This document shows positions 1 through 64,000 of a DNA stretch of 64,000 nucleotides, piece by piece. A program made the position numbers and the translations under genes. The notes beneath the pieces were generated by a model that ran no database searches, was not told the DNA's origin, and worked only from the letters and a program-made list of their open reading frames with translations. The stretch is from Bispira polyomma (taxonomy: Eukaryota), in the NCBI GenBank assembly GCA_965649765.1, contig OZ287757.1, forward strand, positions 53,754,001-53,818,000, written 5' to 3'. Positions within the stretch are counted from its first letter, which is position 1. Every line of letters starts with the position of its first letter.

Positions 1-65
1 GCGTCCAGTTTCTTCGTTAGCTCCTGTTCACGGTCACGCAGGTCTTGCTTGGCGCTCAACAGTTG
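1..65 (-). CDS. ENOX1: ENOX exon, partial (QLLSAKQDLRDREQELTKKLD)
   Basis: cacag acceptor at 66-70; phase 0 matches the preceding exon. Confidence 0.8.
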
Positions 66-3000
66 CTGTGACGACATGACAAATACACTTACACAAAACC
101 TGTTTACAAACAAGTTCACATCTAACTGCTTTTTACATCCAACCATTTACATCCTGTGGAGTAACTTGCTGCAGTAACTTAATCATTGATCTTTAATTAA
201 AAATTTTATCAACCCTTTTGATCCCGAGTAAAAACTGGGGGCCGCGGTGGCCTAGTGGTTAACAAGCATTGTGCTTCACAATCACTGGTTTCCACCTCTG
301 GGCGGCGTGAATTCGAATCCCGTTGATGCCTATGTAGGAAAGGTGGTAGTTCCTTACTGTGGGCCGCTGATTTCAGTACAGAACCTTGATCAACTGTATG
401 CAGTGTTTCCTCCAGCGTTTCCAACTACCCATCCCAATATAACCTAAACAGGTACTAGAGTGAACGTTAAATATCCTAATTCAAAACCCAAGTGAAAACT
501 ATTGCTGAGATCACAGACTGCTTCTGCGGCATTCAACACCAGACTCGCGTATCATTTCTTAATAAAAAAAGTCTGGTGTAATAACAATTTGATATTGCGA
601 GAAACTCTAGGAAAATAAAATCATATTTTTTGCTTTCCCACAGCCAAAGGTTGTGGAAATAATAAATACTCTCAACTGCTACCCGACGACATAGGGGTCA
701 AAAGGGTGCATTGCTATCTCTGTACAAATTGGACTGTATCTAATTTCTGTGACCCCTGTAGCCCTAACACTATACCTGTCTGAATGTATATAACACCTCT
801 CACCTTTTGAATGCCCTGTACAGTTTCCTGTCTAACTCCATACATGTCTCACTGTATATAACACCTCTCACCTTTTGCATGCCATGTACAGTTTACTGTC
901 TAACTCCATACATGTCTCACTATATATAACACCTCTCACCTTTTACTGTCTAACTCTATACATATCTCACTGTAATAACATCTCTCACCTTTTGAATGCC
1001 CTGTACAGTTTACTGTCTAACCCTATACATGTCTCACTGTATATAACACCTCCCACCCTTTGCCCTGTACAGTTTGCTGTCTAACTATATACATGTGTCA
1101 CTGTATATAACACCTCCCACCTTTTGCCCTGTACAGTTTACTGTCTAACTATATACATGTCTCACTGTATATAACACCTCCCACCTTTTGCCCTGTACAG
1201 TTTGCTGTCTAACCCTATACATGTCTCACTGTATATAACACCTCTCACCTTTTGACCTGTACAGTTTGCTGTTTAAAACCCTATACATATCTCAATGTAT
1301 ATAACACCTCTCACCTTTTGAATGCCCTGTACAGTTTACTGTCTAACCCTATACATGTCTCACTGTATATAACACCTCTCACCTTTTGCCCTGTACAGTT
1401 TGCTGTCTAACCCTATACATGTCTCACTGTATATAACACTTCCCACCTTTTTCCCTGTACAGTTTACTGTCTAACCCTATACAAGTCTCACTGTATATAA
1501 CACCTCCCACCTTTTGCCCTGTACAGTTTGCTGTCTAACCCTATACATGTCTCACTGTATATAACACCTCCCACCTTTTGCCCTGTACAGTTTGCTGTCT
1601 AACCCTATACATGTCTTACTGTATATAACACCTCCCACCTTTTGCCCTGTACCGTTTACTGTCTAACGATATACATGTCTTACTACATGACATTCTCAGT
1701 AACTTCTATCCATGTGAGGTTAAAATATTTGGGATGACACACAATTCCGCTGAGCATGCGTATCAATATGCCAAAGCTATACAGGCTGGAAAGGATAAAG
1801 TTGCAGAACTGATTCTTCAAGCCAGGTCAGCTTTTCAGGCGAAAGTTGAGGCCAGCTGTCTCCCATACAATCCAAATTGGTTAGAAAGGAAAGAAAAGGT
1901 GATGGAGAAAGTTATTCGTGCCAAAGCGAAATGCTGTCAGGACTTTTGTGATGTACTGATTGAAACAGATGGTGTTTTTGCTGAAGCTGTACCTGGTAAA
2001 CTCTTCTGGTCAACTGGTCTAAACAAAACGGATATTCTCACTGTGAAAAAAAGCTCTTGGCCAGGAAAAAATAAGCTGGGTAAGCTTCTCACAACCATAA
2101 AGGAAAGCATTGCAGATCGTAACAGTGATGAATAATGTTTCAGTATTGACTTATAACTGTCGAGGACTAAATGACAATGAAAAAAGGTGTAAACTATTTT
2201 TATGGTTAGTAAATCAAAACTTTGACTTAATATTTTTACAAGAAACATTTTGTACTAAACAAAGTGAAGCATACATTAAAGCAGGGTGGAAAGGTAATGT
2301 TGTCTTAGCTCCAACTGACTCTACTCACAGTAGGGGAGTTGGACTTCTAATCAAAAAATATTAGTAGTTATACAGATAAAGATGGTAGAATTCTTCTGAT
2401 AAACATTGAAATTGATGACAACATTCTTAGTGTTGTTTCAGTGTATGCTCCAAATCATGAAAATGATAGAGTTTTATTTTTTGACAAACTAAAACAGTGG
2501 ATACTGCAATATGCAGAAACTTTAGAAAATTTGATTATTGCTGGGGACTTTAATTGCTCTTTAAAACAATCAGATAGATTTCCACCTTCATGTAAAAATG
2601 ATAAAAGTGTGGAAAGTTAGAAAAAATTACTCACACACTGTGACTTAAATGATATTTGGTCCTTTTATAGGCCTAACGTACCAGGGTATACTTACTATAA
2701 TAAGAAATTAAAATGTTACAGCAGACTAGATTATATTTTAGTTAGTAGTAACACACAGTATGATGTTAAAAATATGGCAATTACAGGGCCAGTTAAAAAT
2801 CATGGGGTCATAGACCACTCTGGCCTTTTATTCAAGATAAATGCATCAAAAAGGGGTCCAGGGTACTGGAAGTTAAATAACAGTGTATTATTTGATAAGG
2901 AATATGTTCAATTAATAAACACTGTTATTAGTGACACTATGGTTGAGTATAATAACTTAAACTCTTGTCAATTAATATGGGAAATGGTTAAAGCAAATGT

Positions 3001-6000
3001 AAGAGAATTTTCTATAAAATACTGTAAAAAAAAGTCAAGATAAAGTCAGACATGCTAGATGAAATTCAACACAAAATAGATGATATTAATATATGCATCA
3101 CAAAACTGGAAACTAAAACATCTCTAAACCCAAAAGAATTAGAACAATTGCTGGATTATAAGTTACGCAAGGGACAACTAGAAAGTAACCAGATAAATCT
3201 GTATAATGAGAAAGCCAAGGGATATTCAATTTGTGCAAAAACTAAGTGGATTAAAGAAGGGGATATTCCATCAAAATATTTTTTGGGATTAGAAAAACAG
3301 CAACAATCCAATAATGTTATAAGAAAAATTCCAAGTACTGATAAGGTGTATACAAATAATAGAGATGTACTGAAAGAAATGGTAAAATTTTACGATAATT
3401 TATATGCGGAATCAAACATATCTCAGGAGTCAGTAAAAGAATATATTAATGCATCTACCCCTCCGAAAACTCTTGATGACAATGATAGAAACTTTTGTGA
3501 CAAGTCTTTAACAATAGAAAAAGTAAGACAAACTGGTAAGAGTTTAAAAAGAAACAAATCACCCGGAACTGATGGTTTAACATATGAATTTTACCAAATG
3601 TTTGGGACAAAATTAGAACCAATATATATTAAAATGTTAGAAAAAGTTTTCACAAAGGAATTTTACCTGACAGTATAAAAAAAGCTATTTTAAGCTTGAT
3701 TTTTAAAAAAGGTGACAGATGTCTACTTAAAAATTATCGACCAATTAGTTTAACAAATTGTGATTATAAAATTGTGACATTTGTCCTAGCTAAGCGTCTT
3801 CAAAAAGTTATTTCAAAACTATATATCACATGTCCAAAGTGGATATATAAAGAACAGATATATTGGATTTAACGCAAGATTAATTAATGATGTCATAGAA
3901 TATTGTGAGACCTTGGAAAAACCAGGAGCAACAATTTGCTTAGACTTTGAGAAAGCTTTTGACAAACTTAACTGGTATTTCATGTTTTGTTGTCTGGAAA
4001 AATTTGGATTTGGCAAAAATTTCATCAGTTGAATTAAAATTTTGTATAATCAACCATCTTTTTGTGTAAAAAATAATGGCTGGATTTCTATGGAAACACT
4101 TATGAGGAGAGGTGTAAGACAAGGCTGCGCAGTATCAGCATTACTATTTACTTTAGCTATAGAATTCTTGTCAATTGAAATTAGACAAAGTGATATAATA
4201 AGAGGAATTCGAATATTTGATAAAAGATCATGTTTGATTCAATATGCAGATGATATAACTTTAACATTAGAAGATGAAAACTCAATAATAAATGCACTAA
4301 AATTGTTAAAATTATTTTCTGCAGTGTCGGGTTTAAACACTAAATCTTAATAAGTGTGCAGAATTATGGCTTGTAACGATAAAAAACAACCCAGATGTCT
4401 TTGGAAAAATCAAATTTAGTAGAGGTCCCATAAAATGTCTAGGAGTATATATAGGAATTGATTAAGATTCATGTGAGAAAGCAAACTGGGATAAAAAAGT
4501 AAATCAAGTTGAAAAGTTATTATTAAACTAGAGTAAAAGAAAATTAACACTATATGGCAAATCCACTATTATAAATAACATTATTATTCCAAAATTGGTA
4601 TACAATTTGACAATACTGTATACACCAACTTATATAATTAAACAATTGGAGAATTTAATGTTTAATGTTTTCCTGTGGGGAAAACATCAAAAAGTCAAAA
4701 AGTATATAGTTATTGCAGAACATGAAAATGGAGGTTCAAATGTAACTGATATTCAATCCAAAATAAGAGCTCTGAAGATATTATGGATCCCAAAATTGTT
4801 AAACAATCCAAAAAGTAAAGTATTTAGGATTTTACAAATGTATCTTATATCAATTGGGATAGACATTAATATACTATTACAAATGAATTTCCGCAAAATT
4901 GCTGCTTTTGAAACTATTACAAAAATTCCAAAATTTTATCAAGAAATTTTTATTTCATTCAATAATTGTAAATTAATAAAACCAATAAATAATTTAAATA
5001 ACACTGAAATATTTTGTCAACCGATTTGGGGAAACGAATACTTTAAAGTTAAAAATAAACATCTGTACTACAAGAACTGGGTAGAAAGTGGTTTTATATA
5101 TGTTAAAGACCTTTTCGACCAAAGCGGTGCTCTTTTAAATGAGACACAAGTTCTGAGAAAATTAGAAGATAAATCAAACTGGATAGCAGAATTTTTTACA
5201 CTTAAAAATATCTTTGTAAAATTAGTATGTAAAAAGTATGACACTTTAAAATGCAAATATATTCAAAACAAAGTGTGTAAAAATGTTAGCTTCTGGGCTA
5301 ATGGTAAATTTAATCACCCAGATTCTTTAAAATCAAATGAAATATATAAAATATTGATAAAAAAGAAATATGAAAAACCCTATATAGAAAATATGTGGAA
5401 GAGAAAGTTAGAAATTGAAATAGACAGAAATAGATGGAAAAAAAATATACCTCATGAATTTTAAATCATTTAAATATAAAAAGTTTTCAGAATTTAAATT
5501 CAAAATACTTTACAACATATTAAGTTGTGGTGATAATTTGTGTAAGTGGAACCGAAATTTTACAGGCTTGTGTGCATATTGTAATCAATCCGAAAATATC
5601 TGCCAAGAGTAAAGCAGATCTGGTCGATTATTAGTAATTGTTTAAAAATTAAACGTATTGTTAAAGCACATAATTTTAGGAGTATCTGATGATAACTATG
5701 TAAATGAGAATAAGCTCTTTGTATAGTGCTAATAAGCTATGCCATTTATAGCACTTGGTGTAAATGTAACTTGAACAATATAGATTATAAGTTAGTATGT
5801 ATAAAAGATCATATAAAACAACAACTATTATTCTATGGTGAAGTATATCAAACTATACTAGCACATAACCCTACTAGAAGATCACATATGAAATGTATCA
5901 CAGAATGTATTGTATACCACCTGCATTAGTATGATTTTGTTGTCAATTGTAAAAAGAACTTGAGAAATGTTAGGGTGGACATAGTTTATATCAAGTAGTG

Positions 6001-9000
6001 CTGTAATATAAATCTTGTAACTTAAAGTTTTCAGGTAACATTAGTCTTTGTAATGGTTGAAAGTATTGTTTATATTACTCATACTGTGTATGAAACTGTT
6101 GTTACAAACCTGATGGAACGTTGCCACTCTCGCCTTCCCAGGTTTCGCCTATTATTGTTTGTGAAAAAAGAGTGAATAAAAAAAAAAAAAAAATAAATAA
6201 ATAAAAATGTCTTACTGCATATAACACCTCCACCTCATTTTTGAAGGCCTCAATTTCAAGTCTACCCCTGTGCATGTCTCGCTGTTTTTAACATCCCTCA
6301 CCTTTTGCCCTGTACCGTTCACTGTCTAACTCTATACAAGTCTCACTGTATATACCACCTCTCACCTTTTGCATGCCCTGTAGAGTTTGCTGTAGTAGCT
6401 TGACCTGCTTCCCTGCATCGTCTCCTGACGCCACAACCACCTGTTCTCTGGCCTCAGATTTCAGTAACTCCACCTCATTTTTGAAGGCCTCAATTTGGAA
6501 CTTAAGGCTGTTGTTTTCGTCCTTTAATTTCCGCCATTCCACGGCATCTACAGGCAAAGGATAAGGATACACATTACAAGATCAGGCGCTGTATTCACAA
6601 AGATTCTTAATTACACTTATTCCTAGAATCCACAAACATAAGATTCTAAGCACTTCAAATTGTTTAAGTGACTACGCTCCCTTTCTTTTGGAATTCATTA
6701 TCTCTACATGTGATATTTAGATCCAGTCCCTCGTTCATAAAGCACCCTAAAAAGTCACCTATATATGTACCAGCCTACCCTACATAAAACTTTCCTCGTA
6801 CAAGGTCACATCTCGGGGGGAATACTGACCCTTTTATGTTCCTCAATTTTGGATTTTTGCCCGACAACTTTTTTGAAGAAATCTAGGCCTCGCTAACCAG
6901 CTGCGGCGAAATATGATCAGAATGAAAATGTACACTACTACAAGACTAGCCTTTTTAGATCTAACTGCACCAGAGCCAATAAGCGAAACCCTTTAGAGAG
7001 ATTTGAGAACAAGTGTGTCCTTGGAGATCAGTATAAATTGTGTCCCTACCTGCGTGTTCAGTATAAAGTGTGTCCCTACCTGAGAGTTCAGTATAAAGTG
7101 TGTCCCTACCTACGTATTCAGTATAATGTGTGTCCCTATCTGCGTGTTCAGTATAAAGTGTGTCCCTACCTGAAAGTTCAGTATAAAGTGTGTCCATCCC
7201 TGAGAGTTCAGTATAAAGTGTGTCCCTACCTTGGAGATTAGTATAAGCTGTGTCCCTACCTGAGAGTTCAGTATAAAGTGTGTCTCTACCTGCGTGTTTA
7301 GTATAAAGTGTGTCCCTACCTGAGAGTTTAGTATAAAGTGTGTCCCTACCTTGGAGTTCAGTATAAAGTGTGTCCCTATCTGCATGTTTATTATAAAGTG
7401 TGTCCCTACCTACGTGTTCATTATAAAGTGTGTCCCTACCTGCGTGTTTAGTATAAAGTGTGTCCCTACCTGAGAGTTCAGTATAAAGTGTGTCCCTACC
7501 TGCGTGTTCAGTATAAAGTGTGTCCCTACCTACGTATTCATTATAAAGTGTGTCCCTACCTGCGTGTTTAGTATAAAGTGTGTCCCTACCTGAGAGTTCA
7601 GTATAAAGTGTGTCCCTACCTACGTATTCAGTATAATGTGTGTCCCTATCTGCGTGTTCAGTATAAAGTGTGTCCCTACCTGAAAGTTCAGTATAAAGTG
7701 TGTCCATCCCTGAGAGTTCAGTATAAAGTGTGTCCCTACCTTGGAGATTAGTATAAACTGTGTCCCTACCTGAGAGTTCAGTATAAAGTGTGTCTCTACC
7801 TGCGTGTTTAGTATAAAGTGTGTCCCTACCTGAGAGTTTAGTATAAAGTGTGTCCCTACCTTGGAGTTCAGTATAAAGTGTGTCCCTATCTGCATGTTCA
7901 TTATAAAGTGTGTCCCTACCTACGTGTTCATTATAAAGTGTGTCCCTACCTGCGTGTTTAGTATAAAGTGTGTCCCTACCTGAGAGTTCAGTATAAAGTG
8001 TGTCCCTACCTGCGTGTTCAGTATAAAGTGTGTCCCTACCTGCGTGTTAATTATAAAGTGTGTCCCTACCTGCGTGTTTAGTATAAAGTGTGTCCCTACC
8101 TGAGAGTTTAGTATAAAGTGTGTCCCTATCTGAGAGATCAGTATAAAGTGTGTCCCTACCTTGGAGATCAGTATAAAGTGTGTCCCTACCTTGGAGATCA
8201 GTATAAAGCATGTCCCTATCTTGGAGATCAGTATAAAGTATGTTCCTACCTGCGTGTTCAGTATAAAATGTGTCCCTACCTGAGACTTCAGTCCCTACCT
8301 GAGACTTCAGTGCCCCTCTTCTTCTTCTGTACAGGCTCTCCCTCCTCGTCACTCATCTCCATCTCATCTTCCTTACGCTCCTTCAGGAACTCCTGCTCCT
8401 CCTTCTGTCTGATCTCCTACAAACAACACACAAAACATTGAAACACATTGATACACTAAACACCCCCAGAATGTGATGCACCTCAGTATTACACTGAACA
8501 CCCCCACTAAATGGTGTACCCCAGTATTACACTAAACACCCCACTATATGGTGCACCCCACTATTACACTAAACACCCCAAAATATACTGCACCTCAGTA
8601 TTACACTGAACACCCCCAGTATATAGTGCACCCCAGTATTACACTAAACACTCCAAAATATAGTGCACCCCAGTATTACACTAAACACCCCACTATATGG
8701 TGCACCCCAATATTACACTGAACACCCCAAAATATAGTGCACCTCAGTATTACACTGAACACCCCAGTATATGGTGCACCCACTATTACACTTAACACCC
8801 CAGTATATGGTGCACCCCACTATTAAACTGAACACCCCAGTATATGGAGCACCTCAGTATTACACTGAACACCCCTCAGTATTACACTGAACACCCCCAG
8901 TATTATATTAACCCAGTATCCATAGACAGATGTCACACGTATCTCCCTATTCATATGGCGTAATAACTAGAGATTGCGCCATAACTGAATTCCCTGACAG

Positions 9001-12000
9001 ACATTACCTTTCACTTAACATCCCATTTAATAGAGTTCAGAAACTAGAAAATTGGGCCAACAAGAAAGAAGCTAGTGTCTTCCAAGACATACGTTACACC
9101 ATAAACCCCGTTATATAGTCTAATACCTACAAATTGCGCCCCCCACAAGATACACATCCATCCCAAGGCAGATTAGTCAAGATTCAAGAAAGAACCCACC
9201 CACCGTGTTCCATTGAGATGCTTACAAATTTATACCACACACACACACAGTATGAGTAAAATGTAGATTACTTGATGTAAATCAACTATTTGGACAGAAT
9301 AGTTGAACCCTCTTTTAAGCTAAAACCGCTACTTAAGCAGAATTTCCACTTGACATCATGATGGTTGATTTTTATTTCTGCCGTTATCTATCGACTACCT
9401 TTGAAAACAACTCTTTATTATATCCAGCTTGTATTGACTGCTATATATATATAAATCCAAATATACATATTTCTTCTACCTGTACTGCGTGAATGGTTTT
9501 TCCCTTGGTAGACATCTAGAAGGAAGGCCTTGCCGTTACTTAGAAGTCTCTTCACTATGCGTGAAAAGACCCCTGCTTTGTGGCGAGTCAGTGTCAGTGT
9601 GTGTCCATATACCTCCTTTTTTTTGTAGTTTTTTTTCCTGCCTTTTGGTATTGGGTTTTGTTTCCTGCCTCAGTACATATACTTACCCACTCCTAACAAG
9701 TGATGTCTTATCAAGGCAAAATTATACATACAGAAGTGGAAATTCACACAGGACAATCGAACGTTTGATATTAATATTATCTATTATTTTTATGTCAGAC
9801 TTTTTGGGCGCTTATTTTTTGTTGTAAAAAATTGTACGGCACAAAGAACACATCGCAGAGCCAAAAATCATCAATGATATATCCGAGGAGATATAATCAA
9901 ACTCACAGGTTTCCTCGGATATTGGACCTATTTTTATTCTTGACTTTTAATTTCGGAAAATTACAGATGAAAAGTAACATGTCAAAATAACGGCATGTTT
10001 TTATTGCAGTAGTATTCAATTTTGGCTATTTTTAAAATTCCGAACTTTTTTTTTACAATTTCAAGATTTTTCATGCGAATTTTCTTTTTCTAGGTTTTCC
10101 ATGAACTGTCGGAACCCTGGCCAAGATATAACGGCATACAGACTGACGGCCAAGCAAGGATCGTGAAAAGCCATTTCTACTCAACAGGCAAATAACCACT
10201 TCTGTTCGGGCATTTTTTTACCATACACAATATGACAGAGTCACTTTATATTTATAAATGAATGTTAAGAAGGAAAATAAATTGCCAAAATGAAATGTAA
10301 CTTACTCAGTATGTAAATTTTTTTCTCTCCAAAAAAAAAATCTAAAGTTTATTGGGCAAATTTTATATAATATTTTCCACTATCAAAGAAAGCAGCCAAT
10401 TCAGAATATGCTGTTACATACATATTAATATCACTACCACAGTAAGAAATCTAAAATTCGCCACTGTATCTAATATTTGCCACCTACAAAATGTTGTGTT
10501 TCTAGTAGAATTGCGGGTAATTTATTTGCTGAAATGGAGATTATTTTCACTATTTTGCCCCCTACTTATCCCCTAATTTCCACTTCTTTTTCCATCCAAC
10601 TTTTTTTTATTGATTTCGCTGACATTTTAGAGGACAGCTAATTTCAGATTTTGAGTATTTTAGATTCCTTACTCTACTATTTCAAAGTGCAATTACTAAA
10701 AAGAGTCGCAATGTTTCCCTGACTTACCACGGATATCTTACGCCACGAGTCTAGGTTCTTACGCTGAGCTTTGGTGAAATGATCCCAGGCTTTTTGTTTA
10801 GTCGCCGCCACAAATACTTTGTTGATCTGCTCCACTTCAAAGGGAACACAAGATCGGGGTGGTTACTATGGCGACTAGACTGTGATTGGTTGGGGTTGGT
10901 TTCTTCGTAGATACCAGAGATACCATACCATACTAGTTACTACTATACTTATGTACATTTGTTTTTTTCATCTGAAAAAGGTTGGAATTGCTTCTCTTCT
11001 TGTGGTAGGTGGTTTGGGCATCAAAGTATACTTTTCTCTAGAATGTGATAAACTCGAGGTCACTTTATTTAACCACCATTTTTAATTATCACCACCTTTT
11101 TCATTCATCGGCACAGTTATGGTACACACAGATTTTGTGAATGTTAAAAGCGTTTCATAATGGGTCGTAGTTATGGGGCAGATGAACCAAAATCTGATTT
11201 CAACGAGGAGATTTATTAGCATGTGCCATTTTACACAGTTATCTGTCCTGCAATTTGATTGGTTGAAGGCTATTAAGTATCCTTTATGTTGCTGTTTTTA
11301 TGGTATGAAATAGTGAACCAAAAGACAAACACAATGTCCTTTCACTAACTGCTTTGAACTTTTCGTTTTGGTCGCAACTCTAGCAAAAGATCATGTTTTT
11401 GTGGGTTTTTTTTAAGTGGTCGTTGAAGAGGTCTTGAAACTTGCAACAAATTTTAGTACCCAAATATGAACCTCCTGTGACAAGTAGTTTACAGACTAAT
11501 ATATTCCACAACACTTTAGGTTCAAGATTCCATGGTCAAAGTTCAAGGCAAGGGTCAGACCATGAGTCCATGACACTGCACGTAAAACAGTCTGTACTGC
11601 CCCTATGTAAGCAAAACTGGTACCATAACTGCAACAACAAATGTGCCCCATATTTGCCCAAAGAAGTAACTACTGCTGTCGAGTTTATCACATTTGCAAC
11701 AAATGGCAGTTTCAATTATAGATATATATACATTAGTCTTTCGATAGGAATTTGCTCTATTTAAAATGGCATTCAAAAAGAATATACCACAGCTAAATTT
11801 GGCTTTGTTCCAATACTTCTAGCCTAAATGTCTGGCGATGCATACAGCATTAACAGAAATGTGTTTGTTTTAATAATATGCTTATGGATGCCAAAAGATT
11901 GATACCAATATTGTTATATATGTTTACTAGTATTTACGTTTATATAACCGGTTCTTGATTTTTCGTTTCAGCTACTTTAAAATACACAGTGAAATGGAAA

Positions 12001-15000
12001 TGATTAAGTATCTCAATAGTTAAAATTTGAATGAATTATAATCAATTACTGGTCGATCAATAGTTAGAAAATTAGATCAATTAACTGACCCTGGGGAAAA
12101 AATATAACAGACCAATATTCCCCACACTAATGTCAATATATGTTTTAAAAGTACCACTTGTGCTGGATATATACAGTAGAGTCTCTATGAGTCAAACTTC
12201 TATTTTCCAATTATTCTATTTCATGAATCCATTTTTTCACTCTTTTATGTTACACTGCATGGCATGTACAGTAGACTTTCTATTATCATACAAATGTGTA
12301 CTATCTAAAGATTTTATTTGATGAATTTTAAATCCACTCTCCCCAAATTTTTGTTATCCTATTATTTTACACTAAAAATGGCTATGATCTATTTTATGAA
12401 AATTCCATTATCCAAACAAACTCCGACTCTCCCAACATGTTTGGATAATAGAGGCTGTACTGCATATATTTCTATATACCTCCCTCCTTTCTCCTGGGGT
12501 CGTCACTACATTACAGATGTGTAGTCATAGCAATACAGTATATTAAACATCATATTAAAAATACAGCTAAGTACAACATATATGTATTTATATAATGTAT
12601 ACAAAACAAAGTTTAAACTTAAAGTAAGGAGGATCACTATTTTGTGAAAGTGCGCAGTGATCAAACTAGACAAAATGGTTCAAAGTTAAGTTCCTTGGGA
12701 TATGCTTACCCATTAAGAAGCAATTTCTCTTAATCTTAGTTCCACATGTCTTTTCCTGTGGCGCAAAAAAAATTTTGAGCAAAATTTTGGAGCAAAAGAA
12801 ACAAAAAAGTGGCTTTTTCATATTTCAAAAAATTATATGGCTTAAAAGCTATTGAATAAGCCTTGGGTTACCTTAGTAACCACTTGATCAAGATCCAGTA
12901 TTAAATAATACGAAGTTACAGAAAACCACGAAAGAATGTCCAAATAATTTGAAATATTGCATGCTTTAAACTCTACAGATGAAAAGACCCAAATTGGTAA
13001 TTTAATTAATCAAGAAATTGATTGGCCAAGGAAGGATGACGCTTGTTGTTTTTTTCCAAACAAACTTACCACTTAACTTAAAGGGTGTCAACAAAACACG
13101 GCATAAATGAAACATTCTGTGATACAGTAGAACCTCTATTATACAAACGTTCCATTATATGAATATTTAAACTACATCTCACAAACTTCCATAACGCGAA
13201 TATTTAACCTACATCTCACAAACTTCTATGATGCGAATATTTAACCTACATCTCACAAACTTCTATGATGCGAATATTTGACGTACATCTCACAAACTTC
13301 TATGATGCAAATAGTTAACCTACATCTCACAAACATCTATGATGTGAATATTTAACCGACATCCTATGAATATCCATGAATAGCTTTATTATGGGACTAT
13401 TTAAATAAACTACATCACATAAACTTCTACAACTGCGAAGATTCGGTCAGAGCTCGATGCATCAGTCAACTGTGTCCAATATAACATTGAGTCCAGGATT
13501 TGCGACTCAATTATATACATTTTACTCCGTATTGGCTGAATTTAAATATGCTTTTTGATGCAGCGACTTTGCGACCAATAATTGGTTCAAATGGCAAACA
13601 GTGTCAAGGAGCTTTACAAACTTCTGTTGTCTAATAATATCAATCACTCAGTGCATATATCATATAACAGAGGTGCTACTGTATTGGAAACACATACAAA
13701 CCCATGGTCCAAACTGGTGGTTTTTTACACACAAAAATGTCTTTATGTAAGTAGCAGTACTGTGTTTGGCACTGAAAACCTCCCTGTTGTCATCACGTAA
13801 TAATACTGTACCCAAATGCTACTGAGTGCCTTTGTGTAATTAGCAGTACCATGTTCCTCACTGAAAACCTCCCTGTTATCATCACGTAATAATACTGTAC
13901 CCAAATGCTACTGAGTGCCTTTGTGTAATTAGCAGTACCATGTTCCTCACTGGAAACATCACTTTTATCATCACGTAATAATACTGTACCCAATGCTACT
14001 GAGTGTCTCCTATAGTCAAACAACCTTTTACACGGGAATACTTTTCAAAACCGAGACCTTTTTTATTCTCAAATATTCAGCCCATATTTTCACAATTATA
14101 GTGTTTAAAAAACTCTTCAGCGTTTGGAATTGGGAGAAATGCTTTTCAATGATTTTTGAAACCGTCTTCATCCACTTGGAGTAGTCAATGACCAAAAAAT
14201 ACAATCTCTTTTCCTTTCAATGATGCATTATGAAATACTTTATCAAATTTTGTGTTTTATATAAGAAAGATCTCCGTTAATATTCCGTCCACTTGGATAT
14301 GTGATACTGTTACCCACTCTGATGAACAGTAGTGAAACTTGTACACATGACCACACTCAAAGTAATTGCTTACTAGTAGACTGAGTATTCATTTGCATTT
14401 CTAGATATTGTAAACACCAGAAATAACTTGGCTCTACTGCAACTTATAAAGTGGCTTGCTACTGCTGGGATTCAATCTTGGGTTGTCATGGATCTTGGGA
14501 TTTATAGTCCAGTACACTAACAGTTGAGTTAAAGGGGAAAGCCTAGAAGCCTAAGTGTTTAATGTGCTGATATATACATGAATATTACAATATCAGGCCA
14601 ATAAATTTACGGAAAACATATTGATCAATATTGATATATCTATTCCTCAACCTTCCCTCAGATATATGTACCGACTGATAATGACTCTTGATTGAAGTAA
14701 ATTTTGTTTCTCGTTTGCGATTAGGTATATTCATGACTGTAAACAAAACCAACGCTTCTTGCTATGCTCCAAATGAAATTCTACTACTAAAAATACAATC
14801 ATGTATTTGAATGAAAACTTTCACAACCTTCCAGAAACTTGCCCAAATTTAGAGTGACAGAATCAGTTGAGGTTTAAATAAAATGGTCGTCCCTTCTAAT
14901 GAATATAAAACAGCTTTTCCCCATCCTTGAGTGTGGTCGCGAGACACAAGTCTGACTAAGTTATCATGTAAAATCAACATTTACACGATATATAAGAATA

Positions 15001-18000
15001 TCAGACATAACAATCTTTGACTTTGAATACCAGACCTTCACAAAATGATTTGTTCTGAGTTTGGTGTCATCTCAGAGGTTCGTCTGCGTGCAAAAAACAC
15101 CACACTTTGTTCTATATTTAAATTTGTATTGTTTTGTTCAGATGCAATCACTTAAATCTATAATTTAAGTGGCCTTTTATTTGATTTTTTTCAAGTATGT
15201 GCGTCATTTTCAGAATTTGTTCACGTTTGCCATAAAGAATATATATTTTGTTTTGTTTTAAAAAAAAATGTTTCAAACTGAAGCTTTTTCTCAAGCTTTT
15301 TATCAAAGGTACTACATACTCACCCAGCGCTTCACAACGAGAGAGATTCCTTGTTTGACCGTTTTATACCTACGCTGTGTTTTCCCAACCAGAATAAGAC
15401 AACTTCTCTGCAAGTCTTGTAGGATATGGATTAGTACATTTATACAGGCAAATACTTTGACATATTAAACCAATCCACGAGTTCTCTATTAGTTTGAATT
15501 TGAATTGGGATATTTAACATCCACCCTAGTACCTGTTTAGGTTATATTGGGACGGGTAGTTGGAAACACTGCATACAGTTGATCAAGGTTCTGCACTGAA
15601 ACCAGCGGATCACAGTAAGGAACTACCACCTTTCCCACATAGGCATCGACGGGAGTCGAACTCGCGCTGCCCAGAGGTGAGAGACCAGTGATTGTAAAGG
15701 GCAATGCTTGCTAACCACTAGGCCACTGCGGCCCCCCAGTTCTCTTATCAGTATCCACCTGTAAAACCTTCATTTGGGTTCACACTCTAAACATGGCTTC
15801 AAGTCAACCTAGTCAAGTATGACAGATGTGAGTTTTACCTTTGAACAGTTCAATCAATCATCCCAACAAAAACAGAGGGAAATGGACAGGGCCAGGGCCA
15901 CATGACTATGTGCTTTACAAGCGTAACAATCTAGAATATGGTAACCCGATAAGTGATTTTACCAAAATATTATTAGAAACATCAAATACCCTTTTCAATG
16001 CAAGTATGTGTAATTACTTTTATTCTAAACTTCTAAAGCGTTTATTTGTGTTATAAAAGCCGATTCTAATCCACCACATAGGTCATGTGACTAAAAATGA
16101 TGGGAATAAATATTACCTTTAGTTTAGACAGTATTCAGTCACCTTTGGAAATTAATGGTTGCAGGTTATTTACAAGTCTTGCACTAGTGCAGTTACCTTA
16201 TTTTTATATTTACCTCATTCCCACTGGTACATGAATACATTTACCCATCCCCACCAGTACATTAATACATTTACCCCATCTCCCCCAGCACATTAATTCA
16301 TTTACCCCATCCCCACCAGTACTTTCATATATTTAATATATTAAACCAATCTTGAGTTTTTAACCAGTGTCCCATAAGACCTTCATTTGGGTTACACACT
16401 AAAAGGCTTTAAGTCAACTTAGTCAAGTACGTATACATTACATTTACGTCAAGATTTACCTCTTTCCCACAAGAGTGTTACCTTTATTGTTATCTATATT
16501 TACCTCATACCCTCTACAAATAGTCCACATTTGACTACTTAAACCACTTATCGCCACACACCCTCAAGTTACTTACTCATTATTATGGCCCTAATTTTCT
16601 AACCTAACCTAATTTTTAACATATTATCAAATCTAAAGGACCACCTATATATTTTTTTTTTTAGATTCCCCCCCCCCCCCCGCCGCAAAGTATACATACA
16701 ATTCTACGATAAGAGTATCGGTTATTTTTACCATAACAAAGAGGTACGGTGAATTCAAAAACAAAACAAGTGTCACCACCTACATTGTTTGATGATGCCC
16801 TCTAGACGTTCCCTGAACCTCAGCTTCGTCTCCTCATACTCCATATTGTACATCTCCTTCTCGTTGCTAAGGCGACGCACGTGCCCGTTCACACTCTGGA
16901 TCATGCTGTAGAAGAGGTTGCTGCTGCGCCGGTTACAGTCCCCACGTTCCATCCACGTCACCAGGGTCTCGGCCGACTTTAAAAAGCTATCGTCTCCGGG
17001 GTAAGACGCATCGGCTGTAGAGCGAGAGACAAGCATTGTCTATAGTGATATTGAAATAGTATTCATTTTTATTATCAACACTCGCTGGAGCAAGTTTTTA
17101 CCAATTATCGCCCACGTTTGCTGACCAAGTGGAAAAAAAAACAAACTTGGCACCAGAGGATAGAGGGGAATACGAAATACTAAATGATCCCTGATACCCT
17201 GATACCGAGGCTTTGTCAATGGTAGCCGTTCTATCACCACAATACAGCAGCAGAACACTTGATGTACCTCCCCCCCTCCCCAATGCTTTTTAAGCCTGCC
17301 TAACAGGAGCTGACCCTGATGGTCTCAGAGGTGTGTGTTTGGTGGTGGGCTGAGCCTATCTCTCCCCCCTCCCCCCCCTCGGTGGGCGGAGCCTATCTTC
17401 ACCCCTCCCCCTTCGGTGGGGGGAGCCTATCTTCCCCCCACTCACCTTTATGCCTGTCTAACATAAGCTACCCTCATGGTAAGAAAAGCATATCTTCCCC
17501 TCTCCTCCCTTGAGCCTGTCAAACATGAGCTGACCCTCATGGTCTAAGAAGTGAGTGATTAGTGGTTTGACTGGGTGGCAGAACCTATCTCCCCCTCCTC
17601 TCCTCCTCTCACTCACCTATAAGCCTGTCTAACATGAGGTTTCCATCATGGTCAGAGAAGTGCGTGATTGGCAGTTGGGCTGGTTGGGACAGAGCCTAAC
17701 TCCCCCCACCCACTCACCCTTTCTTGACTTACCTTTAAGCCTGTCTAACATGAGCTGTCCCTCATGGTCTGAGAAGTGTGTGATTGGTGGTGGGCTAGGT
17801 GGGCGGAGCCTAGCCTCCTCCACCCTCTGGCGGTGCCTCATCTCCCTGGCTAGGGCCCTCTGGTTACACTCCCACTCATACAGGTCGTCTTTAGCCTGGG
17901 CGTAATCCACGTGTAAGCGGCCTGTGTTTGGCTTGTCATCTTTGTTCTCAATCTTTAACCTGTAGCCTGAAAGGAAATACCAGAAGCTACAGCACTGCAA

Positions 18001-21000
18001 CACAAGTAGCACAGGAGAGCCTCTATTATCTGAATATGTTGGGCGAGAAAAATATTGTCTGGATAATAGAAGGTTCTTTAAATAGAAAAGAGAGTTTTGT
18101 ACAACCCAACAGAATAACAAAATTGGGAGACTAAGAAGGAGTTTATATTTGGATAATAGAAGGTTAGATAATAGAGGTTCTACTGTAGAAAGGCTATTGC
18201 GAATACACAAATATGCAGTCAAAGATTTGTTGGCCGTTATTCTATTTGGTGTTTGACACCGGCTTTCTTACTGACCACGGCCAGTAACAGACTTAATAGA
18301 CTTTCTCACTGACCTGACACCATTAGAGCTTTCTTACTGACCTAAAATTATTAGGATTTTCTTACTGACCTGAAACTATTAGTTCTTTCTTACTGACCCG
18401 ACCCCATTACGTAGAGTTGCGACCGATGCCAAAAATTAGAACCGATGAGCAAAACGGACATTTCGGTGGTTTTGCGGTTTACCGATCCGAAAAAACGTAA
18501 CATTATTTATTTATCTTTAAACTTTCTAAAACCATGCAATGCTTTTGTTATCGATTGTTTTGCCCAAAATTCATAATATTAGTGTTTGTAACACTCAATA
18601 TTTGATAATTCAAGCCTAAAACTTCTCAAACATTCACCTCAGGTACACAAATACACTGAATATCAAACAGCCAATCAAATTGCAGGACAGGTAAAGGTTT
18701 TAGCATCATCCATTTACGTCACTTTGTGTATGGCCTAAAAAACGAAGAATTAGTGTGTTTTTGCGAGTTATTATAGGTCATTTTACTATAAAAACATTGT
18801 CAGTGGTTGTTTGTTAATTTTTAATCGGTTTCCAGTTTTTATACTTTGTAACCGTTTGTTTACTTGATTATGGCTAACAAAACGGTAACTTTCATACTGG
18901 TTTACCGTTCCATCCTCTACCATTACGGTTTTCTCACTGACCTGACACCATTAGATCTTCCTAACTGACCTGACACCATTAGATCTTTCTTACTGACCTG
19001 ACACCATTAGCTCTTTCTCACTGACCTGACACCATTAGGGCTTTCTCACTGACCTGACACCATTAGGACTTTCTCACTGACCTGACACCATTAGAGCTTT
19101 CTTACTGACCTGACACCATTAGGGCTTTCTTACTGACCTGACACCATAAGTCCTTTCTCACTGACCTGACACCATTAGTGCTTTCTCACTGACCTGACAC
19201 CATTAGAGCTTTCTTACTGACCTGACACCATTAGATCTTTCTTATTGACCTGACACCATTAGTGCTTTCTCACTGACCTAAAACGATTACGGTTTTCTTA
19301 CTGACCTGAAACTATTAGAGCTTTCTCACTGACCTGACACATTAGAACTTTCTTACTGACCTGACACCATTAGATCTTCCTAGCTCACCCGACACCATTA
19401 GATATTCCTAACTCACCTGACACCATTAGATCTTTCTCACTGACCTGACACCATTAATTCTTTCTCACTGACCTGACACCATTAGAGCTTTCTGACTGAC
19501 CTGACCCCATTAGGGCTTTCCTACTGACCTGACACCATTAGATCTTTCTTACTGACCTGACACCATTAGAGCTTTCTCCACAGCGATTTCTTCCGTGAAT
19601 CTGAGATGGGCAAAATTCTTCTTGCTGAGCCTGATGCTGATGATGTTTCCGCACTTCTCAAACATCTCCGTCAACACCTCCTCAGTTACTGTCTCTGGCA
19701 ATCCTCCCACAAAGATAGTCTTACAGCCAGGTGGGCGCTCTCTGGTGGTGGGGGGAGGGGCGTCTGTAAAAGATAGGACAGGAACGTCAAAGAGCTGCAG
19801 TTTGTTTAAATTTTCCTTAGTTTATTAAAAACCAACTGACAACCAGTTATTAAACGGTTTAAAAAAATTAGAACGATCTTTGACCATAACAAAATTTACA
19901 GATCATTCAATATGTTGACCTTATGCCATAAAATTTCTAGAATGATTAGGGAAGGCGTCATCAATATTGAAATGATGATCATTCAAATGAGACGTAATTC
20001 CTACTGCCGGATGTTTTACTCGGTTTAAAGAAAATGGCTACTCAGTTCTGACAAAATAGATCTGCACTGAATTTATAGGCAGAAGTACATACATTTATGT
20101 ATATATAGTTTGCATTTAACCATTTTAATCAAACCTCCCCCCCCCACCCCCCCCCTTTAATTTGTACTCGAGTGTCAGTGCTACTCTCAGAGCCGTACAT
20201 TTTACTCAGCAACTTGCAGCAGTCCTAATACACAAGATGCAGTAATCCTTATAAGGTTTTCCCTCAGGTTCCAAACTTCCAGTCACCTCACCTTCAATTC
20301 ATAAATTAATGAAATCCATAACTCATTTCAATCACAGTTTCTCTGACAATGCACCAAAACTATGGAACAGTCTGCCGCAAAGAAATTTGTGCTGCTCCTC
20401 CCTTGTCATCCTTTACAAGCAAATTCAAGACATACTTTTTAACTGAGGCTTTACCTCCCCTAGTTACATATTCATTCCGGCGTCTCCTGGAATACGATCT
20501 CCCACCGAAAATGTGACGCTACGCGACTTGAATATGATCATGATATAATATATGCGCCTTATAATCCACCTTAAAGCGGAGATGCTGGACAAATGCTACA
20601 AAAGTTTAATTAGATTGGATTAGATAATACATCATAAAAGAATATACCCACTGTTTGAAGGTGGGTAGAGCGTCGTTTCATTGGCAAGTTTGATGGGTTG
20701 CCGGGGCATGGAGGGATCGACCAGACCCCCAGGGATTCCCATCATGCCCATACCCATGCCCATGGGCCCTGCCCAGGCCCCGTGACCACCCATCATCATA
20801 GCCGTGGGATCACCGGCCATCATTGGAGGCCCACCCATCATGGGCGTGCCCCACTGGCCCATCATCTGCATGTGCTGGCCTTGACCCCCGCTGACACCAC
20901 CCCCGCCAGTCATGCTTTGCATCATGTTTCCATTCCTGTAATCCTCGTCCTTGGACTCCAAATCCATATCTGTCAATAAGAAAACACATTTTTTTATGAC

Positions 21001-24000
21001 ATGAAATAAGACACCTGTTATAGCGTACTTATACAACACAGACTTGAGGATGACACCATTTATCAACGTCCACCAAGGATCATTAATCTGACACTTGAGA
21101 TAGTACTTAGTGGCAGATGACCACCATTAAAACTAGGTGTCAGTGCCGGGAGTTGAGCCAAGGACCTTCCGATCATCAGACCTTAACCACTAGACCACGA
21201 GGGAATGTGTATTATGAAACTTTTTGTTATTTAGAACTAGGTATAATCACGGCTGAAAAACCCGAATTTAAGTCGCCATATATTGTTTGTATTCAGGGGA
21301 GTAGCCAGGATTTTTCATTTGCTACTCCCCAATTGAACCAAAATTATATGTTGGTTTTTGTCCTACCAAAAATTCAATTCATGGGGGGTGGGTGCATTCC
21401 ATCTGTCATAAATTTTTCTTTTTCTATTTGGTTTATTATCAACATAGATTCATGTTAATAAATTTTTATTTTTTTTTACGCCTGGGCGTACTGGCGCTAA
21501 TGGTGGCTACGCCCCTAGTATTGAATCCAAATAATCATTTAAAATTTAAAAATTAGGGTTACCTTACCATTTTCTGGTTTTTGCGATAAAACAGGAAGTC
21601 TGTCATTTTAATTATGATAATCTTTCATGTCTGTGTTTTATGTTGGGATGAAAAAGACACAAATATTGTCTCAACCTGTACTACTTTGTTATTATTTTAT
21701 CAATGCATAAGTTGTCTTAAATAATATATGTTTGGGTCACACATCGATATGGACGCACGGACAAGAATCTCACTCTTGATATCGATAAATAATTGTCCCG
21801 TTGGTTTATAGGTTAGTGGAGCATACTGAATGTAGAATGTCTGAAGCTAACCAAAATTATTGCCGGTTTAAGTTCCAGATGAGTAATGAGTATCTTTACT
21901 TTTCAACCTCAATTTTTATTATAGTTTGACCACAAGTCGGAGGCTTAAGACGATTCATCGACCAATTCACAAGACAGCATATTGTAAAATTATAAAGAAG
22001 CTTGCTACTGCTAGTATTTAAACAATGGCTCTTGCGGATCTTGTCGCATGCACCAACAGTTGAGCTAAAGGAGAAACCCTGGAAGCCTGAGTGTTTAAAG
22101 ATATACACAGATATTACATGCCTCTCACTTATAAAGACCTGACCTCAGGTCTTATACTACTACCACAATAAGTCTACTAACTTACTTGGCTTATGAGAGA
22201 GGGTTCTTTCCACTGATCTCCACCATGCAAACAACGAAAATACTTAGCTCTGCTGTATATATATATAGTCACACTTCCTGTTATTGATCACTTTCTATTA
22301 TCGATTAACAACAAAATAACCGGTTTATACTAGGTCATGTGACCGCAATTTAGCGCTAATCATTTGGCATTTCGAAATAAAAACAAAACTTCAATAATCT
22401 CCAACAAAAATTAAGAAAATAGGAGGTAAAAAAAGATATTAACTTATTAAAATACATTTTATATATTATTCCGCTTACGTGATCGATAATTGGAGGTACG
22501 AGGATATAAACTTGCTACTGCTGGGATTCGATCCTGGGTTATCACTGTATACAACAAAAGTGCCACTTACCCACTTTATTCTTGTTGTCCATATCTGGGT
22601 GCATCTGTCCATCTGACCTGTCCATAGGTATATTGGGCATACTCATAGCCATGGGAGGTTTGCCTGTCAACACAAACCCAAAACTCATTCTTTGGACAAT
22701 ACCTGTCAGGCTTTTAATTTTTGTTTACCAATTTTCTAAGCACCTGCCTGGAAAAAAGTGTTTTACACACAGTGTGCCATACGGCAACTCTCACACTTAC
22801 AATTGATAGCAAAAAAGTATCATGGATCAGTAGTACGGTAGTGGGTAAATTGTTTATTGTAATTTTTGTTGTTGACAACACCTATTATACTATTTCAGTT
22901 CGGGAAAGAGCAGAATTCGGGAACGTTGCAGAATTTAGGAACTGTCCCTGAATTCTGCAACCCTAAAGTTCCTGAATTCGGAAACGTTTCCAAATTCAGG
23001 AACCTTATAAAATTCATGTTTCAAAAACAATTTCAAGTATTATTGTCACTATTTTAAATGAAACAGTGGTTAATTTAGCCACTATTTCTGGATATAATTT
23101 TGATTTTTGAATTTCTCCACAAATTTTTGGTGAACTGTAACTTACTAATATAACGCAAAGATGGTTTTTTTTAAGCAACACAAAAGTTTTTCATTTAATA
23201 ATGTATATTTAGATAACAGTTATCATAAATTGCCAATTTGTTTTGTTAACTGCCTAAGGTAAAATATTCTCAAAGTTCCCGAATTCAAGAAGTTCAGGGT
23301 TGCAGATTTTGGAAACAGTTTCCGAATTCTTTGACGTTCCCAAATTTTGCTCTTTCCAGAAGTGATTTGTTTAGTTTTAATATCACTTTCATCACAGCTT
23401 GTGTCGTACCACGACGGACAGTTCACTGGTAGAGGAAATCTGAGCAAGGTTAGTTGATGAAGGTTTGCTGCTCTCTGCAAAACCACTGGCCAGATCAGCA
23501 AGCTTACTTATACCAACTTTTTCAGAAGTAAATTGTTTGAAAAGTTTAAGAATACATACAGTTGTACAAACAAAAATTCAGACATCTCACTAATAGTTCC
23601 CATAATATTTATTTTGCAAAGTAGAGAACTCTGGATCACAGTCACTGCCAGAAATCTTGGCGATGAACGAGATCATACGACTTCACAGACAAGTAGCGAG
23701 ACTTGTATGATGTAGACGATGAAGTAAAAAAAGCTGCATGTAAAATCCTATTGTATTACATAATGTGCCTTATTGATGTGAGGAATCTCCTAAAGCGCAA
23801 CAACAGAATCAGTAAGCCAATAGAGAAGTCCAAAAACAAACATAGCTAAGGTTTTAAGAAAGGATGTGGGGGTTTGTACAGCAAGGGAACTACAGAAAGC
23901 TCTTGATCCAGCCCTCTTGGTGGGTCTCACACAGGAAGTCTCTTTCAACTCTTAAGGTTACTAAAGGCAAGGCGAGCATCAAGGTAAAGGGGCTGTTGAG

Positions 24001-27000
24001 AAATAACAGCTTTGAAAGTGGTCACACGGACTTGATAGTGAATAAGAAGCCAATATAATTTTTTGAGGGATGGAGAGACATCAGTACGGATCTCCGGCTG
24101 AAAAATGACTTGACAGAGATACAGTAGACTCTGTGTAACTAGAACCTCCAGTATCCACAGGATTTGGTTCTAGTTATGGCTAACTTCCACTTATACCTAC
24201 AAAAATACAGCATTTTCTGATGTTGGGACCTCAAAACGGGTTCCACTAAAATTTAGGAGAAATAATAACTAATAATAACCCTTTTTGACAGTAAAGTTAT
24301 GAGAGAAACCCCTGTTTGACCAGTTGTGCGCTTTTGTTTTTTAAATCAAACCAACAACCAGTTAGAAAACTTCAAACCCAGTTATTAGTTTCAGCATTAA
24401 ATTACTAATATTGCACCAATCTACACAACGCTTTCAAGATTCAAATGAAAGTATAAACAAACACTCTGTGTTAATTAAATGACCAATCCAACACATTTTT
24501 GTAGTTCATTCTAGAAATTTTATTCTACATATATAAACTAGACCTAGCGCATGTGAAAACCGTTGCATATTTGTAACCACCGGGAACATAAAGCACCCAA
24601 GGTAGGAAGCACTGTAGCTAGCACCCAAGTTAGCAGCCTACGATATACTATAGGGCATTTTTGTTACAGCGAAAATACCACAAGTGGCTTTGACTTTGAA
24701 AACTTGTGGGAGCAATTATAAGTGTGAGATAGGAACTTTCAAGTTTGGCCATCTATTGGACCTAAAAGGAGAGGGCCAAAGTGAAATGTGAGCACATCAA
24801 AAGATTCCCTGCCACATCAAAAGAGTCCTAGTCTATGATTTCCTATAGGTTGGATTCACATGCAAAACCTGTTTGACCAAAAATGAGTTCACTTTTAAGT
24901 TTGGCCATCTCTGTTTAACCTTGAAGAAGAGGCCCAAGATAAAATTTGAACACAGCAAAAGATTCTCACCCTATGATTTCTTATAGCTTGCTTTTAAACC
25001 TTAATAATAAGCAAGATATAGGCACTTTTAAGTTTGACCAAAATTAATCACTTAGGATACTTTGGCACTCTGTCAACGACCTCAAATAAAAAAACTCCAG
25101 GTCAATGTCTGCATGCTCATACAGGCGAATATATACATTAAACATATCACCTGCATGAGATTCAACCTTCTACAGCAGAGAAACAGACACAGTTCGTCAG
25201 TACAAAAAACCTGATTATTTTCAAGAAAACACCCATGGCAGCCATCTTGGAGTTTTTAATGAGGCCAAAATTACTCTCAGGCAAGCTTTTGTAACAAATT
25301 ACCTGTAAAAAGCTATCCCAGGAGAGGGGTAACGGTAAAATCTCTACACACACTGAAGTGGCGGCAGCGTGACGAAGCACTAACCTTTGTTCATATTTAA
25401 CTGCCGAGGTTGATAATGAGAAGCCGAGTTGTTGGTTGGTGTTATAGAGGATGCAGCACTAACCTTTGTTCATGTTGAACTGTAGTGGCTGGTTGTTAGA
25501 AGAGGGGTCCATTCCCCCTGGAGCCCCTGGTGGCGGTGGTGGGGCCATCATTGGCATTTGTGGGCCAATCATTTGTGGACCCATGCCCATATTGTGAACC
25601 ATATTGGGACCCATTGGACCTGAAAGGCAAAACATATGAATAGCCAGATTGCAAGTACATTATAAATTCTCAAAAGAATTATGGTCAGGTGACTCAATTC
25701 TCCTATTTCCCTGCCTATTTCATAGTTTCGTACCGGGTCACCTTCTGGTATTACAAGTTAGGTTCAAATTATGAATCGACAACAAACACATCATGAAAGT
25801 CTATTAGTATATCAAAAGAAAATGGGTATTATATTATGAAAGGCAAGCTATATGGAAAAGGAGTAATAACAATGTGTAAATAACTTTGTTAGAAAATGTA
25901 AATCCATGTTGTAAACAAAGATTGAAAGCCTATGTTAAAAAATCCATGTTGTAAACAAAGATTAAAAGCTTATAAACGATGCTGTAACTGTAAAATAAAA
26001 TCTTTGTTTAAGACCATGTAGCAGAAGCTTCTTTGTTAAAATTGCTATATGACCAGATACATTACTTTAAATATAATGTATGGTTATGTAATTTGCGTGT
26101 AGATGTAAATTAACTGGCAATATGACTTTGTGGAATGACTTTGTGGAAATTGATAAATCGGAACTTTTTTTGTTTGTTTACCATTAACAGTGCTTAATGA
26201 GTCGGGAACTAGACCTATTCGCACCCATGTATATATTCAAAGGTGATAACCAGACATTTAACCACACATATAGAAAACACAATTGATTTACGCTAGGGCT
26301 GCGTCAGTACTGCCGGTATAGTCAGTGCAGAATCAATTTATGTGCCGACCGACTACAAAATTTAACACCAGTATTTCAAAAATGTAGGCTTTTTACTATA
26401 AACGAAAACAAATTTTATGTTTTGAAGCATAAAAATAGGTTTTATGTTGACTGATTAATGAAATTTTAATATTTTTTTAGTACTTTTCAAGTCAAAATGC
26501 ACGTGTTGTTTTGATTTGGTTTGGCATACTTCCTGTTCTAGAGGGTCTATTCGGTTGGCAGTATTTGAGTTTGGTTTTTTTTTGCGGTGTCCCGGAATCG
26601 AAACGTTTTTTAACAAACGGTATCCCGGACATAAATTTTTGTTACCCACCCAGCCCTAATTTACGTCATTCCTGCCTGCATCCATAGAAATGTGGTTTGG
26701 AAGCTTTTTCTACAGATGCGGACAGGAATGACATAAATTAGTTCACTGTATAGCTATCACCGGTAAATATATATACGGATATGTACTACCCAACCAGTAC
26801 TTTCCATCCTATTTGGAGGAAGGAAATCTAAAGCAGGGTATGTATATTGTTTATATATATTTTAATGTTTTTTTATCATGTTTTTTAAAATTTATTAATA
26901 TTAGATATCTATATATCGCTCATAACAACTAAAGAAAGCATATACTTAATTTTCACGATACACAAACAACTGTATTTCTGTCTGTGAAGGAAGCAGATAT

Positions 27001-29109
27001 CAACAACTTGAGTAGATTATCTCAGAAGCGAAGCAGATTTATGCGAGTGATAATACAAGAAATTTTATTAAATTAGGTAAACTATCATCCTAGAGAGCAC
27101 CGAAAAGTACTGACTTCCATATAAGGATATTTATTTGTTAACTGTGACTTGAGTCACAATGCTGTCACTTTAATGGTTTACGCTTTCGAATTGTTTATGA
27201 CCTTTCAATCGGCAAGAACTGCCAACGATGTGTTACATTTTAATAAATGATGAATGTTTGAACTAGTCTCCTACCACTAGCCCCCCAAAAAGTGCTGGTC
27301 AATGGAAAGTACCGGTACTGGTTGGGTAGTTCGCAAGTAAGCACGGACAGGTCTAGACGTGGTTACCAGGTTATCGCCGCGAACGTCAGTCTGTACCAGT
27401 CTACTGTCTTATCACTGTAGCACGAGCCCACAATAGAACTGGAGATTGCTAAAAACACACTTACCACACAGATTACAATCTTTATCTATTTACCTTTAAA
27501 AAAATCAAGCAATACAACCAACGAAATATGTCAATAGATCTTATCAACAACAGAAGTTAAAAAAGAAGTCTAGAATTCCCCCTCACGTATATGAATAAAT
27601 ATATTTTCACGAATGGATATTAAAAAAGTGCCCTAAACCCAACTTTGAGCGTAGGAGATATTTAGGCTTAAGAATGACGGCTAACTCCCCTAAATACTCC
27701 TAAACCCTAATCCAAAAAATTTTCCGGACTATTTTCGTAGTGGATCTCGCGCAATATTTCCCAGAATCAAATGAAAATGTTGTATGTCGGGAAGTCATTA
27801 ATTAAAAGTAAAGAAATATCGGGAAATAAAATGTTAGAATATTTATATTTTTTATACAATTTTTCATAGTGATTATGTTATTTAGTTTTTCAGAAAATAT
27901 TATTAAGTCCGCGGGAAATGTTTTTAAGTCTGCGGGAAGTCATATTAAGTCAGCGGAAAATTTATTTATTACTTACTTTTTCAAACCAAAGTATATCCAA
28001 GTAATTGCTTGTCAACATGTGCTGAGCTAGCGCCATTGTTGCTCATTAACATACATGAGTTTCCTGTCAGCCTGGTACCCAGAATTGCAACTATGTGGAG
28101 AGGGATGGATGACTGTTGGGTTAAGTGGTTATTTGTTGTGTTTAAGTTAGGTGATGCACATGGAAGTTAGGTACTTGAGTTTTAATGTGTCAAACTGGTG
28201 ATTTTTTAGTGTTTCCCGATATGCGCTTCCCATAATGATTTCCTGACATACAACGTTTTCGTTCGATTCCGGGAAGTATTTCCCGATATACGGCATACTC
28301 TCCAAATAGTCACGGGGGATTATTTAGTTTTGGGTTGTAATTTAAATAGTCCCCGGGGATTATTTGCTTTTGAGTTTTTTTAAAAAAAAAAAAAAATAAA
28401 ATAGTCCCCGGGGACATAAAAAAAAAAATTTAAATAGTCCCCGGGGACAAAAAAAACAAAAAACAATGAACATGCTTCTTCGTAAATGTAAAAAAAAAAA
28501 AAAAAGAAAAAAAAAAGAAGAACCCTTTAAAAAAAAACGTTCTTATAATATAATCCTGTTATATCCCCCGGGGATTTTTTCAGTACTATATATAATCCTG
28601 TTATCGTCTCCAAGGACTATTTCAATACTATATATGATTTTGTTATAATCCCCGGGGGTTATTAAAAACGCCCATCATTTTCCATTCACATTTACGAAGA
28701 AGTGTGTGCGTCAACAATGATTATGTTTTGATAATTCACATAGGTTTTCCCCTAGGGGGCTATATTGAGACTATTCCTGAATACAACCTCGCTGGTTTTT
28801 GGGGGGTAATATTTTTCAAAAAGGCGGAAGTGAGAGGAAATTCTAGACCTTAGCCGAAGTTAATGTGCGTAACTAGTTCCAGAGTCTTCCAAACACGAGA
28901 CTGCAGACTGACATTATTAAGGCAGGCGATTTTAGATAACTGTGCCTCCGGTGAAGGCGCCGAGTTTTAGTAGCAACTATTTTATATTCGAAAACGTCGG
29001 GCCCACAAACAGGCATGAGGACTTCAGAAACAAACTATTGGACTAAAGCAGAATCCTAATGTTCTAGTTTAGTGATGATTTTACCTGGATTATATCCGTA
29101 ATTTGCCAT
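1..29109 (-). CDS. ENOX1: Ecto-NOX disulfide-thiol exchanger (ENOX1/ENOX2-like), multi-exon gene, 3' end outside window
   Basis: complement(join(<1..65,6366..6547,8299..8416,10728..10834,16784..17014,17733..17966,19557..19763,20652..20969,22571..22663,25464..25619,29085..29109)). All GT-AG and phase-compatible. Family motifs: PPPTTRERPPGCKTIFVGGLP (RRM), GRLHVDYAQAKDDLYEWECNQR, FYSMIQSVNGHVRRL, KQKAWDHFTKAQRKN, EMEMSD, LQQTLQGMQ. A single invertebrate co-ortholog of ENOX1/2 is likely. Confidence 0.93.
237..486 (+). mobile_element. tRNA-derived SINE, family A
   Basis: A box tggcctagtgg and B-box-like ttcgaatcc; TSD cccgagtaaaaact/cccaagtgaaaact; 5 similar copies in window. Confidence 0.88.
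765..1684 (-). repeat. ~58-63-bp tandem array copying the ENOX donor at 6366 (about 15 copies; continues at 6207-6393 after the LINE)
   Basis: Unit ccctgtacagtttgctgtctaaccctatacatgtctcactgtatataacacctctcaccttttg matches ctcac|cttttgcatgccctgtagagtttgctgt at the real junction. Confidence 0.9.
1686..2135 (+). pseudogene. LINE ORF1 C-terminal remnant encoding a NADAR (YbiA/DUF1768-like) domain
   Basis: LSNFYPCEVKIFG..HNSAEHAYQYAKA...W...KEKVMEKVIRAK...LIETDG.FAEAVPG.LFWSTG...WPGKNKLGKLL matches the NADAR motif order; stop overlaps the ORF2 ATG. Confidence 0.82.
2128..5929 (+). pseudogene. LINE ORF2 (APE endonuclease, reverse transcriptase, C-terminal Cys motif) with stops and frameshifts
   Basis: APE: YNCRGL, LQETF, VYAPN, GDFN, SRLDY, DHS, GPGYWKLN. 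RT: KSPGTDG, NYRPISL, LDFEKAFD, GVRQG, QYADD. CAYC near 5570. Confidence 0.92.
6366..6547 (-). CDS. ENOX1: ENOX exon, coiled coil
   Basis: LKDENNSLKFQIEAFKNEVELLK...LQQTLQGMQK; ctgtag|...AAG|gtgaga. Confidence 0.92.
7011..8311 (-). repeat. 30-bp minisatellite (about 43 copies) containing the ENOX donor at 8299
   Basis: Minus-strand unit CTGAACTCTCAG|GTAGGGACACACTTTATA versus real CTGAAGTCTCAG|GTAGGGAC. Confidence 0.95.
8299..8416 (-). CDS. ENOX1: ENOX exon
   Basis: EIRQKEEQEFLKERKEDEMEMSDEEGEPVQKKKRGTEVS; ttgtag|...TCAG|gtaggg. Confidence 0.9.
8448..8915. repeat. ~37-38-bp intronic minisatellite next to the ENOX acceptor at 8416
   Basis: Unit cagtattacactgaacacccc.a.tatatggtgcacc, about 12 copies. 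Confidence 0.85.
10728..10834 (-). CDS. ENOX1: ENOX exon (not in ORF track)
   Basis: EQINKVFVAATKQKAWDHFTKAQRKNLDSWRKISV; tgaag|TG...GTG|gtaagt. Confidence 0.93.
13161..13380. repeat. 37-bp tandem repeat, about 5-6 copies
   Basis: gaatatttaacctacatctcacaaacttctatgatgc. Confidence 0.8.
13740..14008. repeat. 89-bp tandem repeat, about 3 copies
   Basis: ctgaaaacctccctgtt...agcagtaccatgttcctca at 13772, 13861 and 13950. Confidence 0.8.
15493..15737 (-). mobile_element. tRNA-derived SINE, family A
   Basis: Reverse complement of the 237-486 copy; TSD-like agttctct on both sides. Confidence 0.87.
16784..17014 (-). CDS. ENOX1: ENOX exon
   Basis: DDSFLKSAETLVTWMERGDCNRRSSNLFYSMIQS...GIIKQ; ctacag|...CAAT|gtaggt. 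Confidence 0.92.
17286..17825 (-). repeat. Four degenerate copies of the 3' end and donor of ENOX exon 17733..17966
   Basis: ctcacctttaagcctgtctaacatgagctg.ccctcatggtct.agaagtg-like copies near 17288, 17441, 17510 and 17612 versus the real junction at 17728. Confidence 0.85.
17733..17966 (-). CDS. ENOX1: ENOX exon
   Basis: GYRLKIENKDDKPNTGRLHVDYAQAKDDLYEWEC...LDRLK; tttcag|...AAAG|gtaagt. Confidence 0.93.
18008..18186. mobile_element. Short TA-flanked MITE (cagtagaacctctattatc family)
   Basis: Termini related to tacagtagaacctc...gaggttctactgta; related pieces near 12173-12462, 13124, 48380-48543, 48917-49205, 50925-51091, 56170-56338 and 59560-59660. Confidence 0.55.
18265..19578 (-). repeat. 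29-bp minisatellite (about 26 copies) containing the ENOX donor at 19557, split by a MITE
   Basis: Minus-strand unit GAAAGCTCTAATGGTGTCAG|GTCAGTAA equals the real exon end plus donor. Confidence 0.93.
18412..18919. mobile_element. hAT-like MITE inside the ENOX donor array
   Basis: 8-bp TSD ccattacg (18404-18411 and 18920-18927); termini TAGAG...CTCTA. Confidence 0.75.
19557..19763 (-). CDS. ENOX1: ENOX exon, RRM domain
   Basis: APPPTTRERPPGCKTIFVGGLPETVTEEVLTEMFEKCGNIISIRLSKKNFAHLRF; ttacag|...TCAG|gtcagt. Confidence 0.93.
20652..20969 (-). CDS. ENOX1: ENOX exon, Gly/Met-rich to TLYPPSN
   Basis: Within ORF 20632..21066; gacag|ATATGG...AAACA|gtgggt. Confidence 0.85.
22571..22663 (-). CDS. 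ENOX1: ENOX exon (KPPMAMSMPNIPMD...)
   Basis: gacag|GCAAACC...AAAGTGG|gtaagt; 93 nt, phase 1-1. Confidence 0.7.
22893..23366. mobile_element. MITE/foldback with ~95-bp imperfect inverted termini
   Basis: ggaaagagcagaattcgggaacg...ctgcaaccct mirrored by agggttgcag...cgttcccaaattttgctctttcc. Confidence 0.65.
25464..25619 (-). CDS. ENOX1: ENOX exon, Met/Gly/Pro-rich N-terminus
   Basis: tttcag|GTCCAATG...AACAAAG|gttagt; 156 nt, phase 1-1, open. Confidence 0.75.
26294..26658. mobile_element. hAT-like MITE
   Basis: Termini TAGGGCTG...CAGCCCTA; 8-bp TSD atttacgc/atttacgt. Confidence 0.75.
26783..27329. mobile_element. Putative MITE
   Basis: actacccaaccagtac...tttccat mirrored by atggaaagtac...gtactggttgggtagt. 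Confidence 0.55.
27756..28282. mobile_element. Putative MITE with ~45-bp inverted repeats
   Basis: ttcccagaatcaaatgaaaatgttgtatgtcgggaagtcatta mirrored by taatgatttcctgacatacaacgttttcgttcgattccgggaa. Confidence 0.55.
29085..29109 (-). CDS. ENOX1: ENOX coding exon 1 (MANYGYNP)
   Basis: aaaagcATGGCAAATTACGGATATAATCCAG|gtaaaa; phase 1 joins the next exon to give GPMGPNM. Confidence 0.6.
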
Positions 29110-30589
29110 GCTTTTTTAAATCGAAGTATGCAACGTTTCGAAGGCAAATATACGGATGAGAGATTTATTTTCACAAGCTAGACGAAAACAGGAAACTGGC
29201 ACACGGTAAAAAAAAAATGGTATGCTAAAACGCGGAGCTCTCTTGCGGAGATAAATCGTCTAAGGGAGTTAGCTCTTGGGAGGTAGCTCTTAAATCGAGC
29301 TTCTTTGTCTGTATGTATTTGTAGTGATAACAATTTTGAAGCAGCAGTTTTGTCTGTGTGGTTTGAAGTACATTTTCAGTTTGCAGAAGTAATTCAAAAT
29401 TGTAAAGTAACTCAAATTTGTCAACAGAGACAAATATATAACAAATTATTAATGAATAATTGTCAAACTTTTAACAATTTTTTAAATTTTATGTCTTTTT
29501 AAAAACTTGTTTAAGCCACAATTTATGACAAATTGAAAAATAGTTACGAAATTGTCACCTTTTTCTCACTGGAATCCGTTTCGGATGACTTAAAACTTAT
29601 CAGACAGTAGTCACACTTTAGTCCAAAAAATTTTCTCAAATATAATTGATGAAACTCAAACTTGACATTGATACCACTTCAAATGATGAAAAGTAGGAAC
29701 TTCGAATTTTTTCTCAAAGACAATAGTTAATGAGATATTCAACATTAAGAGAATACAAGTATACAAGTAAAATTTTGATATATCTAAAATTTTTTACTCA
29801 AAAACTGAATGTTCAAACAATTTCTTTATTAATATAGTCAGGTATCAGTATGCAAAATTTCAGACTAGCTCATCCTTCCAAACTTCTGAAAAAGCTTGGT
29901 AAAATATTTTTTGTATGCACAGACCCGTGGCAATATGGCAGCAACTTCATCAGTTGACATAAAAATTAATTAAACACTGACAAATTAAACATTGACCAAT
30001 CAAATTATATTCCTAAAAAAAATTGTCACCTGACTGGAATCTTGCATACATTTACAAACTTTTGACAAACTTTAATTTGTTTCATCCTGAAAAAAATTAG
30101 GTTGGAATCAAAATCAATGATTATTATTGACTTATCTCAAAAAATTACCACAACAGTAAATCATTGGTGTACTATTATTTTTAAAATATAGAAACTGTGT
30201 CCACTAGCACTATATAAAGGTGCACACATTTGCAAAGTCGAAATAGCAAACAAACAGCTTTTTCTGAATGACTAAGAGGTCGGGAAACAAATCCAACAAC
30301 AAATTTTTGACAATCAAAGTAAAAGTTGGACCACAATACAATTTGTCATTTGACTTGTATTTCCAAATTCTTGCCAAATTCTTGACAACCCTTCTATGGA
30401 CAATAATAAACCTCTGCCAATGGAACTTTCTGGGCAATTTGAGATTAGGTGATTAGAAATTGAAAGAGATCTAAAACTAAAGAGCTTGAAGCTCAACAGC
30501 GAAAAGAAGAGCTTGAGGCTCAAAGACGAAAAGAGGAGCTCGAAGCTCAAAAATTTGAAAAAGAACTTGAGCTTAAGCATGAAAGGGAA

Positions 30590-32320
30590 ATGAAAGCTTT
30601 GGAACTCAATGCTGGCCGAGTTGCCCATGAAAAGTCCATGGCAACCAAATTTGATTTGGGTAAAAATGTGCGACTGGTACCACCTTTCAACGAATCGGAA
30701 GCTGATAAATATTTTCAACACTTTGAACGAGTGGCTCAAAATTTGAAATGGCCCACAAACCAGTGGCCTTTATTGCTGCAAAGTGTTTTCAAAGGCAAAG
30801 CCCAAGAGGCATATACAGCTTTGCCAATTTCTGAATGTAGAGATTATGACTCTGTGAAAAATGCTATCTTGAAAGCATATGAGTTGGTACCAGAAGCATA
30901 TCGTCAAAAATTCAGAAACTACCGTAAACAAGAAAATCAAACTTATGTTGAATTTGCCCATGAAAGAGAAATGTACTTTGACAGATGGTGTAATTCTACA
31001 GAGGTTGGTACAGACTTTGAAAAGCTTAGGCAAGTCATTTTAATTGAGGAGTTCAAAAGGGGTGTTCGTGATGACATTAAAACCTATCTGGATGAACAGA
31101 AAGTAGAAAATTTGCAGAAAGCAGTAGCTTATGCTGATGATTATGCGCTGACTCACAAGTCCACTTTTAACAAGAGTAAATTCTTTGATTCCACAAAGAA
31201 GTTTTATCCTGAAGTAGGAAAGAAATTAGAAAATGTAGCTCCAGAAAAGAGTTCAGATAAGTTTCAAACAACAAATCAGACAATGAGTAAGGATAGGAAA
31301 CCTAGGTCCTTTGCTCCTGTGTGCCATTACTGTAAAAAACCTGGGCATGCTATGTCTGACTGTTGCCTCTTAAAGAAACGGAGAGAAAAGGAGGCAACAC
31401 CCAATGCCTTTATTTCTAGCAAATCTAATTGGCGTTCAAATCCCAATAAAGCAGAATGTAGTATTGGTTTAGTCAAGTCTGAGATTAGGGAAGAGTTCAA
31501 ACCTTTTGTTCCTGAGGGTTTTGTATCCTTAGATAGTAGTTCCAGTCAAGTTCCCATTAGGATACTAAGAGACACTGGGGCTACTCAGTCACTACTTTTA
31601 GAACGTGTATTGCCATTGAGTGTAAGCACTTCTACTGGTGAGAGTATTATTGCTCAAGGTATTGAAGGAGGTTGTGTAAACATTCCCTTACATAAGGTCA
31701 ACTTAGTATCAGACTTAGTTACTGGTTCAGTTGCGGTGGGTATCGGGCCCACTTTACCCATTAAAGGGGTGTCTTTGCTGTTGGGAAACGATTTGGCAGG
31801 TGGCAAGGTGGTTGTTGATCCTAAGGTTACTTCTAAGTCGATCACTTTGGTTATCACTGAGAAATTAGAAGAGGTTATTCCTGGTATTTTTCCCTCCTGT
31901 GCTGTGACTCGAGCTATGGCTAAAAAAGCCCAAGAAGAACCAAAAGATTGTAAACAATTTACAAATGTCTTAGTTGATTTATCAGATACATTCTTAAACA
32001 ACTGTGACCATGATGTGCAAAATCATAGTGATATTGACCCTAAAGGTAAGGAAGATTCTGAGAAACAAGACCCAATTGATGATCCAGATGTATCACTCTC
32101 AAAATCAAAATTGATTGTAGAGCAGGAAAATGACCCTGAATTAGCCCCTCTATTTAAATTGGTGTTACCACCAGTAGCGCTAGATAAGGTCCCAGTAGGC
32201 TATTATATCAGAAATGGTGTGCTTATGCGAAAGTGGAGGCCGCCAAGTGTCCTACCTCTGAGAACTGGTCAATACTTCATCAGATTGTATTACCGAAAAT
32301 GTACCAAAATGATGTATTGA
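30590..32320 (+). pseudogene. Gypsy gag-protease segment
   Basis: 576-aa ORF with AYELVPEAYRQKFR, CCHC knuckle, DTGA protease motif and LLLGNDL. Confidence 0.88.
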
Positions 32321-33188
32321 GGTTAGCTCATGAGTCTCCAATGGGTGGCCATTTAGGCATCAATAAAACTTATGGCAAAATAACTAAGCATTTCTACTGG
32401 CCTCAAATCCGGCGCTGTGTGGCAGAATTTTGTAAAACTTGTCACATTTGTCAAGTTGTAGGGAAACCAAATCAAAAGATTCCTGTAGCTCCTCTAAAAC
32501 CAATTCCAGCATTTGAGGAACCATTCAGCAAGGTAATAATTGATTGTGTAGGCCCATTACCAAAGACTAAATCCAGAAACCAATATCTCTTAACCATTAT
32601 GTGTGCCTCAACCAGATTCCCTGAAGCCATACCTTTGACCAACATAACAGCCCCGAAAATCTCGAAAGCTTTATTCAATTTCTTTACTTTGGTTGGCTTA
32701 CCGAAGGAGATTCAATCAGATCAAGGGTCAAATTTCATGTCAGGATTATTTCAGCAAGTTGTGTTTCAGCTGCCAAATAGATCAAATCTAGTGCTTATCA
32801 CCCAGAATCACAAGGTGCACTTGAAAGGTTCCATTCCACTTTAAAAAATATGATCAGGACATATTGCTTAGACAATGAGAAAGACTGGGATGAAGGCATC
32901 AACATATTATTGTTTGCAGTTAGGGAATCAGTGCAAGGGTCTTTAAGCTTTAGTCCCTTTGAGTTGGTGTTTGGTCATTCAGTTCGTGGTCCTCTTAAGT
33001 TGTTGAAAGAAAATTGGTTATCTGAGAACTCTGAGAGCCTAAACCTGTTAGATTATGTTTCGAAGTTTAGGAGTAGGCGGAAAAAGGCTTGTGAGCTAGC
33101 GCAACAAAATTTGAAACATTCTCAGTCAAAAATGTTTATGTCATTGAAACCCCGGACAGAAGGAAGCCAACCCAACTGTGTCATGTAA
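32233..33188 (+). pseudogene. Gypsy integrase (frameshifted)
   Basis: HESPMGGHLG...CKTCHIC, IDCVGPLP, SDQGSNF, FSPFELVFG. Confidence 0.9.
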
Positions 33189-33190
33189 AT

Positions 33191-34748
33191 ATGGTAAAAC
33201 CATACTTTGAAAGGGGTGTGACAAAGCCTGTCATGGCTACTGACTGTAATGTAGTAAATGACAACAATCAGGAGCATGAACCATGGGATGACAATCCTGA
33301 TGTTGAAGTTAAATGTAAAATCAGGTTGAGTAATTCAGAGATTCTTGCTGATTTGGAAACCAAACTGAATCATGTACCTCCATATAAGAGGATCCCACTT
33401 AGTGCGTTACTCTTGAAGTATAAGTCAGTATTTCCTGATGCCCCTAACAGAACCAATGTACTCATGCATGATGTTGATGTTGGCAATGCCAGTCAGATCA
33501 AACAGCACCCGTATCGTGTAAACCCAATCAAGCTTGAATAATTAAGACAAGAAGTGCAATAAATGTTGGACAAAGATATAATTGAAGCAAGTCAAAGTAG
33601 TTGGGCATCTCCTTCTGTTTTGGTCCCAAAGCCTGATGGTTCTATCAGATATTGCACAGACTATAGAAAGGTTAATGTTTTGAGTAAAACCCATTCATTT
33701 CCTATCCCAAGAATGGAAGACTGTATTGATCGGATTGGTAAAGCCAAATATATCACAAAGTGTGACTTATTGAAAGGTTACTGGTGTGTACCTCTTACCA
33801 AACGGGCAAAAGAAATATCAGCATTTGTAACTCCCGATGGTCTGTATCAGTACAAGGTAATGCCATTTGGCATGAAAAATTCCCAAGCTACATTTCAGAG
33901 ACTAATGAATATATGTTTAAGGAACTTAGAAGGGGTTGAAATGTATGTGGATGATATTGTCATCTTTAGTGATACTTGGGAAGAACATTTAAGAAGACTT
34001 GAACAAGTTTTGTTTCAGCTCAAGCAAGCCAACCTTACTGTGAATCTATCGAAAAGTGACTTTGTAAAAGCAAAGGTTGTTTACTTAGGGCATGTATTGG
34101 TGGGTCATGGAGTTATGATACCAATTAAAGCAAAAGTTGAAAGCATTATTGACTACCCTATTCCTAAAAATAAGAAAAGTTTAATGAGGTTTCTGGGAAT
34201 GTCAGGTTATTATAGAAAATTTTGTAAAAATTTCTCAGCTGTCACTGTTCCACTGACTGAGCTCTTACAAAAAAACGTAAAATATCACTGGTCTGAAGCA
34301 TGTCAAAAAGCATTTGACAAAGTAAAGAGTGTTCTCTGTTCGGAGCCTGTACTAACTGCTCCAGACTTCAGTAGACCATTCCGGCTAGCTGTGGATGCCA
34401 GTGATGTTGGGGCAGGTGCAGTTTTACTGCAGACAGATGATGAAGATATTGAACATCAAATTTGTTATTTTTCAAAAAATTTAATATACATCAAAAGAAA
34501 TACTCTACAATAGAATAGGAATGTTTAGCCCTCATTCTAGCCACTTTGATATCTATATATCTTCATCATCAAAACCAACTATTGTGTACACAGATCACCA
34601 CCCTTTAGTATTCTTGCACAAAATGAAAAACAACAACAGACGTTTATTGAATTGGAGTTTGGCTTTGCAAGAATACAGTTTACAAATAGAACATGTTAAA
34701 GGAAAGGATAACATTTGTGCTGATGCTCTATCCAGAAGTTGTAGTTAA
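33191..34748 (+). pseudogene. Gypsy reverse transcriptase / RNase H (with stops)
   Basis: QHPYRVNP, SSWASP, DYRKVN, MPFGMKN, YVDD, FLGMSGYYRKF, DAS, TDH, ADALSR. Confidence 0.92.
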
Positions 34749-34945
34749 GGTCATTTTGTATGTTAACAACTGAAAAGTAAACTTGTAAAACTTAGATATT
34801 CACTTATGAATATTACTTGTATAACTTAAAATATAATGTTCCATAGAATGTTCTTACATATGTACACTGTATATTCACTTATGTTTTGTGTAATATGAAA
34901 TTTTGTAACCCCTTGGCTTCCAAAATTTTTCTTTAAGGGGGGAGG

Positions 34946-35696
34946 TGTTACATATAAGGACATTGTGGTATGTTAAAGCACTCTGCTAGAGTGATCTATT
35001 TATAGATTTGGGGAAACCCCTAAGCTTCTAGAAGCTGGTTCTATTTTGTTTCTGTTGTTATTGAAGTTATTCTGGAAAGTTCTAGCGATTGTTGTTTACA
35101 TTCTCTAGCAGTGGTAAATAAAAGGGTTGACAGCCTGGCCACAGGGTAGAGTTTATTAAGTTGGTGTGCTATACGAATTGCTATACTGTGAAACATTTTA
35201 TTTCTTTTCCTGTGGATATAAACTGTTATTATATACATTTTGTGGTGAACTTATTGAAGCGAACTAGATATAAAGTTGTGGATCTACCAGAGATTGGATT
35301 TGCTGCATACCGGATATTGTTTGCATCCTGGACTGGATAGCTTAGTTGTGCAAATTCTCTGGATAAATACATTTTGTGTTCGTGGACACCTAACGGATAA
35401 CAGGATACAGGCATTGTGTGGACACCGAGCAGATCTCAAGACAGATTGCTGGATACAGTGGACAAACTTGTTTAATTGTTATTTATGTAGACAGGAATGT
35501 GGTCAGGTCAGATCGGTTTCATTATTGTATTATTGTATGAACCATTAAGAGTATCTCAGTTGACTGTAATTCTGTAATTGTGTAATTGTTATTTTATTTG
35601 TTAAATAAATTTGTTAAGTGAAACTTTTTGTCTTTTCCTGTTACAACATAAAAGCAACTGGTGATTGCTACCGTGCTTGCTCCCGTGACCGTAACA
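34946..35696 (+). repeat. 3' LTR of the gypsy element (751 bp)
   Basis: Starts TGTTAC directly after the PPT and ends GTAACA (inverted termini); contains aataaa. Confidence 0.8.
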
Positions 35697-36199
35697 TTGG
35701 AGGAACTAATGACAAGTTATAAGGGTCTTTTAATGTCACTTGCAAGAAAAGCTGGAAATTTCTGTTCGAGTGGCTTATTGGGTTTAGTCAAGAAGAAGAA
35801 GTGTTATCCTATTTCTAGAAGTAGTAACTTCATCATCTCTGACAATAATGGCCTTGAACTGCTACAAACCTTCCTTCACTGGATGCATGGTTGATTGTCA
35901 AGTTGAACCAACAATTATACCACCAAATTACATTTTTAGATTGATACACTGTCGCATACTGCATGAGCTGCTTGTTGGATCATGTAATGTAACAGCATGT
36001 GAATGTTCCGACACTAAGATAGTCAAGGACCAAAAATACAACACCAACATTTGGATGTTAACTTCAATAAGAGTAAATATTTTCGTTATCTGTTAGTTCT
36101 GGTAAACACAATAGATCGCCTGTATGGTCAAACCAGAAACTATAACTTTCTCTGGTTGGCTTATTCAGAAGAATGCATTACTAAGTTGCATTTATGAGG

Positions 36200-39100
36200 C
36201 AGCACCCGAGCGTTCTGGGTTACAAGCCTTTTTGTAACGCCTGATTGATTGCAGCCAGTAAAACAGGCAGCCCATTTTAAAGTTCTGGGGTAACAGCCTT
36301 TTTGTAATGCCTGATTGATTGCAGCCAGTAAAAAAGGCAGCTACAGCCCATTTAAATTCTCCCACCTTTTACACAACAACGTCCACAGAACAACAAGTAT
36401 TTGAAACAGATGCTGGAAAATTTTAGAGTTTTACATTTGAATTTAAACTGGCTTTAATAGAATTTTAGTGTTTTATATTTTACATTTTACGTATTACTAT
36501 GCCTCCTGCTTTGAATTGTCCAAAATGTTTCGGAAAGCATACTAGGCTGGTTAGGGCTGGTTGTTTGTTGGAAGCTAGTGCTTCGAATTGTGCTGCCGGT
36601 GATAACCTCAGTGACGAGTCCACTGCTGCTGCCCCGGTTCTGGATGGTGACTTGAATTTAGTTTCAACTCAAATACTTCTTTAGCGCCAATCCATGAGCC
36701 AGATGATAGAGTGTATTATGGATCAGCTTGACAACCCACGGAGGCGGCATTGGCAGAATATAAAAATAAAAGTTAGGCTATTTCTAATTCTACCAGTAGT
36801 TTTGTGAACAGCAAGGCCGATGTAGTAGCCCCTGAAAGTTTAGTTCCCAGTGTAGAGTTCCTACTTATTCAAAGCGAGGTTGAGTTATGACTAGCTGAGT
36901 TAAAACAATTGAATGAGAGTCCCAGTCAAGGTAAATTAAAATCCCAAGGGGGGCGGGGGGGGGGGGGGGTGTCAATGTTATAGTGAAATGGGTGGTCGAG
37001 TGGCCATAGAACCATGTTTTAACTGAAGGTTTTAGGTCTAGGCCCATGTTTGACGATTTGTCATTCAGTCAATGGGTGTTTGGCCTAGAATAATACAGGA
37101 TGAAAAATCAAATGCTATTTAGAAAATCATGCTTGAGTACATATCTAACCTTAAGGAAGATTCAGAAGATTTGTGTTAGACGAACTTAAATGGTCCGATG
37201 TTAAAAAACTAGACAGGCTCAAAAGGGCCTATGCTCAAAGACATGTGTCAAGTAGTAGCACCACCCAAAAAAACAGTAGCCATGGCGGTAGTAAAGCTAA
37301 TAGCATGGCAAAGCTAACTACAGAAAATTGTAAATTTTATCAGAATGGATCATGCAAATTTCCAAATAGCCATAAGACTGTAGTTTTTGGTTATCAGAAC
37401 AGCTCCACTATTTTTCAGAAATTTTGCGACATCGTTAGATTTATCATGATTTTAGAAGATTATAGTATCCATAACTAAATCGACGATTTTCTTGCTGTTA
37501 ATTTGCCAAGCAAAATCTTTCCAATTTTTGAGCTTTTGCAAGCACTGTTAGGAGAACTTGGTTTAACTGTTAGTAGTAAGTAACTAGTGGCTCCGAGTAC
37601 ACAGGTGGGGTGCCTGGGAATCCTAATAGATACCGAGACCTTCACAAATTATATACCGAATGAAAAACTGCATGAAATGAAAGTGTTTGATTTGGCAGGA
37701 TTAGACATATTGTACTAGAAAAACTGCAATCTTTTTTGGGGTCACTCTTATATGTCACAAAGTGCGTAAGGTATGTCCGGGTTTTCTTGAACCGAAACTT
37801 GCAACTACTGTGTGACAACTAAGGCAAATGCAGATTTTGCATGACACATGAGTTTAAGCAAGACCTTAACTTATTTAACACATTCATAAAGCAATTCAAT
37901 GGTGTCAGTTTTTTCTTACAAACCTATTCATACTCAAGTTGAGTTGAATGCCTGTCTAACTGGAATGGGTGGTATCTGTTGAAACCAAGTCTAAAAATTT
38001 AAATACCAGAACACGACTTATGATAACATTGCCTTCCTTGAAATGTTAAACATACCTGTGGCCTCGAAACTGTGGTCTAGTATCTGGCAGGGTAAAAAAG
38101 TCCTGTTCAAATGTGATAATCAGGCAGTTGTCAGTGTTTTGGAAACTGGGCGCACCCAGGACCCTATTTTGGCTTCTCGTACAAGAAACATTTACATGTG
38201 GGCCAGTTGTTTAACGTTGAGATCAGGGTAATTCATAATTTGGGTGTAAAAAATAAGATTGCAGATCTGCTCTCATGTTGGAACAAAACCAGCAATAATA
38301 ACAGTTACTTGCCCAATGGGCTGGACTAGTAAACTGGCTTCAAACGGACGCCACATTGCTGGAAGTAGACACAACTATATAACCTTAAAACTTTTTCTTT
38401 GTGTAATTATTTTCTGTTACAGGTATGCATCCTTTGGACTTACTGCTGACAAGTCGGGCCTGCAAGAGGTTTCATTTTGCTTTTGCTGCTACGACAGCCA
38501 GGGCCTACAACAGCATGTTCAGATTATTCATCACGTTTGGGGCTTAAATGGATTGGCCTCCTTCTCAGGTGACTGTATTTAGCATTTTGTCTTTTCTAAA
38601 TCCAAATTGCAAACCACTTGTCTGTAGTGAAAGCCAAATGCATACTCTTTCATCTTAGTGTGGAATGCTTCATAAATCCTCGCATTTCATATTTCAATCA
38701 AGCTCTGGCAATTCACAGACCTCTTCAAGCCAAGTTAAAAAGTATTTTCGGTATTCCCTTGTAAATTGATTTAATGGCAGAGTGTGACAGTACCTACATG
38801 GGTGAAATTGTCAAAGCTGTATATTTAATGATTTTTGTTTCAGTTTTTTGAAGTTCTCAAATCTCTGCCCCCACTCTGTGGCGGCTTTCTCTTCTCTTAA
38901 GCAACTTGCCAGGGGTGGACGTCTTATTTAAACCAGGTTATGTAGTGTTGCTTAAAAAATGGTCCCAATTCATTCAAACAAATAATGCAATTAAACTTTT
39001 ACCATTCCAGTTGTTTCCAATTCCGGCCTGTGCTCTGTGGCTGCTCTGAGGAATGTGATAGCTTTGACTTGCCCTGACCCCAATGCTCCTCTTTTTCAGT

Positions 39101-39460
39101 ACAAGGTGGGCATGCTGGGGGTCTTTGACCGACACCTAGGTTCGACGTCACCTGAAGAATGTTCTTCAGCTGATGGGTTGCCAGCAGGCGAATCTGACCT
39201 TTTATGTCTTTCAGCGTTCAGGTGCCACATTTGCGTTTAACAACAATGTAAATGTGCAGGATATTTAACGTCATGGCACCTGCATGGACGTTGAATTGCA
39301 TGTGGAGGTATATTATTGATTCTGCTCAGGCTGGCTTCCAGGTTGTTGATTCTTTCAGGAAAGCCCTACATCTCAACTCCTAGGCGTTTCTGGGTTTGGT
39401 GGTCTGGCTCTTCTTTGATCAGCTGAAAAAAATAATATGTACAACATTAATGTTTAATAA
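36200..39460 (+). mobile_element. Decayed DIRS/Ngaro-like tyrosine-recombinase retrotransposon
   Basis: gag-like part with CKFYQNGSCKFPNSH; RT remnant FGYQNSSTIFQ...(Y)IDDFL near 37380-37500; DIRS-type RNase H LEMLN...CDNQAVVSVL...NKIADLLS at 38040-38280; YR remnant (LCP, KWS, SGATFAF, HGT, WRYI) at about 38430-39380. Boundaries approximate. Confidence 0.78.
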
Positions 39461-41260
39461 AGTACAAACTGGACAGTACAGAATACTGACTGTCGTTGGG
39501 CATAAGGTGAACTTAACCGTCAGTGTACATAATGTACTCATTCATAGTCTATGTTGAAATTTATTAGGCAACCTCCTAGTATGCTCAAACTAAACTTAGG
39601 GCCATTATATGATCCCCTTACCTTATATCTAAATTATGGTTGCTCATCTTGAACTCAAGTTAGAGGCATCCTATTCTGTTCCTAACTTTCAAATAATTTA
39701 TGTTAAGGTGACCTTATGTCAACCTTTTAATTTCAAACTTAACTTTATTTAACCTTATGCCCAAGCTGGAAGATGAAACTGTATCTATAAAAGTCTAGAT
39801 CTAACATGCTAGTCACAAATAAAATATTACCACAATTCGTTCTCCTGTGTTACAACTTAAACATATTATGTTCAAAGAACAGTAATTTCACTCTGAACAC
39901 AGAGGAACTGTTATTCACAGATGCTATTCCTTTGTTAGATTTAAAAAATCTTGCGTACTGCAACAAAAGTGTTATTTTGACTTTTGAAATAACTGCAAAT
40001 CAGTGAGTTGTTGTGGTGACTGAATGGTATATATTTCTTTTTGTCAAGAGATACAGGACAACCTTTCACACAACAGCAGAGAATGTTGTAAAGTTGGCTT
40101 TTCCGAATCACAAGCTGTGACAGAAATCTCGCGGACGAACAAATTTTGTTTGAGGTCATGAGAGTTTACACACAAATAGTGGCAGATTCAATTGATCTAG
40201 TGGAAGTTAAAATGTAGACTTTAAAGTGAACAGACCTGTTTGGAATTACCTGTGAAGGGATAAAACACACGGGTAAAATTGTACCAAAAGTTTATGCAAG
40301 TGAAACTGTTACGCAATAATGGGCTGATACAGTGTTATTGAATTAAATTATGTATAAGTGCAATATTAAGTTAATTTGATCAAATACTAACCTCTGTTTG
40401 TTTTCTTGTATGTATCTTTGCTTTTCTTAGCCACATTTGTGCAGTATGTTTGTATACATGATAGTTTCTACATGGTGTCCATGCTTTGTGCAGCAGGATG
40501 TGGTTACTTCAAAACTTGGGCACATACTAAACCTCTAATCCAATAGGGGGGGCTGGGAATGATAGTTAATTTGAGTTATTCCGGTCTGACTAGGGTTTCA
40601 GTATATAAGGCCTGCACTTGTCAGTATATTCATCAGTATATTCGCTGTTCTGATCAAAGGTGAACAAGTGGTGGTAATCAGCAAAAAGAAACATAAGGTA
40701 ATAGGATGTCTGGGTGAAACCCACATAACCATTTATTTTCGAAAAGTATCAATTAGTGTAGTGATTGTGTTAAGATGTGATTTACTGTTTTCTCAGACAG
40801 TCCCAGCTTTGCTGGATAAAAATGCACATAAATGTAAATATGTTTGATATAAAAAAAATATATATATTTGGTTTTTCTTTTATTTTCTAGGAATTTACAA
40901 TATATATATATAATTTCGCTCGGAACGTTACACAAGTTAAAAGCTGTTTATTTCTGCACTTTACAATCTGCTAGTGCAAATAAGATAAAGTGTCAAATAA
41001 ATTATACTGGATTAAATTGTAAAGAAAATGTTATGCTGCTCAAGTCCTTTCATTGCTTTTTGACAGCCATATCCTTGGTTTAGTAAAATATTAATTAAAT
41101 AATTGTAAATATAAATTTATCTTCATACCTTTTTACTATTTTTTTGCCAATGTCAAACGACATTTCGCTCCGTACAATATGCTACATATCAACCTTAATT
41201 ATATTTCGTTCCTCCAGGTTTCGGTGTAATGCCGTAGTAAACGAAATATATGGTAAAAAC

Positions 41261-41425
41261 ATGGCTGACACGTTGCAAAGTAAACTTCAAACACCAAGAA
41301 CTTTGCGGGAAAAGTTGACAGCATGGGACGCAAAGACAGGTCCCAAGGCTCCTCTTACCGACTCTCAGAAGGATTCTTTCATGGAGCTGACAACACTTAC
41401 TGCCAATAAAGCTCTCCCAATTGAG
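41261..41425 (+). CDS. COG3: COG3 exon 1
   Basis: MADTLQSK...[18 protein letters not shown]...LPIE|gtttgg. Confidence 0.9.
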
Positions 41426-44400
41426 GTTTGGACATTTGTTAGCCCCTCCCCCACTGAGACCCAGACACCCGTGATGCTGGATGTATGATCAATCCTCGTA
41501 TTTTTGGTCTCTCTCATATTTTCGGCCCATATCACTTTTTATGTTAAATTATTGTCTGTAAGCAAACAAATGCTTTTCCAAAATGTTGGACTTAATAAAA
41601 TGAACCAGTATTATGTTTTCGGCGCTACTTCCTCGCTAGATATTCTTGTTGAGTAGATATTTTTGTCATTGCCATTTTAAATGCCTTTAAATTGAGTAAA
41701 CTTCTTTGTTTTGGTATTATTCTTATGGATGGACCTCTCAACTAACAGTTGAGCACGTCTAATTTTATTAAAAGTGTGTTTATTTTTTGTTCATAACAAA
41801 AATATCTAGCAAGGCAGTATGGGTTTTGGCGTACCGCATTTACTCTGTGCATATTTACGATATATAATTTGGTTAAGGGCGGAACGAGTAGTCGGTTAAT
41901 CCCTGACGGAGCGGTTCGGCTTGTGGCTCGAGTCAGAAATGGGAAGCCGATTACTCGCTAAGTTTACTTCTGACACACATACAACCAATTAAACCGTATA
42001 TAAACATCAAATTATATATAATTAGACATCAAAACCTAATATTTTCCCCAGTAATCCCCTGTCTTTAGTATTTACAATGTATATATTTTTTACGTTTTTT
42101 TCTTTAGTATTTACAATGTATATATTGTTTACGGTTGGCAGGAATTAAACAAAAACAGCCTTATTTTTGTTTGGGTTAGGATTAAAATACGTTGGCGAGT
42201 ATTCGGCAACAAATCGAGTCTCACCTAGCGAGTAACCAGGGCCCATTTTCTGGCTCACTTGCAGCCCTAAATTTTAAGTACGCCAAAACCCCAACAAACA
42301 TCATATCAGTTTATTTTGAAACTTAATTGTGAAATATTAGCCTGTAGAACAATTGAAACCACAAGTGTTAATTATTTGCTTAATGAGCTTTGTAAAAATT
42401 GTTGTAAATATCTTAAAAGTTTGAAGATGAAGAGGTATTAATCAAATTATGATTTGTCTTCAATTATATGATCTGAAATGGCAAATATACAATTGCTGAC
42501 CCCTTTTACAGAACAAAATTTCATTGAATATTGACTCAAATAGTAGTCTTTATATTATACATACATATTTTACTGTGAATTAGCCTTGTGTCTCTTAGAA
42601 TTTGAGTTTTAACCATTTCTTTATGAACTTATTAAACATTGAAAAAGATTGTTCTTGGCGAAAATTGGAGTTGTATTTTATTCTAGATATGTTTAATATT
42701 ATTTTCTAATGCAAACAATATAAAACACATTTGATTATTGAAGAAAAACGGCAAATATCGAATTTACAAGACTCTCGAATCAACAATACTACAGGTATAC
42801 CAATACTACATGACAATTTATGTGACAGTCATTGGTATTTTGTTGTCTCGAGAAATATGTGTACCGAATGATTTATAGTGCGAAAGGAAAAATTAAAGCC
42901 AAAAATTGTTGATATCCATGCTGTCACGTAAGTCGTTGACGTAAGCAACCACAAAATAAATGTCAAAAATTAATAGTTTCGTCATTGAAACCCTTAAATA
43001 TAACTTTTATATTATGCCAATCTGTTTAAGGAATAGTTTCTATTTATATACTGCCACCGCAGAATTGAGTAGTGGGTGATAACAGAAAACATTTACCTTG
43101 CTGTGTACCCATTTGATTCGCTAACTAGTGACTGGTTCACTATTTTCAGACTCGTCAGTAGCTTGCTTAGTAGTGGCATCATCATGATATGGCATCTAGA
43201 CCATTCTCCTCTTGTTAATTGTTTCTAGGCATAACACACATGTTGTTTTGATTAGGTTTTGTTTACTTCCTGTTCTTTATGTTACATTGGATTGGCAGTA
43301 TTTTTTTTACAGTATCTCAGATTTGGGATTGTTTTTGACAAACAATATCCCAGACGCAAATTTTTGGTACCGTCACAATCCCTACCTCAGAGTATAAATA
43401 ACATTTAGTAAGGACTAGATTATACTTGCAGCTTCCACTGGATGACTTTCCTGTGATCTCGGCTCACAAGTCGACACAACAGAACCAGAACGATGACGAT
43501 CCTTTGGCCAGAGAATTTGCTAAGCTGGCTTATGACAAAGTGGAAAACTCACAGCAGGTAGGAGGACATGAGTCTTATAATGTGTGATTTTTAGTTTGTG
43601 TGTAAATCATCTGTTGTGTCACAAGATTGATATTTAAGTAGTGTAGAAGATGAATAAAAGCTTTACGTTTGGTTTGAATGCTAAAACCCCGGTGTCCTTT
43701 GATTTCTAAAATGTAGCCGAGAGAGATGGTCTGACCAATGACCTTCTGTATACAACAATCTGTATCTAACAGACAAATTAGCAGGGTGATGATGAACATG
43801 TGTTAAAATTTATTCACAAGACATGAGAAAGCTGTTACACAAGGGTGGTGTTTGTTAATGGTGCTGTATGTCCTTTTTATTTTAGTTTTTCTCCTGGTTT
43901 TCTGAAGTAGAAGAGAAGATGGCAGACGATGAAGATCAGCAGCAGAAGTAAATCAAAGTTTGTTATTCTAACATTAAGCAGTTGTCTAGCAGTCGTCTTG
44001 AAACTATTCACATAATATCTGGACTCTTAAACCATGGGTCAGTGAAAGGTACATGTTGACCTACATTTTCATATAACTATCCAATACAAGTCAGTAGTTT
44101 AAAATGTTCAAGACTGCCTGCGGGATAAGAGATGTAGCAATGTCCCATAATAATTCAGTGTAATACCTTTCTGCAATATTGGCATTTGGTGATCGAAATC
44201 TCTTTAAAAGAGAGGGTGCTATATTATTAGAGACGGGGTCTTTATTACACTCTCTTTATGTACATGTTTTCGAATAGAATTTGATATTTTTCTTAATTTA
44301 TTTTTTCTTATTAGGGATTTTACAAACAAACTACAGGGTCACAAATCTGCATGTGATGAGGTCATTGAAGAGGTCACGCAGGCCTTGACCTTCCTAGAAG

Positions 44401-47400
44401 AACTAAAGGTCAAATATGTGACAGTCTCCAGAAAGACCAACGCCTTACACGAGGATTGTGAGAACTTGTTAGAGGAGCAGGTGGGTGGTTGTCTTCTGTT
44501 TTTCAGAGCACAACATTTCTCAGGTGATGAATTTCGGATTTTTACATGCCTACTCTAGTTTGATTTTACGTCGCTTTCAACAGCTTAGGTCATATCACAA
44601 CAGCCAGATTTATTGGTGGAAAGAACCAGTGCTGAAGCCTCTTTGTAAACCACAGACCTACAGCAAGTATGTGACAAACTCTCCCACATAAAGGAAGAAA
44701 TAGGATTCTAACCAACATTGATGAGAAACCAGTGATTGTGAAGCAAGTGCTTCTAACCACTAGGCCATCGAGACCCCTAAAATATTATACTTTATAAGAT
44801 TTGAAGTATTTTAATATACATGTGGGGGAATTGTCTATACACATGAAACATCCACAAAGACTCATTGTATTTTACTAATTGTTTTACAGGCGCAACTAGT
44901 CAACAAAGCTGAGAGTATTAATAACAAGCTGGCATACTTCAATGAGCTTGAACGTATATCAAGCGTAAGTACACAAACATTTGTAACTAACCAAAAAACA
45001 AACGTTGTTATAAATAAAGCTGTGACGATTAGTTAATAGATCAATGCATCAGACGATAAAAATTTTTTTTTTCGCAATTCTGCCACTTTACAATTTACTG
45101 GTGATTAACCCCGGCATTTAAGCATCACCTCCAGACATAATATATTGTACCAAAATATTATAATATCTTTGGTGTGGCACACTTCATGTTACACAATATT
45201 TTTGTTATGATACAATGTGTCAGTGTCAAGAGTAATAAAGCCTTTTTATACTTTTCAGTTTATTTAAATGAGTAAACAGTAACATGAACATTCACCAAAA
45301 AATAGTATTTCTCTTCTTTCTAGGGTGCAATATCACTACTTGTACTAATAATATGGTAAATGATAGGGTTTAACCCTCTCAATGTCTGTTTTGTCAACAT
45401 GCAGCCAATGGTAATCGTTACTCTCAGAGCCAGTGTCTGTCGATCAGCAGTCAACATCCAAAAAATATTGTTTATTTTCGTTTATTTCCTCGCAATAGGA
45501 AATTGTTAGTACAACAGGTCCTTAGTTGAATGCCAGAAGTATCTAGTGAATTCAATGACTAAACTTCAGGTTTCATCTAAATATGGTGGGTGGATGTACT
45601 CGTATGTAGGTTGAGATGGTACCGGGATATCTCAAGTCAAAAAGCCTAATCAAAACCAAATAATAAAACAATGTGTGCGCGACGTCCAGAAACAAAGTAT
45701 ACCAAAACCCTCTCAAATTTCAAAGACCTGCATTTTCGAAATACCATTGTCTTCATTTTTAATCACGTTATTCAGCCGAAAGGTTACCGATACTGAAATT
45801 CCGTGAAGAGGATCTCACTACCTTCAATAGAAAAACGCCCAGAAGTTTTTCATCAATAACCAAACTGTCTTTGAGATATCATCCAAATATGGTGGTTGGA
45901 TGCTCTGATAATATATGATGCACCTTCATGTTTTATTTAATGTTGTATAATTTTAGAAACTTGGCTCTCCCACCCTGACTGTGACCAGCGAGTCCTTTGT
46001 ACCCATGTTGTCACGACTCGATGAATGTCTGGCTTATTTGGCAAAGAATGTAAGAACATTGGTATATAATATCCTTTGAAAGTGTAATTTGCCTTTTGTT
46101 TTTTTTTTCTAAAAATCTTTTCCCTCAGTTTATCGCCATAGGTAATTGTAGGTATTGTGGAATCCGCAATAAAACAATTGTAAGTGTGGCCTTTATTGAA
46201 TGCCGGAAGGTTCGTGCAGCATAGACTTCTATAATGGCAAAGCATAATTTGGTCTATTCAAATTACAGTGAGGCAGTTTTTAGTATTTTAGCGATGTTTT
46301 ACATTCATTTCTAGACACCAAAGAAACCCAGCATGTCAGCTGACAAAGTCATTGAAAAAACAATCTTGGAATCATCATTCTAAATCTGAAAATAATAAAT
46401 CTAGAAGAGTTGGTCTTTTAGCCTCAGTATCCAGAGACCCAGTAGGTTCAAACAGTGTAACCTCAATATTGAGAGTCCCAGGTTTATACCAGTAACTTCA
46501 AACAATGTTTGTCTTGAGGCTGTAACCCCATCAATACAGTGACCTGTATGTTCTATTGTAGCCTCAGTATCGAGAATCCCAGGTTTATACCAGTAGGTTC
46601 AAGCAGTGTTTGTCTCGAGGCTGTAACCTCATAAAGACGCATGTCACCCACATACTACAGACGGCTACTCAACAGGTCACACCAAAAAAGGTAAGGCAGT
46701 GTGATTGCACGCGCACAGGTACACTTCTTAGTCAGGAACCTCTACCTAGCCGTTGTTAGCTGTTGTTATCAGTACACGTACCCGTCTCCCTGGAAAGAAG
46801 GAATCGATGAAAATGGTTGGAAATAAAATACACCTGTCCTTCCCTATAATCTGCACAATCTAATATTCATGCCTGTTCACTGATTGGTCTAAAGGTTCCA
46901 GATCCTTTTTTAACGGCCACGGATGCAACATCAGTACCATTCTGACATCGCATCGTCAGCAAATTTCGCTTGTAAGTTTAAAAATATTGCTTCTCGGGGC
47001 ATTTTTTGGGGTGAATTAATTATTACATTTTAATTGTCTACAACCTGGTTAGGTTTACAGAGGTGTATGACTGTAGCTAATTCAGTAAAGTCTAATTTGG
47101 TGTGCTGACCACTATTTGGAGTGAGTGTCATACACTGTTCTTTGCAGAATTAAGGAATGATATATTATAGCAAAGAAAGCAATGTTTTAAGAATTATTAC
47201 ACACAGAAAAAACTATTTTATTAAAAAGTTACTGGTCCGACATAACAGTTACAGGTCCTGATCATCAAGAGTTTATAATTTAATAAAATATTAATAAACC
47301 CAGTTACCCAAAGTTAAAAATAATACGTTGACCTTTCTTGGTTATGTTTTGAATGAAGTTAGAAATTGAAAGTTAAGTTACAAAAGTTATAAAAAGTAAA

Positions 47401-50400
47401 AAGATGCGCTGGTCCGACAACTACAAAAAGATAGTGGCCTGATTCGATACTTGTCTGACTCGGGCTGACTGTCCTGTGTATTGTTCCTACACTGGGAGAG
47501 GAGGCTGACAGTATGTCTGTTCAGAGCAATCTGATTTTTTGTGTTTTTTTTGCACATAGTTTCATGTTTAATCATACATGTTTTCATTTCAAGCCATCTG
47601 AGGTGTTTACCCTAACACTAGAGCAGGTACGTGCGCGGTCATATGACTTAATCAGCCGACAGGGGGGGTTCTCTTTTGTTTAACCACTTTTCAGTTGTGT
47701 CCCCTCCCCCTCATTTTACGCTGAGCCCTATGTTACTTGGATTCAGATTTTTCTATTTAGTTTTTGTTTGTTCAAGTTTTTGTTCAGAGGATTTTTGGTT
47801 ATATATATTTGTTTACCCCGTCATTAAGGCAAAATGTAGTGTCGGTTTGTCATCATGTATACTTGGTTGTATCGGCTGTCAAAAATGATTTGATATTTTA
47901 CAAAAATTGCAACTTATATGTTCCTGGTACTCTACTCAGATCCGGGGTACCCATGAAGTATTTGCGTACAGTATAGTGTACCTATAGTAATATAGCCTCA
48001 GTAAATGAACCACACGGAAAAATATAGATGCTGTAAAATGTAAAATATCAACAAAATAACACTTCAGATATTTTTTAAATAGTGAAATAGTTTTAACAAC
48101 ATTCAGCATACTTTCTTACTGGTTATGACTCTTTATTTAGAATATTTTTGATGGATAGAATGTTATTTTTTGCTTCCTAGAAGGAGGCATGGCAACCATT
48201 ACCGTGGTTTTTAGTTAATCGGCCAATCAGAATCCACTTCCTGTGAAGTATTTCCATATGGTTTACATATCTATTCATCTTACTTAAACCACTAAAACTA
48301 AATATACATCCGGGTCTTACAAAATGGTGACAAACAGTATGAGAAAACAAAATATATAACCAATAAAAGACATATTATATACAGTAGAACTCTGTTAGGT
48401 CAAATTTAAAGGGACCATAGAACAATTTGTTCTGCTGGATAGGGTCAATTTTAATTAGAAATACAGCAATAGTACCTTTAAACAACCGCTACTTAACAGG
48501 TAATTCCACTTATCAGAGTTCTACTTAAAGGGGTTTTGACTGTAATAATCTTTTTAAAGGGGTTTTGGCTGTAGTAATCTGTTTTAAACAAGTAAATATC
48601 TAGTAGTGAAAAATTAATTCCAGTGACTTTCTTAAAAATTGTAAATTAGTGATTGAGGTTTCAGCTAAATATATACAATGGAACGTCTATTATCAAAACG
48701 TATTTAAAAAGTAAGAGTTTGTTTGGATAATAGAAGGTTCATAAAACAGAAAGAGACATTTTAATATAAAACAATAGGAGAACTTAAATTTTTGTAGAGT
48801 GAAAATGTGTTCATAAAATTGAAAATCTTAAACCCTTCCAGCCAAATGTACCAAATGTTTCTCATGACATGTGTGATATAAATAACCAGTTTGGCTATCA
48901 AATGGCATTAAGAAGTACGGTAGAAACTCTATTATCCAAACATGTAGGGAGAGCCAAGATTTTGTTCAAATAAAAGAAGTTTCATTAAATAGAAGAAGCA
49001 TTTTATTATAAAACTATAAAAAAAAATAGTTACAGCATCTTTTAAAGCGCAACAGAATTTCAGTTAACCAATAGAGAAGTCCACAAAACACATACCCAAG
49101 GTCTAAAGGAAGGAGGAGGAGGGGCTAAAAATCTTCAATTTTATAACCCAATATGGGAACAGTATATCTTTGGTCTCCCCACATGTTTGTATAACAGAGG
49201 TGTTCTTTAGTTCACACTGCTTTACTCTTATTTATCCAGGACATCACGTCTCCCACAGACGACGCCTTTACCTTGTTTTACGGCAAGTTTAGGACCAACG
49301 CGCCACGGGTGAAACTGTTGATGGAACAGGTGGAGGCAAGACTTACCAGTAGTAACGAGTAAGTAGAGCCAAGGTCATTTCAAGGTCAGGCGAGACTTAC
49401 CAATAGGTAAGGTCATTTCAAGGTAAGGCAAGATTTACCAGTAATAATAAGTAAGTAGAGCAAAGGTCATTTCAAGGTAAGGCAAGATTTACCAATAGTA
49501 ATAAGATAGTAAAGGTCATTTAAAGGTGAGGCGGTACACAATACTTATTGATTTATTAATTTTACAATTCTTATCGATGATTTTGATTGTTACTCTGCAA
49601 GCTTTTAGTGCATTGGCTTTTTGTCTGTATATAAAGTAGAACCTCTATTATCTGAATATTCAATGAACACAGTTTTAACTGTTAACATTTTTCCATTGAT
49701 TTATTCTAAAATGCCCCTATAAATATATGCCAGGATAGACTTTGTGTTTTAGGTACACCCAGTCTGTCTCTATGTTCTAGGTACACCCAGTCTGTGTGTG
49801 TTCTAGGTACACCCAGTCTGTCTCTATGTTGTAGGTACACCCAGTCTGTCTCTATGTTGTAGGTACACCCAGTCTGTCTCTATGTTCTAGGTACACCCAG
49901 TCTGTCTGTATGTTCTAGGTACACCCGGTCTGTCTGTGTTGTAGGTACACCCAGTCTATGTTCTAGGTACTCCCAGTCTGTCTATGTGTTCTAGGTACAC
50001 CCAGTCTGTCTGTGTTGTAGGTACACCCAGTCTGTCTGTGTTGTAGGTACACCCAGTCTGTCTCTATGTTCTAGGTACACCCAGTCTATCTGTGTTCTAG
50101 GTACACCCAGGGGCCGCGGTGGCCTAGTGGATAGCAAGCATTGCGCTTCACAATCACTGGTCTCTCACCTCTGGGCGGCGTGAGTTCGAATCCCGTCGAT
50201 GCCTATGTGGGAAAGGTGGTAGTTCCTTACTGTGGGCCGCTGGTTTCACTGCAGAACCTTGACCGACTGTATGCAGTGTTTCCTCCAGCGTTTCCAACTA
50301 CCCGTCCCAATATAACCTACTGAAAGGTACTAGAATGGACGTTAAATATCCAAATTCAAAAAAAAAAAAAAAAAAATTCTAGGTACACCCAGTCTGTCTC

Positions 50401-53400
50401 TATGTTCTAGGTACACCCAGTCTGTCTATGTTCTAGGTACACCCAGTCTGTCTATGTGTTCTAGGTACACCCAGTCTGTCTCTATGTTCTAGGTACACCA
50501 AGTCTGTCTGTGTTCTAGGTACATCCAGTCTGTCTCTATGTTCTAGGTACACCCAGTCTGTCTTTGTGTTCTAGGTACACCCAGTCTGTCTGTGTTGTAG
50601 GTACACCCAGTCTGTCTCTATGTTCTAGGTACACCCAGTCTCTATGTTCTAGGTACACCCAGTCTCTCTATGTTCTAGGTACACCCAGTCTGTATGTGTT
50701 CTAGGTACACCCAGTCTCTATGTTCTAGGTACACCCAGTCTGTCTGTGTTCTAGGTACACCCAGTTGCTAAGTGACTGTCACCAGTGTTACTTCCAGCAG
50801 AGGATGGCTCTTTTAGGCTCCAGTGTGTCCAGCGCTGTGTCAGAGCTCGCCACCAAGAATGCAAGGGACCATTGTGCTCTGGTGAGTCTGTCTTACAAAG
50901 TCTATGATAGCCTAGTGTGGAGCTTCAGTGGAACCCTGTTAAGTCGAATTTGAAGGGACCATCAAAATTTGTTCTTCTTAACAGGAATTCTACTTAACAG
51001 GGTAAACTTTAATTGGTATGATGGCCATAAAACTTTAAACTAATTTCTACTTAACAAATAATTCCACTTTACCTGAAGGGGTTTGACTGTATTACCTTAT
51101 ACTCCATTCACATATTGGCGTTATTAGTAGGTGGTTCCAGAAGATACTAGAAGGTGTTGTAAGTTGTCTTGTGTCGCCTATGAAATCGACTGTTCCCTCT
51201 AGAGGAAATATAACCCTCCTACATTTTAGTGCTTTGAGTTCGGTGCAAAAAAAAAACGAATTTAGAGTTTGGTCAGTTCCAAACGAACAAAGTTTGGTTT
51301 GTGATTGAACATCTTTATGTCCAATCCGTGGTGAACTATATTTATGTTGTTGTTCCCCTGCTGGTTCACATATAGGGGGCATTAAATGTCTTGCATCTGT
51401 CACAATTTTTTTTAAACCTGAGCCATAAGTTTATAAATCCCCTTGATGGATTTTTACCAAATTTGTACCCCCAAAGAAAGCTGTAGGTGTTTTTCAAGCT
51501 GGTTCTATTCTTATTTCAGGTATGTAGTGGATGTTACACTGTATTGGTGGGTTTTAACCTGTTTCTGTTCTTGTTTTCAGGTACATAGTGGATGTTACAC
51601 TGTATTTGTGTGTTATAACCTGTTTCTATTCTTATTTCAGGTACGTAGCGGATGTGCCTTCATGGTTCACGTTTGTGAAGACGAGTATCAACTCTTCTAC
51701 CATTTCTTTTCGCAGCACACGCCCCAGTTAGAGTGAGTACACACAGTACAGTCAGTACACACAGTACACACACAAGTTTACTGTCTTTAGAGTTACTCTC
51801 ACTGGGACAAAGATCAAAATATTTACTTTTTTTTGGTCACAATCAAAGACCAAAATCGTAACCTTAAGACTAAAATAAGACTGACTTTTTGTGAATATGA
51901 AACTGCTTGAGATATTCGTTAGAAAAGTTGGTAGACCATAGTTCTAGTAACTTTAACTTTGTAAAGTAGCTCATAGACAAAGTTACTTGACCTTTATAAA
52001 TTTGTGTTTGACACCTATCACACAATCCATTGCTTTTTACCTTAATAGTTGGAGAAGCTAAACACAGCCAAAAACTTAAATCATCGTGAATTCTCACAAT
52101 AAAATCAGGGTTCGCGCTTACGCCGTCCGAATATCTAAAAACGTGGAATTTTCGCAAGCGAACGCAAATTAAAACATACAATGCATCCATTAGGACGCAG
52201 ATTTTATTTAGAAGTAAGAAATCGCCATTTTGCCCTTATAATTTTATAAATTTTGAAGTTTAATCACAGTTTCTAGCGGTCTCAGCAGATTTTAATGTTT
52301 TGAGTTGGTGCTTCCGGTCATGGCGTTTTGGATGGGTAGTTTCTAAAACTCGTTCGAAATTCGTTTAAAATTCTGTCAGGGCCTGGGTGATACGAATTTC
52401 CCAACTTATTTTACTTCACAGTTCAAGTATATAAACTTTATTTTATATTATATTTGTGAAACTTAATGGTCAAAAAGGCTTCACAATCGACTTGGTTTAT
52501 CCAATTATAACATTAAGCCACAGCTTATTTTTATGTAGAATTTTTTTTCTTTTTTAAGCTACAGCTGATTTGTTAGATGTTTGGTATAATTTCATGGGTA
52601 ACATTTGTTTGTTTGGTGCTAAATTATATATTTGGATGTAGAAATATCAAATTTGTAGTGTTGACTTAAATTTTTAAATCTCATGGCTAACTTTGGTTTG
52701 TTTGGTGGTAATTTATTTATTTGAATGCAGAAGTATCAATATTAAATTTATAGTGTTTGACTTAAATTTTCATATTCTATGTTATTATATTCTGTTGTTT
52801 GATCAGTGTAGAAATACAACAGTATATATTTATTATATTTAAATTACTGTATTTGTCACTATAATGATAAATATCTATCGGATGCATGGAAGCTACTCCA
52901 GGACCCCACTTTTTCCAAGAGGTGGGGTCCCAAAAACCCCACTTTAAAAAATCCTAGCGCCAACCCTGAAAATGTTTGACCCGAAAAATTTCCTTTGCAC
53001 ATGTGTGCTTCTAAGTTTGAAACCTTACTAGACCATATTCGGAAGTCAGTGGCAGATTAGTGCAATGTATTAAATCACATGCTGTGGCCTGGCAGTTAGC
53101 CCTTTTTTGTGTGTCTTTTCAGTGTTATGTTAGAACAGCTGTGTAACAACCTGTACGATGTGCTCAGACCTCTCATCATACACGTCAACCACCTAGAGAC
53201 ACTGGCGGAACTCTGTAGTATACTCAAGGTAGGAGGCAATGACTAGCTGGTTGAGCGATTAATTAAGTGACTAGGTGTGATTGAGTGTTTAATTTTTGGT
53301 AATGTTGACATTGGCTGCTATTTGAAATAGAATGATTGACTGATTGATTGAGTGGCTAACTGATTGATTCAGTGATTCACTATTAAATTAGTTTTTTGAT

Positions 53401-56400
53401 TTTCATCCAGTGTGTTAAGTCCTCTATTTGAGGCATTGTAATTCATTTTTGAATGACTGAGTGGCCAATTGACTGATTTATTGATTAATCGACCGACTCA
53501 AAATGGTTTGGTAGCTTTCAGTTGTTCGGTCACAGTGTCTGATATTCTTTAATAGTTGGCTAACTAATGGTTTTGCAATTGATTAGTACATGGTTCAATA
53601 TCCAAGCAGCCAGTGAAAATATAAGTGTATCAGGATATACTAGGTATAAAGAGTCTTTTATTAATGCTACTTTTGTAGATAAGATGTAGTTAGTTTCTAA
53701 ATCCTTTGCATTTAGGAGTATGTTTGACTATGTTCACTTTGAATATGAGAAGCCTCTTACTTGTAATATGCCAAGGTTTATGTATCTATCCATGTTTTTT
53801 TTGTGTTTGTTTTTATAGGTGGAGATGATCGAAGAACATGTCCATAATAGTCGTAAGTATCAAGTTCTTCAAGTATAACCTATTTATCTAGGTCATATGA
53901 AAGGTACACATGGTATTGTGTTAAAAACGAAAGATTCTGGAAACCACTAGACGGGGCACTGTCATATTGGATATACATGTAGGGCACTGTCATATTGGAT
54001 GTAATGTATGAATACAAAACGCTAAATGCTAATGTGGTTTTATTGCCGTGTTTCTGTTTTTAGCCTGCGCTGTGTCCTGTGAATTCCAGAATTTAGCCTC
54101 AAAAATATAAGAATAAAAGTACATCTTCATAAGAGGAACAGACAAACATGAATAACAAATTTAAAAAAAATTCCAGGTAAAGAATATTTTCAGTTTGAGC
54201 ATTTTTGGCTGTGTGTTATTTGTACTGTAAGTACGTGTGTACTCTATAAGTACGCGTGTACTTTCAGCTTATGATAAGTGTGTGTACTTTGTTGTAAGTA
54301 CATGTGTAGTACCTGAGTGATTTTGAGGGGGTGTTTGTGTACTCTAAGTACGTGTGTACTCTATAGGTATGTGTGTACTCTATAAGTATGTGTATACTCT
54401 ATAAGTACATGTGTACTTTCAGCTGATCACCCAAGTGCCTTTGAGGTAGTGTTTGTAGGCTTTAAGTACATGTGTACTATATAAGTATGTGTGTACTCTT
54501 ATAAGTATGTGCATATTTTCAGCTGATCACCCAAGTGCCTTTGAGGTGGTGTTTGTACTCTAGGTATGTGTGTACTCTATAAGTACATGTGTACTTTCAT
54601 CTGATCACCTGACTGCCTTTGAGGTGGTGTTTGTGTACTGCAGTCTGTGTGTACTCTATAAGTATGTGTGTACTTTCAGCTGATCACCTTAGTGCCGTTA
54701 AGGTGGGGGGCTGCGGTGGCCTAGTGGTTAGCAAGCATTGCGTTTCACAATCACTGGTCTCTCACCTCTGGGCGGCGTGAGTTCGAATCCCGTTGATGCC
54801 TATGTGGGAAAGGTGGTAGTTCCTTACTGTAGGCCGCTGGTTTCTCTGCAGAACCTTGACCGACTGTATGCAGTGTTTCCTCCAGCGTTTCCAACTACCC
54901 GTCCCAATATAACCTACTAAGAGGTACTAGAGTGGACGTAAAATATCCAAATCCGTTAAGGTGGTTTTTGTTTACTGTAAGTATGTGTGTACTCTATAAG
55001 TATGTGTGTACTTTCAGCTGATCACCTGAGTGCCTTTGAGGTGGTGTGTTCTCAGATGTTGGAAGACGTACAGGAGAGACTCGTGTACAGAACACACATC
55101 TACATCAGACAGGAAATACTCGGCTACAACCCGGCACAGGGAGACCTCGCCTACCCCGACAAACTCATCATGATGGAGGTACGGAGGTGAAATGTTACTA
55201 TAGCAACAGTGGGTATTTCGGTGGGACAGTTTCTATAGAAACAGTGGGTAATTGGGTGAAACTGTTACCATAGGAACAGTTGATAATTAGGTGAAACAGT
55301 TACCGTAGAAACAGTTGGTAATCAGAAGTAAAATAGTTACCATAGCAACAGTTGGTAATCAGGGGTGAAACAGTGACCATACCAACAGTGGGTAATTTAG
55401 TAAAGCGGTTACCATACCAACTGTTGGTAATTGGGTGAAACGGTTACCATAGCAACAGTTGTTAATTAGGTGAAACGGTTACTATAGCAAAAGTTGGTTA
55501 TTGGGTGAAACGGTTACCATAGCGACAGTTGGTAATTACGTGAAACGGTTACAATAGGAACAGTTGGTAATTGGGTGAAACGGTTACTATAGTAACAGAA
55601 GGTGATAGAAGGTGAAACGGTTACAAAAGGGACAGTCTGTAATTGGGTGACAGATACCATAGCAACAGTTGGTAATTGGGGGATGAAATGGTTACCATAG
55701 AAATGGTGGTTAATATGGGGTGGAACGGTTACTATAAAAACAGTTGCTAATAGGGGCAAAAGGTAGATGAAATAGAAATGTAATGCAATAGCTTTTGTGC
55801 TGCTGAATACACTGTAAGCAATCCCCAAACAGACATCCGGAGCCAAATTTGAAAGGAAAAAATTCTTCATTCTATTAATGAAATAAATTTTTTCCCTTGA
55901 TGAAATCAACAAGTTTTGATGTTGGATTTTTTTTTCAGATAAGAACCTAGATTTATTTGGTTGTATTTTCTCACTAAAATAGTTGCTAAAATCGCCCCAC
56001 CTTCATACTCTGTTCTGTGTCTATTGCAATAGAAATAGTATCATGAAATATTACCAAAAATTTAACGATTTTATATAACTAGCAAGTGGGAATTTAGACT
56101 TAAAAGTAACATTTAAATTTTTTTTTTAATAAATCACTAAGCTCCCTTCTGATCTCTATTTCTATATTACAGTAGACTGTAAAAGTAGAACCAGTGTAAG
56201 TCAAACGTAAGTATAAGTGGCACCAGTTTTGAGGTCCCAACATCATAAAATGCTGCATTTTTGTAGGCACAAGTGGAAGTTAGCCATAACTTAGAACCAA
56301 ATCCTGTGGAAATTTGAGGTTCTAGTTATACACAGTGTAATGTGTTTGTTTGTTTTATTGTTTCCCACACAGAGTATAGCGGCCAGTCTCAAATCCAGCC

Positions 56401-59400
56401 CCACGTCTACTAGTACACCTTACAAACTGTCGCGTATTGACTCTGCCGCCAGCGTCTCTTCACAAGCCAGCCTAGAGGTTGAACAGATCAATAACCACGC
56501 CAAGGAAGCCCTCCCCTTCTCCTCCACGGAGACCTCAGAAAACGGTGGCGCCACCCTCAATGGCATGAGCGAAGAGAAACATGCGATGCAGAATGGACGA
56601 CAGCCGGGCTCTTTTGTCACCGTCAATCTGTCGGCAGCGAATGGTATGTAGTAGGTTTATTATCTTCAAAGTGACTCGGGACACGTACAGTCTAGCACAC
56701 ACTAATCGCAAATGTCTAACTGTCTGGAATCGGAGTGCCTAAGCATTTAGTATGAACCAATATGTAAAAAATAGCAAATAAGTTGGGGGGCTATTGGAAA
56801 TTAAGAGGAAAACATATGTTACATGCCATTTTATAAACAAAACACCCAAATATCTAACAGCTTCTAAAATATTAAACGACACTTGCTGTGGATTTGTTAT
56901 GCTTTGTTGTGCTTTCACATTTTTAAAATTCCTAGGATGTGATGTCCTATTTTTCTGTACCAAATGCAGGCCACCCTTAAATATAAACCGGTATTATGTG
57001 ACCTAAGCTGTTGAAAGCGACGTAAAACCCAACTAAATTTAAATTCTCACTGACACCTCTACATACTCCGAAGAGACACATACACACACTCACTCCAGGG
57101 TTGTAAATAGTGAGTGGAATTGGTCTGTATCTTGCAAGTCGATTAATTGTTTAATTGTCCGACCGATCATCAACCTGTAATCGATTATTGACATAAGTAT
57201 ATTGTTTGAATTATTAAGTTACCCATCCTGCCATCCCAGCCGAATATAGTGTGATCGGGTAACAATTTGATCAAATTCAAAGGTTCGACATTTAGTATCA
57301 ACCGCTAAACTATACTACTTCCGGTAAACATGGCGGTAAACGAAAACAAATACAAAAGTGACAAAAATTGCTTTATTTGACTTAAAAACTATCTTAAATC
57401 TTATGAAAACATCAAAATATCTATTAGTTGAAGTAAGGAACTTTGCTGTGTTTTTGGTGGGTAATGATCGATTTTCTGATGATCTTTACTGATCGACATC
57501 TATGGGTCAATAGACCGACGAACGCTCAGATATTCGTCGAATCGTCCACTCACTAGATAACCACAGACACACACTGACACAGCCTGTGATGTCCTATTTG
57601 ATGTGTGTATTTTTGTGTTCACCAGACGCGGGCCCCGGTGGTAACATGCCCATGTCTCCCGCTGACCTCCACGGGATGTGGTACCCCACTGTCAGAAGGA
57701 CCTTGGTGTGTCTGTCTAAACTCTACCGATGTATAGATGTGAGTAGCACCAGTATTTACAATAATGTGTGTAGTGTTAGAAAGGTTACTTCGTTCCTCTC
57801 TGTCAAATTGTATTTATGTATGGATATTTCTCATTTTGTGCTATATCATCAAAATTTAATTTTTTTATAGCAAGAAATATACATGTAATGGAATTGATGC
57901 AAAATAGTATTTAGTAAAAGCATTATTTGAGGAAATTTTAGTTGAAAGGGTAATGATACAATAGCATTGTAAAAACTATTATTTGTAAAACTTGTACTGT
58001 TTGCTGTTATGTGAAATAAACAAATAAAAAAGTTTACACTTAATTTTCATCACTGACAGAATTTTTTTGACCCCCGAACACTCCGACTTTGCTTGTTATT
58101 TTCTATTTACTTATTTTCACAACAGAGGGCCACGTTCCAAGGTCTGTCTCAAGAGACGCTAACCATGTGTATCACTTCGCTGAACAAAGCCGCAGATCTC
58201 ATCAAGAAGAGCAAGTCCTCTATGGACGGACAGCTCTTCCTAATTAAGCACCTGTTGATTTTAAGGGAGCAGATCGCACCGTTCAATGTCGAGTTTGCGG
58301 TCAAAGAAATGGGATTGGATTTTAGTAAAATTAAAGGTGAGATACAAATGCTTTTTTAACTAGTTTGCACATTGCGCAAGTTTATAGCAGGGGTGGAAAA
58401 GATGGAGAACATCTACAAAATGTGTCGACAAGCAAATCTCGAAACTGGTAGGGAGCTTTGGTCTGAAATTTTCATGAATGATGGAGTTGAACCTCTTGTG
58501 CTTACAGATTTATTTGGGGATCGATTCTAATCATGAATCTGCGAATATTTGTGTTTTCAAATTCCGCCATGTTGTTTACTTCTAAGAACCATTGCTGTTG
58601 TTTTTTATCTCTGAGATATCTTCGGTTATTTCTGTTAAAGCACGAACATAGAACTGGCCAATCTGAAACAGGATGGTATGATGTCATTTCCGAGATAGCT
58701 TTGCCAATTGTCGGAATATCACAAATGAGTAAATATCCTTGTATATACTCATCATGCTTTAAATGTATGGTGACTGGTTTGGAGGTGAAAGGCTCGAGTT
58801 CGCGTCCTGCTTGCAGATATTTGAAAAAAAAACAAATTTTTTTGCTGGTACTGCCTTTGGTTATAATTCGGCCGCCAGTTTTAAATCGGCCACCATACAA
58901 TAAATGTGTCATAACTTTAATTAGATTTTTTGGCCTAACAATACTGTACTTCCTCGAAGATTGGTATTGTGATTGTTTTACTTGAATCCTATAGTCCATT
59001 TTGTACCAAGATTTTGAATAATTACCATTTAAAATGTGACGGCCGATTTAAAACTGGCGGCCGAATTATAACCACAGGCAGTACATCTTTTATTTTGGGA
59101 AACGTTTCAAGATATAATAAACTGTAATAACTGTGTCCATAGACGTGCACAGTGAAGGTTATTTCTTGTTTTTCTAATACTTGCATATTCATGGTTATAT
59201 TTTACAAATTATGGGGATTCTTATCTCCAATAAACAGCCTCGTTTTGAAGTATGACGTCAGTTTCAAATACCGTCCGAACACCACCAAAGCAGAACGTTG
59301 CCCAGATCGCCACCCCAAAACGCCACCTTGATTAAGAACTTATTCACCTATATTAAATATGGCGAGAAAGTGTTTTTTTATAACAGTCAAGTACTGATGT

Positions 59401-62400
59401 ATATTTAATTCGTTTTCCTTGCGTAAAACCCAGTTGAATTTAAATTTCACTCAGATTCTGGGTTTCATTTGCATTTCTTGGACCAAACTTGAGTGCACAT
59501 ATTTTTGTGACATGTGGGAGCTCTTCTGGTGGTCAAAAAGTCATACTATCAAATATATTTGGATAATAGAAAAAATTTTGGACCATATCAAGTTCTACTA
59601 CTGTATAAGTCTTTAGTAGAACCTCCAATATCTGAACGTGTTGGGAGAGCAAGATTTTGTTCTGATACCAGAATGTTCGTGAAATACGAAAATCAAAATT
59701 TTAGACAGTATAGCTGTGTTCATAAAATTCAATTTGTATTCAGATAACACATATTTTGGTTAATACAGGCAGGCCTCACACCTGCTGTATCTCCTATGTG
59801 TTTGTAAAATTATGTCCTGGTTTGCTCAAAAGCAAGGTATTGTGGCAGTACTTGGGTTTATATTGAACATCAACTTGTTCTTACATTTTTATCTGGAACA
59901 ATTACGTGCACAACATTGTTTGGTGACACTGCAAAAATGATAATATAAGAATTTTGGCTAACTGAGGACCACCTTTTTTGGAAGAGAGATGAGCGTATAT
60001 CAAGACAATGGAGGTCACATAGGAAGGCTTCATTCAGTTATCAATACTTGTTTTTATTTTTAATAAGTGAGTCTAGCAAGGCTAGTCTCACTAATTAATG
60101 GGATGGTGCAGATTTGGTGTTGCGACAGCATTTTCGTGAAATCGGCCCGAAAATCGAACTTGATACTTGCCAGGTATCCTTTTTTAATTCTAGGGATAAT
60201 GCAGTCGATTGGTTTTCTTAATTAAAAACTATAATGACAGTTTTAAAAGACTGACCTAGGTTGACATGGATTTGACCTTTATAGTGACATATTTCATTTT
60301 CTAGGCTTATTCCTATATATACATATTTGTTTTCTATGTAATTTCCAATTTTCTTTCTATTCAGATGCTGCGTTTGGTTTACTCAATTCACGTACCAAAG
60401 TGTTCTCCCTCAATAGAACCAATGCTTTACTACAGTTCTTGTTAGAGGTAAGTTTAGACTCTGGGGGAAAACATTGACCCCTTTCTAACCCCCTAGGTTG
60501 TCAGCTAGGGGAGAACAGTGACACCTTTCTAACACCCTAGAGGGGCCATGGTGGCCTACTGGTTAGCAAGCATTGCGCTTCACAATCACTGGTCTCTCAC
60601 CTCTGGGATCGGCTGGCGTGCGTTTGACTTACATCGATGTCCACGTGGGAAAGGTGGTAGTTCCTTACTGTGTGTCACTGGTTTCAGTGCAGAATCTTGA
60701 CCAACTTTATGCAGTGTTTCCTTCAGCGTTTCTAACTACCCGTCCCAATATAACCTAAACAGGTACTAGAGTAGACGTTAAATATCCAAATTCAAAAAAA
60801 AAAAAAAATTCTAAACCCCTAGGTTGTGAGCTAGCAGTACACTGCATTTGTTACTCCCATAACCAGTTTTAGGGTAATGCAAGTCAAAGTCAAGGTATAG
60901 CATTTAAATCATTCAAAAAACGTCTTTGAAAAAGATTGAAAGCAATATAGTCCACCAAGCTTTGAAAAAGAAAATGTTATTCTAAAATTTGTTGTAAAGC
61001 AATGTTAATTTATTAAAACCATGTTAAATTATGGGGCAATGCGCGGGGGGGGGGGGGGGGGGGGGGGACAAGTTTCACAACTAAAACTTGAAATATAACA
61101 TGTACTTCCTGAATATAATGAAATATATCAAAATATCTGAGAGTATTACTAGTATTACTAGGTGTAAACACAATGTAACAATGATGCTGATCTGTGAGAT
61201 GACTTGTATAGACAGAGACAGACTCACTGCATCAAACAATGATGTAAAGTGTAATTAGCTTGATGTGTGCCAACAATAACTAGGAAGCAGGGGGGATTTA
61301 GTATTTGTGTATTAGTCCTCCTGTGTCTCAACAGTACACATGACAGTTGTTTGTGTTCGTCTTAGGCGTCCTGTGTGTGTCTTAGAATTTTGATTTTTTT
61401 TCCTCATTCATTTGCAGGGTACACCTCAAATGACCGAAACCTTCATCGACTCTAAAAAAGACGTGGATTCTCAGTTAAAGCGAGCGTGTGAGGATTTTAT
61501 CTCAAGTGTAACAGATCAGTTGATTGGACCACTCAAGATGTTTATGTCAAAGGTGGGTGGAATGAGCCAATCCTCTGCTGTCTGTTTTCATCACGGCATA
61601 ATTTTTTTTCTTTTATGTAGGATAAAATAACAGATCTTATATTAGTAAAATAATATTATCGTCAGGGTCCTTCTTACTTAGTTCCCTGAGTCCTCTCTGA
61701 TTAGAATCGCATGGTTCACAATTACTGGCCTCTCACCATTTGAGATTCAAAACCTATTCGTTCCTTCATGAGGTGAAAGCTTGTTGAGCAGTTTCTGTAG
61801 GTCAGTGGTTTACAGTGGGCTTTAGCACTAGTTTCTTTCACGATTTATTCTGGCCATCATAATAAATATAACCTAAGTTGTTAAAAGCGACGTAAAAACT
61901 CAACTAAATTCCAACCAATAGCCACATGGCATGGGTTTGATGGGGGAAACCTGACGTCGTAAAAACGTCAATTTTTGGTGTGGTGTGACCTATCATGAAG
62001 TATTTGGTGTTCAAACTTTCTGACTAGATATACTAACAACAACAAAACTAACATGATCCTTTCAAACAAAAGAAAAGTTATAGCTTAAAAACCTTTTTTA
62101 CAATTGTATTTTTTTTTAAAAACAATACTACAATACATAAAGAAGTGATTACTGGCTCTAAGAGTCAACACTTTTTACATATTTATCATATCATACAGAT
62201 ATGCACACAATTTGCTTTGACAAAAAAGACTTAAAACAATAAAAATAGTAGTAGAGGGCTCGCATTCATAAAATAATACTCGATTCAAAGCCATACTCAA
62301 CTCGTATCTAGATTCTCTATAACTTTGATTATAGTAAATATGTCTGATTATAGTAAATATGTCTAAAATCTGACACCTTAGACCGCCCTGCTAGTTTTGG

Positions 62401-62624
62401 ACCTATATTTTTATCAGACGACCACACTATTGAGGATGCGGGAGGACCCCAGCGCCCCTCAAGTCACCCTACGTCAACAACCGTTTGCTAGTCCAGAAAA
62501 GGTACAGGAAGTCGTGGCCGAGACCTACCGGAACTTGAAAAATAAGAAGGGCGACGTACAGAGGAGTATGGCCTTGTATCTGGCAAATAAAGACACTGAG
62601 TTCATCTTGTTTAAACCTATTAAA
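41261..62624 (+). CDS. COG3: Conserved oligomeric Golgi complex subunit 3 (Sec34 family), multi-exon gene, 3' end outside window
   Basis: join(41261..41425,43432..43557,43886..43947,44315..44480,44890..44964,45957..46049,46562..46690,49240..49358,50755..50881,51641..51732,53123..53228,53819..53852,55018..55178,56373..56643,57626..57738,58126..58336,60365..60447,61418..61552,62418..62624). All GT-AG with a continuous frame. Motifs [84 protein letters not shown]. Confidence 0.97.
43432..43557 (+). CDS. COG3: COG3 exon 2
   Basis: ttgcag|LPLDD...VENSQQ|gtagga. Confidence 0.88.
43886..43947 (+). CDS. COG3: COG3 exon 3
   Basis: ttttag|[12 protein letters not shown]...|gtaaat. Confidence 0.9.
44315..44480 (+). 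CDS. COG3: COG3 exon 4
   Basis: [22 protein letters not shown]|gtgggt. Confidence 0.93.
44553..44777 (-). mobile_element. tRNA-derived SINE, family B (family A head, different body and tail)
   Basis: Head resembles family A; tail gacctaagctgttgaaagcgacgtaaaa also at about 56995-57044 and 61865-61912. Confidence 0.7.
44890..44964 (+). CDS. COG3: COG3 exon 5
   Basis: [25 protein letters not shown]|gtaagt. Confidence 0.92.
45957..46049 (+). CDS. COG3: COG3 exon 6
   Basis: [31 protein letters not shown]|gtaaga. Confidence 0.93.
46414..46630 (+). repeat. Two degenerate upstream copies of the COG3 exon 7 acceptor and 5' end
   Basis: ttttag|cctcagtatc... at 46421 and cctcaatattgagagtcccaggtttataccagt...gaggctgtaacc at 46461. 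Confidence 0.8.
46562..46690 (+). CDS. COG3: COG3 exon 7
   Basis: [19 protein letters not shown]...|gtaagg. Confidence 0.92.
49240..49358 (+). CDS. COG3: COG3 exon 8
   Basis: [26 protein letters not shown]...|gtaagt. Confidence 0.93.
49334..49532 (+). repeat. About 4 copies (40-54 bp) spanning the COG3 exon 8 donor
   Basis: aggcaagacttaccagtagtaacga|gtaagtagagccaaggtcatttcaaggt and variants. Confidence 0.85.
49744..50765 (+). repeat. 22-28-bp minisatellite, 29 copies of the COG3 exon 9 acceptor
   Basis: tctgtctctatgttctag|GTACACCCAG; the last copy is the functional acceptor. Confidence 0.95.
50110..50376 (+). mobile_element. tRNA-derived SINE, family A, inside the COG3 exon-9 acceptor array
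   Basis: A and B boxes, A-tail, TSD ttctaggtacaccca. Confidence 0.9.
50755..50881 (+). CDS. COG3: COG3 exon 9
   Basis: [16 protein letters not shown]...RDHCAL|gtgagt; the acceptor is the last unit of a tandem array. Confidence 0.92.
51490..51655 (+). repeat. Three 60-61-bp copies of the COG3 exon 10 acceptor
   Basis: ttctattcttatttcag|GTAYRTAGYGGATGT with AG ending at 51519, 51580 and 51640. Confidence 0.88.
51641..51732 (+). CDS. COG3: COG3 exon 10
   Basis: [23 protein letters not shown]...|gtgagt. Confidence 0.93.
53123..53228 (+). CDS. COG3: COG3 exon 11
   Basis: [26 protein letters not shown]|gtagga. Confidence 0.94.
53819..53852 (+). CDS. COG3: COG3 exon 12 (34 nt)
   Basis: ttatag|[11 protein letters not shown]|gtaagt. 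Confidence 0.88.
54186..55050 (+). repeat. ~80-100-bp array copying the COG3 exon 13 acceptor, with a nested 19-bp subrepeat
   Basis: aagtatgtgtgtactttcag|CTGATCACCTGAGTGCCTTTGAGGTGGTGT-like copies at about 54422, 54522, 54600, 54679 and 55017 (real). Confidence 0.9.
54705..54952 (+). mobile_element. tRNA-derived SINE, family A, inside the COG3 exon-13 acceptor array
   Basis: Near-identical to the 50110 copy; TSD ccgttaaggt(gg). Confidence 0.9.
55018..55178 (+). CDS. COG3: COG3 exon 13
   Basis: [41 protein letters not shown]|gtacgg. Confidence 0.95.
55186..55750. repeat. ~31-bp minisatellite starting 8 nt after the COG3 exon 13 donor
   Basis: gtgaaacggttaccatagcaacagttggtaattgg, about 18 copies. 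Confidence 0.88.
56373..56643 (+). CDS. COG3: COG3 exon 14, Ser/Thr-rich variable linker
   Basis: acacag|SIAASLK...AANG|gtatgt; phase fits both neighbours. Confidence 0.8.
57626..57738 (+). CDS. COG3: COG3 exon 15
   Basis: [28 protein letters not shown]|gtgagt. Confidence 0.95.
58126..58336 (+). CDS. COG3: COG3 exon 16
   Basis: [10 protein letters not shown]...[20 protein letters not shown]...DFSKIK|gtgaga. Confidence 0.95.
58851..59081. mobile_element. Tc1/mariner-like MITE
   Basis: Near-perfect ~40-bp TIR ctgcct.tggttataattcggccgccagttttaaatcggcc, flanked by TA. Confidence 0.75.
60365..60447 (+). CDS. COG3: COG3 exon 17
   Basis: DAAFGLL...NALLQFLLE|gtaagt. Confidence 0.92.
60541..60808 (+). 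mobile_element. tRNA-derived SINE, family A
   Basis: A-tail; TSD ttctaacaccctag/ttctaaacccctag; lies in the second copy of a ~45-bp tandem duplication. Confidence 0.88.
61418..61552 (+). CDS. COG3: COG3 exon 18
   Basis: [28 protein letters not shown]...|gtgggt. Confidence 0.93.
61700..61912 (+). mobile_element. Older SINE copy, family B
   Basis: Degenerate head ttcacaattactggcctctcacc and family B tail. Confidence 0.6.
62418..62624 (+). CDS. COG3: COG3 exon 19
   Basis: [12 protein letters not shown]...[21 protein letters not shown]|gtaagt. Confidence 0.93.
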
Positions 62625-63285
62625 GTAAGTAGTTATTAACAGAGGAGTATGGCCTTGTACCTGGCAAATAAAGACACCGAGTTCATCTTGTTTAAACCTA
62701 TTACAGTAAGTAGTTATTAACAGAGGAATATAGCCTTGTACCTGGCGAATAAAGACACCGAGTTCATCTTGTTTAAACCTATTAAAGTAAGTAGTTATTA
62801 ACAGAGGAGTATGGCCTTGTACCTGGCGAATAAAGACACCGAGTTCATCTTGTTTAAACCTATTAAAGTAAGTAGTTATTAACAGAGGAGTATGGCCTTG
62901 TACCTGGCAAATAAAGACACAGAGTTCATCTTGTTTAAACCTATTAAAGTAAGTAGTTATTAACAGAGGAGTATGGCCTTGTACCTGGCAAATAAAGACA
63001 CAGAGTTCATCTTGTTTAAACCTATTAAAGTAAGTAGTTATTAACTGAGGATTATGGTTTTGTACCTGGCAAATAAAGACACCAAGTTCATCTTGTTTAA
63101 ACCTATTAAAGTAGGTAGTTATTAACAGAGGAGTATGGCCTTGTACCTGGCGAATAAAGATACAGAGTTCATCTTGTTTAAACCTATTAAAGTAAGTAGT
63201 TATTAACAGAGAAGTATGGCCTTGTACCTGGCGAATAAAGACACCTAATTCATCTTGTTTAAACCTATTAAAGTAAGTAGTTACT
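62558..63285 (+). repeat. Nine 81-bp copies spanning the COG3 exon 19 donor
   Basis: Units start at 62558, 62639, 62720, 62801, 62882, 62963, 63044, 63125 and 63206; 67 nt of exon plus gtaagtagttatta. Confidence 0.96.
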
Positions 63286-64000
63286 ATTAAAATAAGTAGT
63301 TACTTTGGCTACTATGGCTACATATACACTCTATAAATATATTTTTTTTCTGTTTAACAGTGACTTGTAAGCCCATATGAGCTGGCTAAATGAATAGAAG
63401 TATATGTTGTAATAAATATTGTTACATGTCACTGCTATAAATAAAATCTTTGTCTTATTCATAAAAATGCACTTGCCTCATCCGTACTGACGCAACAGTT
63501 GGTAGCCGCCAACTGAGCATCTCTCGTATAGCCGAAAAAGCTATCAGCCTACCTTAGTAAAGCATGTGATTCAGTAGTGCACGACACATAATTAGGTCAA
63601 GTACTAGACCGAACAATCTGTCTTTGTTTAAGCAAGATTCCTTGCTGTTATTTTGACGATGGAATCACGAAAAGGGATAGAACGGATACCATATTAAGCA
63701 AAACGTTGTAAAGTTGGTCTGACGTAAAATGGCCGAGAGACTTGTGCCAATGATTGTGGTTTAGTTTTAATTTATATTATTTCATATCTACCATGTCGGC
63801 ATGAAATAACAGAAAATTGGCTAATTTATCATGTATATGTAAGGAGGCTACATATTTATTCTAACACGATTCTGTCTCTAAATATGCCGATTTTGATTTA
63901 CAATGTTTTGCTTATGGTAGCCGCTAAATCACCAATCGGCTATGGATCAGTTAAAAAACCTGTCATTGGCGGGAGAATACTCGGTCTAGTCAAGTGCAGG

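Follow-up and report, generated by a model that had tools for sequence, protein, structure and literature searches.

Tandem repeats across exon-intron boundaries have been described in amphioxus as 'mirage' minisatellites (PMC3087553, PMC3902484). These two reports place the repeats in the genes Adh3, the globins BflGb6 and BflGb9, troponin C, and PGBD5, record that the repeats vary in length and are somatically unstable while splicing proceeds normally, and describe the origin of mirages as unclear. In human F7, the first unit of a 37 bp VNTR in IVS7 spans the exon-intron boundary; the identical pseudo-donors after it are silent, and the upstream donor is preferred over them (PMC1557585). Duplicated AG|GT sites are also the basis of the Rogers model of intron gain, discussed in PMC3087553, with a case in PMC4974935, and paired nicks give rise to tandem duplications (PMC5730883). 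The arrays analysed here, from a 64,000-nucleotide stretch of the genome of the annelid Bispira polyomma (the window), are mirage-type minisatellites. The class, which the earlier note on this DNA had supposed might be undescribed, was already published, from single lancelet genes; neither a genome-wide mirage count nor an annelid report was found in the literature searched.

Two genes, identified from best hits, were rebuilt in the window. The ENOX gene lies on the reverse strand (1..25619) and continues beyond the window edge; 10 of its coding exons were traced, at 25464-25619, 22571-22663, 20652-20969, 19557-19763, 17733-17966, 16784-17014, 10728-10834, 8299-8416, 6366-6547, and 1-65. The COG3 gene lies on the forward strand (41261..62624), with 19 coding exons traced and the final exon outside the traced part. 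The rebuilt models contain 56 junctions, every one GT-AG and with agreeing phases. The homology search of the spliced models was made for each exon separately; the COG3 exons align in order along the homologue P0020, and nearly all COG3 intron positions are also present in other animals. The ENOX model is based on Pfam hits to RRM_1 and ENOX1 and on the phase chain rather than on a full-length homologue; two exon candidates, at 15321 and 12709, were discarded for phase mismatch.

Direct copies straddling the boundary were found at 11 of the 56 junctions, on the intron side only, and these seeded junctions are exactly those named in the earlier note, which had counted at least 11. In the ENOX gene, on the reverse strand, the array at donor 6366 (764..6393) holds about 15 copies of a 64-68 bp unit, 28 nt of which are exonic; at 1690-6206 a 4.5 kb LINE, marked by a target-site duplication, interrupts it. 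A 30 bp unit is repeated 42 times at donor 8299 (7024..8311), where an additional perfect 19 bp duplication spans the donor. The array at donor 17733 (17289..17828) is diverged, with a unit of about 116 bp and up to 96 exon nt, and that at donor 19557 (18297..19578) has about 28 copies of 28 bp, interrupted by a 507 bp insert (18412-18918) with an 8 bp target-site duplication. Donor 25464 (25376..25482) has one degenerate copy at a distance of 79 nt, matching 19 exon and 9 intron nt at 93%. The unit at 17733 thus exceeds the 19-100 bp given in the earlier note, and the copy at 25464 does not form a clean array.

The COG3 arrays, on the forward strand, comprise copies with a period of 101 bp and 77 exon nt at acceptor 46562 (46416..46638), copies with a period of 92 bp and 25 exon nt at donor 49358 (49334..49532), and about 28 copies of 24-28 bp at acceptor 50755 (49745..50773), the last interrupted at 50111-50376 by a SINE that carries a target-site duplication. 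Three 61 bp copies at acceptor 51641 (51481..51655) are spanned by a single read contig with zero differences. The array of 79-100 bp units at acceptor 55018 (54221..55047) is interrupted by a SINE (54708-54952), and that at donor 62624 (62558..63304) has nine copies of 81 bp with 67 exon nt at 95% identity, read-through running into a stop. Two further arrays, which the earlier note had placed within about 30 nt of a junction, adjoin junctions and do not cross them: a 37 bp array near ENOX acceptor 8416 (8452..8905, reverse strand), which starts 4-36 nt inside the intron depending on the method, and an array of 16 copies of 35 bp (55185..55755, forward strand), which begins 5-7 nt past COG3 donor 55178. 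An assembly artefact can be ruled out because the copies in the window differ from one another by 2-27%, four arrays are interrupted by transposons carrying target-site duplications, and short-read contigs from one study, probably of the source sample, are identical letter for letter to three arrays, whole or in part; the first two of these arguments had been anticipated.

The seeding of junctions is real and exceeds chance, in agreement with the earlier judgement that random placement is unlikely. Random intron points in the window score at 5.0-5.3% (p=1.3e-4 for 11 of 56), and a second detector gave 9 of 56 junctions against a null of 2.0-2.6%. A genome sample of 209 predicted junctions from 83 other loci on 11 of 14 large contigs, drawn from three gene families and leaving out tissue-specific and germline-silent genes, yielded 37 seeds (18%) compared with 6.0% at random points (p=4e-9) and 3.5% at +300 to +500 nt. 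About one fifth of exon-intron boundaries are copied, from once to more than 40 times, into the adjoining intron. Both boundary types are seeded, donors (31/134) more often than acceptors (17/133; p=0.04), and each unit derives from an exon end of one gene, with units differing from array to array. The density of array starts is 1.3-2.2 per kb over the final 120 nt of exons, drops to 0.6-0.75 over the initial 60 nt of introns, and is 0.15-0.37 further in, which makes exon ends 5-8 times denser than deep introns; no array was confined to an exon. That arrays always extend into the intron, as had also been noted, is correct for all copies, but it is rejected as evidence of targeting on logical grounds, because a junction-spanning duplication in a working gene always leaves its extras in the intron.

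The extra copies look like neutral decoys, codon constraint being limited to the live exon copy at the array edge. Exon-to-decoy divergence at codon positions 1, 2, and 3 is 0.080, 0.049, and 0.146, and 0.11-0.18 in the intron parts, a pattern expected with a constrained live copy and drifting decoys. GT or AG is intact in the nearest decoy in 42 of 47 arrays, and use of that decoy would lead to a frameshift or stop in 41 of 43 cases, which does not differ from simulation (p=0.17). No frame bias (multiples of three in 12 of 47) and no selection against open in-frame decoys were found, and divergence shows no gradient with distance from the exon (mean rho 0.09, negative in 6 of 15), a check that the earlier note had proposed.

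These data are best explained, at about an even level of confidence, by exon-biased duplication, selection for straddling copies, minisatellite growth, and neutral decoys. In this lineage, short direct tandem duplications of about 20-150 bp with little microhomology would arise several-fold more often with an end in or next to an exon than far inside introns, the simplest route being the filling-in, during repair, of staggered nicks or breaks within exons; young two-copy duplications have an overlap of 0-2 nt in 22 of 31 cases. Wholly exonic duplications would be purged, while those crossing a junction would restore the exon and leave the extra copy in the intron, the outcome seen at seeded junctions. 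Slippage or unequal exchange, which are known minisatellite behaviour, could then raise the copy number to tens, and transposons would accumulate. The exon-proximal site would be chosen, as in human F7, with decoy misuse nearly always causing a frameshift or stop, and the decoys would be functionless and decay neutrally. Against this explanation, no signal that could give the reason for the exon preference was found: seeds and breakpoints show no association with CpG (a methylation proxy), TpG, or AG|GT, no breakpoint motif was found, and exon GC does not differ between seeded and unseeded junctions.

Of the two mechanisms put forward in the earlier note, a bias in origin agrees slightly better with the data than array persistence anchored on a master copy, and neither is proven. 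Persistence, which we consider rather unlikely, would involve an even origin, with exon-anchored arrays outlasting others, one copy being frozen by selection and deletions near the exon being purged. The codon pattern suits it, since one frozen copy halves the divergence rate, but this should give at most about a 2-fold effect compared with the 5-8-fold seen. Array starts at intron positions 0-60 nt are 2-3 times enriched, the arrays concerned being longer and more diverged, and two seeded junctions are common to Branchiostoma floridae and B. lanceolatum; both observations fit persistence. Young isolated duplications straddle a junction in 1 of 31 cases (0.9 expected if uniform), a result also in its favour, albeit of low power because many of them lie within older arrays. 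Biased origin is nevertheless somewhat favoured because straddling and free arrays have equal identity, span, and period (p 0.3-0.6) and because most other animals lack enrichment. The free arrays, described earlier as small, measure 130-265 bp in the window and are as long as straddling ones in the wider sample. Universal retention should act everywhere, yet COG3 in nine other animals has 9 seeds at 370 junctions (0-7% each), where the nulls of these animals would give about 14, in a comparison of one gene with nulls that include simple repeats. Look-ups of COG3 for Ptychodera and Lineus found nothing.

It is unlikely that a lesion tied to splicing, in which the duplications start at germline splice sites through polymerase pausing, R-loops, or conflict between transcription and replication, accounts for the arrays. 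Seed frequency has its maximum 0 to +25 nt from the junction and declines to the background level around +200 nt, but this width equals the unit length and is also predicted by exon-wide origin with selection. The excess of donors is consistent with such a lesion, and a perfect 29 nt stretch of exon interior within one array suggests template switching; splice-site strength, in turn, is not associated with seeding. Spliced (exon-exon) footprints in the window and inverted copies (0 of 147 exons) are absent, which argues against this lesion; on the same grounds cDNA templating and retro-copied exon fragments were rejected.

Repair between divergent alleles of a highly polymorphic species, starting in conserved exons and slipping where homology ends, is very unlikely. 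Amphioxus is highly polymorphic, and such repair would account both for its sharing of the phenomenon and for the patchy animal distribution, but read contigs of 642-1154 bp cross exons and introns uninterrupted and identical, so that this stretch shows no heterozygosity in the sampled animals, in one region and one study. That decoys are retained because they serve, for example, regulated unproductive splicing is most improbable: 33 of 47 arrays contain a decoy scoring at least as high as the live site and GT/AG divergence (0.04) is slightly below that of other positions, but the deficit amounts to 3.5 weighted changes where about 6 were expected, and could be affected by ascertainment, the units are unrelated and show no frame bias, and the junctions seeded vary between annelids.

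A broader reading, possible but held tentatively, is that a germline process particular to certain lineages directs short duplications to junctions or exon edges, reaches about one fifth of junctions, and acts independently in the annelid and amphioxus, forming a general and overlooked class tolerated through strict exon-proximal choice, acceptors included. In B. floridae COG3, 10 of 44 junctions are seeded, comparable to the Bispira polyomma genome; the idea that the same junctions are seeded in both was rejected (3 of 6 shared, p=0.12). Mirages are extended here from a handful of lancelet genes to a common feature of an annelid genome in another phylum. Extrapolated from three gene families and the window, seeding of about 18% of junctions implies many thousands of cases. 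Such a number would suffice to distinguish a bias in origin from persistence, to study how, among up to 28 near-identical acceptors, the final one is selected by the spliceosome, and to search for introns that are now being gained. Gene prediction is also affected, as translated search mistook decoys for exons 32 times in the 83 loci.

Compared with intron gain under the Rogers model, the arrays likewise involve short tandem duplications that copy splice signals. They differ, as the earlier note had held, in amplifying existing junctions: COG3 intron positions are ancestral, being common to eight other animals, AG|GT is not enriched at seeds, and no new intron is formed. Human F7 IVS7 resembles the annelid arrays in its boundary-spanning first unit followed by pseudo-donor copies, but it is one locus with donors only, whereas one third of the Bispira polyomma cases are acceptors, at which the last copy must be used. 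The closest counterparts are the amphioxus mirages, with boundary-spanning tandem units at donors and acceptors, unit lengths from tens of bp up to about 160 bp, copies 81-100% identical, and decoy GT/AG often intact; their sequence is particular to each locus, as is probably that of the annelid units. The annelid arrays are set apart by their phylum, by arrays of up to 42 copies, and by a count that takes in many genes, gives about 18% of junctions, and is set against a null.

Tandem copies straddling the exon-intron boundary are present at 11 of the 56 junctions traced in ENOX and COG3, on the intron side every time, when the 60 nt on either side of each junction are searched at a sensitive setting. 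An identical rule applied to random intron points of the window is positive in 5.0–5.3% of cases (p=1.3e-4), and random placement is thus unlikely, as an earlier note had judged; the seeded junctions are exactly the 11 that it named. Its unit range of 19–100 bp stands except for the upper limit, which is about 116 bp. ENOX donor 25464 is indeed seeded, but by one worn copy, and the arrays at 8452 and 55185 adjoin a junction without crossing it, as described. The intronic position of the spare copies holds at 11 of 11 junctions, but is true by construction and uninformative on targeting, because a junction-spanning unit duplicated in a working gene leaves its spares in the intron. Unlike direction, the frequency of seeding bears on targeting. 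Small duplications at 51732–51772 and ~60470–60830, starting at or just past COG3 donors 51732 and 60447, contain no exon sequence.

The window is part of contig 10 in an assembly of 1.035 Gb and 75 contigs, and the two genes are divergently oriented, ENOX (Pfam RRM_1 and ENOX1) on the minus strand and COG3 (COG3_N and COG3_C) on the plus strand. Their 10 and 19 coding exons, respectively, were searched singly rather than as a joined protein, and all 56 junctions are GT-AG and continuous in phase. Taken in sequence, the COG3 exons cover a full-length homologue, and nearly all COG3 intron positions are common to eight other animals. The top named protein matches in the exon-by-exon comparison are Paralvinella, Capitella, and Ridgeia, which makes an annelid source very likely. 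Between the genes lie LTR-type retroelement remains with integrase domains PF17921 and PF00665 (~30400–35700) and a second decayed element with no Pfam match (~36400–39500). In two lancelets, a limpet, and a hemichordate, COG3 has a rhomboid gene as its head-to-head neighbour; in the window, transposon remains and ENOX, not a rhomboid gene, are found upstream of COG3.

The arrays are real DNA, because their copies have diverged from one another, four of them carry insertions flanked by target-site duplications, and read contigs agree with the assembly; the assembly artefact that the earlier note had considered is not borne out. The read contigs, which come from runs of one study, probably the source material, and so do not represent independent individuals, are identical to the window over 50985–52021, most of 49150–49660, and 54069–54446. 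The four insertions are a LINE, two SINEs, and a 507 bp insert. The decayed LINE (1689–6206, plus strand), with endonuclease and reverse transcriptase, lies inside the array at ENOX donor 6366; a NADAR domain (PF08719, E 2e-20) is encoded in its first 148 codons, immediately ahead of the endonuclease frame. Short inverted ends mark the 507 bp insert (18412–18918), which is flanked by an 8 bp target-site duplication, splits the array at ENOX donor 19557, and is probably a non-autonomous DNA transposon. A SINE-like repeat of ~250 bp with a poly-A end, very high in copy number in the reads, occurs at 239–483, 15501–15734, 50111–50376, 54708–54952, and 60543–60794, two of these five copies being within junction arrays. 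In addition, a perfect 29 nt copy of the ENOX exon interior 6468–6496 is found in a junction array at 6228–6256, the single clear case among 147 exons.

The enrichment extends beyond the window. Ninety 3.2 kb loci, each with a myosin, chaperonin, or kinesin exon at its centre, were sampled, and seven of them were dropped as duplicates, pseudogenes, or intronless genes; the sample, 0.35 Mb in size, represents mostly housekeeping genes rather than a genome-wide count. Junctions were predicted from open frames and splice-site matrices, decoys (spare intronic copies of a splice site) mistaken for exons being taken out; the predictor is 99.8% exact on window exons, which overlap its training set. 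Seeding affects 37 of the 209 sampled junctions (17.7%); the figure for random deep-intron points is 6.0% (p=4e-9), and that for points 300–500 nt into the intron is 3.5%. This result supports the existence and enrichment of the feature as first observed. Each of the three families has seeded junctions (18/77, 6/49, and 13/85), and the sample is spread over 11 of 14 large contigs. Exon-proximal array starts number 1.3–2.2 per kb in the last 120 nt of exons, 0.6–0.75 in the first 60 nt of the intron, and 0.15–0.37 deeper. Recent segmental copies were also encountered: myosin loci that are almost the same in sequence lie on three contigs, and one chaperonin exon has a duplicate containing a stop.

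Of 47 arrays, 42 have GT or AG retained in the nearest copy and 33 contain a decoy scoring at least as high as the live site. Exon-decoy divergence at codon positions 1–3 is 0.080, 0.049, and 0.146, and 0.11–0.18 in the intron part, a pattern expected with a live exon under selection and a drifting decoy. This shows that the exon-proximal copy, on which the earlier note had rested the conserved protein, is constrained, and that decoys are neutral-looking. No identity gradient with distance from the exon was found along the arrays. Seeding is more frequent at donors (23%) than at acceptors (13%; p=0.04, one among several tests). Use of the nearest decoy would shift the frame or introduce a stop in 41 of 43 cases, the same as for simulated duplications. 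At the human F7 donor array, a 37 bp repeat, proximal site choice was shown to give tolerance (PMC1557585), and the window arrays may be tolerated likewise.

The source of the junction bias could, at about even odds, be an exon-biased origin followed by selective filtering: duplications would arise preferentially at exons, possibly by fill-in repair of staggered nicks (model basis, PMC5730883), and selection would then filter them. Of the 31 young two-copy duplications, too few for showing origin bias, 22 overlap by 0–2 nt, which agrees more with such repair than with slippage involving long direct repeats. Copies occur in direct orientation only; searches for spliced copies and for a sequence correlate of seeding found none. 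It is unlikely that persistence rather than biased origin explains the enrichment, since freezing one copy gives only about two-fold, straddling and free arrays have diverged equally, and enrichment is absent from most of the other animals. Because persistence alone seems too weak, biased exon origin is ranked above it and above splicing-coupled lesions as initiators of the duplications, which we consider still less probable.

In an identical test on COG3, one gene per species, Branchiostoma floridae has 10 of 44 junctions seeded (null 6%, p=3.5e-4), followed by B. lanceolatum (3/44), Glandiceps and Ridgeia (2/42 each), and Owenia and Paralvinella (1/42 each), and none is seeded in Capitella, Liolophura, Patella, or Tachypleus. 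For COG3, straddling arrays are therefore present at low frequency in several phyla and at high frequency in Bispira polyomma and B. floridae. Of the six COG3 seeds in the window, three are also seeded in B. floridae, an overlap that does not reach significance (p=0.12). Both Branchiostoma species are seeded at residues 442, which corresponds to window acceptor 55018, and 556, with differing unit lengths; another seeded junction is common to B. lanceolatum and Glandiceps.

The class had been thought undescribed, but is already published: according to two papers, the name mirages was given to boundary-spanning tandem repeats of amphioxus Adh3, and such repeats were later found in the globin, troponin C, and PGBD5 genes (PMC3087553, PMC3902484). 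The globin paper regarded them as possibly general in cephalochordates and of unclear origin (PMC3087553). A literature search covering few subscription journals returned no genome-wide mirage count and no annelid report. The window arrays share with amphioxus mirages units that hold both exon and intron sequence, seeding of donors as well as acceptors, intronic spare copies, and frequent retention of GT or AG; their units come from the exon ends of single genes, differ from array to array, and may be locus-specific. Collectively, they are a known kind of feature rather than a new class; the phylum is new, and the frequency measured is high. Bispira polyomma is well suited to the study of how mirages originate.

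Follow-up and report, generated by a model that had tools for sequence, protein, structure and literature searches.

The window (the whole 64,000-nucleotide stretch of Bispira polyomma DNA that was analysed) holds what is left of a LINE of the L1 superfamily: a decayed copy, truncated at its 5' end, of what is referred to here as family A. The element lies within a satellite array, and its ORF1 remnant encodes a NADAR domain directly 5' of an APE-RT ORF2. The features of the locus are:

942..1684, no strand: 64-bp satellite array, the landing site of the LINE (Tandem Repeats Finder: period 64, 11.5 copies, 91% matches)
1675..1684, + strand: 5' TSD copy, ATGTCTTACT (direct sequence reading)
1686..2135, + strand: ORF1 remnant, comprising NADAR (ORF1p residues 237-385) and the TAA stop at 2133-2135 (Pfam PF08719; phmmer)
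1687..6206, + strand: family A LINE copy, 5'-truncated and decayed (blastn)
2128..5929, + strand: ORF2 remnant with APE endonuclease, reverse transcriptase and C-terminal zinc-binding region (Pfam)
5930..6206, + strand: 3' UTR and A-rich tail (tail ~6164-6206; sequence, with the 3' end shared with four other copies)
6207..6216, + strand: 3' TSD copy, ATGTCTTACT, a 10-mer identical to the 5' copy

The Window Element and its Family

The original prediction of a TSD-bounded element is borne out by the two identical 10-mers, and the 64-bp satellite unit can be read in the sequence continuing 3' of the LINE, past 6207. Between 1687 and 6207, the window shares ~96% identity (blastn) with three full-length copies (L031, L033 and L040). 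Of the 385 residues of ORF1p, the window retains 237-385; the upstream part of ORF1 and the ~10 first residues of the NADAR fold are absent. The ORF2 ATG (2128-2130) precedes the end of the ORF1 stop codon, which gives an overlap of 8 nt. ORF2 is split by stops and frameshifts into at least 11 open pieces, collinear with residues 2-1288 of the undamaged family protein, with window Pfam matches to Exo_endo_phos (2110-2364) and RVT_1 (4042-4350). With its ORF1 start absent, its ORF2 broken and a private Glu-to-Lys substitution at a phosphate-contact residue, the window copy is non-functional.

Family comparisons were made with natural intact genomic copies. Full-length family A copies measure 5.6 kb and have a common 5' end; copies of the family are ~96-98% alike. 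The native ORF1p has 385 residues: two RRMs are followed by two CCHC knuckles, with a YbiA-type NADAR at the C-terminus. The intact ORF2 encodes 1288 residues with Pfam Exo_endo_phos, RVT_1 and zf-RVT domains; among PDB entries it is most similar to human L1 ORF2p (E 6e-89, against 8e-20 for R2). Clade placement is supported only to the level of L1/Tx1-like elements. A comparison of the termini and flanks of the window copy and four other copies revealed poly(A) tails and variable TSDs, which along with frequent 5' truncation are traits of L1-superfamily LINEs, and the five copies have five unrelated flanks, with no specific repeated target among them. Target-specific insertion into the 64-bp satellite, a Tx1-like habit, was considered and rejected because the four other copies lie elsewhere, in flanks that are unrelated; the window copy is in satellite only incidentally. 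Many Tx1 elements insert into a specific repeated target, although this is not obligatory, and family A differs from the many target-specific Tx1 elements in its unrelated sites and poly(A) tails. Family A is a young LINE of the L1 superfamily, dispersed and with a poly(A) tail. The identity and anatomy of the element and of its ORF1p NADAR are regarded as very nearly certain.

A YbiA-type NADAR at the C-terminal End of ORF1

The 149-residue open frame and stop at 1686-2135 (+ strand) match the Pfam NADAR profile PF08719 with an E value of 1.6e-20 and 74.5 bits (gathering cut-off 35.1 bits) over profile positions 12-162 of 163, and the full-length family A ORF1 scores 75.6 bits. This strong match confirms the predicted LINE with NADAR at the end of ORF1. 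The prediction had also described the motif series as complete: the quoted motifs are all present, but the domain itself lacks its ~10 first residues owing to the 5' truncation at 1687. The best NCBIfam model, and the closest by sequence, is TIGR02464 (riboflavin-intermediate N-glycosidase; score 76.7, cut-off 73.7), and matches among PDB sequences are YbiA and the Phytophthora NADAR. A chance motif match is excluded by the profile match together with the genome-wide copies.

An AlphaFold2 model of the full-length family ORF1p was obtained with a pLDDT of 92.7 and a pTM of 0.80. In this model, the NADAR part is predicted to share its fold with the Phytophthora nicotianae NADAR (8bau_A; Z 19.1, rmsd 1.9 Å over 156 residues) and with E. 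coli YbiA (2b3w; Z 17.0), and both RRMs are modelled as RRM folds with Z 8.0-8.7. Identity to the two NADAR structures is only 24-27%, and these are stand-alone enzymes, whereas the LINE domain forms the C-terminal part of a retrotransposon protein that binds RNA. The DarG1-type structure from Geobacter (8bat) superposes on the modelled NADAR with a Z of only 7.8, where the YbiA type reaches 19.1, and the genomic neighbours of the LINE domain are ORF2 and satellite, which sets it apart from DarTG1. The NADARs of DarT1-NADAR (DarG1) systems and of T4-like phages belong to another NADAR subfamily, and the host of the LINE is eukaryotic. The domain is a true NADAR of the YbiA type, in frame at the C-terminal end of ORF1.

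Active-site residues were mapped by HMMER alignment to 8bau and by reference to PMC11543638. The corresponding codons in the window are:

1752-1754: Glu, E43 equivalent
1773-1775: Lys, K50 equivalent
1983-1985: Glu, E125 equivalent
1998-2000: Lys (AAA), D130 equivalent, formerly Glu
2007-2009: Trp, W133 equivalent

In this alignment, E43 is the Glu of SAEH, K50 the Lys of QYAK and E125 the Glu of AEAV. All three vary little or not at all in 12 ORF1s of the same genome and 39 wider homologues, as do the equivalents of Y84, W89 and W133, and all three are retained in the window copy. The LINE NADAR has counterparts of E43, K50, Y84, W89, E125 and W133 of the Phytophthora enzyme, and of its D130, which is either Glu or Asp in the family; clear equivalents of K75 and R79 of the Phytophthora enzyme were not found in the sequence alignment. 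In the Phytophthora NADAR, D130 makes a water-mediated phosphate contact, and the main catalytic Glu is E125, which is also the signature Glu of the YbiA subfamily (PMC11543638).

Six other family A copies were compared and have Glu at the D130 equivalent, as does subfamily B; subfamilies C and D have Asp there, like the coiled-coil type described below. The window copy, with Lys, is the sole exception to Glu or Asp. The Lys is therefore a private Glu-to-Lys mutation of a dead copy. It had been read as a sign of either decay or a binding-only domain, and the first alternative stands, while the second falls, since the Lys is confined to a dead, truncated copy and the family has Glu or Asp. On the question of whether other copies restore the Asp, the more distant subfamilies have Asp, and the compared copies of the same family have Glu.

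Distribution and Constraint of the NADAR Domain

The domain was found in every family A copy examined and in four diverged sister subfamilies of the same genome, so neither outcome named as refuting the prediction, a missing profile match or other copies without the domain, was seen. In the full-length copies that were checked it is present and is not a separate captured exon. For the family A type, a first look at the genome gave 1444 candidates, and more than 150 matches were scored; these hits include open ORF1 frames of 408-419 residues in subfamilies at 60%, 52% and 48% identity. A second, human-L1-like ORF1p scaffold in the same genome has the order coiled coil-RRM-CTD-NADAR. This scaffold yielded 2032 first-look candidates, the majority of the scored ones being stop-free, and its ORF1p superposes on human ORF1p (2yko_A) with a Z of 14.1 over 182 residues. 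The type I and type II naming of ORF1p reportedly goes back to Khazina and Weichenrieder in 2009. The RRM plus CCHC module set of family A is common to the type I ORF1p of plant L1, Tx1, I and Jockey elements, whereas mammalian and plant L1 ORF1p are not known to have the ~150-residue C-terminal enzymatic domain seen here.

Related elements in other assemblies carry the NADAR-ORF1 fusion in an identical two-ORF layout. Among Atlas clusters, for which taxa are sparse, the closest are molluscan (Mollusca) for the window type and annelid (Annelida) for the coiled-coil type. The coiled-coil ORF1p has relatives in ticks that are without the NADAR domain. The RT region is 27-63% identical across the NADAR-bearing LINE lineages, and NADAR and RT trees are broadly congruent.

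To estimate selection, as had been suggested, only between-subfamily comparisons were used, as within-family dN/dS is uninformative for near-identical copies undergoing neutral post-insertion decay. Between subfamilies, dN is 0.22-0.37 and dS is saturated; where estimable, ω is ~0.1-0.17, and the NADAR domain gives values similar to those of the RRM and knuckle parts. NADAR is an inherited, selected part of ORF1p.

An association of this kind has already been published. Tx1 LINE families of the oyster Crassostrea gigas, known from Repbase entries, have a YbiA-family NADAR in their ORF1 proteins (PMC12477816, Genome Biol 2025). These elements share with family A their L1/Tx1-group non-LTR nature, the ORF1p NADAR and a lophotrochozoan host, a likeness drawn from the published description. 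The oyster account consists of one sentence and is without anatomy, selection, residue analysis or the coiled coil-RRM-CTD-NADAR scaffold; what is added here is the anatomy, breadth and constraint evidence. In Ectocarpus, Gypsy LTR retrotransposons have a lineage-conserved YbiA-family NADAR at the N-terminus of Pol (PMC12477816). They are another class of element, in a host of another kingdom and with a different partner for the domain, and would appear to reflect an independent acquisition from bacteria.

One further locus (L047) contains a 1382-residue ORF with two NADARs, in which comparisons with Pfam, PDB sequences and PHROGs identified nothing beyond NADAR. NADAR domains are also present in invertebrate RNA viruses, including bivalve picornaviruses, an oyster nidovirus and annelid RNA viruses.

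Possible Functions of the LINE NADAR

LINE ORF1 proteins with an accessory enzyme domain are, to our knowledge, rare, and we know of none in which that domain is understood. The NADAR described here is predicted to be well folded, has a conserved active site and has been maintained by selection on two ORF1p scaffolds, in many LINE lineages that look active. Of the functions considered, erasure of base ADP-ribosylation as a counter-defence appears the most plausible, the analogy being with NADAR or macro domains of phages and viruses. In this scheme, the LINE RNA would be coated by the RRM and CCHC modules, so that, while target-primed reverse transcription proceeds, the NADAR hydrolase would be tethered to that RNA, to the cDNA and to the target DNA. 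The hydrolase would then cleave the N-glycosidic bond of ADP-ribose on guanine (or cytosine) bases, erasing a host ADP-ribosyltransferase mark that might otherwise block reverse transcription or integration. The outcome would be a counter-defence comparable to that of the orphan NADARs of T4-like phages against DarT1. This mechanism is put forward tentatively, with rather less than even confidence; the whole statement, anatomy and mechanism taken jointly, is judged to lie just below an even balance.

All four NADAR families have members that hydrolyse ADP-ribosyl-guanine in both DNA and RNA (PMC11543638, PMC12945103), and phage orphan NADARs neutralise DarT1 (PMC11257639). As in the LINE, the orphan NADAR of T4-like phages is carried by a mobile element with no adjoining writer gene. 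We know of no documented case, in any animal, of base ADP-ribosylation serving as an anti-transposon defence. A search of the genome for writers with PF01375 and PF03496 gave zero matches, but the controls were equally silent; a search with PF01129 gave three uncharacterised ARTC-type ORFs on contig 14, at 20.79-20.92 Mb.

CARP-1-family guanine-modifying ARTs are concentrated in bivalves. Because the closest Atlas clusters are molluscan and annelid, the link to bivalve CARP-1 is only circumstantial. An arms race is plausible, given that concentration and the NADARs of bivalve and annelid RNA viruses. In a broader form of the proposal, lophotrochozoan hosts would ADP-ribosylate G or C bases of mobile and invading nucleic acids, and LINEs of both scaffolds, perhaps along with Polintons and RNA viruses, would have fixed NADAR erasers. 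The writers could be CARP-1/pierisin-type or other ARTC enzymes. We consider this broader form doubtful. If true, the thousands of LINE copies would be the footprint of an undescribed animal genome defence that acts through nucleic-acid ADP-ribosylation. It raises a testable question: is base ADP-ribosylation used by animals against retrotransposons and viruses?

The fusion of NADAR to RNA-binding modules would also suit an enzyme that acts on ADP-ribose chemistry at RNA ends or on small molecules, for instance one that clears RNA-repair derivatives or NAD-derived groups from LINE RNA as housekeeping during RNP maturation. In line with this idea, a contextual analysis by De Souza and Aravind, for which PMC9503650 gives a summary, ties NADAR to RNA-repair systems and low-molecular-weight ADP-ribose derivatives, and RNA processing has been suggested for the oyster and Ectocarpus elements (PMC12477816). 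The demonstrated NADAR activities, however, are base de-ADP-ribosylation and the riboflavin-intermediate N-glycosidase reaction, with none of the proposed kind shown biochemically, and most LINEs, including those encoding the tick coiled-coil ORF1p relatives, do without the domain. Such a role is considered unlikely.

Conservation of the ADP-ribose-contacting K50, Y84, W89 and W133 equivalents would also be expected of a NADAR that is mainly a reader: by binding ADP-ribose or poly(ADP-ribose), it would guide the LINE RNP to DNA nicks or breaks that PARP has marked, and catalysis would be secondary. The DNA used in LINE integration is nicked, and PARP signalling is expected at such sites. Against this reading, the catalytic E43 and E125 equivalents, which would be superfluous to a binding-only module, are invariant across very divergent families, and we know of no NADAR that acts as a reader; its probability is accordingly low, below that of the RNA-end role.

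The top NCBIfam model, TIGR02464, being that of a riboflavin-intermediate N-glycosidase, would fit a metabolic YbiA-like enzyme, and the domain might otherwise be a functionless ORF1 passenger without benefit to the element. Both are highly improbable: the active site is intact on both ORF1p scaffolds and in LINE lineages whose RTs share only 27-63% identity, and dN remains at 0.22-0.37 despite saturated synonymous sites, whereas a passenger would decay. Finally, nothing was found in favour of a host NADAR exon having been picked up by the window copy alone, and the chance of this is practically nil, because the domain lies in frame and in the same place in every family copy examined, in the sister subfamilies and in elements of other assemblies.

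NADAR in the window copy and its parent family

The NADAR domain encoded here is confirmed as a genuine, family-wide and selected module of a LINE ORF1 protein (ORF1p), of which the window shows a dead copy. Translation of window positions 1686-2135 (+) yields 149 residues and a stop, and contains the NADAR-like motif series that the original prediction placed at the end of ORF1. That claim is borne out by hmmscan: the match to Pfam NADAR (PF08719; E 1.6e-20, 74.5 bits, profile positions 12-162 of 163) is, relative to the gathering score of 35.1, a sequence similarity far beyond chance. Pieces 3' of this frame match Exo_endo_phos and RVT_1.

Features flanking the window LINE
942-1684, and again after 6207: 64-bp satellite, on both sides of the LINE
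1675-1684 and 6207-6216: target-site duplication, 10-mer ATGTCTTACT, the second copy directly 3' of the A-rich tail

Window 1687-6207 shares ~96% identity with other genomic copies (blastn). Full-length copies of this family (family A) are 5.6 kb long, with one common 5' end, a poly(A) 3' end and duplications of 10-15 bp at unrelated sites. These features identify the window element as a 5'-truncated insertion whose satellite location is incidental. It retains only ORF1p residues 237-385, and its ORF2 is split into at least 11 open pieces. Two further satellites, at window 7024-8292 (period 30 bp, 42 copies) and 8452-8875 (period 37 bp, 11 copies), give rise to long but spurious ORFs on either strand, such as 6961-7707 (-).

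The native protein is preserved at three loci (L004, L005 and L009), which keep a 408-aa frame with a C-terminal NADAR; counted from its first Met, this frame is 385 aa long. An AlphaFold2 model of ORF1p was built on 39 homologues (mean pLDDT 92.7, pTM 0.80), and structure searches with it identified two RRM folds (residues ~4-85 and 96-177; Z 8.0-8.7, rmsd ~2 Å) and a NADAR fold (residues 227-383). The latter closely resembles Phytophthora nicotianae NADAR (8bau_A; Z 19.1, rmsd of 1.9 Å for 156 aa) and E. coli YbiA (Z 17.0), whereas the DarG1-type Geobacter NADAR reaches a Z of only 7.8. The NCBIfam TIGR02464 score is also above cut-off. Two CCHC knuckles, weakly matched by Pfam zf-CCHC, lie between the RRMs and NADAR. 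ORF2 of an intact copy (1288 aa) contains APE, RT and zf-RVT. Based on its alignment to human L1 ORF2p (E 6e-89 over residues 11-897) versus R2 (8e-20), the element is placed in the L1 superfamily, an assignment that stops at this level and does not separate L1 from Tx1.

The ORF1 stop (window 2133-2135) and ORF2 ATG (2128-2130) overlap in ATGAATAA. This junction is kept in nine family A copies, including the window copy and those at L003, L004, L007, L008, L009, L013 and L014, and its conservation suggests coupled termination and re-initiation. In contrast, subfamily C has a spacer of ~160 nt between the ORFs. In one family A copy (L012:1423-3141 (+); C10, ~17.789 Mb), a small junction indel puts ORF2 in frame with the NADAR-encoding end of ORF1, giving a 573-aa open frame.

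Breadth and a second ORF1p scaffold

Whether other copies carry NADAR on ORF1 was answered by searching the 1.04-Gb genome in six frames: both genome-wide copies and sister subfamilies do (1444 first-look candidates, >150 scored matches). Among the matches are subfamilies that share ~60%, 52% and 48% identity and keep ORF1 open over 398-419 aa; in several copies of the 52% subfamily, both ORFs are open (413 aa and 1282-1284 aa). A second type of ORF1p is even more common.

L049:2301-3617 (+), C6, ~44.159-44.161 Mb: second NADAR-bearing ORF1p, also at many further places in the genome

This type has 2032 first-look candidates, its scored matches are mostly stop-free (frames of 430-460 aa), and its NADAR is 30% identical to the window type. 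The L049 model (pLDDT 88.6) begins with a disordered head and a coiled coil of 82 residues; next come an RRM-CTD unit, superposable on human L1 ORF1p (2yko_A; Z 14.1, rmsd of 2.5 Å for 182 aa), and then NADAR (Z 21.9 to 8bau). As the window type is built as RRM-CCHC-NADAR, two different ORF1p scaffolds are capped by NADAR in one genome. APE, RT and zf-RVT recur in the L049 ORF2. In ticks, proteins homologous to the coiled-coil part lack NADAR.

Outside this genome, word searches returned 59 and 70 related proteins, with PF08719 in nearly all full-length proteins, and the layout of NADAR-bearing ORF1 followed by APE-RT ORF2 is present in four contigs from other assemblies and one metagenome. 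Atlas clusters, on few records, point to Mollusca for the window type and to Annelida for the coiled-coil type. The association is of a kind already known but barely described, to which the present family adds: several Tx1 LINE families of Crassostrea gigas appear to carry a YbiA-family NADAR in their ORF1 proteins, and an Ectocarpus Gypsy lineage has NADAR within Pol (PMC12477816, Genome Biol 2025). Full-text literature searches found no other treatment of LINE-borne NADAR.

Two other loci encode paired NADAR domains. L047:3025-7170 (+) (C4, ~51.517-51.527 Mb) is a 1382-aa open frame with NADAR at residues 125-269 and 1067-1211, in which nothing else was recognised with Pfam, PDB sequences or PHROGs; upstream, a 296-aa ORF (L047:142-1029 (+)) has a GIY-YIG nuclease domain. 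This locus may be another mobile element. At L048:3132-5063 (-) (C11, ~33.09 Mb), an open frame of 644 aa carries two NADAR domains in tandem (153.9 bits).

Selection and the active site

In a dN/dS comparison between subfamilies, NADAR has a dN of 0.22-0.37 and the remaining ORF1 one of 0.15-0.34; omega is 0.10-0.17 where estimable, synonymous sites being saturated at this distance. Within a family, copies are a few percent apart and omega lies close to 1, in keeping with neutral post-insertion decay. Trees of NADAR and of the RT region (nine elements, 644 columns in common) share their supported groups (family A with the ENA element; the two GCA elements; the coiled-coil type most distant), and conflicts are confined to weakly supported nodes. 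NADAR has therefore long travelled with these LINEs.

Active-site equivalents (HMMER alignment to 8bau; roles from PMC11543638)
E43: Glu of SAEH
K50: Lys of QYAK
Y84 and W89: LPYNPNW
R93: Lys
E125, marker of the YbiA subfamily: Glu of AEAV
D130, water-mediated phosphate contact: acidic residue preceding LFW
W133: Trp of LFW

These equivalents are invariant or nearly so across 12 ORF1s of this genome, 39 wider homologues and 34 second-scaffold homologues. At the D130 equivalent, subfamilies A and B have Glu; Asp takes its place in C, D and the coiled-coil type. The window copy instead has Lys (codon AAA, 1998-2000), which belongs to a set of four substitutions private to it (R42L, E75K, E105K and F118L). 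Because six other family A copies have Glu, this Lys is post-insertion decay, one of the two options originally raised. The dead copy still encodes the main catalytic residues.

Possible roles of the LINE NADAR

All four NADAR families have members that remove ADP-ribose from guanine in DNA and RNA, and some also act on cytosine (PMC11543638, PMC12945103). Phage orphan NADARs are reported to defeat DarT1 (PMC11257639), and some RNA viruses of invertebrates also carry NADAR, among them picornaviruses of bivalves and a nidovirus of oyster (PMC9503650, PMC12377751). By analogy, ORF1p would tether a NADAR hydrolase to LINE RNA, cDNA and target DNA, where it would erase base ADP-ribosylation put on by a host enzyme. 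This counter-defence role is attractive and testable but unproven, and we propose it tentatively. Processing of ADP-ribose on RNA or small molecules is an unlikely alternative role, and a reader or targeting role is more doubtful still. That NADAR is simply a passenger is very improbable.

As to the enzyme that would apply the mark, guanine ADP-ribosyltransferases of the CARP-1 type are concentrated in Bivalvia (PMC12945103). In the present genome, a cluster of three ORFs, each with a single exon and 373-380 aa long, scores above cut-off for Pfam ART (PF01129, ARTC-type ADP-ribosyltransferase); these ORFs are candidate writers.

C14:20789201-20789707 (-): PF01129 match
C14:20863098-20863580 (-): PF01129 match
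C14:20919953-20920426 (+): PF01129 match
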